IMG/VR virus record: IMGVR_UViG_3300011415_000006
Coordinates: 1 to 49,268 of that record
Length of the DNA stretch: 49,268 nt
From: a virus
Taxonomy: Duplodnaviria; Caudoviricetes
Direction: 5' to 3' (one strand)
The position numbers and the translations under genes were made by a program. The notes beneath the pieces are model-generated. The model was not told the origin of the DNA. It was given only the letters and a program-made list of their open reading frames with translations, and ran no database searches. Positions 1 through 49,268 of the stretch are shown here, piece after piece. Position 1 is the stretch's first letter, and each line of letters opens with the position of its first letter.

Positions 1-123
1 GCTAGGGCAAGAAGAATCGCTTCCGAAGAAGCTCCCCTGAAGTTTAACTTCCCGTCCTCCCAAGACTTCTTGCCCCCTTAACTGCTCTTCCTAACCACAT
101 ATTAAGATCATATTATATCACAC
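1..123. repeat. Terminal direct repeat, left copy (123 bp; circular overlap)
   Basis: 1-123 is identical to 49146-49268. Confidence 0.95.
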
Positions 124-140
124 CTTTTCCAAAAAGTCAA
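112..140 (-). promoter_or_regulatory. sigma70-type promoter firing across the circular junction
   Basis: Minus strand TTGACT-17 nt-TATAAT with TG extension; palindrome copy at 145 lies just upstream of the -35. Confidence 0.75.
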
Positions 141-719
141 CTCATAGAGCTCATTCTGAGCCCCTTCTACTACGCACGCGCCTGCGTATTTCAAAGCCAT
201 ATAATATAACTTATACAACGCGCCCGCGGTAAAGATAACGCATACGCGGTCTTGATATAACAACAAAGAATAATATTAGTCTATGTTATTAATCTATATA
301 GATTAAGTTCATACTCTTATTCTTATATATAAGAAATCTTAAGATCTGCGTGCGTACGCGGGCCCGTATGTGTACGCACGAGGCAGGTCGGGTGAGCGAG
401 GTCTTGGACGGGTTTCGCCCTGGGCGGGGCGATTCGTGCGATTTTTTTTTGCGATAGGGTGCAGAATGAGCTCCACCCGATTATTTTTGGTTTTGGCGTA
501 CGACTGAGGGAGGGAGAAACCACACATCGCTTCGTCACAGAAAAATCTGATTGCTGCCCTGTCCTTTATTCTTCCGAGCGAGGTACGAGCGAGGCCGGTC
601 ACTGTCATTAACATTTGTCGCACATACTAACTGTGATTGGCATTTGAACCGCCACGTTTTTGGGGTTGCCGGTTCGCCGGTGGCCGCGTGGCCGGTGGCC
701 GGTGGGTGCAATTGGACAC

Positions 720-751
720 AAAAAGGGCGAAGGGGTTGGAATCCCTTCGCC
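720..751 (-). terminator. Intrinsic terminator after the 79-aa gene
   Basis: Minus strand GGCGAAGGGA-TTCCAA-CCCCTTCGCC followed by CTTTT. Confidence 0.65.
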
Positions 752-772
752 GGTCTATGTGGTAACTCGGGG

Positions 773-1012
773 TTACGGTGCGATTGCGTAGGCCATAACT
801 CCGATAAAGGTAATGATACAAAGGGTGGCGAATATCTCGCCAATGGTTGGTAATTGCAGTTCAAGTTGCGGGCGTGCGTTATACGCGTTGCGTGCTTCCT
901 GCGTTTTGGCGTATAGGTGGGCAAGGTCTTGGCGGTAGTGAATCGAGCATAAATCACGTCCGTGCAGGTGGGTGAGTTTGTTTAGGTTGCAGTTGGGTGT
1001 TTGGCATTTCAT
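773..1012 (-). CDS. Small hypothetical protein (N-terminal Cys/His motif, C-terminal TM helix)
   Basis: Strong RBS AAGGAGAATGAGAAACT-ATG; CxxxxC...CxxH; hydrophobic C-terminus; downstream terminator. Confidence 0.7.
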   Translation of the reverse strand: MKCQTPNCNLNKLTHLHGRDLCSIHYRQDLAHLYAKTQEARNAYNARPQLELQLPTIGEIFATLCIITFIGVMAYAIAP

Positions 1013-1049
1013 AGTTTCTCATTCTCCTTAAGATGATCGGTTTAAGATG

Positions 1050-1090
1050 CCTGGCTGAATAGGGCTCGTATTGAATCCTATTCAGCCAGG
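1050..1090. promoter_or_regulatory. Extended hairpin built around a palindrome copy
   Basis: CCTGGCTGAATAGG...CCTATTCAGCCAGG just past the stop of the large wHTH gene. Confidence 0.55.
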
Positions 1091-1099
1091 GCGAATTAG

Positions 1100-2872
1100 T
1101 TAGGCTTTTGCCGCGTCGCTGATAAGAGTTGCTATCGTTTTAGCTTCCTCTTGAATACCGGTGTAGGCCTCACCTATTGCCGCGTCTGCGTCGGCACTCA
1201 TTGCAGCTATTGCGAAAACGCGTGTGATTGCGTTCAAAGCATCCTCAATTGCCGCGTCCCGTTCTACTTCATAGGCGGTTGTTGCCAGTGAAGCAACGTA
1301 GGCTTGGGCTACGCTGACGCGTGTTTCGGGGGTTACGCTTCCGTCTGCTTCCAGTTCTGCCTCTGCTTTCGCTTCGGCCTTCTGGGTTTCGGTGGCTAGT
1401 GCGTCGTTAACCTCTATTACGGTCGCTGACAGCACGTTTTCAAAGCCGGTTAAGGTGGCCTCATCAACGGTGGTTGCGTCGGCATCTTTAACCGAAACGG
1501 CAAGCTGGTTAAGTCGATCGGCAAGCGGGGCGAGGTCTGCTACGTCAACGGTTCGCTCTAGGGTTGAACCGATGGTTTCGCGTAACTTCTCCAGCCGCTT
1601 GCTGGTGTTCGATTTCGTGGCCTGCGTTGCCGCTTCGCTTCGCACGATTTCAGGCTCGGTTAAGCCGGTCACAGCTTCCGTAAGCTGTACCGCGATCTGC
1701 TTAGCGTTCGCTAGGTCATCGTCCGAAACTCCTTTAACTGCTTCGCCGGCTAACAGTTTGCCGGCGAGGTCGGCTACTGCGTACAGCTTTGCACTCTGGG
1801 CGGTTTTCCCTTGTAGCAAGTTCTGGATAATCGTCGATGTTTTCGACAAAATGTCCAGCTTGTAAAGGGTCGGGTTGGGTGCTGATGCTTGACGCATCGA
1901 CACTAAGCCGCGTCCGGTGGCATCCTGCCAGTCGAGCAAGGCGTTGCGGCCACGTTTGATGGTGGCCTTGCTCATTCCGCTAGTCTGAATGATAAAGCCG
2001 TCCGTAGCAGGAAACCAGTCCGTGCTTCCGTTCGATGCTCCTATCAGGAACGAAAGAAAATCAACGGCCTGACGTGGGATCGGCAAGGGTTTGCCGGTTT
2101 CCTTGTCTTTGCTGATTTCTCCTAGCACTCTTACAGCGGCGTGTAATGCCGCGTGGCTTGCGGCCTGAAAAACGTTCGTTTCCTCTGTGTCCATCTTCTT
2201 AAGACGGGGCGAGACGGTCACGCCATTGCCGGTGGTTTCGGTGGCTAGCACAAGTTCGGATGCTGACTCTTCAACGGTTTTCCGTATGTTCAAGTCCGTG
2301 TCTGCCGGTTCACCTATACCGTAATTGCTCAAGGCTTGGCCTAAAGCCGATGGGCCACAGCGGTTAAACATTAGGTCTGCCGGTTGGCAGTCGAGCAAAA
2401 CGCAAAGCATCTGGATTCGTTTCGGGAACTTCTCATCTCCTCCAAATTGGCCTCCGGCGTTGTCCAGAAGTCGGGGCATCTTTAACGGGTTGCCTCCGGC
2501 CTCCTCTTTGGCCTTTTCTACCAGTGCGTCGATCTCGGCCTTAACTGCTTCCCTTTCCTCTGGGGTGAGGGGTGGAACGTCAACAAAGGTCTTTTTCGGT
2601 TTCTCTGCCGCCGGTGCGGTCGCTGTGCCGGTCGCGTCGGTGGCCTGATCGGTTGCCGGTGTGCCGGTCGTTTCGTCGGTTGCGGTGGTGGTGGTTGTCT
2701 GTTCGTTGTTCATTGTGATTTTGACAGGCTCATTATTCCGTCCGTCCTGCGTCGGGTCTAGGGTTGCGAGCTGTTCTGCGGTAAACATAAAGCTCATTTG
2801 CTGAATCGCTGTTGCGTGGTCAAGTCCACGTTCTCGCGTTTCGTATTCGTATTGTTCTGTGAGTGTTCTCAT
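1100..2872 (-). CDS. Large winged helix-turn-helix DNA-binding protein (replication-initiator-like HTH) with Ala/Glu-rich helical C-terminus
   Basis: ~590-aa ORF. Segment WFPATDGFIIQTSGMSKATIKRGRNALL...GLVSM...PTLYKL resembles HTH_36-type wHTH. Thr/Ala-rich N-terminal linker. Start uncertain. Confidence 0.6.
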   Translation of the reverse strand: MRTLTEQYEYETRERGLDHATAIQQMSFMFTAEQLATLDPTQDGRNNEPVKITMNNEQTTTTTATDETTGTPATDQATDATGTATAPAAEKPKKTFVDVPPLTPEEREAVKAEIDALVEKAKEEAGGNPLKMPRLLDNAGGQFGGDEKFPKRIQMLCVLLDCQPADLMFNRCGPSALGQALSNYGIGEPADTDLNIRKTVEESASELVLATETTGNGVTVSPRLKKMDTEETNVFQAASHAALHAAVRVLGEISKDKETGKPLPIPRQAVDFLSFLIGASNGSTDWFPATDGFIIQTSGMSKATIKRGRNALLDWQDATGRGLVSMRQASAPNPTLYKLDILSKTSTIIQNLLQGKTAQSAKLYAVADLAGKLLAGEAVKGVSDDDLANAKQIAVQLTEAVTGLTEPEIVRSEAATQATKSNTSKRLEKLRETIGSTLERTVDVADLAPLADRLNQLAVSVKDADATTVDEATLTGFENVLSATVIEVNDALATETQKAEAKAEAELEADGSVTPETRVSVAQAYVASLATTAYEVERDAAIEDALNAITRVFAIAAMSADADAAIGEAYTGIQEEAKTIATLISDAAKA

Positions 2873-2909
2873 TGGTTCGTGGCGGCCGGTTGGCGGCCAC
2901 AATTATATA

Positions 2910-2925
2910 GGCACGTACCGTGCCA
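2910..2925 (-). promoter_or_regulatory. Possible sigma54 (-24/-12) promoter or palindromic operator
   Basis: Minus strand TGGCACGGTACGTGC (GG-N10-GC), itself palindromic; a TATAAT also lies at 2902-2907 on the minus strand. Confidence 0.4.
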
Positions 2926-3051
2926 CAGTTGCCATTTTGCGAAAAAAACTGTAACTCCTTTGTTTGCAACAGTTACAATAGGGCTCATTATGATTCCTAT
3001 TGCCATCCGAAAAAATGGATCAAAAAAATGGATTTTCTCCAAATTCTCGGA

Positions 3052-3134
3052 TATGTACGAGGATCGTACAGGAGCGTGTCAATGTGACGCAGTGTGTCGT
3101 TTGGGCTCGGCCGGCTATGTACGAGGATCGTACA
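3052..3134. repeat. Two exact 19-bp direct repeats TATGTACGAGGATCGTACA, each palindromic
   Basis: Copies at 3052-3070 and 3116-3134; core TGTACGA-GGA-TCGTACA. Confidence 0.85.
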
Positions 3135-3381
3135 CGCCTGTGTCCTCGTGACACACGGAAGGAAAACGTAAGAAATTCTGACACACTTGGGTCAGATCGA
3201 CACAAGGGGCTCATTCTGAGCCCTATGCCCTCCGTCCCGAACCGCTATATTCGTTTATCTTGCGATTAGGGAAAAGAGCCTATCTGTCCCAGGATTGCTT
3301 ATTCCCTTATCTTGAAATTAGGGAAAAAACCTGTTTTCAAAGAGCCCGTTTCGTATCAGTTAAAACTTTAACTGAAAAACC

Positions 3382-3410
3382 ATTATAGCACACTTCAAGG
3401 CCGGTGTCAA
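3382..3410 (-). promoter_or_regulatory. sigma70 consensus promoter, leftward
   Basis: TTGACA-17-TATAAT on the minus strand. Confidence 0.8.
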
Positions 3411-3436
3411 CTAATTGCGATAAAATACGGCAAAAC

Positions 3437-3465
3437 TTGACAATTTACTCGAAATGTGTTATACT
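3437..3465 (+). promoter_or_regulatory. sigma70 promoter for the early arm
   Basis: TTGACA-17-TATACT with TG extension. Confidence 0.8.
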
Positions 3466-3552
3466 ATACATAGTATAGAAGTTGACAAGGAGTTGAGGAT
3501 GGGCCTCGGCTCGGGCGGTTTGGATAGGGTTCATTTTGAACCCCATAGGAGA

Positions 3553-3783
3553 ATGAGGTTTATGTGTTACTACTCTGACGAGGATTATGACCTCGGTTTG
3601 ATCGACGGCGTTGGGTTCGCAGACCCAGGCGGCGAGTCCGCCTTACGTGCGGCCACGCCTGATAACCCACGTATCCACCCGTGCCCTGAGTGCGGCCGGC
3701 CGGATATGCTCACGTCTTTGGACGTGAGACATCACTATCGGTGCGATATGTGTGCCGATGAATTACTTTCGGCAATGTCTTGA
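3553..3783 (+). CDS. Small zinc-finger phage protein
   Basis: CPECG...CDMCAD; RBS AGGAG after the palindrome; start 3553 or 3562. Confidence 0.7.
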   Translation: MRFMCYYSDEDYDLGLIDGVGFADPGGESALRAATPDNPRIHPCPECGRPDMLTSLDVRHHYRCDMCADELLSAMS

Positions 3784-3949
3784 TGGGATTCATTATGATA
3801 ATCAAACAAGATTCCTGCCTATACCGCATACTAGCGTTCTTTCCGTGCCTACGGATTGAGCACGTCCGCGTGGGGAGAGACTGCTCTTCCTACGTTTCGA
3901 TCAAGATAAGAATGGGTTCATAATGAGCCCTATTAAAAGGAGAATGAGA

Positions 3950-4372
3950 ATGAGTGCTACATATACAAAAGCAACACGCGATGGTCGTGATGTACTTCTG
4001 AAAGCCGTGGATGGTGTCGTCGTCAAGGTTATAGAATTTGTTGACGATGAGCCGGTAACAAAGAGGCCACCTGAAAAGCGTACCCACGCGGAAAAGATGC
4101 AGGCCGTACAGATGGTCGAACGTATGACCATCCGGCAGGGTATGAGTATCGCCGAGGCTTGCCGTGATACGGGTATAGCCATATCGCAGTACTACCTGTG
4201 GCGAAAGTACGACAGCGACACTGTACCGGCGGAGCCAGAGAACTATGTGCAGAAAATGAAAAGAGAGACTGCCGAGTTCTTGCGGGAGAATCCCGACGTG
4301 GCCGAAATGGTGAACGAGGTACCGGCGGAGAACGTCACACGGTGTAATGCCTGTGGCCAGGAAATCAAATAG
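3950..4372 (+). CDS. HTH protein (transposase-OrfA-like HTH) with C-terminal CxxC
   Basis: GMSIAEACRDTGIAISQYYLWRK; strong RBS; its stop TAG is the first 3 nt of a palindrome copy. Confidence 0.75.
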   Translation: MSATYTKATRDGRDVLLKAVDGVVVKVIEFVDDEPVTKRPPEKRTHAEKMQAVQMVERMTIRQGMSIAEACRDTGIAISQYYLWRKYDSDTVPAEPENYVQKMKRETAEFLRENPDVAEMVNEVPAENVTRCNACGQEIK

Positions 4373-4409
4373 GGTTCATTAAGAGCCCTATCAAATAAGG
4401 AGAATGAGA

Positions 4410-4622
4410 ATGAGCACAATTAAAAGTAACGGCATCACCTTTGAACAGTGGATGCAAGCCGTCGATAATGTACTAATGAGTATGTGCGGCCTCGGCCACG
4501 ACGACCTACCGGACGCACGCTGGCACGACGAATACGACGGTGATAGCACGCCGCGTGAGGCCATCGAGAATAACAACGACTATCTCGAAATACCTGACGA
4601 GCTAATAGGGGGTGACGAATAA
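4410..4622 (+). CDS. Small acidic hypothetical phage protein
   Basis: RBS AAGGAG; DDLPDARWHDEYDGDSTPREA. Confidence 0.75.
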   Translation: MSTIKSNGITFEQWMQAVDNVLMSMCGLGHDDLPDARWHDEYDGDSTPREAIENNNDYLEIPDELIGGDE

Positions 4623-4867
4623 TGCCACTAATCCTAGACATTAAGAACCCCGAAGGCGAGCGGGCTCACGTATACGCGAACCACCCGAAAACGCTTTCAA
4701 TCGCAATGAAAATCATCGACATCGAACGAGGGCAGGAACACGCCTGGGCGAGTATGCAACGGCCACACATCGTGCAAGACCATTACGCCTGGGAACTGAC
4801 TTTCGACGACTGTCCACCAAAGCAGGTCGTCTTAGAGAAAGGCTCGACCATTCACCTATACAGATGA
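4622..4867 (+). CDS. Hypothetical protein
   Basis: TAATG translational coupling to the upstream gene. Confidence 0.65.
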   Translation: MPLILDIKNPEGERAHVYANHPKTLSIAMKIIDIERGQEHAWASMQRPHIVQDHYAWELTFDDCPPKQVVLEKGSTIHLYR

Positions 4868-4870
4868 GCG

Positions 4871-5104
4871 ATGCGAGTATTCGCAAAGTCCAGAGATGAT
4901 TTCTATTATTGCAGAAACGGAATTGCCTACCACTACGACCACGGCGAATTGTATTCGTTCGACTGTAGCGGGCAGTTCCTTTCTGCCTTGTCGCGTCTCT
5001 TCGAGCGAAACATCGTTCGACAAATTGAGACACTCAGGGACACCAACATCGAAGTCGAGGTCAAACAGTGGTTCGACGAGGGTTGGAGTCCGCCGCAGAG
5101 CTAA
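4871..5104 (+). CDS. Hypothetical protein
   Basis: Tightly packed ORF ending immediately before a palindrome copy. Confidence 0.6.
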   Translation: MRVFAKSRDDFYYCRNGIAYHYDHGELYSFDCSGQFLSALSRLFERNIVRQIETLRDTNIEVEVKQWFDEGWSPPQS

Positions 5105-5139
5105 TAGGATTCATAATGAGCCCTATTTGGAGAATGAGA

Positions 5140-5499
5140 ATGAAAAAGGATAAATGCCCCGACTGTGGCAGTACAAACATATTCTATGATGAGCCGGCGA
5201 GTCTTATAGACCGCGTCTGGCCAAAGATGCATTGCTTCGATTGTGAGGTTAAAGTTAAACCACCAATTAACGCCGTCACGATCGAGGTTTCACCACACGA
5301 ACAAACCACCATTGGCGACATTGCCGCAAAGTATCTCATAGGCCGCCAGATCGTCCTAGAGAACAGGAAGTATGAGATACTCGACGCACACAACCGCGAT
5401 GGCTCACGCATCGCATTGCGTATCATCCTAGACAATGGCACGGTTCGTAATCTTTACCTGCCAACGAAATTGGAGCTAGTACGCGAGGAGAATAACTAA
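5140..5499 (+). CDS. Zinc-ribbon hypothetical protein
   Basis: CPDCGS...CFDCE; RBS GGAGAATGAGA-ATG. Confidence 0.7.
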   Translation: MKKDKCPDCGSTNIFYDEPASLIDRVWPKMHCFDCEVKVKPPINAVTIEVSPHEQTTIGDIAAKYLIGRQIVLENRKYEILDAHNRDGSRIALRIILDNGTVRNLYLPTKLELVREENN

Positions 5500-6026
5500 T
5501 GGTACCGAAAGAAGTTCTCGACCGCGTACAGATTGCGATAGATGTTTGCCAAAGCCGGCGGACACTCTACAATCGGCTATTCCTGCTAATGGAGTCATTG
5601 GACGGAAAGCACATCACAAAGGGCATCGTCGATAAAGTCGAGGCCGAAATTCCTGGGTATCGGGCAGACTACATTTTCTCAAAAGGATACGAGAAAGCTG
5701 TCACGTTTTACCCAAAGAACGGTAAGGCCGCGTACACGTCATTGCGATTCCGGTTGGTGTACCTGCCGCATCACGAAAAGGTACACTTTGAATCGTTCAA
5801 AGAGGAGTACGGTAGCCAGCGGGATTTCAATATGGTTCGGTTAATGCAGTTGAAAGCGTTCCAAGCGGACGCCGAAACCGGCCTTAAACGAATCGCAAAG
5901 ACCCTTAAAGCGGTTCGTCGGGTGACGGGCGTGGCTAAGAGTATATTGCACGAATACCGCTATATGACAGACTTGCTCGACGAGCGGGATAAGCAGACCA
6001 TCAAAGGAATGGCCGAAATAGCATAG
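5499..6026 (+). CDS. Hypothetical protein
   Basis: RBS GAGGAG; TAATG coupling; 175 aa. Confidence 0.75.
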   Translation: MVPKEVLDRVQIAIDVCQSRRTLYNRLFLLMESLDGKHITKGIVDKVEAEIPGYRADYIFSKGYEKAVTFYPKNGKAAYTSLRFRLVYLPHHEKVHFESFKEEYGSQRDFNMVRLMQLKAFQADAETGLKRIAKTLKAVRRVTGVAKSILHEYRYMTDLLDERDKQTIKGMAEIA

Positions 6027-6060
6027 GAGCAAAGGGCTCATAACGAGCCCTATTAAAAAT

Positions 6061-6291
6061 ATGGGAACAGTTTCAGAACGAATCGCAAAACAGATTGCGG
6101 AGAATGACGGCCATTACTGCGACGATCCTCGTGTAGCACGCATCGTCGAGTACACGAACTCGTGGGGTGGCCTGGCTTATGGATTGGAATACGCCCACGA
6201 AATTGGGCGGTATGCGGAGTCCGAATTTGTTCGGAATCCGCGGGTTTACTGGCAAGCGGGAGTAGATAACAATAAAAAGGAGAATGAGTAA
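6061..6291 (+). CDS. Hypothetical protein
   Basis: ORF following a palindrome copy; overlaps the next start. Confidence 0.65.
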   Translation: MGTVSERIAKQIAENDGHYCDDPRVARIVEYTNSWGGLAYGLEYAHEIGRYAESEFVRNPRVYWQAGVDNNKKENE

Positions 6292-6661
6292 AATGGTAGA
6301 TTTTGCAAATACAGCACCAAACGAAATGGACGCGATATTACCGTCAGGTAAGACAGCTAAACCGAAGCGGAAAATCAAGGTGATTAAACGCACACCCGAA
6401 GAAAAGGCCGTATTCGTCACAAAAGTTGACGAACTAAAAGACACGATCGGAATGAGCGTTGAAGAGGCCACCAACAAAGTTGGCATCGCAACCTCTCAAT
6501 ACTACGACTGGCGTAAACAGCTTGGCAAGGTGGCGGCCAAGCAGGTAATTAAGACGAACGGGAAAGCGAACGAGCAGTTTACCCGTATTCGACAGCTTGA
6601 GGCCCAGAACGAGCAGTTGAAGATAATGTACGTCGATCTGTTGCTTGCTCAGAACAACTAG
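6284..6661 (+). CDS. IS3-OrfA-like HTH plus leucine-zipper protein (stand-alone)
   Basis: GMSVEEATNKVGIATSQYYDWRKQ followed by RIRQLEAQNEQLKIMYVDLLL; no OrfB/DDE gene follows. Confidence 0.7.
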   Translation: MSKMVDFANTAPNEMDAILPSGKTAKPKRKIKVIKRTPEEKAVFVTKVDELKDTIGMSVEEATNKVGIATSQYYDWRKQLGKVAAKQVIKTNGKANEQFTRIRQLEAQNEQLKIMYVDLLLAQNN

Positions 6662-6678
6662 GGGCTAGAGCCCCGTTT

Positions 6679-6713
6679 CGGGTAGGGTTCACTTTGAGCC
6701 CTACCCGTTTTTT
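6679..6713 (+). terminator. Intrinsic terminator formed from a palindrome copy
   Basis: CGGGTAGGGTTCA-CTT-TGAGCCCTACCCG-TTTTTT. Confidence 0.75.
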
Positions 6714-6726
6714 AGTGGAGAAAATT

Positions 6727-6822
6727 ATGAAAAGTTTAATCTGTTGGTGCGGTGCAAGGATTTTCAATAATCATCACTGCGAGAACGGTCACTTAGTTTT
6801 ACGCTGGCGGAGGAAAATATGA
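6727..6822 (+). CDS. 31-aa Cys/His microprotein (not in ORF track)
   Basis: RBS GGAG; MKSLICWCGARIFNNHHCENGHLVLRWRRKI; ATGA overlap with the next gene. Confidence 0.5.
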   Translation: MKSLICWCGARIFNNHHCENGHLVLRWRRKI

Positions 6823-7262
6823 CGCTTACACCCAAAATGAATTTAGAGTTCAAGAAAGCCCAGGATGCCTTAGTCCGATCTGGCTGGCATCCGCAAACCA
6901 AAAGGTATCAAATTGAAACGAGGCTCGGCTCGGTTCACATCATCGAGATAGCCGAGGGCATCGACAACCCGCGGATGGTCGAGGAGCGTACATATTCTAT
7001 CGTGGCGTGCGGTGAAATCCTATCGCGGGATAAGGCCGTCGAAGTCCTTATGGCTTTATCCGAGTTGGGGTTTATGCCTTTTATCTGCATCATTCAGTTA
7101 CAAGACGGATTGCGATTAACTCGGTCGATCGACGTGCCGGACTATATCTACGATAGTATATCTTGCGATACACGTATCGACCAAGGGGTGGACGAGGCCC
7201 GTAGGCCGCCGTACGCAACAACGATTCCGTTGCTTCCCTTTAGCGAGACTATAATATCTTGA
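6819..7262 (+). CDS. Hypothetical protein
   Basis: RBS GGAGG; 147 aa. Confidence 0.7.
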   Translation: MTLTPKMNLEFKKAQDALVRSGWHPQTKRYQIETRLGSVHIIEIAEGIDNPRMVEERTYSIVACGEILSRDKAVEVLMALSELGFMPFICIIQLQDGLRLTRSIDVPDYIYDSISCDTRIDQGVDEARRPPYATTIPLLPFSETIIS

Positions 7263-7287
7263 CTTTTGCGTCAAAATGAGGTATAAT
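7259..7287 (+). promoter_or_regulatory. sigma70 promoter, probably giving a leaderless mRNA
   Basis: TTGACT-17-TATAAT; ATG at 7295 is 7 nt past the -10. Confidence 0.7.
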
Positions 7288-7294
7288 ATACATT

Positions 7295-7672
7295 ATGGGT
7301 AAAATAGGAAGAACAACTGGCTTTTCTATCGCGGAGGTTTATATCAAGTCGAAATGCGGCAAAAAGGTGACCCGTCGTGAAATGGAAAAATTCATCAAGC
7401 ACGACAAAGCCTCTCAAGAATATCTTCGGAGTCACGCACAAGACCCAGACTTTCGTAATAACTTTATGGAAGGTGTAGACGAAGCGTTGAAGAGTCAGTT
7501 TGGCTATTGCACCCGTATTTTTACGGGCTCGTTTCGAGCGGCCGAAGAAGTTGCCGACTATAAACGAGCCCAGCGGATTAGGGCTCAGATTGAGCGGTAT
7601 CAACCACCGCTACGGCCTCCCCTTCGCCCTGATGAAATACTAGGAAAGAACACAAATGACGATAACCGGTGA
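7295..7672 (+). CDS. Hypothetical protein
   Basis: 125-aa ORF directly after a promoter. Confidence 0.7.
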   Translation: MGKIGRTTGFSIAEVYIKSKCGKKVTRREMEKFIKHDKASQEYLRSHAQDPDFRNNFMEGVDEALKSQFGYCTRIFTGSFRAAEEVADYKRAQRIRAQIERYQPPLRPPLRPDEILGKNTNDDNR

Positions 7673-7907
7673 ACATCTAAAAATAGCCCGCATCGTTTAC
7701 GGGTATTCAAGTCAGGAACAGTTGGCTCGTGAGCTAGGTGTAAGTCTCGCTACTATCCAGCGATACGAAGCACTTGACGTAGTGGACGCTAAAGTACTAC
7801 AAAAATACCGTTCATTCTTGCAGTTTAATATCCCGAAAGTTGTGGAGTATATCTCAGATATGCGACATCGCCGCAACGTCGGCTTGACAATGGCCCTTAA
7901 AGTATAG
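7656..7907 (+). CDS. XRE/Cro-CI family HTH regulator
   Basis: LKIARIVYGYSSQEQLARELGVSLATIQRYE. Confidence 0.85.
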   Translation: MTITGEHLKIARIVYGYSSQEQLARELGVSLATIQRYEALDVVDAKVLQKYRSFLQFNIPKVVEYISDMRHRRNVGLTMALKV

Positions 7908-7954
7908 TATGCTGACGACGACGTTTCACTCTGCGGTGGCGTCTGTTGTTGGGG

Positions 7955-7994
7955 AGGGTAGCGGTCTTGGTGGAGTCGCTACCCTTTTTTGTTT
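7955..7994 (+). terminator. Intrinsic terminator
   Basis: AGGGTAGCG...CGCTACCCT followed by TTTTTGTTT. Confidence 0.7.
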
Positions 7995-8016
7995 GTAAGG
8001 GCTCAAAATGACCCCT

Positions 8017-8415
8017 ATGGCTAAACATCATTTTACACCCAAAGAAATCGCTTATCATCTTTCGGACCTCGTTAATTGCTATTGCATATCCGAATACAAA
8101 TTCCATCCCGTCCGCAAGTGGCGGTTCGACTACGCCTTTCCTTGCTGTCTGTTAGCCGTTGAGCAGGAAGGTGCTATCCACGCACAGGGTCGTCACACTC
8201 GCGGTTCTGGCTTTGAAGGCGATATGGCAAAATACAACGCCGCCGCAATTCTAGGTTGGCGGCTACTTCGGTTCACTCCGAAAGAAATTGAGACTTCTAC
8301 ATTCACAGAACAGGTTGAAGAGTTCTTTGCCTTAAATCCCTGTCCACACCCTCAACCGATAGACCTATGGAAAAACTCAGAAGGAGAAGAGAATGTTAAC
8401 ACCAGAAGAGATTGA
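8017..8415 (+). CDS. DUF559/Vsr-like PD-(D/E)XK endonuclease
   Basis: EYKFHPVRKWRFDYA...AVEQEG...GRHTRGSGF..DMAKYNAAAILGWRLLRFT. Confidence 0.8.
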   Translation: MAKHHFTPKEIAYHLSDLVNCYCISEYKFHPVRKWRFDYAFPCCLLAVEQEGAIHAQGRHTRGSGFEGDMAKYNAAAILGWRLLRFTPKEIETSTFTEQVEEFFALNPCPHPQPIDLWKNSEGEENVNTRRD

Positions 8416-8623
8416 ACGATGTCAGTCTGATTATGAGCAGACCGAAATGGCAGACCTTAGTACAAGTATGCTACGAGCGGAGCGTGATAGACTCTACCAT
8501 AAATGGTTTGCCAAGTTGCTCGATCACGCTCAAGGACGTACGCAAGCACCCTGGCTTGCCGGTATCCGAACGGATGATGAGCAGATACGAAAAGTTATCG
8601 GAGAAAACAATGCTTGCCTATAA
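8393..8623 (+). CDS. Hypothetical protein
   Basis: RBS AAGGAG; overlaps its neighbours. Confidence 0.6.
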   Translation: MLTPEEIERCQSDYEQTEMADLSTSMLRAERDRLYHKWFAKLLDHAQGRTQAPWLAGIRTDDEQIRKVIGENNACL

Positions 8624-8852
8624 AGATATGCCTATCTCCGTACGAAAGGCCATTAACCTTTTCTTTCGTCGTGACCCTCATCGACAGCTTGCTTACCCTT
8701 GCGGCCACGACGACATCTGCGATTACGTGAACTCGTTCCCAGAAGTTGCAGGCAAGAAAGACCCTCGATGCAAGGGGTGCGATTCACACATTGATCTTGA
8801 ACGATGGATTACTCGGAGAGCGTTTTACCAAGCTAGAGAGGGCTCAATATGA
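8610..8852 (+). CDS. Small Cys-containing hypothetical protein
   Basis: RBS GGAG; PCGH...C...CKGC; stop TGA lies inside a palindrome copy. Confidence 0.6.
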   Translation: MLAYKDMPISVRKAINLFFRRDPHRQLAYPCGHDDICDYVNSFPEVAGKKDPRCKGCDSHIDLERWITRRAFYQAREGSI

Positions 8853-8871
8853 ACCCTATTGATTCCAGGAG

Positions 8872-9081
8872 AAAAAACTTGACAAAACAGAAGAAATGTG
8901 CTAGGCGGCCGGCCGCGAATGTGCGTATCCGACAGGCTTTTACCGCAGTTCCAAATCCACTTTGGTTCTTCGGTAAACGGGGTCAAAATGAGGGTGCGAG
9001 GGGTAGCAGGGGTCAAAATAGGGCTCATTTACCGCAGATCCAAATTCGCCTAGCATACTTTCAAACATTTGTCAAGTTTTT
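8872..9081. other. Inverted-repeat-bounded non-coding element, putative replication origin
   Basis: Terminal IR AAAAACTTGACAAA-N-TGCTAGGCG at both ends; internal direct repeats TTTACCGCAG(T/A)TCCAAAT x2 and GGGGTCAAAAT x2; adjacent to ssb. Confidence 0.5.
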
Positions 9082-9152
9082 CATTATCGAACAAGGGTAG
9101 GGCTCATTTTGAGCTCTAAGGTGACCAACAACAGCAGAAAAAAGGAGAGTTT

Positions 9153-9590
9153 ATGTCATTCAATAAAATAGTCATTGTCGGTAATTTGGGTAAAGACCCT
9201 GAACTCCGATACACACCCGCAGGTGATGCCGTCTGTAATTTATCTCTCGCCACCAACGAGAAGCGAAAAGATAAAGAAGGCAACTACAACGATGTCACCA
9301 CTTGGTTCAAGGTTACGCTCTGGCGACGGATGGCCGAGAACGCTTCCAAGTATCTTGAGAAGGGAAATCCGGTCTTTATCGAGGGGCGGCTTCGGGTCGA
9401 AGAGTGGCAAGATCGAGACGGTAACAATCGCTGGACGCTTGAGGTCGATGGGACTGATATGCAGTTCATTGCCCCAGGGTCGAAGCGTGAGGATAGGGAC
9501 GAATACGCGGGACAGCAAGCGGCCACCGGAGGAGGGCCGCAAGGTGGGTTTCAGCGTCCAGCATCTACTGACGACGACATCCCGTTCTAA
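9153..9590 (+). CDS. ssb: Single-stranded DNA-binding protein
   Basis: NKIVIVGNLGKDPELRYT...TTWFKV...VFIEGRL; acidic tip DDDIPF. Confidence 0.97.
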   Translation: MSFNKIVIVGNLGKDPELRYTPAGDAVCNLSLATNEKRKDKEGNYNDVTTWFKVTLWRRMAENASKYLEKGNPVFIEGRLRVEEWQDRDGNNRWTLEVDGTDMQFIAPGSKREDRDEYAGQQAATGGGPQGGFQRPASTDDDIPF

Positions 9591-9619
9591 GGCCTATCGA
9601 AAGCTAAAGGCCATCAAAG

Positions 9620-9649
9620 TTGACAAATTGCCCACACCTGTGCTATGAT
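9620..9649 (+). promoter_or_regulatory. sigma70 promoter with no downstream ORF
   Basis: TTGACA-18-TATGAT with TG extension. Confidence 0.65.
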
Positions 9650-9651
9650 GC

Positions 9652-9779
9652 GTTTGAGAGTGTAGGTCAACAGAAGTCACCTGCTTTCAATGCTTGGGCA
9701 GACGACTATCCTCTAGCCCTACACTCTTAAACATTGTTGCCGCCTATCCTTCTAAACCTCAGGATAGGCGGCCTTTTTG
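9652..9779 (+). ncRNA. Candidate ~125-nt structured ncRNA
   Basis: 15-bp closing stem 9652-9666/9718-9732, internal stem, then terminator 9739-9778; promoter upstream. Confidence 0.6.
9739..9778 (+). terminator. Intrinsic terminator
   Basis: GCCGCCTATCCT-loop-AGGATAGGCGGC-CTTTTT. Confidence 0.8.
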
Positions 9780-9797
9780 TAGGGTTCAGAATGAGCT

Positions 9798-10442
9798 CTA
9801 AAGGAACACGCGATACCAACCGCTAAACAATCCCTTCATCACGTCGAACGCCTCCGAGAACGTTACGCCATAGTACCTGAAATCAGCCTCTAAATCTTGG
9901 CGGACCAAAAATGGCTGAGTGAAGAGATGAAACTTCCGGCCGGCCTCATAACTAGCAAAATACCTACCCCTATCGCTATTCCTAATAATCAGGCCTCGAT
10001 GCCCGAACAGGTCAACGTCAATTCGGCCATAGAACTTACCGGTGTAGAGACTAGCTATCTTGCCATCGTTTAGAATTAATGGCGGCGTCAAGTATTTTGG
10101 GATTGTGTCGAGCCGGTTGAGTTGCTCGATGATAGGGTCTGAAATTTGTAGTTTTTTATATTCCTCACGCGGTTCCTCGCCGGCTTCCCAAAGAGTATTT
10201 GTAAATATCTCATCGAACTTTACGGCTGTTTGCAAGTGTCGCCATTGGTGGCGAACGTGGTTAGCTAACATCTGACTGTGTGGAGCAAACTGTAACAAAG
10301 GAATGAGATCGAGGTCGTCCTTTGCTTTTAGACGGGCTATCCACCACAGGCAGTAGTGATGTATCTCTTCCTTGAAGTTAAATAAGGGGTCAAGTTGAGC
10401 CCTTTCTGGTTTGGAGAAGCCTTCGATGAGTAATAGTTTCAT
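9798..10442 (-). CDS. Hypothetical protein (weak resemblance to the N-terminal half of TnpB)
   Basis: 214-aa counter-oriented ORF with its own consensus promoter; stop supplied by the palindrome. Confidence 0.7.
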   Translation of the reverse strand: MKLLLIEGFSKPERAQLDPLFNFKEEIHHYCLWWIARLKAKDDLDLIPLLQFAPHSQMLANHVRHQWRHLQTAVKFDEIFTNTLWEAGEEPREEYKKLQISDPIIEQLNRLDTIPKYLTPPLILNDGKIASLYTGKFYGRIDVDLFGHRGLIIRNSDRGRYFASYEAGRKFHLFTQPFLVRQDLEADFRYYGVTFSEAFDVMKGLFSGWYRVFL

Positions 10443-10459
10443 ATGTGATTTATAATACC

Positions 10460-10488
10460 ATTATACACTATTTCCTGCAAAATGTCAA
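10460..10488 (-). promoter_or_regulatory. sigma70 consensus promoter
   Basis: TTGACA-17-TATAAT on the minus strand. Confidence 0.85.
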
Positions 10489-10504
10489 GAAATCCCTCAA
10501 AAAC

Positions 10505-10533
10505 TTGACAAATTACTTTTAATATGTTATAAT
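10505..10533 (+). promoter_or_regulatory. sigma70 consensus promoter, divergent from the previous one
   Basis: TTGACA-17-TATAAT with TG extension. Confidence 0.85.
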
Positions 10534-10598
10534 AGGGTTAATGACTTGAACTTTAGTCAGATTTTAGATAGGGGCCAGAATGAGCCCTACCAAATAAA

Positions 10599-11207
10599 AT
10601 GGAGATTAATTTAGTACCGCAGAGTAAGAGCTTCAAGGAGTTCTTAGAACATAATCTCTTCTGGAACACCGATAGCGAGAAGGTCGTACTCGCTGGTGGT
10701 GCTCCACGTCACTTTTTTACAGGCGAAGAGCCTAACGACTTCGACTTGTTCATCGTCGGCGAAGAGCCGACCCCTTGGGATAATGAAGGGCAATTTAAGG
10801 AACGATATGTTTCACACCTTGACCAGACTTTCAAGAACATCTTCAAGTGCCCTCAGGGTTTGCTGAATACCTACAAGACGCCGTTCGGCAAGGTACAGCT
10901 GGTCACACCAGCTGTCTATCCGACCGTTGAATCTCTACGAAGCACCTTTGATATTTCAGCCTGTTGCTTCGTGTACGAGGCTCCGTTTGGTGTCCCAAAA
11001 CTGCACACCGACCCCGAAGCCGTGGCAGACCTTGAAACAAAGACCGTTCACCTGCGTAAGGTCACGTACCCGCTGGCGACGATGTACCGGCTCTTTAAGT
11101 ATAAAGGGTATGGATATAATATCCTTGAGGCTTCCAAAGAACTTGTTCGTCTCATTAGTACGGAAGAGTTTCCAGAAGAGAACCTGTATCAGCGTTACAT
11201 AGATTGA
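10599..11207 (+). CDS. Pol-beta superfamily nucleotidyltransferase (CCA/poly(A)-polymerase-head-like)
   Basis: VVLAGGAPR...PNDFDLF (GG + DxD) and FDISAC motif. Confidence 0.8.
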   Translation: MEINLVPQSKSFKEFLEHNLFWNTDSEKVVLAGGAPRHFFTGEEPNDFDLFIVGEEPTPWDNEGQFKERYVSHLDQTFKNIFKCPQGLLNTYKTPFGKVQLVTPAVYPTVESLRSTFDISACCFVYEAPFGVPKLHTDPEAVADLETKTVHLRKVTYPLATMYRLFKYKGYGYNILEASKELVRLISTEEFPEENLYQRYID

Positions 11208-11235
11208 TAGGGTGCAAGTTGAGCCCTATCATTAG

Positions 11236-11280
11236 AAGGGTGGGTGGATACTTTTCTCATTCTCTCCACCCGCCCTTTTT
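11236..11280 (+). terminator. Intrinsic terminator
   Basis: AAGGGTGGGTGGA...TCCACCCGCCC-TTTTT. Confidence 0.65.
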
Positions 11281-11487
11281 ATGCCGAAGCGAAAGAAGAA
11301 GTGGACGTGGGACGAAATCTTTAGGCTTACAGCAAAGCCGGAGCCCTACTTCAAGGACGTTCGTCGAGGCAAGCTGACCCACACTATCGAATGTCTCGGT
11401 GACTCCGTGCATAGAATCAAGAAAGTTTATTATGATGATGGAGCAACCGAGACAATAGAGCACATAGGAAACATTAGAATAAAATAG
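11281..11487 (+). CDS. Small basic hypothetical protein
   Basis: 68-aa ORF filling the gap; no clear RBS. Confidence 0.5.
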   Translation: MPKRKKKWTWDEIFRLTAKPEPYFKDVRRGKLTHTIECLGDSVHRIKKVYYDDGATETIEHIGNIRIK

Positions 11488-11496
11488 AGGAGCGTT

Positions 11497-12585
11497 ATGC
11501 CAGAGAAAAAGAAACTAGAAGTTAAAGCATTAGACCTCGGTAAGAAAGAGGTGGAAGATAGGGCTCAAGATGAGCCCTTGAACAAGTCCGAAGCTAATAT
11601 GACGGGCATCATTTCCAAGCGTCCACCAATGTCGGTTCCAGTTACCGGCCTCGATGGGAACGACAACGACGATCATTATCGTATGACTGATGAGTCCTAC
11701 GAATCGGAAAGCGATTTTCAATTCAAAGGGCTTATCTTTAAGCGGATGGTTGACGTGATGAAAGACGTGGATGCTATCGTTAAGACCAAGCAAAAGGATA
11801 GCGGAGTACCGTATGCCTTTCGTTCTATCGAGGACATAATGAATGCCCTGCATCCTATCTTAACCAAACACGAAGTGTTTATCATTCCGGTCGGTGCGTG
11901 GACTGAGAATCTTGTTCATCCACGACAGAATAAGGGCCCAGCTTTCCAGTGTATCTATAAGTCAGCTTACCGGTTCTATACGATTGACGGTAGCTACGTG
12001 GAAGGGCATATGGTGGCCGAGTCGATCGATTATTCAGATAAGGCGACGCAACAGGCGTCGTCGTACTGCTACAAAAAGGTTATTGAGCAAGCGTTTTGTA
12101 TTCCGACACGCGACCTCATAAGCGATGGTGACGACAAGTTGCCGGACAGGACAGACGAAGGGCAACAGGCAAAGTTAGACGCATCAAGAGAACGGCTAAA
12201 GAATCTGCCGAGTCCGAACAAGCTACCCCCGCACGGCTCACCGATGTACGACCCGATGAAGCCAGAGGATTGGGACGCTGTGAAAGCGTGGTTCAAACCC
12301 TTCGTACCTTTAGGTTTTAATAAGGATTCGTTCCATCACTGGACTATCAAGACGCTACGGGCAAACAATCTGGACGTACCGCCTAAGCTGGCAGACCTGC
12401 CTCGCACGTCGGGACTTGTCCTTAACGAGATTGCTCAGTACTGTTATAACATTGGTTCAACCGTCCACACGTTGACGCAGGAGAAGGATGAAGGTGAATA
12501 CATTATTTTGACGGAGATTTCAACAGCTTCCGAACCGGTGCCGGAATCAGCACCCGAGAACTTGGGCACTGATGGTGCACTTTGA
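11497..12585 (+). CDS. erf: ERF-family single-strand annealing protein
   Basis: YAFRSIEDIMNALHPIL...DKATQQASSYCYK...AFCIPT...DGD. Confidence 0.85.
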   Translation: MPEKKKLEVKALDLGKKEVEDRAQDEPLNKSEANMTGIISKRPPMSVPVTGLDGNDNDDHYRMTDESYESESDFQFKGLIFKRMVDVMKDVDAIVKTKQKDSGVPYAFRSIEDIMNALHPILTKHEVFIIPVGAWTENLVHPRQNKGPAFQCIYKSAYRFYTIDGSYVEGHMVAESIDYSDKATQQASSYCYKKVIEQAFCIPTRDLISDGDDKLPDRTDEGQQAKLDASRERLKNLPSPNKLPPHGSPMYDPMKPEDWDAVKAWFKPFVPLGFNKDSFHHWTIKTLRANNLDVPPKLADLPRTSGLVLNEIAQYCYNIGSTVHTLTQEKDEGEYIILTEISTASEPVPESAPENLGTDGAL

Positions 12586-12658
12586 TAGGGTGCATATTGA
12601 GCCCTTGTGGGGGCGGTAAGGCTTGGGGAGAAAGTCCGGAGCCGCCCCCAATAATAAT

Positions 12659-13111
12659 ATGCATAATAAAAAAGACTTTACATTGCTGGCGGTACATATC
12701 AGGCACCAGTACTTTCTTAAGGATACCGGAAAGGCGTATTGCTTTTTATTATGGAATAAGCGTTTTGTGAACTTTCCCAAATCTATTATAAAAGATTATC
12801 AGCACGACAAAGAAAAGCATTTACATTTATTCAAAGTACCACTGTGGCATATTATTCAGAACCGTCTTGATTCTATCGTTGACGACGATTATAAAGAACT
12901 GTTACCGACAAATGAAAAGAAGCGTAGCCGCAGACCAAAGGATACATTGACACCTGATATGTTTGCGGAACTAACTGCCGAGCCAAGCCCGACGAAAAAT
13001 AATCTGGTCATAGCAGTCCAACGACAGGCCGAAATGGAAGAGCAAGGTAAGCAGAATATAGATACAGCTATTGAATTGATTGACGGACTTGACGACGAGA
13101 TTCCTTGGTGA
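12659..13111 (+). CDS. Hypothetical protein with SSB-like acidic tip
   Basis: DTGKAY motif; ends DDEIPW; start uncertain. Confidence 0.65.
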   Translation: MHNKKDFTLLAVHIRHQYFLKDTGKAYCFLLWNKRFVNFPKSIIKDYQHDKEKHLHLFKVPLWHIIQNRLDSIVDDDYKELLPTNEKKRSRRPKDTLTPDMFAELTAEPSPTKNNLVIAVQRQAEMEEQGKQNIDTAIELIDGLDDEIPW

Positions 13112-13112
13112 T

Positions 13113-13748
13113 ATGATGAGCGAAAAAATTCCGTGGGCAGACATACATAAGCTAATGCAGGAACAGTACGCACATATCTCGCGGCGTAACCTGTTCTATG
13201 ACACGGAACTAAGGAATGATGTAATAACGATGGAGGCTACCCGCTTACTGCAAGCGATGGTTCATTATCGTAACCATATCATCGACCAACCTCGCTTCCT
13301 TATTAAGTTGTACAAATATTTTACCGTTCTTCGGGATGAAACGGAGAAGGCACGGATTGAATGGCTAAGTCAACACGTTACGGTACATCATCCAGACCCT
13401 TTTACCATCGACTGCGTGAAAATTCCGACGAGAGAACTAGATTACATTAATGAAAGATGGAGAAGCTGGGCGTATAGGGATGGGGAGAGTGGTTATGTCG
13501 TTGAACTGGACAACAACGTTGACGAGTATTTCGCCGACCTGCCTATGCCGTCGCGTAAAATCTCAGACCCGATGTATAAAATGCCGTGGGGTAAGCACGA
13601 GGGATTTACTATCGGAGCGATTATGAGTTTCGCTCCCCGCTATCTTATCTGGGCACACAATAATACCGATAGATTCAAATTATCAGAGCAATTATTAAGG
13701 GACGTGCAAGGGGCGGTGAATAAAGATAGGGCTCAAGATGAGCTCTAA
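13113..13748 (+). CDS. Hypothetical protein with C-terminal DUF3820/QSregVF_b-like domain
   Basis: MPWGKHEG...PRYLIW motif. Confidence 0.7.
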   Translation: MMSEKIPWADIHKLMQEQYAHISRRNLFYDTELRNDVITMEATRLLQAMVHYRNHIIDQPRFLIKLYKYFTVLRDETEKARIEWLSQHVTVHHPDPFTIDCVKIPTRELDYINERWRSWAYRDGESGYVVELDNNVDEYFADLPMPSRKISDPMYKMPWGKHEGFTIGAIMSFAPRYLIWAHNNTDRFKLSEQLLRDVQGAVNKDRAQDEL

Positions 13749-13763
13749 TAAAAGGAGAATGAT

Positions 13764-14258
13764 ATGAGAATAGTCAGAGACATTATGGACAGTCTCCAAG
13801 AGATAGCCGCGAGAAACGGTGAACTCTCTGAGGAGCAGAAGAAAAATCTTAAGGATGCTGTAAATATCCTTGGTTGCCTTGAGGAACACGAATTGCTTGA
13901 AGCTCGGATGGAAGTTGTCGGGGCCATATATAGCTACTACGTTGGTTCTCGTTCAGTAGGTCACACCAGAGTATTACGGCAAGGGATTGAAGAAGCCAAT
14001 AAACCTCTCGACTCAAACGATTTTAAGACCAAATTGTTCGTTGTTGTCAGTAGTCAGAAAGAGGCTCAGAATTTCCCTGGCTTCAACGTTTGTACACTGG
14101 ATGATTTTAAGGCAGGACATATGCGGGGTAAGATGGCTCCACTTGCTTGGGACAATCACGCTATCATTCGACTGGTATCAATGCTATCAGTCGTGCAGGG
14201 TACGTTCCGACGCGTAAGGCATATCGTCGAAGAAACTACGGCTAACAATGGTGGTTAA
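13764..14258 (+). CDS. Hypothetical protein (possible degenerate P-loop fold)
   Basis: RBS AAGGAG; SRSVGHT...LAWDNH. Confidence 0.7.
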   Translation: MRIVRDIMDSLQEIAARNGELSEEQKKNLKDAVNILGCLEEHELLEARMEVVGAIYSYYVGSRSVGHTRVLRQGIEEANKPLDSNDFKTKLFVVVSSQKEAQNFPGFNVCTLDDFKAGHMRGKMAPLAWDNHAIIRLVSMLSVVQGTFRRVRHIVEETTANNGG

Positions 14259-14865
14259 TATCTATCGCGTAACCGGTGGGGGTGACCCTCGCCGTGTTAA
14301 AGTCAAGGAGTTCATAGAGTACGGAGTTCACGTCTATGAGTTAACGAAGGAAGTTAACTCCGTACTCTACGTCACCAAAGACGGAAAGAGTTCTATTCTT
14401 AACAAGAAGAAAGACGTAGAGACTGCGAACACGCTCTTTGTTTCCAGCCTAAAGGAAGCGTTCGACGAAGTGTTTCGCAAAATCCATACGGCCATTGATG
14501 ATGTCAATGATACCGTTCGTGAGATACTGCTGTGGCGGCCAGATAATCCAGACGTGGAATTATTATACCGCGTCAAGTTTCGCAAAGAACGCTTTAGTCT
14601 TGCTGGCTTTCTTGTTACTGGGCGTACCAAGAACGCTGTCAAGATTGATGCCCGTGGTCGGAAATACGTTTACAGGCAACATCTGGCCGGACTCGGTCAA
14701 CCGCACGACCCCTTGATACCTTTTGAGGACTGGATGGATACAGACTTACGAAGGCTTAAGGATAGCGTGTTAACCTATGCCACAGCTAGAATGGATTATC
14801 TCTACGAACGCCTTGACCAGTTGGAGCGACAGTATGACGAACTCAAACGAAAGGGATTTAAGTAA
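14248..14865 (+). CDS. Hypothetical protein
   Basis: 205-aa ORF overlapping the upstream stop. Confidence 0.7.
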   Translation: MVVNIYRVTGGGDPRRVKVKEFIEYGVHVYELTKEVNSVLYVTKDGKSSILNKKKDVETANTLFVSSLKEAFDEVFRKIHTAIDDVNDTVREILLWRPDNPDVELLYRVKFRKERFSLAGFLVTGRTKNAVKIDARGRKYVYRQHLAGLGQPHDPLIPFEDWMDTDLRRLKDSVLTYATARMDYLYERLDQLERQYDELKRKGFK

Positions 14866-15097
14866 CCTCAAACCAAGAGAGGTTTACGAGATATTAAAGA
14901 ACGCCCGCGAGTACGTATTGAAACAAGAGGGGATGGGTACAGCATCGTTTCTATTAGCGAGTCTGCTACTTAAATCAACACAAGGGGTAGGGCTCAAAAT
15001 GAGCTTTACCGATAAGGCTATAGGAAAACTGCTTGATGTTATGGCACAGTTAGTAAATAAAGGAGAGAAGAATGAGCGAAACAACAACAACAATTGA
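14777..15097 (+). CDS. Small hypothetical protein (true start probably further downstream)
   Basis: Fills the gap 14865-15072; contains a palindrome copy. Confidence 0.45.
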   Translation: MPQLEWIISTNALTSWSDSMTNSNERDLSNLKPREVYEILKNAREYVLKQEGMGTASFLLASLLLKSTQGVGLKMSFTDKAIGKLLDVMAQLVNKGEKNERNNNNN

Positions 15098-15605
15098 TAC
15101 ACGGTCTAGGCTTCGACAGATTTATTCGTTGAAGCACGACTTAATCGCAGAGCGGACAAGTCTTACGCAATTGCAGGAAGAAATTGCTCCCGCAGTACAG
15201 CGTAGAGACGAAATGATTGAGGCAATCACTCAGAAGTTTGAGGAAGAGAACCGCGATAAGCTAGATAGAATAAACAGGCTTACCGAAACCATTGACGACC
15301 ACGACGCCAAGATACGGATGCTTGCGGTTGACGAGTATTATCAGAGAGAGGAGCCGGACAACAAGCGAATTGTGGATGGCCTCGGAGTACAAGTAAGAAC
15401 CCTGTACTCGCTGACTGTCAACCCTGACGATAAGTTTCTCAAGAAGTATGTCGAAGAGAACTATCCGAAACTTCTTATCGTGGACGAGAAGCGATACCTC
15501 AAGCAATACAAGCTAGACAACGATATGCCGAGCGTTCACGTAGAAACGAACGTGTCCGCGGTCATTAAGAGCAACTTCTGGGAATCGGATGGGGAGGTAG
15601 TGTAG
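15072..15605 (+). CDS. Coiled-coil protein, Gam/Gp157-like
   Basis: Long N-terminal helical segment then GLGVQVRT...LLIVDEKRY; strong RBS. Confidence 0.55.
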   Translation: MSETTTTIDTRSRLRQIYSLKHDLIAERTSLTQLQEEIAPAVQRRDEMIEAITQKFEEENRDKLDRINRLTETIDDHDAKIRMLAVDEYYQREEPDNKRIVDGLGVQVRTLYSLTVNPDDKFLKKYVEENYPKLLIVDEKRYLKQYKLDNDMPSVHVETNVSAVIKSNFWESDGEVV

Positions 15606-15614
15606 GGAGGTAGT

Positions 15615-15914
15615 ATGGACGTAGATGAATTGGTACGGCTGTTGCTTAGCAACGGCTTGAGTTATCCTGATTTCATTACACAGATACATAGGACGGGGGC
15701 AACTATCGAGGTTACGTGCGAGTTCTGCGGGAAACAATATATGTTTGAGCCGCAGGAGTATCTAGGTAAAGATCATTGTGGGTGCATCCGAATGGTTGTA
15801 ACGCAAATGAATGGTCAACCTGTGCTAGTTCGTTGCCCTGATATAATGTCCTTGAATTTTTTTAGCTTTGTAACGTGGTGGAAATCACTTAACTACCTAG
15901 GTGTTAGTAATTAG
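15615..15914 (+). CDS. Hypothetical Cys-motif protein
   Basis: RBS GGAGG; CEFCG...HCGC; stop TAG is the start of a palindrome copy. Confidence 0.7.
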   Translation: MDVDELVRLLLSNGLSYPDFITQIHRTGATIEVTCEFCGKQYMFEPQEYLGKDHCGCIRMVVTQMNGQPVLVRCPDIMSLNFFSFVTWWKSLNYLGVSN

Positions 15915-15968
15915 GGCTCACAATGAGCCCTATAATCAGTGCTAGTAGACAACAACAAGGAGAAACAA

Positions 15969-16811
15969 ATGCCAAATACGAAAGTAATTGATTTATCAGA
16001 TGACAACATCATTCCCGAGAGCCTCGTGGAGGCTCGAAACGCAGGGGTCGTCGGAATGATTCATAAGGCCACCGAGGGGACGGACTTGGTATCCGAGAAG
16101 GCCGACAATCGCATCTACCTAGCCAAAGAAGCGGGGATGCTTATCGGACTCTACCACACCCTGACTCCCGATGCCGCTCGGTCGCAGGTCAGTTTCTTCG
16201 CCGACACCGCAGACGAATTAGGTCTGGAAGATAACTGGCTTCTGGCCGTGCAGTATGACGACCCCGCAGTTCCGGCTCAGGTTCTGCTGGAGTTTCTAAA
16301 GGACTTGGAAAAGGAGACTCGCCGTAAGCCAGTGCTTTATGCTGGCCCAGGCCTCCTAAATCGGCTGGCAGAACTGGAACCATCCGCAAAGCAGTATCCG
16401 CTTTGGCTTGCTCAATACGATTCGGTAGCAAATGTGCCGACCGCGTGGGGCAAGTACTTCCTCTGGCAGTTCACGGACGGCGAGAACGGTGAGGTTCAGG
16501 AGGTTCCTGGGGTTGACCCGCCGGTCGCTTGTAGTGATTATCTTGGTGACGAAGAACAACTCGCCAACCATTGGTCACATTACAAAGGGAACGTTGACGA
16601 CGAGCTGCCCGAAGCGGCCGCACCTTCCGAGCCAGGTGAACCGGAGTCGGGCACGGCACCGGTGGAAACGCCGGAAGGGGAGCTAGAACACGGTACACCG
16701 GAAGCCCCTCCACCAACCGATGGGCACGAAGGTGAGGCAGACCCACCGCCATCGTCACAGCTACCGGCAGAGCCGAAACCTCCTGGCCGTCCAGAAGCAC
16801 AGAAGAAATAG
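15969..16811 (+). CDS. GH25 lysozyme-fold protein with acidic Pro-rich tail (catalytic residues look degenerate)
   Basis: VIDLS, MIHKATEG, GLYH, PVLYAG, LWLAQY, LWQFTD motifs; the DxE position reads QYD. Confidence 0.85.
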   Translation: MPNTKVIDLSDDNIIPESLVEARNAGVVGMIHKATEGTDLVSEKADNRIYLAKEAGMLIGLYHTLTPDAARSQVSFFADTADELGLEDNWLLAVQYDDPAVPAQVLLEFLKDLEKETRRKPVLYAGPGLLNRLAELEPSAKQYPLWLAQYDSVANVPTAWGKYFLWQFTDGENGEVQEVPGVDPPVACSDYLGDEEQLANHWSHYKGNVDDELPEAAAPSEPGEPESGTAPVETPEGELEHGTPEAPPPTDGHEGEADPPPSSQLPAEPKPPGRPEAQKK

Positions 16812-16813
16812 CT

Positions 16814-17098
16814 TTCGGTGAACGTCATCGGCCCCAAACCGATGTACACCGAATAGGGGGCTGGCCGAATGGGAGCGGTCGGCCCCCGTTAATATTCTCA
16901 GTTGAATAGTGCGATGCTATCTAAACAACGATTCCCTAGATACAATAAGCTCACGGTGTACCTTGAGACTTTGGCAGGTTTTCTGCAACATCTTCGGGGT
17001 GGTTTGGCGGATAGAACTACGGGGGTAGGCACGGTTTCAGCTGGATAGGTTGCTCGGTGATGGTAAGGCGGGGGCCTGATACCATCACCGAGTAACTG
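16814..17098 (+). ncRNA. Hairpin-rich intergenic region, candidate structured RNA
   Basis: At least six consecutive hairpins including a cUUCGg loop and a 17-bp stem at 17049-17096. Confidence 0.35.
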
Positions 17099-17130
17099 CA
17101 TAGGGTTCAGAATGAGCCCTAGGAGGAACG

Positions 17131-17403
17131 ATGATAATAATTAAGAACGAGAGCCAGCAAAAGCAATCCTTACAAGAGGAAATGGAAGAGCGGTTTAAGC
17201 ATCCTCCGGTCGTAGAGCAGAAGCACGATCGCCTCGAAACTATCAATCAGCTGGTTGAGAAGTGGTGTCAATCTCAAAAGAAAACAGACGAGACAGCGTT
17301 TGGTTTTCTTGAAGCCGCCTACGATGCAGGCTTCTTGGAAGGCGTATACGAGGAAAAGAATCGGAGAAAGAAAGATGGCGTTAGCAAAAACACAGAAAGA
17401 TGA
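17131..17403 (+). CDS. Hypothetical protein
   Basis: RBS AGGAGG abutting the palindrome; AAYDAG motif. Confidence 0.7.
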   Translation: MIIIKNESQQKQSLQEEMEERFKHPPVVEQKHDRLETINQLVEKWCQSQKKTDETAFGFLEAAYDAGFLEGVYEEKNRRKKDGVSKNTER

Positions 17404-17680
17404 AGGGATGATTGAAGTAGTAAGTATCGTTTCCGGCTCGACGTTTCAGCCGCTGGTGCAGATTAAGTGGGGCGATAAGGAGGGCCAGCTTTCGGTCGAA
17501 GAGGCTAGGGTGCACGCTTTAATTATCCTTGAGGTTGCAGAAGCCGCAGAGTCGGACGCATTTGTATTCCAATGGTTGACCCGCGACATTATCGGCACGG
17601 CCGAGGACGAGAAAGGAAATTGGGATGAGGTTATCGCTCAGTTTCGAGAGTTTCGTGAGAAGAGAATAAAGAGGATATAA
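17375..17680 (+). CDS. Hypothetical protein
   Basis: RBS GGAG; EARVHALIILEVAEAAESDAF. Confidence 0.7.
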   Translation: MALAKTQKDEGMIEVVSIVSGSTFQPLVQIKWGDKEGQLSVEEARVHALIILEVAEAAESDAFVFQWLTRDIIGTAEDEKGNWDEVIAQFREFREKRIKRI

Positions 17681-17973
17681 TGACGAAAGAACAGGAAATG
17701 AAAGCAACCGTTGAGGATTTTCTCGACCGAGTGCTAGGTCGGATGGCTTCCGGCGTTAGACCGGAGAACTACACCCTATCACGCAAACAGCTTGTTAACC
17801 TATTGACTGGCTTCGGGATGGGGCTTATCCAGAATCTTATGCAAGATATTGTAGAGATGAAAGCAAAGCGGCTTAAGCCTACCATAGAACGAGTGGCCGA
17901 GAAAAACGATAGGGCTCAAGATGAACCCTTCGGGGATGCGGAGATTATTGAGGAGAAAACAAATGAACCCTGA
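17680..17973 (+). CDS. Hypothetical protein
   Basis: TAATG coupling; RBS GAGG. Confidence 0.7.
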   Translation: MTKEQEMKATVEDFLDRVLGRMASGVRPENYTLSRKQLVNLLTGFGMGLIQNLMQDIVEMKAKRLKPTIERVAEKNDRAQDEPFGDAEIIEEKTNEP

Positions 17974-18274
17974 AAAACACATAGGTATTCACGACTTCAC
18001 AAAGAAACCGGTAACGATTCAAGCCGTGCAGTTATGCTGGAAGAACTGGAACGATGTCTGTACGTTCCTCGGTGAGATTGTCTCGCCTCATAATCCTGCC
18101 CGTAGGACGGACACGTACTCGGATACGTGCGGTGAAGTTGCCCCGTTCATTGAGCTAGACATTCCAACGATGGAAGGCATCCATACGGCACGTCACGGCG
18201 ATTGGATTATCAAAGGTGTTGCCGGCGAATTTTATCCGTGTAAGCCAACCATCTTTGACCAAACATATGAGTGA
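17963..18274 (+). CDS. Conserved phage protein (KKPV...GDWIIKG..GEFYPCKP family)
   Basis: Characteristic motif; RBS GAGGAG. Confidence 0.8.
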   Translation: MNPEKHIGIHDFTKKPVTIQAVQLCWKNWNDVCTFLGEIVSPHNPARRTDTYSDTCGEVAPFIELDIPTMEGIHTARHGDWIIKGVAGEFYPCKPTIFDQTYE

Positions 18275-18638
18275 TACTGAACACATACTCGTAGTAGTCG
18301 CCCGACTTAAAACGAATCGTAAAAAGATGACTACTACGATCGTGTTACCGGAAGAAGTACTGGAAGAGTCTGCCGAGGTATTGGCTAACTTCCTAAAAGG
18401 ATTACGCGAATCAATCCGTCTAGGTTTTGAGAGAGTATCATTGAACGATGAATTTTCTATAACCCGTGCCACGATAGCTGAACGAGAGAGGTTCACTCGC
18501 CCCCTTAATGAAGAGGACTTTGAAGAAAATTCTGAGTGGAAACAGTTGGGCTACAAGGTTGGTGATGAAATCGCAGAATATATGTATTGGGGTAATATGG
18601 AACTTAACAAAGACTTCTTTGAGAAGGAGGAAGAATGA
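18267..18638 (+). CDS. Hypothetical protein
   Basis: Overlapping start; acidic C-terminus. Confidence 0.6.
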   Translation: MSDTEHILVVVARLKTNRKKMTTTIVLPEEVLEESAEVLANFLKGLRESIRLGFERVSLNDEFSITRATIAERERFTRPLNEEDFEENSEWKQLGYKVGDEIAEYMYWGNMELNKDFFEKEEE

Positions 18639-18843
18639 AACAGTATATAGGTATAATTTTAGTCGCCGTAAGCTGGGCTATTGGACAGCTAATTGGTTGG
18701 AATACTGCTAAATGGTGGTTCAATCGAGGTAAGAAATGAAAGACAAAACAAAAGATTCACTCATTGCATTTATGATATTAGCATTTTTAGCCACTACCAT
18801 CTGGCTCTTTGTTCTACTCTTTGGACAGGGCTCATAATGAGCC

Positions 18844-21759
18844 CTATAATCTATCCGCTCCGGTTGGTGAATACTTCTGTTGCTCGGGCAAAGTCTCGTA
18901 GGCCTCAAGTTCGTGCCTCTTAGCCTGCCTCGTATCACCACCACCATCACCCGTTCCGGTCGTGCTGTATCCGCCAGGACTTACAACGGGCTCTGGTGTT
19001 GCCGCCGTACCACCTTGAGTAAGAGTCGCTTCGTAGAATTTCTCTTCCTTCGCCACCCTATCATCGAACGCCGCCGAAAGATATAACTTCCCTGTCAAGG
19101 AACTCTGTTGGGCACTGTCGCTAAACTCCAACGACTCCACCGTAAAAGGCGTGTAACTTAGTCCCTGCATCGTCTGGTGACGGACAGCAACTATATCCCC
19201 TTCTTCGTGGAACATCGCTCGGATACCAGTTTTCCAGCTAGAGTATAAGTTACCATCAACAAAGTCTATCGTTGCAGACTTAGTAAGCCACGCGGCCTGT
19301 CTGTAATTATCCACGAATCTCAAATCCAATTCAAGCAGGTTGAGGTTTCGTTCCTGCTCGGCGGCATCCCAAGCTATCCGCGGCTGGATTTCTGTTTCAC
19401 GGAAGTCCTGCACGGCAGAAATGTATGTGCCCTTAACGCCGTGATATATCTCTTGCTTGCGATCATTGAACACAAAGTCCCGCATATTATCACGAATACC
19501 ATCTAGGTTCTCTTCGTCTTTAGCATCCTCATAGACTTCAACGACACGAATTATCTCTTCGCCGATGAAGTGATCGAACTTTAGCGGAGTTTCCAGCTTT
19601 ACATAACCTGTTTGACATCGGACAACTATTCTGGTTCCTGCACCTGTAAACACATCTGCCGTCCACGTATCGCGGAACACTGGCGATGCCATCAACCGAA
19701 CCTTAAACATCTGAACGACAACTTCAAGTGTATCGTTTTCAGCTACGAAATAATCCCACGTATAACTTGTCCCGTCCGGCTCGGTAAACGAGAGAGCAAT
19801 CCGTTCCCCCACAGTCGGAGTGCCTGAGAAATCTATGAACAATTCACTTGGGCCGCTCTCCCGCTCCTCGAATGAGCCAGTTGTGGTGACGGTCGTGCCG
19901 CCAGAACTCTCGACCGCAACTCCTGTCAGTTCTGAACCGTTAACGTAACGAACGCCGGTAGGCTTACCTATCTCCCCTTCCAGTTTCCCGACACCTATCA
20001 ATAGGTATCCGTGTCGCTCGATAAACTTGGATACGTTTGTGACACCTATTTCGCCTTCTCCGGCTATGGCGTTGACGCGTACCCAAGCATTATCGGCGGG
20101 TTTCCTGCAATCTATTTCCACCTTTCCATACAAGTTGAATCGCAGGAAGCCTCGGAACGTCGGCAGTAATAACGAATACAGAACATCGCTCAATGATGAG
20201 GACTCATTGATAACACCGTTAGCAGTAAACCGTAGGGCAAGATATGTTCGTGACTGACCTATCGACGCATCACCCGCCGAGGAACCCCACCAGATGTCAG
20301 CAGGATAATCCTCTGGCGTGGCAAAGGGGTCATTTTGAGCCCTAAGGATATCGCTGTTGATTCGGCTGGTGCTGGCGTAACGTGTCCACAAACCTGCATC
20401 GTAGTTGGCCGCATCGGCTCCACTAACAAGGGGTTGCTCGGCATCGGTATCATCTTCGAGAACGTTGAAGCAGTAGTCAGCTGTGTCGATGTTCCTTACT
20501 TCATTGAACCACGCCTTCTTAATGACAGTGTATTGCCAGTCGGTCAAGATGTGGCGTGTTAACCATACGGGGTTGTTAGACCACCGCTGAATGAAGTTAT
20601 CCATCGCATCTGGAGCATCAAGTATTTCCCCCTTAATAACCGCTGTCGTAGTAGGTGTCTCTTCTGGTTCGTCTGCGGGTGGTGAGCCGCCAAACGTTGC
20701 ACCCAGATATGCCAGCTTGGAATTGAAACCACTAGCAGGGAAACGAATATCGGGATACTGTGACCCTTCACCCCCATATTCGCCCAGGTGTTGCGTGACC
20801 TCGGCGACTGTCAACTTGGGATTTAGACAGGTAATGTTATAGAATCCTTGTATCAATCCTTTGCATCCACCAAGCAGGGCAACAATATTTGTACCAGTGT
20901 CCGCCCACGTAAAAGGATAGAGCTCAACTTTAGCCCTACCTAATACCCGCGGAATGGTTACGTCGCTATTCTCCGACTGGTTCTTACTACTCCACTGAAC
21001 TGGTGTTTTTGTTTTCCTCTTAATCGTGAAGAAAAACAGGAACTTTTGCTTGACCACTTCCTCGCGTATAAACCCACCTTGGACTGTGACAATCTTTTGC
21101 CCCTGATAGAACCTCTCGTTTGCCAACTCGACGCACCGCTCATTGGTACGATTACAACCACCTTGCCCGAAGCGATTGAAGGCATCCTGATACTGTGGGG
21201 ACTTTTGCTCAAAAGTTTCAGAACCCAAGCAATCACCTCGACCGAACCATAGAGGGCACGCTTGCCCATATTTTTGGGTTGCGATTTCATATGAGAAATT
21301 ACCTATTTCTTGACTACAACTTATCTTAACGGATTTCTCTGTGATACTTTCAACTGCCGCCACTCGCCCCCACCAGATAAGGCGAGTGTCCTCAATACGT
21401 TGATCGGTCAGGCCAGGGAATATCATTCGTACTGCAACACGATAACCACGAATGAGTTGAGTGAATACGAAACGAGAGCCGGAGTTAATAAGTCTCTCGA
21501 CGTTGACCAGCTCAAGAGCTAACTCATTGAACTCTTTACCGATGAACTTATCGAGGCTAGGGATAGAGGTTATCTTATCCTTGTAGGCGAGCGTTCGCCA
21601 GAAGAAGCGACTGTCTGACATACGGAACATTGCTACTTCTGGTTGACTGTAAATATCGTCTTGTGTGGGTAGGTACATTTCAACAGCAAGATAGTACATC
21701 TTGTGTTGATTGATGGCTTCAAGCATCGGCCGAGTTAAGTTGTGGTACTCACTTCTCAT
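18844..21759 (-). CDS. Tail tip/hub protein
   Basis: 971 aa, last gene of the tail module; Cys cluster CPLWFGRGDC...GCNRTNERC; WSNNPVW and EEGDIVAV motifs typical of tail-tip proteins. Confidence 0.75.
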   Translation of the reverse strand: MRSEYHNLTRPMLEAINQHKMYYLAVEMYLPTQDDIYSQPEVAMFRMSDSRFFWRTLAYKDKITSIPSLDKFIGKEFNELALELVNVERLINSGSRFVFTQLIRGYRVAVRMIFPGLTDQRIEDTRLIWWGRVAAVESITEKSVKISCSQEIGNFSYEIATQKYGQACPLWFGRGDCLGSETFEQKSPQYQDAFNRFGQGGCNRTNERCVELANERFYQGQKIVTVQGGFIREEVVKQKFLFFFTIKRKTKTPVQWSSKNQSENSDVTIPRVLGRAKVELYPFTWADTGTNIVALLGGCKGLIQGFYNITCLNPKLTVAEVTQHLGEYGGEGSQYPDIRFPASGFNSKLAYLGATFGGSPPADEPEETPTTTAVIKGEILDAPDAMDNFIQRWSNNPVWLTRHILTDWQYTVIKKAWFNEVRNIDTADYCFNVLEDDTDAEQPLVSGADAANYDAGLWTRYASTSRINSDILRAQNDPFATPEDYPADIWWGSSAGDASIGQSRTYLALRFTANGVINESSSLSDVLYSLLLPTFRGFLRFNLYGKVEIDCRKPADNAWVRVNAIAGEGEIGVTNVSKFIERHGYLLIGVGKLEGEIGKPTGVRYVNGSELTGVAVESSGGTTVTTTGSFEERESGPSELFIDFSGTPTVGERIALSFTEPDGTSYTWDYFVAENDTLEVVVQMFKVRLMASPVFRDTWTADVFTGAGTRIVVRCQTGYVKLETPLKFDHFIGEEIIRVVEVYEDAKDEENLDGIRDNMRDFVFNDRKQEIYHGVKGTYISAVQDFRETEIQPRIAWDAAEQERNLNLLELDLRFVDNYRQAAWLTKSATIDFVDGNLYSSWKTGIRAMFHEEGDIVAVRHQTMQGLSYTPFTVESLEFSDSAQQSSLTGKLYLSAAFDDRVAKEEKFYEATLTQGGTAATPEPVVSPGGYSTTGTGDGGGDTRQAKRHELEAYETLPEQQKYSPTGADRL

Positions 21760-21783
21760 AAGCAGTAGGGTTCAATTTGAGCT

Positions 21784-22056
21784 CTAGCCAAGTTCTTCCG
21801 CTGGTGGTTTTGCGGCATCAATCTCTTGTTGTGAACCGCTACGGTAGACAAGATTAATTCCTTCGTAAATCATATCAGCAACAAATTTACCACGATTGGC
21901 CGGAGTGTCCGGCATACCGTTTACTATTCGTCTATTCCATTCGCTAGGATACCGAGCTATGAAACGATTACCGAGTTTCGTTAATGATGTGCTATCAAAA
22001 TTGCCAGTCAAGGCTGAAAGTAAATCAGTCTTGAATCCTTCAATATCATTTGCCAT
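21784..22056 (-). CDS. Small protein downstream of the tailspike (possible chaperone)
   Basis: 90 aa; RBS GAGG; stop supplied by the palindrome. Confidence 0.65.
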   Translation of the reverse strand: MANDIEGFKTDLLSALTGNFDSTSLTKLGNRFIARYPSEWNRRIVNGMPDTPANRGKFVADMIYEGINLVYRSGSQQEIDAAKPPAEELG

Positions 22057-22058
22057 AT

Positions 22059-24887
22059 TTAAGTCCTCTTATAAACTCTCCATCTACCTATATCACCATC
22101 GTACATCATATCTGCCGCTTGGTTTGCTGAAAGCGTGATATCTGCACCTGTTGAACAAAGCAACCGATTCGAAGCGGCAGAACTTGTACTTTCGTGTTTC
22201 AATACAATCGGATTTGCTCCAACATTAATAATAACGCGAACTTCACCGCCCCAATTTGAACCGATTGCATTATTATAGAAACCAGTTATATCACGCGAAG
22301 CATCCGAAGAAAGACGTTGCCAATGTGAACCTGCTAAAATATAATCATTTTGGTTAGCGGTAATCACCGCTGGTGTTCGGGGAGCTGATGCCCAAGTACC
22401 ACCTGTTCCTGTTGAATTATTCTGAAATACAACCGGAAATTGACCATTTAATACCAAAAACGATCCGGTAGCATTTACAGAAACAGAATTACCCGATGAA
22501 TAACCAATTAATTGAAGTGTATTCGTTGGACTATTGCCATAAATATTCTGGTCTACTGGTATACCAATTGAGGCTTTTACGTCCATTTTTTGCGTGGTTG
22601 CGTCAAATTTAATTTGGTCGGCCGCACCCACGTCTGTAAAAACAGCAAACCTACCACCTACTTCTGAATACAAATGAACAAAGCTGCTATCATCACGAGC
22701 CTTTAGCTTAAGAGAATTTGTTGGGCCAGAAATTGAAGGGTTTCCTGTAAAGGCGGGTGAGTCCAGTGACATACTGCCGCCACCGCCAGGGCGTCCAACC
22801 TCTCTAAAACCTCCATCAACCCCCTTGAACACCAGCATTGCTTTCTGGCCGGCTGTGATTGTAAAACTCGGAACAGCATCGAAGCCCGTCGAAAACGTTA
22901 CCGTTGAATTTGCAGTAGCATCGAGGTAAACGTGTAAGTCCTGTCCGTCAACAATCAAATTGGGGAATACGACGCTTAATATTGTGGCCGCCGCATTGAC
23001 AGGAACCCTAACCTGCTTTGCCGTTGTCGGGTCAAGAGTTCCACCTGGAAATCCTACCCATTGAGTTTTCTCATCAAAGAGAACCGAGCCGCCGTAACCA
23101 CTATTTGGGCCAATAAAATTCTCAAGCGGGTACGGGTGTTCGATAGTGTACCCACCTGCATTAACATATGCTCCGTTCGGAACACCTAGTCTCCAAGTCG
23201 CGGCTCCGTAGATATGAACCCTAGCTTTGACACCAACTTCATCGGTGATACTTCTGCCCATCACCATACCACCATAAATATTTGTACGGATACCCTTCTT
23301 GAAATGGAAGTACCCCTGCGGATTATCGCCATACCAACAAACCGGCCTTGAATAATCTTCAAACGCTCCGGTATCAACATACTGTGCATAAGCCATTCCT
23401 TCGCCCTGATTGTGACCTATGTTGATGTTAGAAAATGCCCCATTAAGATACAGAATACTTCTCGGACGATTTACGAGTATCGGACGATTACCGTTCACTC
23501 GCCAAGTACCACCTACTGCACTGAAAGGGATCAAATTGAGCCCTCCCGTAATAGCACTGTCTCCGTTTGTGTGAAGGCTTCCAGTATAAATGCCGCCACC
23601 GTATGTTATATTCAAGAAATATCTTTTCGAGACTTGTACTCCTGTTGGAATAGCGTTATAGACATACACAGGGTCACCGCTTTTCATTGCCGGAGTCGTA
23701 CCGTCAGGTAACATCGGCATTGTAAAAATAAACGTACCATCAAGATTTGTATTTGCGGCAGTCACATCGAAACCATAATCCTGAACACTTCCGATAACAT
23801 TTCCGTCAAAGGTGCAATTACCCGTAACCTCTAAGGAACCAACGGACTGACAATGAAGGGCATCAGCAACTCCGTTGTGATGCGGATGAAATTGCGTTCC
23901 TATTATACGAACACCGCTATTCACGCTATTGGAATAGAAACAGCCAACCGTCTGACCAAAGAGATAAGAATCTCGAATAGTAATGTTTATTGCCATCCAA
24001 GACTTTGCCGGTGACAAATCGTGATGAGCAACCCCCCACTGTCCACCGCTAACAGCAACGTTTTTAATATGAACGCCGTTGGTACTCGTACTTCCACTAT
24101 AAGTCCCTTCAATTAAAATACCGGCTTTCCCGTTGCCAGCAGTATCCCAACCGAGAACTATTCCTAAATCTTCAAAGTGAACCTTTAACTGTTGGTCGCC
24201 CACCTTAAAGACGCAATTCATATTTGCTTCGCCGGCTCCACCTGCATTTTGAAAGAAAACTGTGCCAATGTTATTATCTGGCCCCATCGCATAGCCTCGA
24301 TAAGTGGAGAAATTAGCCACTCTAAGATGAGTTAAACCAGTGTCAAGAACGTAATTACCATACGGAAATTCAAAAACACCGCCACCTAAATTCTCCTGAC
24401 TTAAGGCAATACATTCCCAATCTTTATCTGTAATGATAGGATTAGGAACCTCGACAGTAGGTTCAGTGAGCCAGATGCCGGCCTTAACTGGCCCGATTAC
24501 TGAACCAGTTTCAAGTAAAACTTTTCCTGCACCATAGAAGCGTCGAACGTGACCTGCCTGAATGAAATTACGAATGAGAACTGTATCGCCAGCACGATCA
24601 ACTGTAAGCCTTCCGTTACCTGCGAACTGTACTTGCCACGCTATTGGAAAGTCGTGAACTGTGTTCGTTCCACCGTCAGGAAAAATATAATCCTTCGTTA
24701 TCATAAGGTGACATTTAGTGTTCACACCGATTGCCGCCTTTGCCGCATCGAGTGAAGTATAGCCACCAAGATAACGAACCTCAGATAAAGCATCCAAGGT
24801 TGTGCGGTCAAGAACACTAAGCAAACGATTAGACAGTGCAACAGCGATGTCGCGTGTATAAATTGGAAAGGCGGTAATTTCTGTCAT
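22059..24887 (-). CDS. Tailspike / receptor-binding protein with right-handed beta-helix (pectate-lyase-like)
   Basis: GGGVFEFPYGNY entry motif, repetitive G/N/I beta strands, position in the tail module. Confidence 0.75.
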   Translation of the reverse strand: MTEITAFPIYTRDIAVALSNRLLSVLDRTTLDALSEVRYLGGYTSLDAAKAAIGVNTKCHLMITKDYIFPDGGTNTVHDFPIAWQVQFAGNGRLTVDRAGDTVLIRNFIQAGHVRRFYGAGKVLLETGSVIGPVKAGIWLTEPTVEVPNPIITDKDWECIALSQENLGGGVFEFPYGNYVLDTGLTHLRVANFSTYRGYAMGPDNNIGTVFFQNAGGAGEANMNCVFKVGDQQLKVHFEDLGIVLGWDTAGNGKAGILIEGTYSGSTSTNGVHIKNVAVSGGQWGVAHHDLSPAKSWMAINITIRDSYLFGQTVGCFYSNSVNSGVRIIGTQFHPHHNGVADALHCQSVGSLEVTGNCTFDGNVIGSVQDYGFDVTAANTNLDGTFIFTMPMLPDGTTPAMKSGDPVYVYNAIPTGVQVSKRYFLNITYGGGIYTGSLHTNGDSAITGGLNLIPFSAVGGTWRVNGNRPILVNRPRSILYLNGAFSNINIGHNQGEGMAYAQYVDTGAFEDYSRPVCWYGDNPQGYFHFKKGIRTNIYGGMVMGRSITDEVGVKARVHIYGAATWRLGVPNGAYVNAGGYTIEHPYPLENFIGPNSGYGGSVLFDEKTQWVGFPGGTLDPTTAKQVRVPVNAAATILSVVFPNLIVDGQDLHVYLDATANSTVTFSTGFDAVPSFTITAGQKAMLVFKGVDGGFREVGRPGGGGSMSLDSPAFTGNPSISGPTNSLKLKARDDSSFVHLYSEVGGRFAVFTDVGAADQIKFDATTQKMDVKASIGIPVDQNIYGNSPTNTLQLIGYSSGNSVSVNATGSFLVLNGQFPVVFQNNSTGTGGTWASAPRTPAVITANQNDYILAGSHWQRLSSDASRDITGFYNNAIGSNWGGEVRVIINVGANPIVLKHESTSSAASNRLLCSTGADITLSANQAADMMYDGDIGRWRVYKRT

Positions 24888-24917
24888 AACCTAATAGGGC
24901 TCAAATTGAACCCTTCC

Positions 24918-27900
24918 TCAAAGCATTTCAGTTATAGGATACTGTTCATCGTCCTCAATCGGCCAAATTCCAGGCGGGTCGTCGATTATCATTGGGGCGG
25001 ACAGAGTTCCGCCACCAGTGTCAGGAACTGGTGGAACGAACAACCATTTACCTTCTTGACGTAACGATACCACTCTGGATTGCTGATGAGAGAATATATC
25101 GTGGTTGCGTTCAAATCGAGTTATGCGAACATACTTAAACAGTTCACCAGAGTGAATATCAACAACCGTGAAGTACTTCACATAGCCATCCATCGCCCGA
25201 TAGAAATTCGACAGCCTCTCTGCCGTAGCTAAAGCACAATCACAAGTAGGATTCTCGGGCGGACATAAACAGGCAACGTCACCAGACTCTATTAGGTTGA
25301 CGTATCCTATATCCCAAATCAGGATTCCTTCGTCGTTTCGATTCTTGACTTGTGATGTACCGCCTAACATTGTTAGCGAGTTTGGTAGAAAATCTTCGTC
25401 GTGTGGCAACCACTTCTGCGGGTCTGGCCCACAGAATTGTGGTGTCGGGTACATTGCCTGAATCCGTACCTTGAAAGTGTAAGTTTGCATAGCACCTACA
25501 ACTTCTACCTCAACGAGTTTTTCACCAAAGACTTCATCTGTCTCGGCGTGGGGTGCAGTAAGTACGCCAGCGGACGTGATAAGCGAAGGATAGTTTGGGG
25601 ACGAAAATACGCCAACTACAGTTGAGATAAGCGTCAGAACCTCACCCTGAGCCATATCCTCACCATAGAATCCATCTTCCTGCACGCCAAGCACTCGTAA
25701 CTCCGGCTGAACCTGTAACTCACAAGTAGCAGTTGCTCCACCTATCTGATAAAGGAAGTCTACTAACCCTACTCCAAAGGGTGCTTGCCAACGAAGTCCG
25801 TCAAGTATCGTTCCAGCACTAGCCGTAAAGACTCCGCCCTTACCTCCATTCGATTCAAACGGTATTATCTCTCCTTCAATGGCTAGGGAACCACAGGGTT
25901 GGTGGATAGGGTGGATATAGAGTGGTGAAACGTGTACAGGTATATCTCGCGTCGATCCCAAAATGCCGCCTTCGCTGTGCGATAAATGCACTACCCTATC
26001 ACCTTCCACATCGACGGTTACGCCAAAACGTTGAAGGTCGAGGATACGGATTGTTCCGTCTGTGGCAGGGTCGAGAACAGCCGTGATATTGTTCGTGTTA
26101 TAAAGGGATACGTATTGATCGAATCGTTGGCCGCACCCGAGAATCCTGTTTCCGCTGTACTGGCAATTCCAGATGCCCTTGAAGTAAGTGACATCAGGAG
26201 GAATCGGATAAGCCCGTCGTGTCAAGAAGCCTCCTAAGTGGCTAGTCGAAACGATAACTTGCGTTGCCGTTACCTGTATTAAGATGCCATCGAACTCATT
26301 GGCGGTACTGGTATAGTCACTAGCCGCCCCACTTATGCTAATCCAGAAATCCCACTCGTCACTTCCGCTGTCAAAGTCTCCGGTAACAATGATGGCCCAT
26401 CCAGTATCAGCTTGAACGGCCGTATAAAATTGTTGATCGTAAAGTCGATACGCATCGAATCCTGCATAATGCGTCCAGCTCATTCCGCGAGGAATGTTCC
26501 GAACGTTTACGACGTTTGTATTTGGGTATCCGGTTGCACCGCTTTTGATAATCTCACCCGCAGACAGAGTACCTATATACATACCCGTCCACGTAAAATC
26601 GTCAACCCGCAGACCGAACGGAATAGCAGGTAACGTAACGCTTCCACCGATTTGTAAGCTACCCTCAACGCCGGTTGCTAATTGGAGGACGGACGGGACT
26701 GCCAATATCGAGCCTGGGGCTAAAGCGACGACGTTCAACGTGTAGACCTGCTCGTCATATGCTCCGACAGAATCCGTTGCTCGAACAGTAAACCCGTAAG
26801 AGCCGGTACCTGTCGGCGTGCCATAGAGCAGACCACTAGAGCTCAAAGTGAGCCCTACTGGAATTGTTCCAGTCGGCTTTGAGAACGTAACCGCACCGAT
26901 GCCGCCCACCTTTACAATTTGAACCGAATAAGGAATCGTAACTGTCCCATTTGGTAGAGAAGTCGTAGTGATTTCTAAAGGAATCGGTGGTGCTTCAATG
27001 TAAGTGTCCTTAAGACTTTGTCGAGTTGCCGTTAAAGATGAGCCTGTGACCTGATAATCAGTACCGGCGATATAGGCAACGTCCCACTGACCCATCGAAC
27101 CACCTTGGTCGGCACAAAGACGGGTTATGTCGGTAATGACTGGGTCTTCAAGTATGCACTCGTAAACCGCCCACTGATTAGGGATAATTTCATCTGTTAG
27201 AACACCGTCTCGATAATATACGTGTGTACGAGCAACCGGATTCCAATGTAACGGAGGAGTAGTCGGGTCTACATAGAAATTGTAGTTGCTGTCAATCGTC
27301 ATCAATGGCTCGGAGCTATCAGGAGGAACTAACCCTCGATAGGCGGCCACGACAAAGAGATGCTTTATCCTCGTTGTCGGCCCGTTCATATAAACGGGAC
27401 TGACGCCACTAAACCGTACGCACGGTTTTCCAGTTGGTGTTTGGTTTGTTTTATAAACTGCCGGAGCCGCCGACTGTAAATCTATATGGCCTTGCGTAGC
27501 TGGCCAACCATTTTGGGGAGAGCCATCGGTGTTGACGATTGATTCAACTTTCCATTCGTAGAGCGGCTCCCCTCTGAATACTACGACAGCTGATGCAAAG
27601 GCGTTTGTCCACGTTGGATTTTCGGGGGCTGGTGTTGCTAAAAGTTTGTAGGCTACACCAACGATACTCTGACCTGACGTTCCCGTTGTGTTAGCTAACC
27701 CTATGTAGCCAGCGGGAATCGCGGTCGAAGTGTTACAAATAGCGGTAGTCAGAACAAGCGAGTTATTTGTCGCTGGCGTAACTTCGCCTGGCTGTGTACC
27801 TGTGGCATCCGACATAATAGTCGGAAATTCATTTGCTACGCCAGCGAACGCCTGAACCGCAATCGGTAGTCCGGCACCAGTAACTGAAAATGTATGACTT

Positions 27901-28103
27901 GGGCCAACAATCGGATTGAAACAGTACCGCATCTCAACTGTTGTGCCGGTTACTAATAACGTCCAAACGTTGCCAAGCGAATCCGATACAACGCCACCAG
28001 CCTGTGTCGTCACGACAATCAGGTTGGCACCTATCGTATTGACTGGCCCGACGCCTACGCTTCCGGCGGAACTTATAGCATCTGTTTCAACTATCAGCTT
28101 CAT
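24918..28103 (-). CDS. Multidomain tail protein with He_PIG Ig-like domain; C-terminus possibly distal-tail-like
   Basis: PLEITTTSLPNGTVTIPYS...GLTLSSSGLLYGTPT...FTVRATDS; follows the tape measure gene. Confidence 0.7.
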   Translation of the reverse strand: MKLIVETDAISSAGSVGVGPVNTIGANLIVVTTQAGGVVSDSLGNVWTLLVTGTTVEMRYCFNPIVGPSHTFSVTGAGLPIAVQAFAGVANEFPTIMSDATGTQPGEVTPATNNSLVLTTAICNTSTAIPAGYIGLANTTGTSGQSIVGVAYKLLATPAPENPTWTNAFASAVVVFRGEPLYEWKVESIVNTDGSPQNGWPATQGHIDLQSAAPAVYKTNQTPTGKPCVRFSGVSPVYMNGPTTRIKHLFVVAAYRGLVPPDSSEPLMTIDSNYNFYVDPTTPPLHWNPVARTHVYYRDGVLTDEIIPNQWAVYECILEDPVITDITRLCADQGGSMGQWDVAYIAGTDYQVTGSSLTATRQSLKDTYIEAPPIPLEITTTSLPNGTVTIPYSVQIVKVGGIGAVTFSKPTGTIPVGLTLSSSGLLYGTPTGTGSYGFTVRATDSVGAYDEQVYTLNVVALAPGSILAVPSVLQLATGVEGSLQIGGSVTLPAIPFGLRVDDFTWTGMYIGTLSAGEIIKSGATGYPNTNVVNVRNIPRGMSWTHYAGFDAYRLYDQQFYTAVQADTGWAIIVTGDFDSGSDEWDFWISISGAASDYTSTANEFDGILIQVTATQVIVSTSHLGGFLTRRAYPIPPDVTYFKGIWNCQYSGNRILGCGQRFDQYVSLYNTNNITAVLDPATDGTIRILDLQRFGVTVDVEGDRVVHLSHSEGGILGSTRDIPVHVSPLYIHPIHQPCGSLAIEGEIIPFESNGGKGGVFTASAGTILDGLRWQAPFGVGLVDFLYQIGGATATCELQVQPELRVLGVQEDGFYGEDMAQGEVLTLISTVVGVFSSPNYPSLITSAGVLTAPHAETDEVFGEKLVEVEVVGAMQTYTFKVRIQAMYPTPQFCGPDPQKWLPHDEDFLPNSLTMLGGTSQVKNRNDEGILIWDIGYVNLIESGDVACLCPPENPTCDCALATAERLSNFYRAMDGYVKYFTVVDIHSGELFKYVRITRFERNHDIFSHQQSRVVSLRQEGKWLFVPPVPDTGGGTLSAPMIIDDPPGIWPIEDDEQYPITEML

Positions 28104-28142
28104 TGCTTAGCCTTATAGGGCTCATATTGAGCCCCATCCTCT

Positions 28143-28340
28143 TTACTTACCCGAAAGTCCTAATGCCGAACCAAAGGTACCAATACCAAGAAGCAGAATC
28201 AACACCCACCAAACGAGTGGTGTAAAGTCGAAGGCCGGAGCCGGAGCGTTCACGATTGTTCGTGTACGATAGAATCCGAACCCGACGAAGATTGTTCCAA
28301 TGATAAAAATTAACCAGAAAAGTAGACCTGCTGTAACCAT
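28143..28340 (-). CDS. Small two-TM membrane protein (holin-like candidate)
   Basis: RBS AGGAGG; two hydrophobic helices; 65 aa. Confidence 0.65.
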   Translation of the reverse strand: MVTAGLLFWLIFIIGTIFVGFGFYRTRTIVNAPAPAFDFTPLVWWVLILLLGIGTFGSALGLSGK

Positions 28341-28348
28341 ATAGCCTC

Positions 28349-31300
28349 CTACGGAGCAGGGGCGAACGCCCACGAATTATCCGAGTTTCTCGTAAGATTC
28401 GTTAACTCCGTGTTCTTGTTGATAGCCTTGATATTCTTCTTAATAATGACACCATCATCTGTCCGAATATCCAACTGAATTAATACGCTAAGGGCTTGCT
28501 GTTTCAATAGTTCTTTATCTTTATCTGCGTCGTACTCTGTTGGCGTACCAGCATTTGCCGCCGCAGAGGACTGGCTGTTGCTGGCAGCGTTCCCCTCTGC
28601 CCCTCCAAGAAGTAATGCACCCGCACTAGCCGCGACCGCAACCGTACCCCAAGTGATAGCCGCCGCCGTTGCTTTACTAGCTATTTCCCACTCTCCGAAA
28701 ACGGCCGCTGAAATAGCAATGGCGGTATATTCTAATGCCTTAACGATTGCCTTTGCCGCTAATGCTTGAAGCTCGGCGGCTATCGCGTGCTTAATGGACT
28801 TGAGGGTAATCTCGTCCAGAGCCAGTATAGCGGCCCCCATCTGTCCAGCCGCCTTACCGATGTCCTTATATTTCTGTGGTATATCGTCAAGGCTGTCTCC
28901 GTAGTCGTCTACCTTCTTTTTGGACTCTTCCAATTCTGGCTCTTGAAACACATCGGTTTCGGACGGGGCCTCATCTAGCCACGGTTTATCTTCTTCTTTC
29001 TTCTCCTTCTTCTTATCAAATATACTATCGAAAACGTCACCCAAAATGCCAGTAACAGTTCCAGTGATGCCGCCGCCATATTTTTCTAGTCCGTCCGCCT
29101 GTTTCCTAAGTAATTCTTCCTCTAGGTCGCCACGACGCCTTAGCTGTTCAAGTTGCTCTTTGTGTAGCTTTCTAATATTTGCAATATCTTCGGCACTTCT
29201 ATTTGCCGCTTCCATCTTCATTATAAATATCTCTTGCTCCATCTGGAGCCGAGTTAATGCCAGTTGGGTTTCTAGCTGAGCGGCCGCAATCTCCATTTCA
29301 ATGATCTGCCGTTGGAGCTCATATTGAGCCCTACTGCCGCCCGTTATCATATCAAGAATATCTTGACCGACCCCTTTAATTCCAAGCCGTCCCAATCCCT
29401 TACTGCGGGCTTCGACAATCTGTCTCGATAGCTCTAGCTCTTCGCGGGTTGCCTTGTTAACTCTAAGCTGTTCAGTAAGAACATCTTCTCGGGTTTTGAG
29501 CTTTTCAAGTTCTGCGGACGGGGCTTCCTCGGCCGTCTTTCTAGCCTGTCGAATCAGTTCAAGAAGGGCAGTATAATCCTTTATGATTAATTGCAAGTTG
29601 GCTAAATCAACCTTGTCAGTAATACCGAACTTGTCATCTGATAACTGGTCGAGAAGGAAGCCGACTGCTTGGGCAGACTGTTCTAAGATGTTTAATTGTG
29701 CCGGTGTTATCTGCTTACCTGCTTGTATGTCTGCACCCAAACCTTGAACACCCTTAAAGAAATCACCAATCTGTTTCCAATCTTCGGGTGCTATAATATT
29801 ACTAATGTCGGTCTTGATGCCCTTAAGCCTGGCCCCAACGTCACCAAGTTTATTAAGTCCATCGACTAATTTATAGATAAGCTCGTTCTTAGTAAGTCTA
29901 TTTAATTCTCGTATAGTATAGTCTACAGTCTCTTGGTCTATCGTAGCACCTAGGGCTTCCATTTCACGAAGGACATCAAGGCTATCCAAGAGCACTCCTC
30001 GGTATTCCAACAGACTCTTCTCTAGGTCTTTAACGTTCCTTTCTTTTTGGTCGATGATCGACTCTAATAACTTCTCTTTGGTTACCCGCTCCTTCTTTTC
30101 AAGACCGCGAGTTTCTTTACCAGTCGATCGCTCAAGCCGACTAATAGCAATATCCTTTTCTGCTCTACTGCCGCCACCGGCTTCGATGGCAGCTTTCTGA
30201 GCGAGGAGCTTTTGTTGCATCGCCGTTTTGATGTTTGCGTAGGTCTGCGTTAGTCCGTCCAAGACCTGCGTAACATCTTTAATAGTCTCCTTCTCATTAA
30301 GATAGCCATCCCGTTGGGCTTCATAGATGGCTATTAAATCATCTTGAGCCTCAAGCTGGTCGGTAAGCGTGTCTTGAATGTTAGCTTTCTTTCTTAGTTC
30401 CTCACCCTCTTGAACGTCCTTATTAAACTGGTCAATTCTTTTCTGATTCTCTTCGTTGGCTTTATGAATCGCACCTGCCGCATATTGCGTTGCCTTAATA
30501 AGAAAGTCGGCTTGGAGTTTAAGTTTAGCAAAGTAGTCTCTCAATAAGGGTGCATTTTGAGCCCTAGCAATTCCCTCTACGCCCACGCCGCCGGTAAACT
30601 TTTGTGCTATCAAATCAAGAATACTCGGGAATATTGCACTTGGACGTTTCGCGTTCTCGTCATATATTTTGACCGCTTGAAGATAAAACTCTTTGAGAGT
30701 CCTGTCGGTTTCCTTCGCCGACAGTGCAAGTATATCTTCCCGTTGTTCACGGAATTTATCTTGAATGATAACAAAGCTCTCTCTTTGTTGTTGGTCTTGT
30801 GCATTTATTAGATTCTGTCTGTTTGCTTCTAAAACTTTTTCCCAGGCCGCCTGACGTTTCGTGGGGTCTGTTAGGTCGATACCGCCGATTGTCGTATCTA
30901 TCGCGGCGACCTTTTGTTCTCCTGCGGCCTGCCGCCTTCGCCCCTCTTCTTCATAGCCAGCCTTGCCCATTTCATAATGAGCATCACGCATCGCCTTGTT
31001 CTGCTTCTCTAGTTCGTCAGTCAACAGCTTCGCCGCGGCCGCAGTCTTGAGCAGTTCCTTTGTAAAATCGGCCTGTTGAAGGGTGACAGGCTGTGTGACT
31101 GCAAGCAGCTTTTCCTGTGCATCCGTTAGTTTGCCTGTCGCTACCTGATGTTCCTCGACGGCGTTCCTGGCTTTCTCGATCGCTTTGTCTATATCAAGAC
31201 CAAGCCACTTACTGATGGTTGTGACGACAGCATCGAGGACAACAGATGCCGTCCTAAAACTATTAAGCCATTCGAGCAACAAAAGGTGATTCTTCTTAAG

Positions 31301-33127
31301 TGCTAGGTCGAGGTCTCCCTCTAATATATTAGAAAGCAGTCCAAGACTAAATTCCAGCTTATCGAAAACACTAAGAACCTTAGTGAGGGCACTCCACAAA
31401 TCAAAGACGGTTCCAACTATTGCACCAAGGCCGAGCTTAAACTGTTGACCTTTTTCAGTCTGACCAAGTAAGAAATAGAGTTTACCAACAACATCAGTTA
31501 GTTGCGTAACTACTTTGAAAGCACTTGCGGCTTCCTTTACTATCGTTTGGAAAAGCCGGAGTGCCGCATCTCTCGCACCAGCAATATTATTAACCAGAAC
31601 ATCACCAATGAGAACCGTAATCGCGGTTATAGCTATACCGATTGGCCCAAACATCGAAGGTAGGCGGGTTAGAAAAGCGGCTAACCGACCGAACGTACCA
31701 CCAGCGGCCAGGTGGGTAGCTAACAAGGTTTCGAGGTCTGCCGTGGCGACTAATGCGGCTTTCGTGCTACCCGTAAGAAGTCCGATGCCTAATCCGATAG
31801 TGCGGATAACATACGCAACACCACCTATCACCACGCCTAACGTGCCGAGCGTAAAGATAAGTGGGCCAAGTGCCGCAGTCAAGGCCAGAATCCCTAGAAT
31901 GAGATTCTGCATAAATGGAGATAACGCCTCAAACTTTTTGAGTAAACCGTCTAAGGCAGGAAAGACTTTCTGATGAACAAAATCAACGAAGGCCGCCAAT
32001 TCATCTTTATAGACCCGTCCGATACGATCTGCCCAGAGCTCAAATTGAACCCTAATGTTTTTGATTTTGGTAGCTAAATCTTGGATGGCCGGCAGTTGAG
32101 ATAATTTTGTTAAGGCCTCGATGAGAATAGCCTGTTGGTCACCGGCGTTTTTACCACTAGCGGCAATCTCATCGTAGATTGTTTTCAATGCCGGAGCAAG
32201 GGATAGTGTCTTTTCCAGATTGGCGACGTTACCACCACCAAGAATATCCTGAATCTGTCCAAAGAAGCCGAGCTTTTCAGAGGGCTCAATCGTGGACATA
32301 ACCTGACTCAAGCCTTTTGACACCTTCTCAAAAAGCTGGTCAGTGATAGCTCCGCGGGTTGCCTCAAACAAGCGAGAGTAGAGAGTGACCATCGCATCCA
32401 AATCAAGGTTGCGAAGTTTTGCCGCCTCACCTACTGCCTCTATCGTTTTTCCAACCTGCTCCATCGAACGGCCGCCGCGTTCACGGAGTAAGGTTTCTAG
32501 GGTATCAAACTTAAGGGTAGTATCAAGAATCTGCTTACCCATTCGAGCCATCGGCATTGTGACGTTGTACGTCATAAATGCCCCAAGCTGTTGCAAGGCA
32601 AAGCCACCGACTACGGCACCTTTGAAGAACTCGTTGAACCGTCTGGATGATTCTCTTATTTGGTGATTAGCGGAAGTGAGGCTTTTTTCGACTCGATTCA
32701 CTGTCTTATCGAAGTCGAGCATCTCGTTCTCAAGCTGACGCATCGCAATGATGTCGGCTTTCGTGAGATTGATACCTTCTTCCTGCTTGATGTGGAGGCG
32801 GGTTAAGGTTTTAATGTACCGTTCGACAGTACGCTCAAGAGACTGAACCGCACCTTCGGCCTGTCGCTTATTGATAAGGTCTGCACCAACAGTGGCTTCG
32901 ACACGTTTCTTAAAAGCTCTTAGTTTTCCTTCAACGGTGTTTAAGGCCGCTTCATTAGTGCCTAACAATTCTAGGACGCGGTCAGTGGTTTTCTGTTGGC
33001 CTTTTCCGATGAGTCCTTGAGACAGCAGACCCATCCGCTTTCTGATTTCGTTGGCAAACCGCTCGAAATCATTCAACGCATCTCTTAGGTCAAACTCGCC
33101 TCTAAAAACTACATCTTCTGTCGCCAT
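28349..33127 (-). CDS. Tail tape measure protein
   Basis: 1592 aa, helical, central hydrophobic segment LTAALGPLIFTLG; follows the chaperone pair. Confidence 0.92.
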   Translation of the reverse strand: MATEDVVFRGEFDLRDALNDFERFANEIRKRMGLLSQGLIGKGQQKTTDRVLELLGTNEAALNTVEGKLRAFKKRVEATVGADLINKRQAEGAVQSLERTVERYIKTLTRLHIKQEEGINLTKADIIAMRQLENEMLDFDKTVNRVEKSLTSANHQIRESSRRFNEFFKGAVVGGFALQQLGAFMTYNVTMPMARMGKQILDTTLKFDTLETLLRERGGRSMEQVGKTIEAVGEAAKLRNLDLDAMVTLYSRLFEATRGAITDQLFEKVSKGLSQVMSTIEPSEKLGFFGQIQDILGGGNVANLEKTLSLAPALKTIYDEIAASGKNAGDQQAILIEALTKLSQLPAIQDLATKIKNIRVQFELWADRIGRVYKDELAAFVDFVHQKVFPALDGLLKKFEALSPFMQNLILGILALTAALGPLIFTLGTLGVVIGGVAYVIRTIGLGIGLLTGSTKAALVATADLETLLATHLAAGGTFGRLAAFLTRLPSMFGPIGIAITAITVLIGDVLVNNIAGARDAALRLFQTIVKEAASAFKVVTQLTDVVGKLYFLLGQTEKGQQFKLGLGAIVGTVFDLWSALTKVLSVFDKLEFSLGLLSNILEGDLDLALKKNHLLLLEWLNSFRTASVVLDAVVTTISKWLGLDIDKAIEKARNAVEEHQVATGKLTDAQEKLLAVTQPVTLQQADFTKELLKTAAAAKLLTDELEKQNKAMRDAHYEMGKAGYEEEGRRRQAAGEQKVAAIDTTIGGIDLTDPTKRQAAWEKVLEANRQNLINAQDQQQRESFVIIQDKFREQREDILALSAKETDRTLKEFYLQAVKIYDENAKRPSAIFPSILDLIAQKFTGGVGVEGIARAQNAPLLRDYFAKLKLQADFLIKATQYAAGAIHKANEENQKRIDQFNKDVQEGEELRKKANIQDTLTDQLEAQDDLIAIYEAQRDGYLNEKETIKDVTQVLDGLTQTYANIKTAMQQKLLAQKAAIEAGGGSRAEKDIAISRLERSTGKETRGLEKKERVTKEKLLESIIDQKERNVKDLEKSLLEYRGVLLDSLDVLREMEALGATIDQETVDYTIRELNRLTKNELIYKLVDGLNKLGDVGARLKGIKTDISNIIAPEDWKQIGDFFKGVQGLGADIQAGKQITPAQLNILEQSAQAVGFLLDQLSDDKFGITDKVDLANLQLIIKDYTALLELIRQARKTAEEAPSAELEKLKTREDVLTEQLRVNKATREELELSRQIVEARSKGLGRLGIKGVGQDILDMITGGSRAQYELQRQIIEMEIAAAQLETQLALTRLQMEQEIFIMKMEAANRSAEDIANIRKLHKEQLEQLRRRGDLEEELLRKQADGLEKYGGGITGTVTGILGDVFDSIFDKKKEKKEEDKPWLDEAPSETDVFQEPELEESKKKVDDYGDSLDDIPQKYKDIGKAAGQMGAAILALDEITLKSIKHAIAAELQALAAKAIVKALEYTAIAISAAVFGEWEIASKATAAAITWGTVAVAASAGALLLGGAEGNAASNSQSSAAANAGTPTEYDADKDKELLKQQALSVLIQLDIRTDDGVIIKKNIKAINKNTELTNLTRNSDNSWAFAPAP

Positions 33128-33139
33128 AACTGATAGGGC

Positions 33140-33385
33140 TCATTTTGAGCCCCTCCTTCCACCGAACTTACCTTTACCGTGAACACTGAGAAAGTTCTGT
33201 AAGTTTTCAACCTGTTGGTCGCTACTATCTTGAACTGCGGCCTTAATCCTCGCTTCCTGCGTCACCCACGCGTTGTACGCTAGGAAGTTTACTTCGTGTC
33301 TTAAGGTGTCCCCGACTATTCCTATCGCCTCCGCTGTCGTCGGGCCGTACATCTTCCACCACAAGGCTCCTTGTGTTTCGAGGAA
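33140..33385 (-). CDS. Tail assembly chaperone T-frame (C-terminus of a putative G-T fusion)
   Basis: +1 frame open from ~33418 to 33140, overlapping the G ORF directly before the tape measure gene. Confidence 0.55.
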   Translation of the reverse strand, partial: FLETQGALWWKMYGPTTAEAIGIVGDTLRHEVNFLAYNAWVTQEARIKAAVQDSSDQQVENLQNFLSVHGKGKFGGRRGSK

Positions 33386-34040
33386 ACTTCGCCAGCCTAT
33401 CTGCGGGAACAGAGGCTGTCACCTCCTTCTCTACTTTACCCTCGGGTGTGATAACGGGGGATTCGATCGGGATGCTCGGAATATCACCTTCGGGAATAGC
33501 TTTCATTAACTCCATTCCAACATTCAGTAGTTCCATTTCTGTGGCCAAGTCCACCCAAACGGCTATCGTAGACTCGTCGCCCTCATCATTTGCCTCCTCA
33601 GCCGCTTCTTTATTTGTAGTAAAAATAACCTTTACGGCATCCTTACGGTCGCTCCACCAAGCTCGAATGGCCTTCTGCATCAGATACTCGCGGCCAAGTC
33701 TGGACATAATGCCAACCATTTCAACCTGACTCTCGGTACTCTCATTAATACCGGCCGAAACCTCTTGAAGGATTTCATTTGCCAGTTTTGTTTTATTCTC
33801 AAGGGTTGCCTGCTCTCCCGCCTGAACGTTCGCAACCTTCTTCTGATAGTCTTTCGAGTATCGAAGAATCATTGTCGTAATGTGAGCCGACTCAATGATA
33901 AAAGCCATACTCGGAGGAACGCACTCGACTGACATCGGAGTACCCTCTTCGTCGCATAGCACATTAGCTGACCCGTAAAACTTGTAAACTAAGAAAGGCT
34001 GAACTGCTTTCAGCTTTTCTTTCATATGTCTAAGATTCAT
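33243..34040 (-). CDS. Tail assembly chaperone (gpG-like)
   Basis: Position upstream of the tape measure gene; acidic; RBS AGGAG; overlapping second frame. Confidence 0.7.
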   Translation of the reverse strand: MNLRHMKEKLKAVQPFLVYKFYGSANVLCDEEGTPMSVECVPPSMAFIIESAHITTMILRYSKDYQKKVANVQAGEQATLENKTKLANEILQEVSAGINESTESQVEMVGIMSRLGREYLMQKAIRAWWSDRKDAVKVIFTTNKEAAEEANDEGDESTIAVWVDLATEMELLNVGMELMKAIPEGDIPSIPIESPVITPEGKVEKEVTASVPADRLAKFPRNTRSLVVEDVRPDDSGGDRNSRGHLKTRSKLPSVQRVGDAGSED

Positions 34041-34068
34041 ATACGCTCCTAGGGCTCAATATGAGCCC

Positions 34069-35160
34069 CTATATTTGAACTGCCGTCCCATTAATCGTGG
34101 CCACGTTGCTCATCGACTGCCCGTTGAATGTAGCAACGTTCTCAACCTGCTCACCAATAACTGTGTCCAAATTATATGTAACTCCACCTACTTCTTGAAC
34201 CCAAGGTGTTGGATTAACACCGGTGTCTAACTCCCACGTTATAACAAGGACGGGTGTAGCAAAAGTATCAAAACTTACATAAATAGCGGAATTGGCAAGA
34301 TTCATTTCAGTCTGCTGGAATAACCAGGCAGAACCAGTGAACCAAATATACATATCTTGTGCCGCATAATAATAATAGGGTCTACTATTAATTATTCCAG
34401 TCTGAACATAGATACCATTGACTTCGGTAGTCCCCGCCAGACTAACATTGAGGTCGGGATAATTTACATCGACCGTATAGGTGATGAGACACATTCCAGC
34501 ACGGCCGCCACCACCTGCTCGGTTTGTTGCTGACGATGCCCTAGCACCACTACCTGCACCACCATACTTTGGAGCCGCCTGAGCATTAGTTCCGGTGCTA
34601 GTTGTGCCACTCCCACCACTACCAGAATAAGCTGTACCATTTAAGAAGGTTCCGGTATTACCCGTTCCCGCCGTATTACCGCTGGCCGCCCCTCCATTGG
34701 CTGTTGGGCCAGCGGCTCCACCGCCACCACCACCCACACTCGCAGGGTTACCGTTTCCGCCGTTTCCGCCTGTGAAGGTCGTGTCACCGAGGGCGGTTCC
34801 GTTTACACCTGTTGCCGCCCCAACCGCTTGGTCATTAGCTGTTGCCGCCGCCGTACCGTTTCCGCCGGTTGCTCTTGCGACGGGTGTGCCACCCTGCGAG
34901 ACTTCGGTAAAACCACCTGCCGCACCTGGGCCAGTCGTTGCTCCCGTACCGCCTGTTCCAATAGTAATCGAAAGCGAAGATTCAGCTCCTTTCGTAATAA
35001 CTTTCTTCGCATAGCCACCGCCTTTACCACCACCTGTACACGACGGACTACCTTCTGCCGCACCGCCCGTGCCACCACCACCAATAAGTTCGACAGTTGC
35101 AGAACTAACATCGGTTGGCCAATTCCAGTTACCTGATACTGTTATTAAGTCTGACGGCAT
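34069..35160 (-). CDS. Glycine-rich virion protein
   Basis: VELIGGGGTGG...GGGKGGGYAKK and multiple GG repeats. Confidence 0.75.
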   Translation of the reverse strand: MPSDLITVSGNWNWPTDVSSATVELIGGGGTGGAAEGSPSCTGGGKGGGYAKKVITKGAESSLSITIGTGGTGATTGPGAAGGFTEVSQGGTPVARATGGNGTAAATANDQAVGAATGVNGTALGDTTFTGGNGGNGNPASVGGGGGGAAGPTANGGAASGNTAGTGNTGTFLNGTAYSGSGGSGTTSTGTNAQAAPKYGGAGSGARASSATNRAGGGGRAGMCLITYTVDVNYPDLNVSLAGTTEVNGIYVQTGIINSRPYYYYAAQDMYIWFTGSAWLFQQTEMNLANSAIYVSFDTFATPVLVITWELDTGVNPTPWVQEVGGVTYNLDTVIGEQVENVATFNGQSMSNVATINGTAVQI

Positions 35161-35207
35161 ATCAAGAGAGGGCTCATTTTGAGCCCTATAGAGGCTTTAG
35201 CCGACCT

Positions 35208-35651
35208 CTACACTTTCGTTATATACGTAGTGACAAAGTCGAACTCAACGGTGGTTGCACTTATCGCCCACCCGATAACCTGTTGGACGTTTCCCGAACC
35301 AGAAGGGGCGGTTGCTGTTATACCGCCTGGGGTGGTAGATAAATAAAGATTCGCGTTAGGCGTCCACGCCCACGTATCGAAACGAACAACACCCTGTCTC
35401 AGAATTAAAGCCGGACTACCATTGGCTACCGCGGCAACTGCTAAACCACGAGCCGGCCACTTACCAGCGGCATCGGCGTCAGCTAAGAGCCAAGTAGAGG
35501 ATGCACCTATTAAAACTACTTGCCACTGTGCTAACGCTTCTCCCGCGTTCCTGTCGGCCAGAACGCGACCCGCATAAGAATTATTAGCACCAAGCAACGC
35601 ACTGGTGCTAATAACTGCTGGCAGTTGTCTTGTAGCTACTTGTGTTGGCAT
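35208..35651 (-). CDS. Virion decoration/cement-like protein
   Basis: LYLSTTPGGITATAPSGSGNVQQVIGWAISAT motif. Confidence 0.65.
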   Translation of the reverse strand: MPTQVATRQLPAVISTSALLGANNSYAGRVLADRNAGEALAQWQVVLIGASSTWLLADADAAGKWPARGLAVAAVANGSPALILRQGVVRFDTWAWTPNANLYLSTTPGGITATAPSGSGNVQQVIGWAISATTVEFDFVTTYITKV

Positions 35652-36475
35652 TATTTGCGATAGCTAACTCGAATCTTTTCTCCAGTTGCCGGAGCAACGC
35701 TCATCGTAATAACTGCACCTGCAATAGTGTAATCATCACCAGCATCAACTAGCAGTCCGTTTACGTGAACGTGCTCCGAACCGGCAACCGGAGTATTGGC
35801 CAACGTATAGGTTGTATTAGAACCATTCACGAGGCCAGTAGGGGTTTCTTTGTCAACGAAATTAGCGTTAGCCAATCCGACCGAACCGACTGTGACGTAA
35901 ACAATTGCAGTCGTATTAAGCGTTCCAGAGTCGTCAACGGTACAACGAAATTCTGCCGTACCGTTGCCAGCCGCTTGTGCACCTTCTGACACTGTGACGA
36001 CTTGGCCAGGAAATTCGTTCCAAGCGTCAGCATCAAGGGCACGAGTGAGTAAAGCGGCCGAGCCAGTCCAGATATAGATACCGTTCTGGCTTGGAGTAGA
36101 CTGATTCTTTAGCAGAACTCTATCACCACTAACCAGAGTAACACCATCCATTGTAGTGCCTGGACTGGCGAGCGTTACGGTTGCCGTCGAAGCAACTCTG
36201 GCTGAACGATACTTATAAATGGAAGCTAAGTTAGCAACCGCGTTTTCAACATCAACGATACGGGCGGCATCGGTGGAACCGACAGTCGGCGTACCCACGC
36301 TCGTTAACTTTTGGTTACCCATCGACTGAGCGGCGGTAAAAGGTACAGTACCAGTCCGTTTGATGAAGTCTGCACCCTCAGCCAATTTGGTGGTATCAAT
36401 CGCCGCTCCTGCCGCAATCTTAGAATTAGTTACTGCACCATCTTTTATTTGTCTTGTTACAATTTCGGTGGCCAT
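35651..36475 (-). CDS. Virion fibre/decoration protein
   Basis: GDRVLLKNQSTPSQNGIY; C-terminal ETPTGLVNGSNTTY...VNGL domain. Confidence 0.75.
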   Translation of the reverse strand: MATEIVTRQIKDGAVTNSKIAAGAAIDTTKLAEGADFIKRTGTVPFTAAQSMGNQKLTSVGTPTVGSTDAARIVDVENAVANLASIYKYRSARVASTATVTLASPGTTMDGVTLVSGDRVLLKNQSTPSQNGIYIWTGSAALLTRALDADAWNEFPGQVVTVSEGAQAAGNGTAEFRCTVDDSGTLNTTAIVYVTVGSVGLANANFVDKETPTGLVNGSNTTYTLANTPVAGSEHVHVNGLLVDAGDDYTIAGAVITMSVAPATGEKIRVSYRK

Positions 36476-36502
36476 AATATCTCCTAGGGCTCATTTTGAG
36501 CT

Positions 36503-37165
36503 CTATGCCTTCATATAAGTAACGGCAATCTCTTCACCCACTTCTAATGAGTATGTAAGAACGATAGTTTGGTCGCTTGTGTTATTAAAGTCGTCCGGCC
36601 GAGACTGTTGCAAACCATTCACATAAACGGTTAAAGTCTCTGGCACGAACGGAAAATCAGTTACGAATGTGGCGTTTGACCCATTAATTGGGCCGTTAGG
36701 AATCTCACCCACTATCCACTCTTCTTCGGTCGTGGGTGGAGGTTCTGGCGTGATAACGGTAGTCTCTCTGGTGGATACAGCCAGGAATATACGACCACGC
36801 GATATGAGGGTCTCAATTCCCTCAGCAAAGACTAATAATTCAAAATCGTTAATATTGCCTAAATCTTCCTTGGGAACAGTAAACGTAACCGCAACAACCT
36901 CACCGTCCTGAATGATGATATCTTCTGTTTCAGTTTGATAGACCCGTACTACGCCACAGTGCTTCCAGATAAGTTTTGCTAGAGAAACCTGAGTCGGGTC
37001 AACGCCAAAGGTGGAGCAGGTAACTATCACCTTTGCTCCACAATTCGACCGATTGACTTGCGTGAGTTCACGCATTTCAAAGACCAACGTCAAATCCTCA
37101 TCCGGTACTGTAACAACGGATAAGGATTGGAACGGCACGAACGGCTGTGCTAGAATGGCTTCCAT
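36503..37165 (-). CDS. Virion protein sharing its C-terminal domain with 35651-36475
   Basis: EIPNGPINGSNATF...VYVNGLQQ..DDF. Confidence 0.7.
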   Translation of the reverse strand: MEAILAQPFVPFQSLSVVTVPDEDLTLVFEMRELTQVNRSNCGAKVIVTCSTFGVDPTQVSLAKLIWKHCGVVRVYQTETEDIIIQDGEVVAVTFTVPKEDLGNINDFELLVFAEGIETLISRGRIFLAVSTRETTVITPEPPPTTEEEWIVGEIPNGPINGSNATFVTDFPFVPETLTVYVNGLQQSRPDDFNNTSDQTIVLTYSLEVGEEIAVTYMKA

Positions 37166-37171
37166 ATGGAT

Positions 37172-37216
37172 AAAAGAAGGGGTGGGCCGCGACTTCCTCG
37201 TGGACGACCCACCCTC
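37172..37216 (-). terminator. Intrinsic terminator after the tail tube gene
   Basis: Minus strand GAGGGTGGG...CCCACCCCTTCTTTT. Confidence 0.6.
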
Positions 37217-37244
37217 TGGGGGAAGGGCTCAAAAAGAACCCTAC

Positions 37245-39221
37245 CTATGAACCAATACGGATGAAATGCTGATTGTATTGGTTGTAATCGAATAGGGCAC
37301 TTTCCTGATTCGGGAAGCCCTCGATTGTTAGAGCAATCTGAGATTGAACGGTTTGACCAACCTCAAGTGTGAACGGCGTGTAAGACAGGCCATTGAAGAT
37401 TTCGATGGCGTCATACACGGTTACATCACCACAGTCCGGCGTAGCCCAGACCATCAGGATACGCATCTTGTGTTGACAACCGGTGGAATATTGCCTCAAC
37501 GTGCGAACACCGTTGCTGTTGAGCTCCTTCATATACGGAATGAGCCGCTTCACCGTAGCGAAGTCGCGGACATTCAGATACGCACCCGAGATAACAACCT
37601 TGTCGAAGGTGAGCGATGTCGAGGTCGCCCCTCGGTCATTACGAAACTCGTTTCGGGTTGGAGTTGTTTCGATTCGACCGCTTCCAGCCAACGTTCCCAA
37701 GTGGCGTGGGTCTTCGACTTGGTTTCGGTCAGGGCGACCATCCCTGTCCAGCCGGAGAGGTAGTTCGTCGTACCGAGTTGGGCCGCAGACCCACATATCA
37801 ATCGGGACGCCTTCAACCATCGCTTTCTCAAACGATGCCTTCACCGCGGGTTTTATGACCCGAACCTTAGCTTCGTAGACAGCTAGGGCGTTAGTGAGAT
37901 TTGTGCCCTTGATTACCACTAAACCGATGTTATGTTCGGCTGGAGTGTAAAGACCGCTCTGCGGGTCGATCGTGCCAATTTCAGCGGCCGTTCCAGTTGT
38001 GGCAATGGAAAAGACGAGGTTAGCCGCCTGACCACCGACAACCACATTTGCCGCTGATGAGAAGATGACAATATCGGTACCGGCACAAGCGAACGTTGAG
38101 CCGGTGACGGTGTACTTCACTAAACCGTCAATGTACAGTATGACGCTATCACCATAAACCGCAAGGCCGACTTGCTGACCTTCCAGAACGGCGAAGTCAC
38201 TTCCTACCACTAACACGCCATCCTTGTATATTCCCACCTTACGGGCGGCAGGGGTGGCACCTGCGATTCCAGCGGCATAGTCGAGACCTAACAGCGTTTT
38301 AGCTCCGTCCGTAAATTTATGAGCAAAACCAACTGCAATAACAGTTGTTGCCGCAATTACGCTGGCGTGAACGGCGAACTCTATCAGAAAGGGATAGCCG
38401 TCGAGGGCGTTCTCGGCGACCGCAAACCCGTTCGCCGCCGTACTGCGGAATCCGGCGAAGTATTTGTTATTGTTACTGATGTCCGCCCCTTCCATATCCG
38501 TAAACCGTAAAGGTTCACGATACGCCATTTCACCTGCTTCAATTCCGCGGAGAAGGGTGAGGGCGTTGAAAGCTATCGTAACCGGAGTTTCGCAGTCCGT
38601 GATAACATCGACGCACGGAACACCTTCGTTTGCGGCGGCGGCGTCCGACTCGACGGCAAAACCGCAGATGCTACCCTGTGACGACACCAGAAGATTTATC
38701 ACGTCCTGCTGACCAGATTCCGCGTCAATCACGGTAAGAGTAACCTTTCCTGGCTCGTTGATCTGGAGTTCACCTTCGGGGGTGACCACATTATCACCAG
38801 AAATCGCATATTCATACTTACCGCTTCCGCCGCTAGGAACAAATTTATTCCTCTTGGTGTTAACAAGAGTAAGCTCTTCTTTGGCCTCGACTTCGCCGGC
38901 CGATTCGTCGTCCTCAAATCGTTCCACCTTCATAGGCTCATAGACAGTAAATTCCGTCGTGGCATCCACTTCTTCTCCGGCGACGACTAGCCCGAACGTC
39001 AGTTTGGTTGGCTCACGAGGCTCTTCCGGTGTTCCGGTGATTGCACCGGTGCTAGGGTTCAAATTGAGCCCTTTCGGAAGCTCCCCTTCCTTTACCTTGG
39101 CGGCTGTAACTCCCGAATTAGCTGGCGTATAATCATAAGGTACACTTTTAATGCCAGGAGGCGGGTTATAATTTACAGCAGTCTGTTCCGTATCTGCATC
39201 ATTGTTATTCTTTTTCTTCAC
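37245..39221 (-). CDS. Major tail (tube) protein with N-terminal Ig-like accessory domains
   Basis: GELPKGLNLNPSTGAITGTP (He_PIG); C-terminal ~170 aa tube-like (HLGTLAGSGRIETTP...IALTIEG); position after the neck genes; downstream terminator. Confidence 0.65.
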   Translation of the reverse strand: MKKKNNNDADTEQTAVNYNPPPGIKSVPYDYTPANSGVTAAKVKEGELPKGLNLNPSTGAITGTPEEPREPTKLTFGLVVAGEEVDATTEFTVYEPMKVERFEDDESAGEVEAKEELTLVNTKRNKFVPSGGSGKYEYAISGDNVVTPEGELQINEPGKVTLTVIDAESGQQDVINLLVSSQGSICGFAVESDAAAANEGVPCVDVITDCETPVTIAFNALTLLRGIEAGEMAYREPLRFTDMEGADISNNNKYFAGFRSTAANGFAVAENALDGYPFLIEFAVHASVIAATTVIAVGFAHKFTDGAKTLLGLDYAAGIAGATPAARKVGIYKDGVLVVGSDFAVLEGQQVGLAVYGDSVILYIDGLVKYTVTGSTFACAGTDIVIFSSAANVVVGGQAANLVFSIATTGTAAEIGTIDPQSGLYTPAEHNIGLVVIKGTNLTNALAVYEAKVRVIKPAVKASFEKAMVEGVPIDMWVCGPTRYDELPLRLDRDGRPDRNQVEDPRHLGTLAGSGRIETTPTRNEFRNDRGATSTSLTFDKVVISGAYLNVRDFATVKRLIPYMKELNSNGVRTLRQYSTGCQHKMRILMVWATPDCGDVTVYDAIEIFNGLSYTPFTLEVGQTVQSQIALTIEGFPNQESALFDYNQYNQHFIRIGS

Positions 39222-39262
39222 AATCTCACCTCGCTCAGTATCTATGACGCTTTAGCGTCCTC

Positions 39263-39706
39263 TTATACACTTTTTGTTACGACAACCTGAATCCGTGCTT
39301 GATTTAGATTGACAAGGGTAAATCTTGGGACATAAATAAAGCCTTTTCGATTAGCCACAGTATTAATAACGGAAATACAAATACGCCCCGTGGCTAAAAG
39401 CAGGGCGAACGAATCCCGTGCGACTGTTTCGCTGGTATAGACGTCCAGAACGAAACTAAACTTTCTCGATGTTTGATGAATATGAACATTATCAATATCA
39501 GTAGGTCGGATAATAACTTGCAATGGGGCATTTTCTTTTTGTTGAAGCAGTCCGACTTCAATAATAGGATTAGTACTCCTGCTAATTAGGTCGGCAATGT
39601 TATCAATAAACCAAACGAGAAAATCGAAGGCCGCTATTTCCTTGACCTCGACCTCTGCCGGACACGCGGGTTTGATGGCGATGCCACAGATGCTCCCTTC
39701 TGCCAT
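39263..39706 (-). CDS. Putative tail terminator/completion protein
   Basis: RBS GGAG; position between neck and tube; FVLDVY beta pattern. Confidence 0.5.
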   Translation of the reverse strand: MAEGSICGIAIKPACPAEVEVKEIAAFDFLVWFIDNIADLISRSTNPIIEVGLLQQKENAPLQVIIRPTDIDNVHIHQTSRKFSFVLDVYTSETVARDSFALLLATGRICISVINTVANRKGFIYVPRFTLVNLNQARIQVVVTKSV

Positions 39707-39816
39707 TTGAATATCTCCGCCCAACGGTCTATCGTAATATCCGCTAACATATCCTTTGCCTCTTTGCTCTTTGCGAAGCGGTCAAAGTCTAACGGTCTTT
39801 TTGGTAAAACGGCCAT
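39634..39816 (-). CDS. Small basic hypothetical protein
   Basis: ATG overlaps the end of a palindrome copy; fills the gap. Confidence 0.4.
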   Translation of the reverse strand: MAVLPKRPLDFDRFAKSKEAKDMLADITIDRWAEIFKWQKGASVASPSNPRVRQRSRSRK

Positions 39817-39833
39817 AGGGCTCAATTTGCACT

Positions 39834-40316
39834 CTAGCTATACTTGTCGTAAAGTTTTTTGTAATACTCGCGGTCAAGTTCAAGGTCTCTTTTCAGCCTG
39901 TCTTTTCTAGCCCTAGCACCTTCGTAGTATGGACGTTTCTTATCCGTGGCTACGGGGTCAATAACAGCACCTTCTTGATGTTCCCTTGCGTACGGCTTTT
40001 CAACTGGATACGTGTACTCCAATATACCATCGTCCGTCACGTAACCCGCCTGCTTATACGCATCCCTTAATCTTAGCCCTGTACGGCTTTCGTGCAGGAT
40101 ACGCATATCAGAGTTCTCGGTTTCCTTTTTGGTAATCGTGTATGGACGAAGCGGCCTCCACTTACCCTGATACTCGTCGAACTGATTATCAACGTCGTGT
40201 CGAATCCCTGCCAGAAGTGCCCCCATTTGCGGCCGAGTATCCTTCAACTCGTCCGCTCTTGCTATCATAGTGATAAGCCACTCATCAGCGGTTGGACACC
40301 AAAAAAGCCATCGCAT
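39834..40316 (-). CDS. Virion morphogenesis protein (Mu gpG-like)
   Basis: WRPLRPYTITKK...RIL...TGLRL...PYAREHQEG. Confidence 0.75.
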   Translation of the reverse strand: MRWLFWCPTADEWLITMIARADELKDTRPQMGALLAGIRHDVDNQFDEYQGKWRPLRPYTITKKETENSDMRILHESRTGLRLRDAYKQAGYVTDDGILEYTYPVEKPYAREHQEGAVIDPVATDKKRPYYEGARARKDRLKRDLELDREYYKKLYDKYS

Positions 40317-40317
40317 A

Positions 40318-40935
40318 TCAGATACCTAGCTCAAAATGACGGAACTTCTGTTCCCAAGCACTTACGATACGATTGTACGTGTTTCGTAATCGCTGTTCTT
40401 GGTTAGAGGTCAATCCGTCATTCTGCCCTAAACGGTTCAAAGGATTTACGAGAAACATTAAACAGCCAAGATTCTTAACGGCAACAACTACGTCAGGTGG
40501 AACACATTTGAAGCCCCACCTTGCTGAAATCGTAAACCGCGTGTAACGAAACCAGCTACCACAACCAGAAAATAGAAATGGCGGATAATGCCATTTCAAG
40601 TAGTATCCAGTCGGTTGATAAACGTTCGATGAATAAATTTGATAATTGTTCGCATCGACGATCTCATTATCAGCATCACGAATATAACGAATCGAAGTGT
40701 AAGGATGAATCCTCACAAACTGCGTTCCGTTACTGTAAAAATATCGTGACGCAAATTCTTCACCCGCCGGTGCAAAATAATCTTCCGGTGCAAATACGTC
40801 GCTTTCAAAGACCCTGGACGCATCGTAGAGAGATTGCATTAACGCCGCTTCCGTTTCGTTTGATTCTTCGTGAACCACGCCGAGAGCCGGAACGATGTCA
40901 ATACAATCCTCTACTTTTGCGTATGCAACAGCCAT
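40318..40935 (-). CDS. Head-tail connector/adaptor
   Basis: AYAKVED...ASRVFE...ISARWGFKCVPPDVVVAV. Confidence 0.75.
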   Translation of the reverse strand: MAVAYAKVEDCIDIVPALGVVHEESNETEAALMQSLYDASRVFESDVFAPEDYFAPAGEEFASRYFYSNGTQFVRIHPYTSIRYIRDADNEIVDANNYQIYSSNVYQPTGYYLKWHYPPFLFSGCGSWFRYTRFTISARWGFKCVPPDVVVAVKNLGCLMFLVNPLNRLGQNDGLTSNQEQRLRNTYNRIVSAWEQKFRHFELGI

Positions 40936-41351
40936 TATACGATTACCTTTTCGCCTTCCTGCTGAGCCGGTTGCTTCTCGTACTGAACGCCCTGCTCTTC
41001 CATCTTCGCTTTAATGGCGTCGTTCAGTTCTTTCGTCCGAGGGTCTTTCATAAGTTCCTCTTTGACGAAATTCTCGGTCGGCGACAGATACCAACCGGCT
41101 CGGAAGAGAAGTTGTGGCACTTCACGGACAACCTCTCCCTTATCATCCGTGACCTGTTTGAAACCCCAAACCGGAACCGTATTCTCTATCATCGCTGTGT
41201 TGTCGATACGGATTTGACGGTTCGAACGACCGATACGATTGGGCTTAAAGCCTTTGGTGATTTGGTCAACCACGCTACTCAGGTGAGGGTTGTTCAACGC
41301 CCCCTTTCCTGATACAACGGCTGACTTTTCATCGTTCTTTTTCTCTATCAT
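40935..41351 (-). CDS. Hypothetical protein after the capsid gene
   Basis: RBS AAGGAG; TAATG coupling to the connector gene. Confidence 0.7.
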   Translation of the reverse strand: MIEKKNDEKSAVVSGKGALNNPHLSSVVDQITKGFKPNRIGRSNRQIRIDNTAMIENTVPVWGFKQVTDDKGEVVREVPQLLFRAGWYLSPTENFVKEELMKDPRTKELNDAIKAKMEEQGVQYEKQPAQQEGEKVIV

Positions 41352-41396
41352 TATCTCTCTCCTTCCAAAGATTCCTAGGGTTCAAATTGAGCCCTA

Positions 41397-43028
41397 TTAG
41401 ATACCGGTGATACGGATAAGAGCGTGCGGCACCTTAGCAAGCAACCCGCCTCTCATCGTGGCACGAAGCGTCAACATATCTTCGCGAAACTGGTTATCGA
41501 CCCAACCGATGTCCAGACGAACCGCCCGACGGAGCAAAATACGCACAGTCTGTCGAAACGCACCCGCTATCGCTACACCCGCTGGCATACGAATATCATA
41601 GACGATTTTCGCACCGCGGACGCTGGACAGTTCGGAATCGGTGTATAACCGATAACCATCGTTGTCCTTAAGGAAGGTCATTTCGACAAAATCGTCGTGC
41701 GACATCAGGACACAATCGACGTTGTACCCGTATGCCTGAGCGTCGAAAATCGCTCGTTCGATCGTTTCGCGGGTATTATCGGTCGCAACACCAGGCATCA
41801 TCACGTTGCCCATAAACGACGCCGCTCCACGATGGATACGAGTCGATAGGCCAACCAACGCCAGAAGTCCCGTCAGTTCGGGATATTCACCACCGCTTCC
41901 ATCGCCATTGATTAGCTGGTCATAGAACTCTTGGCGAACGTTTTCCATCAACTGTGTTTCGACGGCATCCGCAATCGAAGGACAGTCCTCCAAGAATTCT
42001 TCTGACACAGCCAGAGTGTCGGCAAAAGTGATCGTGTTCGCCCGTGCTTGCGAGAAGCCAAACTCCGATTCCGGTTTGATGGGACGGAAATCAACCGCAA
42101 CCGCAGTAGGATTGGCCGCACTAAGCACGACGGACTCACCGACACCCGATGCATTGTTAATGCGGAGCGTTTGTCTCACGTAGAGAACGTAAGACTTTGA
42201 GATTCGTCGAACGGGGATACATTGGAGGAAAGATACAGGCGGATAGGGCAGTAGCTCGACATCATCATCGACGATGTATTCGCACAGTCCGCCTGTATTT
42301 CCGGCGAATACGGCGGTCGGAGCGTAAAGTGACCCGTCGCCGCCGGACTGTCCAGGAACCTGCGTAAACATCGACTTGACAGCCTCACGGTATTCGCCAA
42401 CTGCCGCCTCAATTTCACTGGCCTTACCTATCTCAAGACCGAGGCTCTTCGAGGCCGATCGAAGCTCTCTCTGTTGAGAACCAAAAGTACCATAAAACGA
42501 AGCGGCACAGTTGAATCTCTGACCATTCTTGAGCGGATAGGTCGCAACCGCCCCCCGCGATTTGATGTCCTCGGATTTTAGCAATCCGGTCTTGCCGAGA
42601 AAGGAATGGAAATCGTTTCCGAAACGCTGGAAAAACGATTCCTTCTTCTGCGGATAAAGCCCTTCGACGTTCGGCATCATCATCCCGCCCATCGTCACTG
42701 GCCCCGTAACCCCTGCCACGGCGGCCTCAAGAGCTTTCTCGCTAATTTCCTCGCCGGCTTCGATCGACTCATCATAGCTGAGAAGCTGTTCACGACGCTT
42801 TTTCTGTTCGCCAATGCGACCCTCGATATCGGCCATCCCTGACTTGAAGGTATCATCGACGCACTCCTCACCACCAAGAGTACCCGTCTTTCGGCAAGCA
42901 CAATCAGTTTTGTGGTTCTTTTCGAGTTCGGCCCTCTTTTCTAAAAGAGCCGCCCCTTCTGTGTTGATTTCTTGAGCAAGTGTGTTGCGGTTATCAACAA
43001 GGGCCTTTATGAGTTCAGTGTATTTCAT
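41397..43028 (-). CDS. Major capsid protein (HK97 fold, with N-terminal scaffold domain)
   Basis: VGES...KPESEF...VSEEFLED...DQLINGDGS...LTGL...FREDMLTLRATMR. Confidence 0.92.
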   Translation of the reverse strand: MKYTELIKALVDNRNTLAQEINTEGAALLEKRAELEKNHKTDCACRKTGTLGGEECVDDTFKSGMADIEGRIGEQKKRREQLLSYDESIEAGEEISEKALEAAVAGVTGPVTMGGMMMPNVEGLYPQKKESFFQRFGNDFHSFLGKTGLLKSEDIKSRGAVATYPLKNGQRFNCAASFYGTFGSQQRELRSASKSLGLEIGKASEIEAAVGEYREAVKSMFTQVPGQSGGDGSLYAPTAVFAGNTGGLCEYIVDDDVELLPYPPVSFLQCIPVRRISKSYVLYVRQTLRINNASGVGESVVLSAANPTAVAVDFRPIKPESEFGFSQARANTITFADTLAVSEEFLEDCPSIADAVETQLMENVRQEFYDQLINGDGSGGEYPELTGLLALVGLSTRIHRGAASFMGNVMMPGVATDNTRETIERAIFDAQAYGYNVDCVLMSHDDFVEMTFLKDNDGYRLYTDSELSSVRGAKIVYDIRMPAGVAIAGAFRQTVRILLRRAVRLDIGWVDNQFREDMLTLRATMRGGLLAKVPHALIRITGI

Positions 43029-43065
43029 ATTTGCCTTCCTATATAGCTAGGGTTCACTTTGAGCC

Positions 43066-43758
43066 CTAGAGGTTAATTATTGGTATGGGTTGTGTGACTT
43101 GCTCAAGGCTCGTCAAGAAATCCTCGGTGACTACGAATTTCTCCCCCGAAGATAGGGATTCTTTCAAGGACGTTAACGCCGCCGCTAATTTCTCGCGTTG
43201 GCCATTCGCATCCTTAACAAGAAAGTCCAAATGCTCTTGAATCTTAGCAGTCTGTTCGTCTTGCATCTGCTTGAGATAGAACATTAAAAAATCGTTTTTG
43301 GTACGGGTGATTCGTGGATTTTCGTAGTCGGCGGGTGTGAGAGTTGCTGACTGTTCTGCAATTAGCCACGTATCTAATTTGAAGGCCCCATCGACGAGCG
43401 AAGCCGACCTCGTATGACCGGCCGCACCAGCGGAGGAGCGATAAGGTTTTGAGATGATTTCGCTGAACGCCTCGTTGCCTTTCGGGGTATCAAAGAAGGT
43501 TGCTTCGTAAGTCCAACCGTCACTCGACTTTTCATAGACGGCATCGGCTACAATGGCTTTACCAAACTTTGGTGACCATCCGTGTTCCATTAGAAATGGA
43601 CGGTCAGACCCGTTTTTTAATCCGGTGACGGTTTCAGAATTAAAGAACTCTCCATCTGAATCTTTCGTTGAAGAGTCTCCAAATCTGACGCCCGTACCGT
43701 GAATAACGAGATGTTTAACGGACTTCACGGCGTCGAGATTCTCTTTATATTCGAGCAT
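43066..43758 (-). CDS. Prohead protease
   Basis: Between portal and capsid; DSDGEFF, LMEHG, SSAG, EQSATLTPA motifs. Confidence 0.8.
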   Translation of the reverse strand: MLEYKENLDAVKSVKHLVIHGTGVRFGDSSTKDSDGEFFNSETVTGLKNGSDRPFLMEHGWSPKFGKAIVADAVYEKSSDGWTYEATFFDTPKGNEAFSEIISKPYRSSAGAAGHTRSASLVDGAFKLDTWLIAEQSATLTPADYENPRITRTKNDFLMFYLKQMQDEQTAKIQEHLDFLVKDANGQREKLAAALTSLKESLSSGEKFVVTEDFLTSLEQVTQPIPIINL

Positions 43759-43828
43759 TGTATTAGTAAGGTAGGGCTCAGAATGAGCCCTTTCGAGAAA
43801 ACAGAGATAATCGAGGAAGTCAAAATGG

Positions 43829-43857
43829 ATATTATCACAAAAACCAAGTTTTGTCAA
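43829..43857 (-). promoter_or_regulatory. sigma70 promoter upstream of protease/capsid
   Basis: TTGACA-17-TAATAT with TG extension; palindrome copy 43772 lies in the 5' UTR. Confidence 0.65.
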
Positions 43858-43866
43858 GTGGAAAAA

Positions 43867-45288
43867 TTATTCTAAGGCGTTTTCTTTCTCAATACTTTGT
43901 TCGCCGGTTCCAACTGATAAATTGGTTGAAGCACCACCCATTTGAGGTTGAGTTTCCGAGTAAAATTGGTCTCTTTCTTCTGCTGTAAGGTCAGAAGAGT
44001 CCTCATTTACAAACTCAAGGAACTTACCGCGGGTGATAACGTTCAGCTGATACCATCGCTCATACTGGCGGAAGTCTTTGCTACGAGCATATTGAGCGAG
44101 AGCCATTTCCGAAGTATCCGTCCAAACACGGAATTTAGACTTTGTGTTCGGAATAAACTTCGGAATCAAAAACTTCCCAAGCCGCTGATTCATACGCTCT
44201 TGGAGAGGTTTAATTTTCTGGTTGTAAAAGTCGATAGCGTCCTGCTGACGGCTTGCTCGCTGACCACCCGACTTTAAGCCAACCCAAAAGAGCGAAGGAG
44301 GGATTTTCCAGACCGCCGTAACTAGAGATTCAAGATACAGTAATAAATCTGGATTCATCAATTCCGGCAAGGCACTACCAATTTTGTTCACTCGCCAATC
44401 ACCACGAAGCCCGAGCCAGCCGCCTGGCCTAATGCCGCTTCGCCCTATCTTAGCGTAAACCCGCTGAACGGCTTCTTCTATCTGATCGTCTGTAATGCTG
44501 GCGGCCACCGAGTCTTTTGTCAGGTCAACAACTCTTGTCAGCAAATGCGTCGGGTGAGCCCCTTCTGTAAAGAAGCGTTCAAGCTGATCGAGGTATATTT
44601 TGTGAATCTTGAAAATCTTATTGAGAGGATTATTCGGTAACGATACGCCGATCGAATAGCTAATCGGATTGTAGAGAACGTCAACGTACAGTGAGGTAGA
44701 GCTCAATTTGAGCGGTGGTAAATCCTCATACCCGAGAGGTTGATAATACCAGTCCGCCTCAAAAGGATTTGACACCCAATCCTGTGCCACGCGGCCAGGA
44801 AAGATAAGGTCAAAGCAGTTTGTTTCTCGATTGATTTTACCGTTCGGAAAGATGTCGCCCTTCTGAAACATAAAGGCGTACACCAACCCAAAGATATGTA
44901 GGTGAGTTGCGTAGGCACGAAGAAACTCTTTTATATCCATTGTTGGATTCGGTTGCCCAATCCATTCAGCTAACGGATTATTAGTATGTTCCTTCCAACG
45001 ATTTCCAACAACGTGTTCTTCAACGATTGTCCGACCGTCTGCGACCTCATCGTTAACCAACGACTGAGCCGCATAACACAACGGGTTCGTTAAATAAATC
45101 AAGGCGGCATCAACAAATCGTTCGTGCCACCCAATATTTGAATCTTCCAGTAGTGGACGGGTGCGAATCGTCTTACCCTGTCCAATTGGAACAAAATCAA
45201 CGTTTGATTGCCGGAGTAGGGTAAGTTTATCAATTTCTCGGGAAAGCGGCCTACTCGTGATAAAGGGTTTCTCTATACTTACTGGCAT
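43867..45288 (-). CDS. Portal protein
   Basis: PNPTMD...HLHIFGLVY...FFTEGAHP...VTAVWKIPPSL; follows TerL. Confidence 0.85.
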   Translation of the reverse strand: MPVSIEKPFITSRPLSREIDKLTLLRQSNVDFVPIGQGKTIRTRPLLEDSNIGWHERFVDAALIYLTNPLCYAAQSLVNDEVADGRTIVEEHVVGNRWKEHTNNPLAEWIGQPNPTMDIKEFLRAYATHLHIFGLVYAFMFQKGDIFPNGKINRETNCFDLIFPGRVAQDWVSNPFEADWYYQPLGYEDLPPLKLSSTSLYVDVLYNPISYSIGVSLPNNPLNKIFKIHKIYLDQLERFFTEGAHPTHLLTRVVDLTKDSVAASITDDQIEEAVQRVYAKIGRSGIRPGGWLGLRGDWRVNKIGSALPELMNPDLLLYLESLVTAVWKIPPSLFWVGLKSGGQRASRQQDAIDFYNQKIKPLQERMNQRLGKFLIPKFIPNTKSKFRVWTDTSEMALAQYARSKDFRQYERWYQLNVITRGKFLEFVNEDSSDLTAEERDQFYSETQPQMGGASTNLSVGTGEQSIEKENALE

Positions 45289-45493
45289 CGTGATTATCCT
45301 CTGGGAAGTATGGTAAAGGTTTTGCTAACTCTTCTCTATTCTTAACGACTTGCAGAAAGTCGTTTCCGTTTCGATAAATTAAACTGAGAAAGATAATAGC
45401 CAAGTGGATTGTGAATACAGTCCCTATTATAGCTCCATTTACCAGAAAAAAGCAAGCCGCCAACTTCAAAATAAGCCAAAATATTTCATCCAT
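45251..45493 (-). CDS. Small membrane protein between TerL and portal
   Basis: Long hydrophobic N-terminal segment. Confidence 0.5.
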   Translation of the reverse strand: MDEIFWLILKLAACFFLVNGAIIGTVFTIHLAIIFLSLIYRNGNDFLQVVKNREELAKPLPYFPEDNHDASKYRETLYHE

Positions 45494-45515
45494 AAGATAG
45501 GGCTCAATTTGAGCT

Positions 45516-46850
45516 CTAATTTGAAAATTCATCACCCAAAAGATGGATGATATCAGCTGATTTCTGACCGGTAAAGATCGAAGGACGGAGGCTCTGCGGC
45601 TCGATTACTCGTGATTTCATAAGCTGTTGATACCCACCGCAGAAAAAGACAAAAGCTAAAAAATTGCCTGAAATGCCGTCCACATAATCATCGTGTTCAC
45701 CGGCCGGAAAACTACGCATTTCATCTAACACGTCCGACATACCTGGCCCCTCCACGTATGCTACCCGCTTACTACGCATTTCTAACGCCCATAGGTTCGC
45801 CCGCTCTTCTTTACTTTGCGAGGTAAAGACACGTCCGGCCGGATACTTCTTGATTCCCGCCAATTCGTTGTCCATTTGAATCATTTGCCACGCAATTCCA
45901 CCAATCCCCTCCGTTTCAAAAATATGCATCACTTCCGGTTCCATCAGAAGTTGCTGTTTTATCATCGGATACGTCGAGCCCCAAACGCCTCGATAACGAA
46001 CAGGGTCTGAAATGATAAACTGTGGCCTGTCTGTAACCGTTAGCTTAGATGATGCCGTATAATCGCCATCTGCCGAATTAGCGATATCCCAATATCGAAG
46101 CTGATAAAGCGGCATTTGGCCAAATAAGGCTTCGTTAAGCGTTTTATAGACTCCAAGATATTCCAGATCGAACGGGTTATTCCCGAGGGCTACAAACTTA
46201 CCTTCCCATTCTTGAGCGTACTCAAGCGGATCGAGCAAGCCTCTCTGATTTTCTAACTCTTCTTTCGGGAAATAGGGATTCGTCGAAGTCGGCATTATCC
46301 ACGAGTTCCAATCTCCAAATATCGGATTTTTGCCAAGTTCGTAATAATAGTGAAAATCATTGAATCCGCGGGGTGTTGAAAAGAACCAAACATCGCCCAT
46401 TAAATCGCCAACCGTCGGAAGTAGGATTAGTTTGAAGATTTGTCGTAAAGCAATGATTAAAGCGGCTTCGTCAATAATGATTCGCTTATATTTACGACCG
46501 CGAATGTTCTCCGGCTTGTCCAACGACCAAAATTCAATCACAAAGCTGTCTAAAATCTCAGCTGTGTGTTCTTGCTCGTTTTTTGATGAAATTATCTTCT
46601 TGAAAGTGCGTTTGAAGTTACGCCAAGTAGGGGCTAAGTTCTTATATGTGGGGCTCATATAGCCCATATCCTCGGCCAAGCCGTTATTGAGGTTATGAGC
46701 CACCACTTCCGCCACTAATTGTGACGTTAAGTGAGTTTTGCCCCACCGGCGACCGCACGAAAGAACGTTAAAACGTTTTCTGTCTCTCGAAACGAGGGCT
46801 TGAGCCGGATGAGGAGCATCTAATGGAACGTCAACTTTCTTTCTCGGCAT
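45516..46850 (-). CDS. terL: Terminase large subunit
   Basis: Walker A CGRRWGKT, Walker B IIIDEAA, STPRG coupling motif, nuclease YWDIA and HDDYVD. Confidence 0.96.
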   Translation of the reverse strand: MPRKKVDVPLDAPHPAQALVSRDRKRFNVLSCGRRWGKTHLTSQLVAEVVAHNLNNGLAEDMGYMSPTYKNLAPTWRNFKRTFKKIISSKNEQEHTAEILDSFVIEFWSLDKPENIRGRKYKRIIIDEAALIIALRQIFKLILLPTVGDLMGDVWFFSTPRGFNDFHYYYELGKNPIFGDWNSWIMPTSTNPYFPKEELENQRGLLDPLEYAQEWEGKFVALGNNPFDLEYLGVYKTLNEALFGQMPLYQLRYWDIANSADGDYTASSKLTVTDRPQFIISDPVRYRGVWGSTYPMIKQQLLMEPEVMHIFETEGIGGIAWQMIQMDNELAGIKKYPAGRVFTSQSKEERANLWALEMRSKRVAYVEGPGMSDVLDEMRSFPAGEHDDYVDGISGNFLAFVFFCGGYQQLMKSRVIEPQSLRPSIFTGQKSADIIHLLGDEFSN

Positions 46851-46862
46851 AAATAGGGCTCA

Positions 46863-47645
46863 CTATGAGCTCTTTTCCTCTTCGTCGTCACCTTCTTCAA
46901 CAATTTCAGCGTCAACGTACTGAATAGGTGCAAATTGCTCCCGAACATCTTTGTTAACGAAGGTAAACTCAACCACAGTTTTGCCTTGTTTGCGGTCTTG
47001 TTCGGTTTCTTCGGCCAATTCCTTCGCCAAAGGGTCTTTATAACCCACCGTACCCAATTCAGCGATATTATAGCCACCCCTTTGACGACCGGCATACATT
47101 TTATTGAATACCATTTTGATGATTTCGGGGTCGTCATTTATCAAACCCTCGATAATCTTCTTATCGGTAAGCCCTTTAACGCCTTCGTGGGCAACTTCAA
47201 AATAAACTTGCAGTTCAGGGTTGTTTACGACTAACCACCGGAGCCGACTAGGGCTCATTTTGAGCCGTTCTGCGGCAAGGTCTATCGAGCAGTACGATCG
47301 AATCAATTGAAGCCCGATATTATGAACATCCTCTGCCGGAATGTTATCACCTAGAAGGACGTGAGAATCACCCAAGCCCTTCATTATCCGATTCATTATC
47401 TGTTCCTTCGGAATCTTCGAGTCTTTGACCTTTTGATTGGCGACCGAATTTCGTATACCATTCGCTTGGTCTAGCACTTCGCTGAAAGAATCTGTCAACG
47501 ATGTCTGCAATAACTTCGATTGATTGCTCATACCCTGGTCGAGCTCGTCTCGTAGCGTCACAGGGCTTCTTCCGGCAATGCCACCACGCTCGGTCACAAA
47601 ACCGGCACCGGCGGATTTTATTCTCTGGCCTAGCTTCGATCTCAT
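46863..47645 (-). CDS. terS: Terminase small subunit
   Basis: HTH SIDLAAERLKMSPSRLRWLVVNNPEL...DPEIIKMVF...RQRGGY; directly upstream of terL; start uncertain. Confidence 0.7.
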   Translation of the reverse strand: MRSKLGQRIKSAGAGFVTERGGIAGRSPVTLRDELDQGMSNQSKLLQTSLTDSFSEVLDQANGIRNSVANQKVKDSKIPKEQIMNRIMKGLGDSHVLLGDNIPAEDVHNIGLQLIRSYCSIDLAAERLKMSPSRLRWLVVNNPELQVYFEVAHEGVKGLTDKKIIEGLINDDPEIIKMVFNKMYAGRQRGGYNIAELGTVGYKDPLAKELAEETEQDRKQGKTVVEFTFVNKDVREQFAPIQYVDAEIVEEGDDEEEKSS

Positions 47646-47979
47646 TTCGTAACCTCTCTACCTCTTGTTTTGTAATGTAGTATTTTTTTCCGTGATTAAA
47701 GACACTAGGATGGGACGAATAAATCGTAGGATTAATAACAACCAATAGCTCTGAACGATAGATTCTGTTGTACTCTAATTCTTTGTGAAGATTGTGTCGC
47801 GACCAACGATGGCTTATCATTTTAGCGGCTTCGTCAAAGCTAACGTAATCGAAAAGCCTCTCTGAAAGGAAGTCGGGGTCAGTAATCTCCTGCCCGTAAG
47901 CATCCGTAATCTTACATTCCGAGAGCTCCGCTTCTACCGAGAGTAAGCCAGCCCTCCTAGTTTTACGAAGATTTTCCAT
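47368..47979 (-). CDS. Hypothetical DNA-binding protein (MerR/excisionase-like HTH, Cys cluster)
   Basis: VSFDEAAKMI...KYYITKQEVERL; CRFC...C....C. Confidence 0.55.
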   Translation of the reverse strand: MENLRKTRRAGLLSVEAELSECKITDAYGQEITDPDFLSERLFDYVSFDEAAKMISHRWSRHNLHKELEYNRIYRSELLVVINPTIYSSHPSVFNHGKKYYITKQEVERLRNEIEARPENKIRRCRFCDRAWWHCRKKPCDATRRARPGYEQSIEVIADIVDRFFQRSARPSEWYTKFGRQSKGQRLEDSEGTDNESDNEGLG

Positions 47980-47983
47980 AATC

Positions 47984-48014
47984 AAAAAAGGGGAGCAGGG
48001 TTTGCCCTGCTCCC
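47984..48014 (-). terminator. Intrinsic terminator
   Basis: Minus strand GGGAGCAGGG-CAAA-CCCTGCTCCC-CTTTTTT. Confidence 0.8.
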
Positions 48015-48035
48015 AGATCAAGAATTTGACGACGA

Positions 48036-48203
48036 TTATTCGTCGTCGTCGTCGGCCGAACCTCGTCGCTTATCCCTGCCGGCCACCTTCTCGGCTTCCC
48101 GTCTTGCATCTTTCTTATCAGGTGTCTCCGGCGGGGCCGGCGTGGTTTCCGTTTCCGTGGTTGTTTGAGTCTGTTCGGTCGTCGTGTCTTTTTCCTGTTG
48201 CAT
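48036..48203 (-). CDS. 55-aa disordered charged protein (not in ORF track)
   Basis: RBS AAGGAAGG; MQQEKDTTTEQTQTTTETETTPAPPETPDKKDARREAEKVAGRDKRRGSADDDDE; followed by a terminator. Confidence 0.6.
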   Translation of the reverse strand: MQQEKDTTTEQTQTTTETETTPAPPETPDKKDARREAEKVAGRDKRRGSADDDDE

Positions 48204-48391
48204 ATTTTACCTTCCTTGTATTAATCTATTTTCTCGTGCACTCATCTTGTAATCTTGCTACGTCGTTCCCGTGGCCGGAACCGCAAAGCTATCCGGCCAC
48301 GGGATAGCGGATAGGGGAAGGAGGATTTATGGCTCAGCTGTCTGCCCCTAGCCGCGTTGCTCCCTAGTTAGGGTAGGGAGCAATTTGAGCT

Positions 48392-48826
48392 CTATTGGAG
48401 TATGTGAACTAGGAGGTTCACATCGCCGACGAGGTCTACCTGGGTGCCTGCGGCTGAGTACGTATTAACGCCGATTGTGTCGTCTGTGAGGCGACTGGCT
48501 CTTGCACTCATCGCCGTAGCTCCGATCGTTATTTGTGCTGAAACTGTGAAGCACTTACCGGCTGGAAAGGCTCCGACTAATGTACCTACGTAGGCCCCTG
48601 GGCCGGTGCGAGTCCAGACGACGGGAGCACCTAGCCCGTTGCTTTTAACTGAGGCCGTGGGGGCGGTTGCACCCGACTGCGTAAGCACGGCCATATACAC
48701 CTTCGAGGGAAAAGCAGATGAATAAATCTTCTGGCCGTTCCAGTCGATGTAATTGCCGTTGGCATCATTCTTGAGGGATAAACGATTGTTAACACCGGTG
48801 TCCGTTTGAACTAACCTTCTAGCCAT
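48392..48826 (-). CDS. Hypothetical virion-like beta-rich protein
   Basis: KVYMAVLTQSGATAPTA...WTRTGPGAY; own promoter; stop supplied by the palindrome. Confidence 0.75.
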   Translation of the reverse strand: MARRLVQTDTGVNNRLSLKNDANGNYIDWNGQKIYSSAFPSKVYMAVLTQSGATAPTASVKSNGLGAPVVWTRTGPGAYVGTLVGAFPAGKCFTVSAQITIGATAMSARASRLTDDTIGVNTYSAAGTQVDLVGDVNLLVHILQ

Positions 48827-48865
48827 TTCATTCTCCGTCTTGTTTGGATTTGGGATTTGAAAGCT

Positions 48866-48894
48866 ATCTTACCACAGCTTTTTCTTTTTGTCAA
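48866..48894 (-). promoter_or_regulatory. sigma70 promoter
   Basis: TTGACA-17-TAAGAT with TG extension. Confidence 0.7.
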
Positions 48895-48905
48895 GAAGCC
48901 CGAAT

Positions 48906-48941
48906 AAAAAAGGGGTAGAGCTCATTACGAACCCTACCCCT
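48906..48941 (-). terminator. Intrinsic terminator formed from a palindrome copy
   Basis: Minus strand AGGGGTAGGGTTCG-TAA-TGAGCTCTACCCCT-TTTTT. Confidence 0.75.
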
Positions 48942-49250
48942 CTCCTGTCTCCATCTCAATCACGGACTCGCCCCCTTGAAACTGACGGAGGCTTCGTGGA
49001 TTCCGGCATACTAAACCTGCGACCGTACAATCGCAGGGTTCCGCAAAGCCTCCATATAACCACTCCTTTCCCCTTATCCACTTCTTCCGCTGATACAGCT
49101 CATTGTGAGCCCTACCCGCAAACGAACCTGTCCCCTTTTATATTTGCTAGGGCAAGAAGAATCGCTTCCGAAGAAGCTCCCCTGAAGTTTAACTTCCCGT
49201 CCTCCCAAGACTTCTTGCCCCCTTAACTGCTCTTCCTAACCACATATTAA
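48906..49250 (-). ncRNA. Candidate ~345-nt structured ncRNA
   Basis: Bounded by the promoter at 112-140 (across the junction) and the terminator at 48906-48941; multi-stem structure; no long ORF on this strand. Confidence 0.55.
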
Positions 49251-49268
49251 GATCATATTATATCACAC
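49146..49268. repeat. Terminal direct repeat, right copy
   Basis: Identical to 1-123; indicates a complete circular or circularly permuted genome. Confidence 0.95.

Follow-up and report, generated by a model that had tools for sequence, protein, structure and literature searches.

Dispersed palindromes on a phage genome have a published precedent in the Cluster O mycobacteriophages, which carry a 17-bp, 7-3-7 repeat (TGTTCGG-N3-CCGAACA) both between and inside genes (PMC4351075). According to the accessible part of that report, the repeat is absent from the host, most sites lie away from promoters, deletions between repeats occur, the phages have neither integrase nor parAB, and the palindromes are given neither a function nor a reader (PMC4351075). 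In Corndog, we counted 37 sites (0.53 per kb, 34/37 perfect) with a random-like spacing (CV 0.91, largest gap 6,910). A model for how such sites may act is offered by the stoperators of the Cluster A phages L5 and TipsytheTRex, more than 20 repressor sites located in promoters and short intergenic spaces that halt elongation (PMC9283540). As far as the available text goes, the stoperator is an asymmetric 13-mer oriented with transcription and read by a 183-aa monomer in temperate phages; it requires this orientation and is not a simple steric block (PMC9283540).

We also analyzed phiC31 (AJ006589) and found 16 dispersed palindromes (0.39 per kb, 15 with a perfect 12-bp core) whose spacing is not significantly even. 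They lie mostly between genes, with one before and one inside the gene of the 683-aa repressor C. We take these palindromes to be the 'CIR' elements bound by repressor C. Palindromes spread across a replicon for a dimeric protein are also known from parS/ParB, Noc-NBS, SlmA-SBS, MatP-matS and KorB-OB, and winged-helix initiators with origin boxes or titration sites from RepA_N, lambda O and DnaA-datA.

Here we describe a denser array. The window, that is the whole stretch of viral DNA analyzed (49,268 nucleotides), is a circle of 49,145 bp with a 123-base end repeat.

Results

All 54 sites of the window fit TAGGGCTCA-N3-TGAGCCCTA, a symmetric 9-3-9 layout of 21 bp, with at most 4 mismatches out of 18, and span 145..49114 (Table 1) at a density of 1.1 per kb. 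One site has no mismatch, 14 have one, 24 two, 13 three and 2 four; 52 of the 54 are distinct 21-mers, and the 3-base spacer is 88% A/T. With at most 3 mismatches, 52 sites were found against 0.01 expected from 100 dinucleotide shuffles. The lowest weight-matrix score among the sites was 16.0 and the best of all other positions 2.8, while spacers of 0-2 or 4-7 bases gave at most 2 matches each at up to 4 mismatches. Gaps average 910 bp (CV 0.51) and the largest is 1,942 bp, the median largest gap under random placement being 3,981; neither the observed maximum nor the CV was reached in any of 200,000 trials. These measurements bear out the sequence-only reading, which had described a genome-wide palindrome of 54 copies with a mostly A/T spacer, about 0.9 kb apart, and a largest gap near 1.94 kb instead of some 4 kb at random; the evenness beyond chance also holds when gene junctions are allowed for. 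The early arm is richer in sites than the late arm (1.37 vs 0.86 per kb). A weak helical phasing was seen for gaps below 700 bp in the window and its relative G006 taken together (n=42; P=0.005 at 10.5 bp, 0.03 over the period range), but it varies with the cut-off and is not seen in the relative L274 or in the shortest G006 gaps.

Table 1. Positions of the palindromes and of the features discussed in the text.
Feature	Position	Strand	Remarks
Palindrome array (54 sites), starts, part 1	145, 455, 1060, 2979, 3205, 3525, 3912, 4370, 5105, 6032, 6683, 7579, 7997, 8838	.	
Palindrome array, part 2	9098, 9780, 10384, 10569, 11208, 11559, 12586, 13727, 14988, 15912, 17101, 17910, 18826, 20324	.	
Palindrome array, part 3	20918, 21766, 23525, 24895, 26837, 28116, 29313, 30546, 32034, 33134, 34050, 35168, 36485, 37223	.	
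Palindrome array, part 4	39053, 39816, 41376, 43048, 43772, 44697, 45498, 46854, 47249, 48374, 48916, 49094	.	
Sites within coding sequence (16)	3525, 7579, 10384, 11559, 14988, 17910, 20324, 20918, 23525, 26837, 29313, 30546, 32034, 39053, 44697, 47249	.	span 3525..47269
Promoter, sigma-70-type	112..140	-	11/12, extended -10; points over the circle join to packaging/structural genes
Cassette between two sites, ~300 bp	145..475	.	most A/T-rich 90 bp of the genome (256-345, 82%)
P0001, orphan, 590 aa	1100..2872	-	candidate reader (putative role)
Predicted winged helix of P0001	1856..2074	-	residues 267-339; recognition helix 302-319, wing 324-339
Divergent promoter pair, sigma-70-type	3382..3465	.	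leftward 12/12 consensus to P0001, rightward 11/12 into early arm
XRE-type HTH protein, 83 aa	7656..7907	+	43% identical to G006 protein; alternative candidate reader
SSB	9153..9590	+	closest cellular relatives: Pyrinomonadaceae/Blastocatellia proteins, 55-75%
Orphan 214-aa protein	9798..10442	-	own leftward promoter; 25% in G006; second candidate reader or target
Second divergent promoter pair	10460..10533	.	both 12/12; sites 59 bp and 39 bp downstream
Late arm, siphovirus-type (TerS, TerL, portal, capsid, neck, tape measure, tail)	18844..48826	-	26 sites

Gene junctions hold 38 of the 54 sites, whereas 86% of positions are gene-internal, and 31 of the 55 junctions are used. Coding sequence is nevertheless not spared: 16 sites lie within genes, and each of the five genes longer than 1.9 kb holds 1-3 of them. 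The peptide D-R-A-Q-D-E is found in three unrelated proteins at in-gene sites. The codon-preserving shuffle proposed with the sequence-only reading gave a mean of 0.89 in-gene sites and a maximum of 4 in 300 trials, against the 16 observed. With the junction sites held fixed, the in-gene sites break the longest gaps (P=1.6e-4), as they do in the late arm alone (P=4e-5). The palindromes are thus selected, phage-specific DNA sites.

The two arms of a site pair less well than expected. We counted 103 arm mismatches in the window against 91.8 in shuffled arms (P=0.005) and a single perfect palindrome among 54 where 7.1 are expected (P=0.001); the arm-arm correlation is -0.51 and folding is weaker than with shuffled arms. 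Since the arms pair worse than shuffled ones, the site is a double-stranded protein site and the hairpin reading is disfavoured, which agrees with the original proposal of a dsDNA site for a dimeric protein. As also claimed there, the variants do not consistently preserve G-U pairing on the transcribed strand (26 wobbles vs 25 A-C among the 50 sites with an assigned strand). On that strand the upstream and downstream arms share one profile, and an Rfam search gave no match.

The array is conserved among relatives, with the same or a changed word. Indeed, the search of related phages that had been suggested returned a complete 70-kb genome (G006) with 65 sites of a different word, which has the CA-N3-TG core in common with the window, and three fragments bearing one word or the other. 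The structural genes of G006 and the window are mostly 29-57% identical. Each of the 7 window sites in the stretch shared with L274 has a syntenic counterpart there, 5 of them in register in a global alignment; L085, a separate 6.3-kb viral record, is 100% identical to 41002-47267 and has the same 6 sites. Perfect palindromes are likewise avoided in G006 (0/65 vs 8.3 expected), and 58 of its 65 sites lie at junctions. Its gap filling is weak (P=0.053 for the largest gap), and genes of 3.1, 3.0 and 2.5 kb hold no site. The even spacing first proposed thus stands for the window, but a strict 2-kb lattice is not conserved, because gaps in G006 reach 3.0-3.4 kb (3,358 bp at most).

The host is probably a member of the Pyrinomonadaceae, the relatives of the SSB (Table 1) being the one basis of this assignment. 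Across 401 sampled genomes of this family we found 1 site, as with the control, and the same pattern gives 22 matches in the window; 5 genomes searched at one mismatch had 0 sites. If the SSB points to the right host, the motif is not a host REP or IS-end repeat. Neither a full-length P0001 relative nor a close terminase was found in these 401 genomes, and neither integrase nor ParA/ParB among 61 ORFs (PHROGs, Pfam) or, for integrase/parAB, among 28 ORFs (NCBIfam). A silent prophage state is therefore not in evidence.

Strong promoters sit in unusually short inter-site intervals. Intervals with an 11-12/12 promoter measure 671 bp against 1,150 bp in the window (9 promoters, P=5e-4) and 498 against 1,648 bp in G006 (5 promoters, P=1e-4). 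The distance from a promoter to the next downstream site is not significantly short in the window (395 vs 574 bp, P=0.10), with P=0.007 in G006. At the pair 3382..3465, sites lie 160 bp (leftward) and 63 bp (rightward) downstream of the predicted starts, and G006 repeats the layout of the second pair with sites at +46 and +26. For the promoter at 112..140, site 145 is directly upstream and site 49094 lies 146 bp downstream. Sites 6683, 1060 and 48916 form part of terminator-like hairpins.

As regards a reader, P0001 is our best candidate. It displays a predicted N-terminal helical domain, a central winged helix and acidic, Ala-rich helical bundles, of which ~180 residues follow the winged helix; it may start at Met55 (2710), the start of most family members. 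An AlphaFold2 model built from 12 sequences reaches pLDDT 71-87 across the winged-helix blocks. The compact Foldseek matches of this domain are winged-helix proteins, none at E<=0.001; two of them, 4pql and 4pt7, are titled 'Structure of initiator' (probability 1.00 and 0.99; rmsd 3.2 over 84 columns), but the matches have E 0.2-0.6 and the repressors CodY, PerR and MarR score like initiators. Weak HTH_36 and lambda-O-like matches were obtained with family members. At E<=1e-10 the family has 11 more members, and its recognition helix varies; as an indirect indication, the longest contigs of four members are of the same size as those of four terminase relatives. Only two genomes, the window and G006, provide both P0001 and a motif; their P0001 proteins share 26% identity. 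The P0001 gene holds no palindrome. No gp71-type repressor occurs among the matches listed when PDB sequences were searched with the P0001 profile and GenBank phages with P0001, and repressor C of phiC31 shows no homology to the profile (hhalign probability 0.2%, E 0.38; no HMM match).

Other DNA-binding candidates were considered. In the window as in G006, one site falls within the 5' end of the 214-aa gene and another at its stop; searches with the gene product gave no family, DNA-binding or other. The recognition helix of the XRE protein differs at 3 positions. The helices of the pre-TerS HTH protein and of TerS do not track the motif (4 and 5 phages). Two IS3-like HTH proteins of the window have no match in G006.

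The cassette at 145..475 appears origin-like from its composition and layout. In the two complete genomes it neighbours the 3' end of the P0001 gene; L274 has the same layout (A/T tract 83%, sites 297 bp apart) and G006 a similar one (307 bp). No iteron array was found in 1-3500 besides the palindromes and two-copy repeats, and no polymerase, primase, helicase or other initiator in the genome (PHROGs and Pfam, 61 ORFs; NCBIfam, 28 ORFs).

Discussion

We propose, at somewhat less than even confidence, that the 54 palindromes are sites of a P0001 dimer, which would act as a direction-independent roadblock pacing or silencing transcription of the whole genome. P0001 would be produced immediately, from a consensus sigma-70 promoter of its own, bind the sites as a dimer, dampen read-through from strong host-type promoters, including the late-gene promoter, and be titrated off as the genome replicates. 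The slight asymmetry would spare the protein contact yet prevent hairpins in RNA and single-stranded DNA. By binding the two sites that flank the A/T-rich cassette, P0001 may mark the origin as well. We rank transcriptional pacing or silencing before coating and self-marking, given the short inter-site intervals that hold the strong promoters of the window and of G006. On the other hand, a symmetric site may not stop RNA polymerase, since stoperators, as described in the available text, depend on their orientation and do not act by simple steric hindrance (PMC9283540).

The same dimer could instead be architectural, docked every kb or so and bridging sites through its helical C-terminal part, compacting or tethering phage DNA or labelling it as self so that nucleases and silencers of phage or host spare it, with secondary effects on transcription. 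This idea is unlikely. In its favour, in-gene sites fill the long gaps of the late arm although no internal promoters lie there, predicted helical bundles follow the winged helix, the motif is nearly absent from the likely host and short gaps show some phasing. It accounts poorly for the empty long genes and wide gaps of G006, for a site density that peaks around promoters and in the early arm and for the inconstant phasing, and neither a partner nuclease nor a ParB-type clamp was identified among the 61 ORFs. One could also assume that P0001 is a replication initiator, with the cassette sites as origin boxes and the other 52 sites titrating or handcuffing it and so setting copy number in a non-integrating state. 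The action of datA on DnaA and of incA on P1 RepA are precedents. The recurrence of the two-site cassette in three phages, with no other iteron array there, the absence of other replication genes among the ORFs searched, the initiator structures among the fold matches and the lambda-O-like hits speak for it. We nevertheless judge it improbable: repressors match the fold as well, known iterons are clustered, titration needs neither even spacing nor sites behind promoters, and the cassette could be a packaging site.

Still a little less probable is an ordinary dispersed regulon read by the XRE protein, the 214-aa orphan or a host protein. Both phage genes are common to the window and G006, the XRE helix varies, and in each genome the layout of the 214-aa gene resembles autoregulation. 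The length of the site (21-25 bp) and its A/T-rich outer flanks, however, suit a winged helix more than a dimer of an 83-aa XRE protein, the 214-aa protein has no DNA-binding family match, and a host reader would imply host sites, of which 401 genomes gave one. Packaging or ejection checkpoints, a role raised in the sequence-only reading, with the small terminase subunit or a virion protein as reader, would suit the even cover of the whole genome and the HTH of TerS. They are disfavoured, to the point of being very improbable, since the helix of TerS and the motif do not change together: the helix is nearly alike in the window and G006, whose motifs differ, and differs among G006, L212 and L213, which have the same motif type; a junction and promoter bias would not be expected either. 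Finally, RNA or single-stranded DNA hairpins (terminators, processing, priming) or short homologies for gene shuffling could be invoked from the junction bias, the three terminator-like hairpins and the deletions reported, in the accessible text, between Cluster O repeats (PMC4351075). This is scarcely tenable and largely refuted: arms avoid pairing in both genomes, wobble shows no strand preference, Rfam gave nothing, nearly all sites differ, and in-gene sites cannot bound cassettes.

A bolder and unlikely hypothesis would be that, in this clade of non-integrating Acidobacteria phages, an initiator-like winged-helix protein serves as genome-wide chromatin, docked about every kb on phage-specific, deliberately imperfect palindromes, even in tail and tape-measure genes, which it would bridge through its helical bundles. 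It would couple origin firing, transcriptional timing and self-marking, and word and recognition helix would switch together between lineages like immunity types.

Comparison with known systems

Stoperators provide our working model for the action of the array, by analogy. Like the Cluster A sites in the text available, those of the window are dispersed, exceed 20 and lie largely at junctions; unlike them, they are symmetric, 21 bp long and twice as many, with no integrase found and another candidate protein (PMC9283540).

With phiC31 the window has in common symmetric sites across the genome, mostly intergenic, and a large repressor or candidate protein, but phiC31 integrates and has fewer sites at lower density. 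The predicted fold of P0001, its gene near a site-flanked A/T-rich tract and the lack of any other replication gene among those searched recall winged-helix initiators; unlike there, the sites are symmetric and genome-wide with none inside the candidate gene, no clustered iteron array was found in 1-3500 and fold matches are weak. The spread of palindromes over the replicon is that of parS/ParB, Noc, SlmA, MatP and KorB, but no ParB, TetR or MatP family match was found among the 61 ORFs and sites occur at ~1 per kb on a 49-kb genome.

The initial description of the system as undescribed does not hold, given the published Cluster O 7-3-7 array (PMC4351075) and the palindromes of phiC31. A 21-bp site of which bacterial genomes are almost free, and which comes in orthogonal variants, could find use as a genetic tool. 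As in Cluster O, going by the accessible text, inverted arms flank a 3-bp A/T-rich spacer in tens of copies within and between genes, the host is without the repeat and the phage without integrase or parAB (PMC4351075). Unlike there, the word is different and degenerate, the arms are longer and 1/54 sites is perfect (34/37 in Corndog), at twice the density and with a CV of 0.51 instead of 0.91. New relative to published arrays are the density, the gap filling, the avoidance of perfect symmetry and the motif switching. The clade thereby sharpens the question of reader and function posed by Cluster O: related genomes use two words, a single family of candidate readers varies in its recognition helix, and selection is measurable both for even cover at the cost of protein sequence and against perfect symmetry.

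Genome organization and probable host

The genome is complete, circular and of siphovirus type (a 49,145-bp circle with a 123-base end repeat), and its record is classed as a virus with direct terminal repeats. The gene scan covered 61 ORFs, picked as non-overlapping likely genes from 241 mechanical ORFs; these 61, of which 28 were also compared with NCBIfam, yielded no integrase, no ParA/ParB and no polymerase, primase or helicase. Since the nearest relatives of one gene, the SSB, are Pyrinomonadaceae/Blastocatellia proteins (55-75% identity, 80 loci among the matches listed), the likely host is an acidobacterium from this group. Near-identical DNA is present in freshwater-sediment metagenomes, where half or more of the sampled words occur in each of five runs, one of which may be the source of the window.

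Features of the window and of related contigs
Feature	Position	Strand or direction	Remarks
Small-gene arm (SSB, ERF, GH25 lysin and several HTH proteins)	~3.4 to 18.7 kb	rightward	
Arm of packaging, head and tail genes	48.8 to 18.8 kb	leftward	
Most A/T-rich 90 bp	256-345		82% A/T; between sites 145 and 455
Sites forming terminator-like hairpins	6683, 1060, 48916		a few sites
P0001, winged helix	residues 267-339		predicted model
P0001, helical bundles	residues 413-589		predicted model
Second palindrome (7-3-7)	3054-3070, 3118-3134		two exact copies 64 bp apart, P0001 leader
IS3-like HTH proteins	3944-4372, 6284-6661		two paralogues, early arm; without transposase; no G006 match
214-aa orphan locus	9798-10533		divergent consensus promoter pair, three or four sites; same layout in G006 57,900-59,070
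Site filling exact 17-bp spacer of sigma-70-type match	11204-11232	+	10/12
Site filling exact 17-bp spacer of sigma-70-type match	18822-18850	+	11/12; points antisense into late-arm end
GH25 lysin	15939-16811		early arm; long C-terminal Pro/Glu-rich tail
G006, ECF-sigma-like gene	6695-7372		by translation only
G006, second N-terminal terminase piece	11533-12216		29% to window terminase; by translation only
G006, DinG-like helicase	41098-42999		by translation only
G006, 226-aa winged-helix paralogue of P0001	67155-67835		E 1.7e-9; by translation only
L209 (distant viral contig), tandem array	3294-3540		15-bp unit

Even cover by the array is selected

The array of about 54 sites described by the sequence-only reading was confirmed: 54 sites are present at up to 4/18 mismatches, and 52 at up to three mismatches versus 0.01 by chance. 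Weight-matrix scores leave a clean gap between the lowest true site (16.0) and the next-best sequence (2.8). The spacer between the arms is always 3 bp and is 88% A/T. Inter-site gaps average 910 bp (CV 0.51, largest 1,942 bp), and none of 200,000 random layouts was as even.

This evenness is partly a by-product of gene structure. Indeed, 38 of the 54 sites lie at gene junctions and 31 of the 55 junctions are occupied, a classification in which a few sites could change class because gene starts were set by hand. The junction sites often begin at the stop codon and are followed by a ribosome-binding site; by themselves they leave a gap of 5,018 bp. When they were kept fixed and the 16 internal sites were randomised in coding DNA, the observed layout stood out both for its largest gap (P=1.6e-4) and for its CV (P=1e-5), as did the 10 late-arm internal sites alone under the same kind of randomisation (P=4e-5). 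All five genes longer than 1.9 kb carry one to three internal sites, the longest site-free genes measuring 1.77 and 1.63 kb. Finally, the codon-preserving control suggested by the sequence-only reading, in which the same proteins were synonymously recoded, yielded 0.89 internal sites versus 16 observed. Because internal sites fill gaps beyond random, long genes all carry sites and recoding yields so few, we conclude that even cover is under selection in this genome and that the array is real and selected.

Single low-depth contigs from the X11 and X7 runs suggested strain variants with an extra site at 7219-7251 (before the promoter at 7259) and at 17681 (before the gene at 17680). Neighbouring sites less than 700 bp apart in the window and G006 tend weakly to be separated by half-integer numbers of helical turns (n=42; P=0.005 for 10.5 bp), a tendency that is missing in L274, a fragment of a related virus, and varies with the chosen cut-off.

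Probable double-stranded protein sites with broken symmetry

Taken over all sites, paired arms mismatch each other more than shuffled arms do (103 versus 91.8 mismatches), real sites fold more weakly than shuffled ones, and wobble pairs are not favoured on the transcribed strand (26:25). Since the arms avoid pairing and wobble pairs ignore transcription, these data argue for a double-stranded site for a protein rather than an RNA hairpin, the reading already favoured from the sequence. The symmetry is also systematically broken, a feature absent from that earlier account: a single perfect palindrome is observed among the 54 sites versus 7.1 expected, and the deviations of one arm correlate negatively with those of the other (-0.51).

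The array in related phages

Terminase relatives comprise about 18 others, 56-76% identical. A complete relative is G006, a genome of 70,494 bp whose capsid is 54% identical. It lacks the word (the 21-bp site) of the window and carries instead 65 sites of TTAA(C/G)T(A/G)GACA-TAA-TGTC(T/C)A(G/C)TTAA, the CA-N3-TG core being common to both words. Perfect palindromes are again avoided (0 versus 8.3 expected), the arms disagreeing at one position in 50 of the 65 sites. The sites are spread more evenly than chance placement would give (CV 0.72, P=0.003), with only 7/65 internal sites and a borderline gap filling (P=0.053). L206/L274, fragments of one phage (terminase 78%), hold nine window-word sites in 3.3 kb, none perfect, seven of them at places syntenic with all seven window sites of the shared stretch; G006-type sites occur in the fragments L212 (two; terminase 62%) and L213 (one; 64%). 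As relatives carry either word, sequence comparison indicates that the array is a clade trait whose word has switched. The even spacing proposed earlier thus stands in the window, beyond both random placement and gene junctions, but a strict limit of about 2 kb is not universal, because G006 gaps reach 3,358 bp. In the likely host family, a degenerate word pattern with 22 matches in the window gave one match in 401 sampled genomes, the same as a control pattern; these genomes contain nine distant terminases, a tally including an unpublished genome (G043).

A separate clade of phages, comprising G007-G011 (L308-L321) and also L004, L007, L017, L023, L031, L064 and L067, displays palindrome arrays whose word differs per genome, for example CCTAACA-N-TGTTAGG in 22 copies in G007. 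The arrays of this clade are limited to one stretch of ~6-10 kb adjoining a terminase-like gene, which is 23-28% identical to that of the window over long matches and about 50% or more within the clade. No P0001 homologue was found in these phages.

Candidate readers of the sites

The non-structural genes common to the window and G006 encode P0001 (26%), the 83-aa HTH protein XRE (43%), a nuclease-like protein, SSB, the 214-aa orphan, ERF, one small ORF, an HTH protein preceding TerS (the terminase small subunit) and TerS. The last two are disfavoured as readers, because their putative recognition helices are alike across different words and unlike within the same word.

P0001, a 590-aa orphan, is the only gene behind its 12/12 promoter; sites lie in its leader and where the gene ends. 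At E<=1e-10 the family contains 11 more proteins with 21-33% identity to P0001, among them the G006 protein that went into the profile, and the helix of the family is variable around an almost invariant arginine. A model from 12 sequences (mean pLDDT 71.5, pTM 0.29) predicts a winged helix and helical bundles but leaves domain packing unsettled. Foldseek gave no match to it at E<=0.001; its compact matches, all above this threshold, are winged helices of both initiators and repressors. Four family members match four terminase relatives in the length of their longest contigs, which hints indirectly that the clade and this gene go together. We infer that P0001 could bind the sites. XRE and the 214-aa orphan, which has four homologues and for which no family was found, are alternative candidates. 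The second palindrome in the P0001 leader, of which no close copy was found in G006, is possibly the operator of another regulator.

Possible functions

Nine sigma-70 consensus matches at 11-12/12 were found in the window, and a site lies 39-160 bp downstream of each promoter in two divergent pairs and of the promoter before the late arm. Inter-site intervals holding such promoters are short (P=5e-4 in the window, P=1e-4 in G006) under a null without the intergenic preference that promoters and sites share and that partly accounts for this shortness; promoter-to-site distance alone is significant in G006, not in the window. The reading that we rank first, to which we give somewhat less than an even chance, is that the sites would form a genome-wide roadblock to transcription, independent of direction. 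Its main weaknesses are that no sign of a temperate state was seen in the 61 ORFs or the sampled host-family genomes, and that stoperators, as defined in PMC9283540, depend on orientation.

The sites could instead form an architectural coat or a self-mark, which we rank second and consider rather unlikely. Titration of an initiator comes third and seems less likely again; it is kept alive by an origin-like cassette, in which two sites flank an A/T-rich tract, that recurs in L274 (same layout, 83% A/T, sites 297 bp apart) and similarly in G006 (307 bp apart), where the tract is not the most A/T-rich window. Cumulative GC skew tracks transcription and does not decide on an origin. The roadblock, the coat or self-mark and the titration are compatible and not mutually exclusive.

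Comparison with known systems

Measured in the same way, phiC31 has 0.39 sites/kb, nearly all perfect, whereas only 1/54 is perfect in the window. We take the dispersed phiC31 palindromes to be bound by repressor C, although our literature search found no report of this binding; P0001 is unrelated to repressor C. No description of the clade's array or of P0001 was found in a search that covered the main text of mostly open-access papers. The array had been proposed to be an undescribed genome-marking system. This does not hold as worded, dispersed palindromes having already been published, with their function given as unknown, for Cluster O phages, which carry 34 copies of a 7-3-7 palindrome and lack an integrase according to PMC4351075. 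The Cluster O phage Corndog has 0.53 sites/kb with random-like spacing, nearly all perfect, unlike the window with its CV of 0.51 and single perfect site. The array belongs to a known but unexplained kind, of which it is a new variant.
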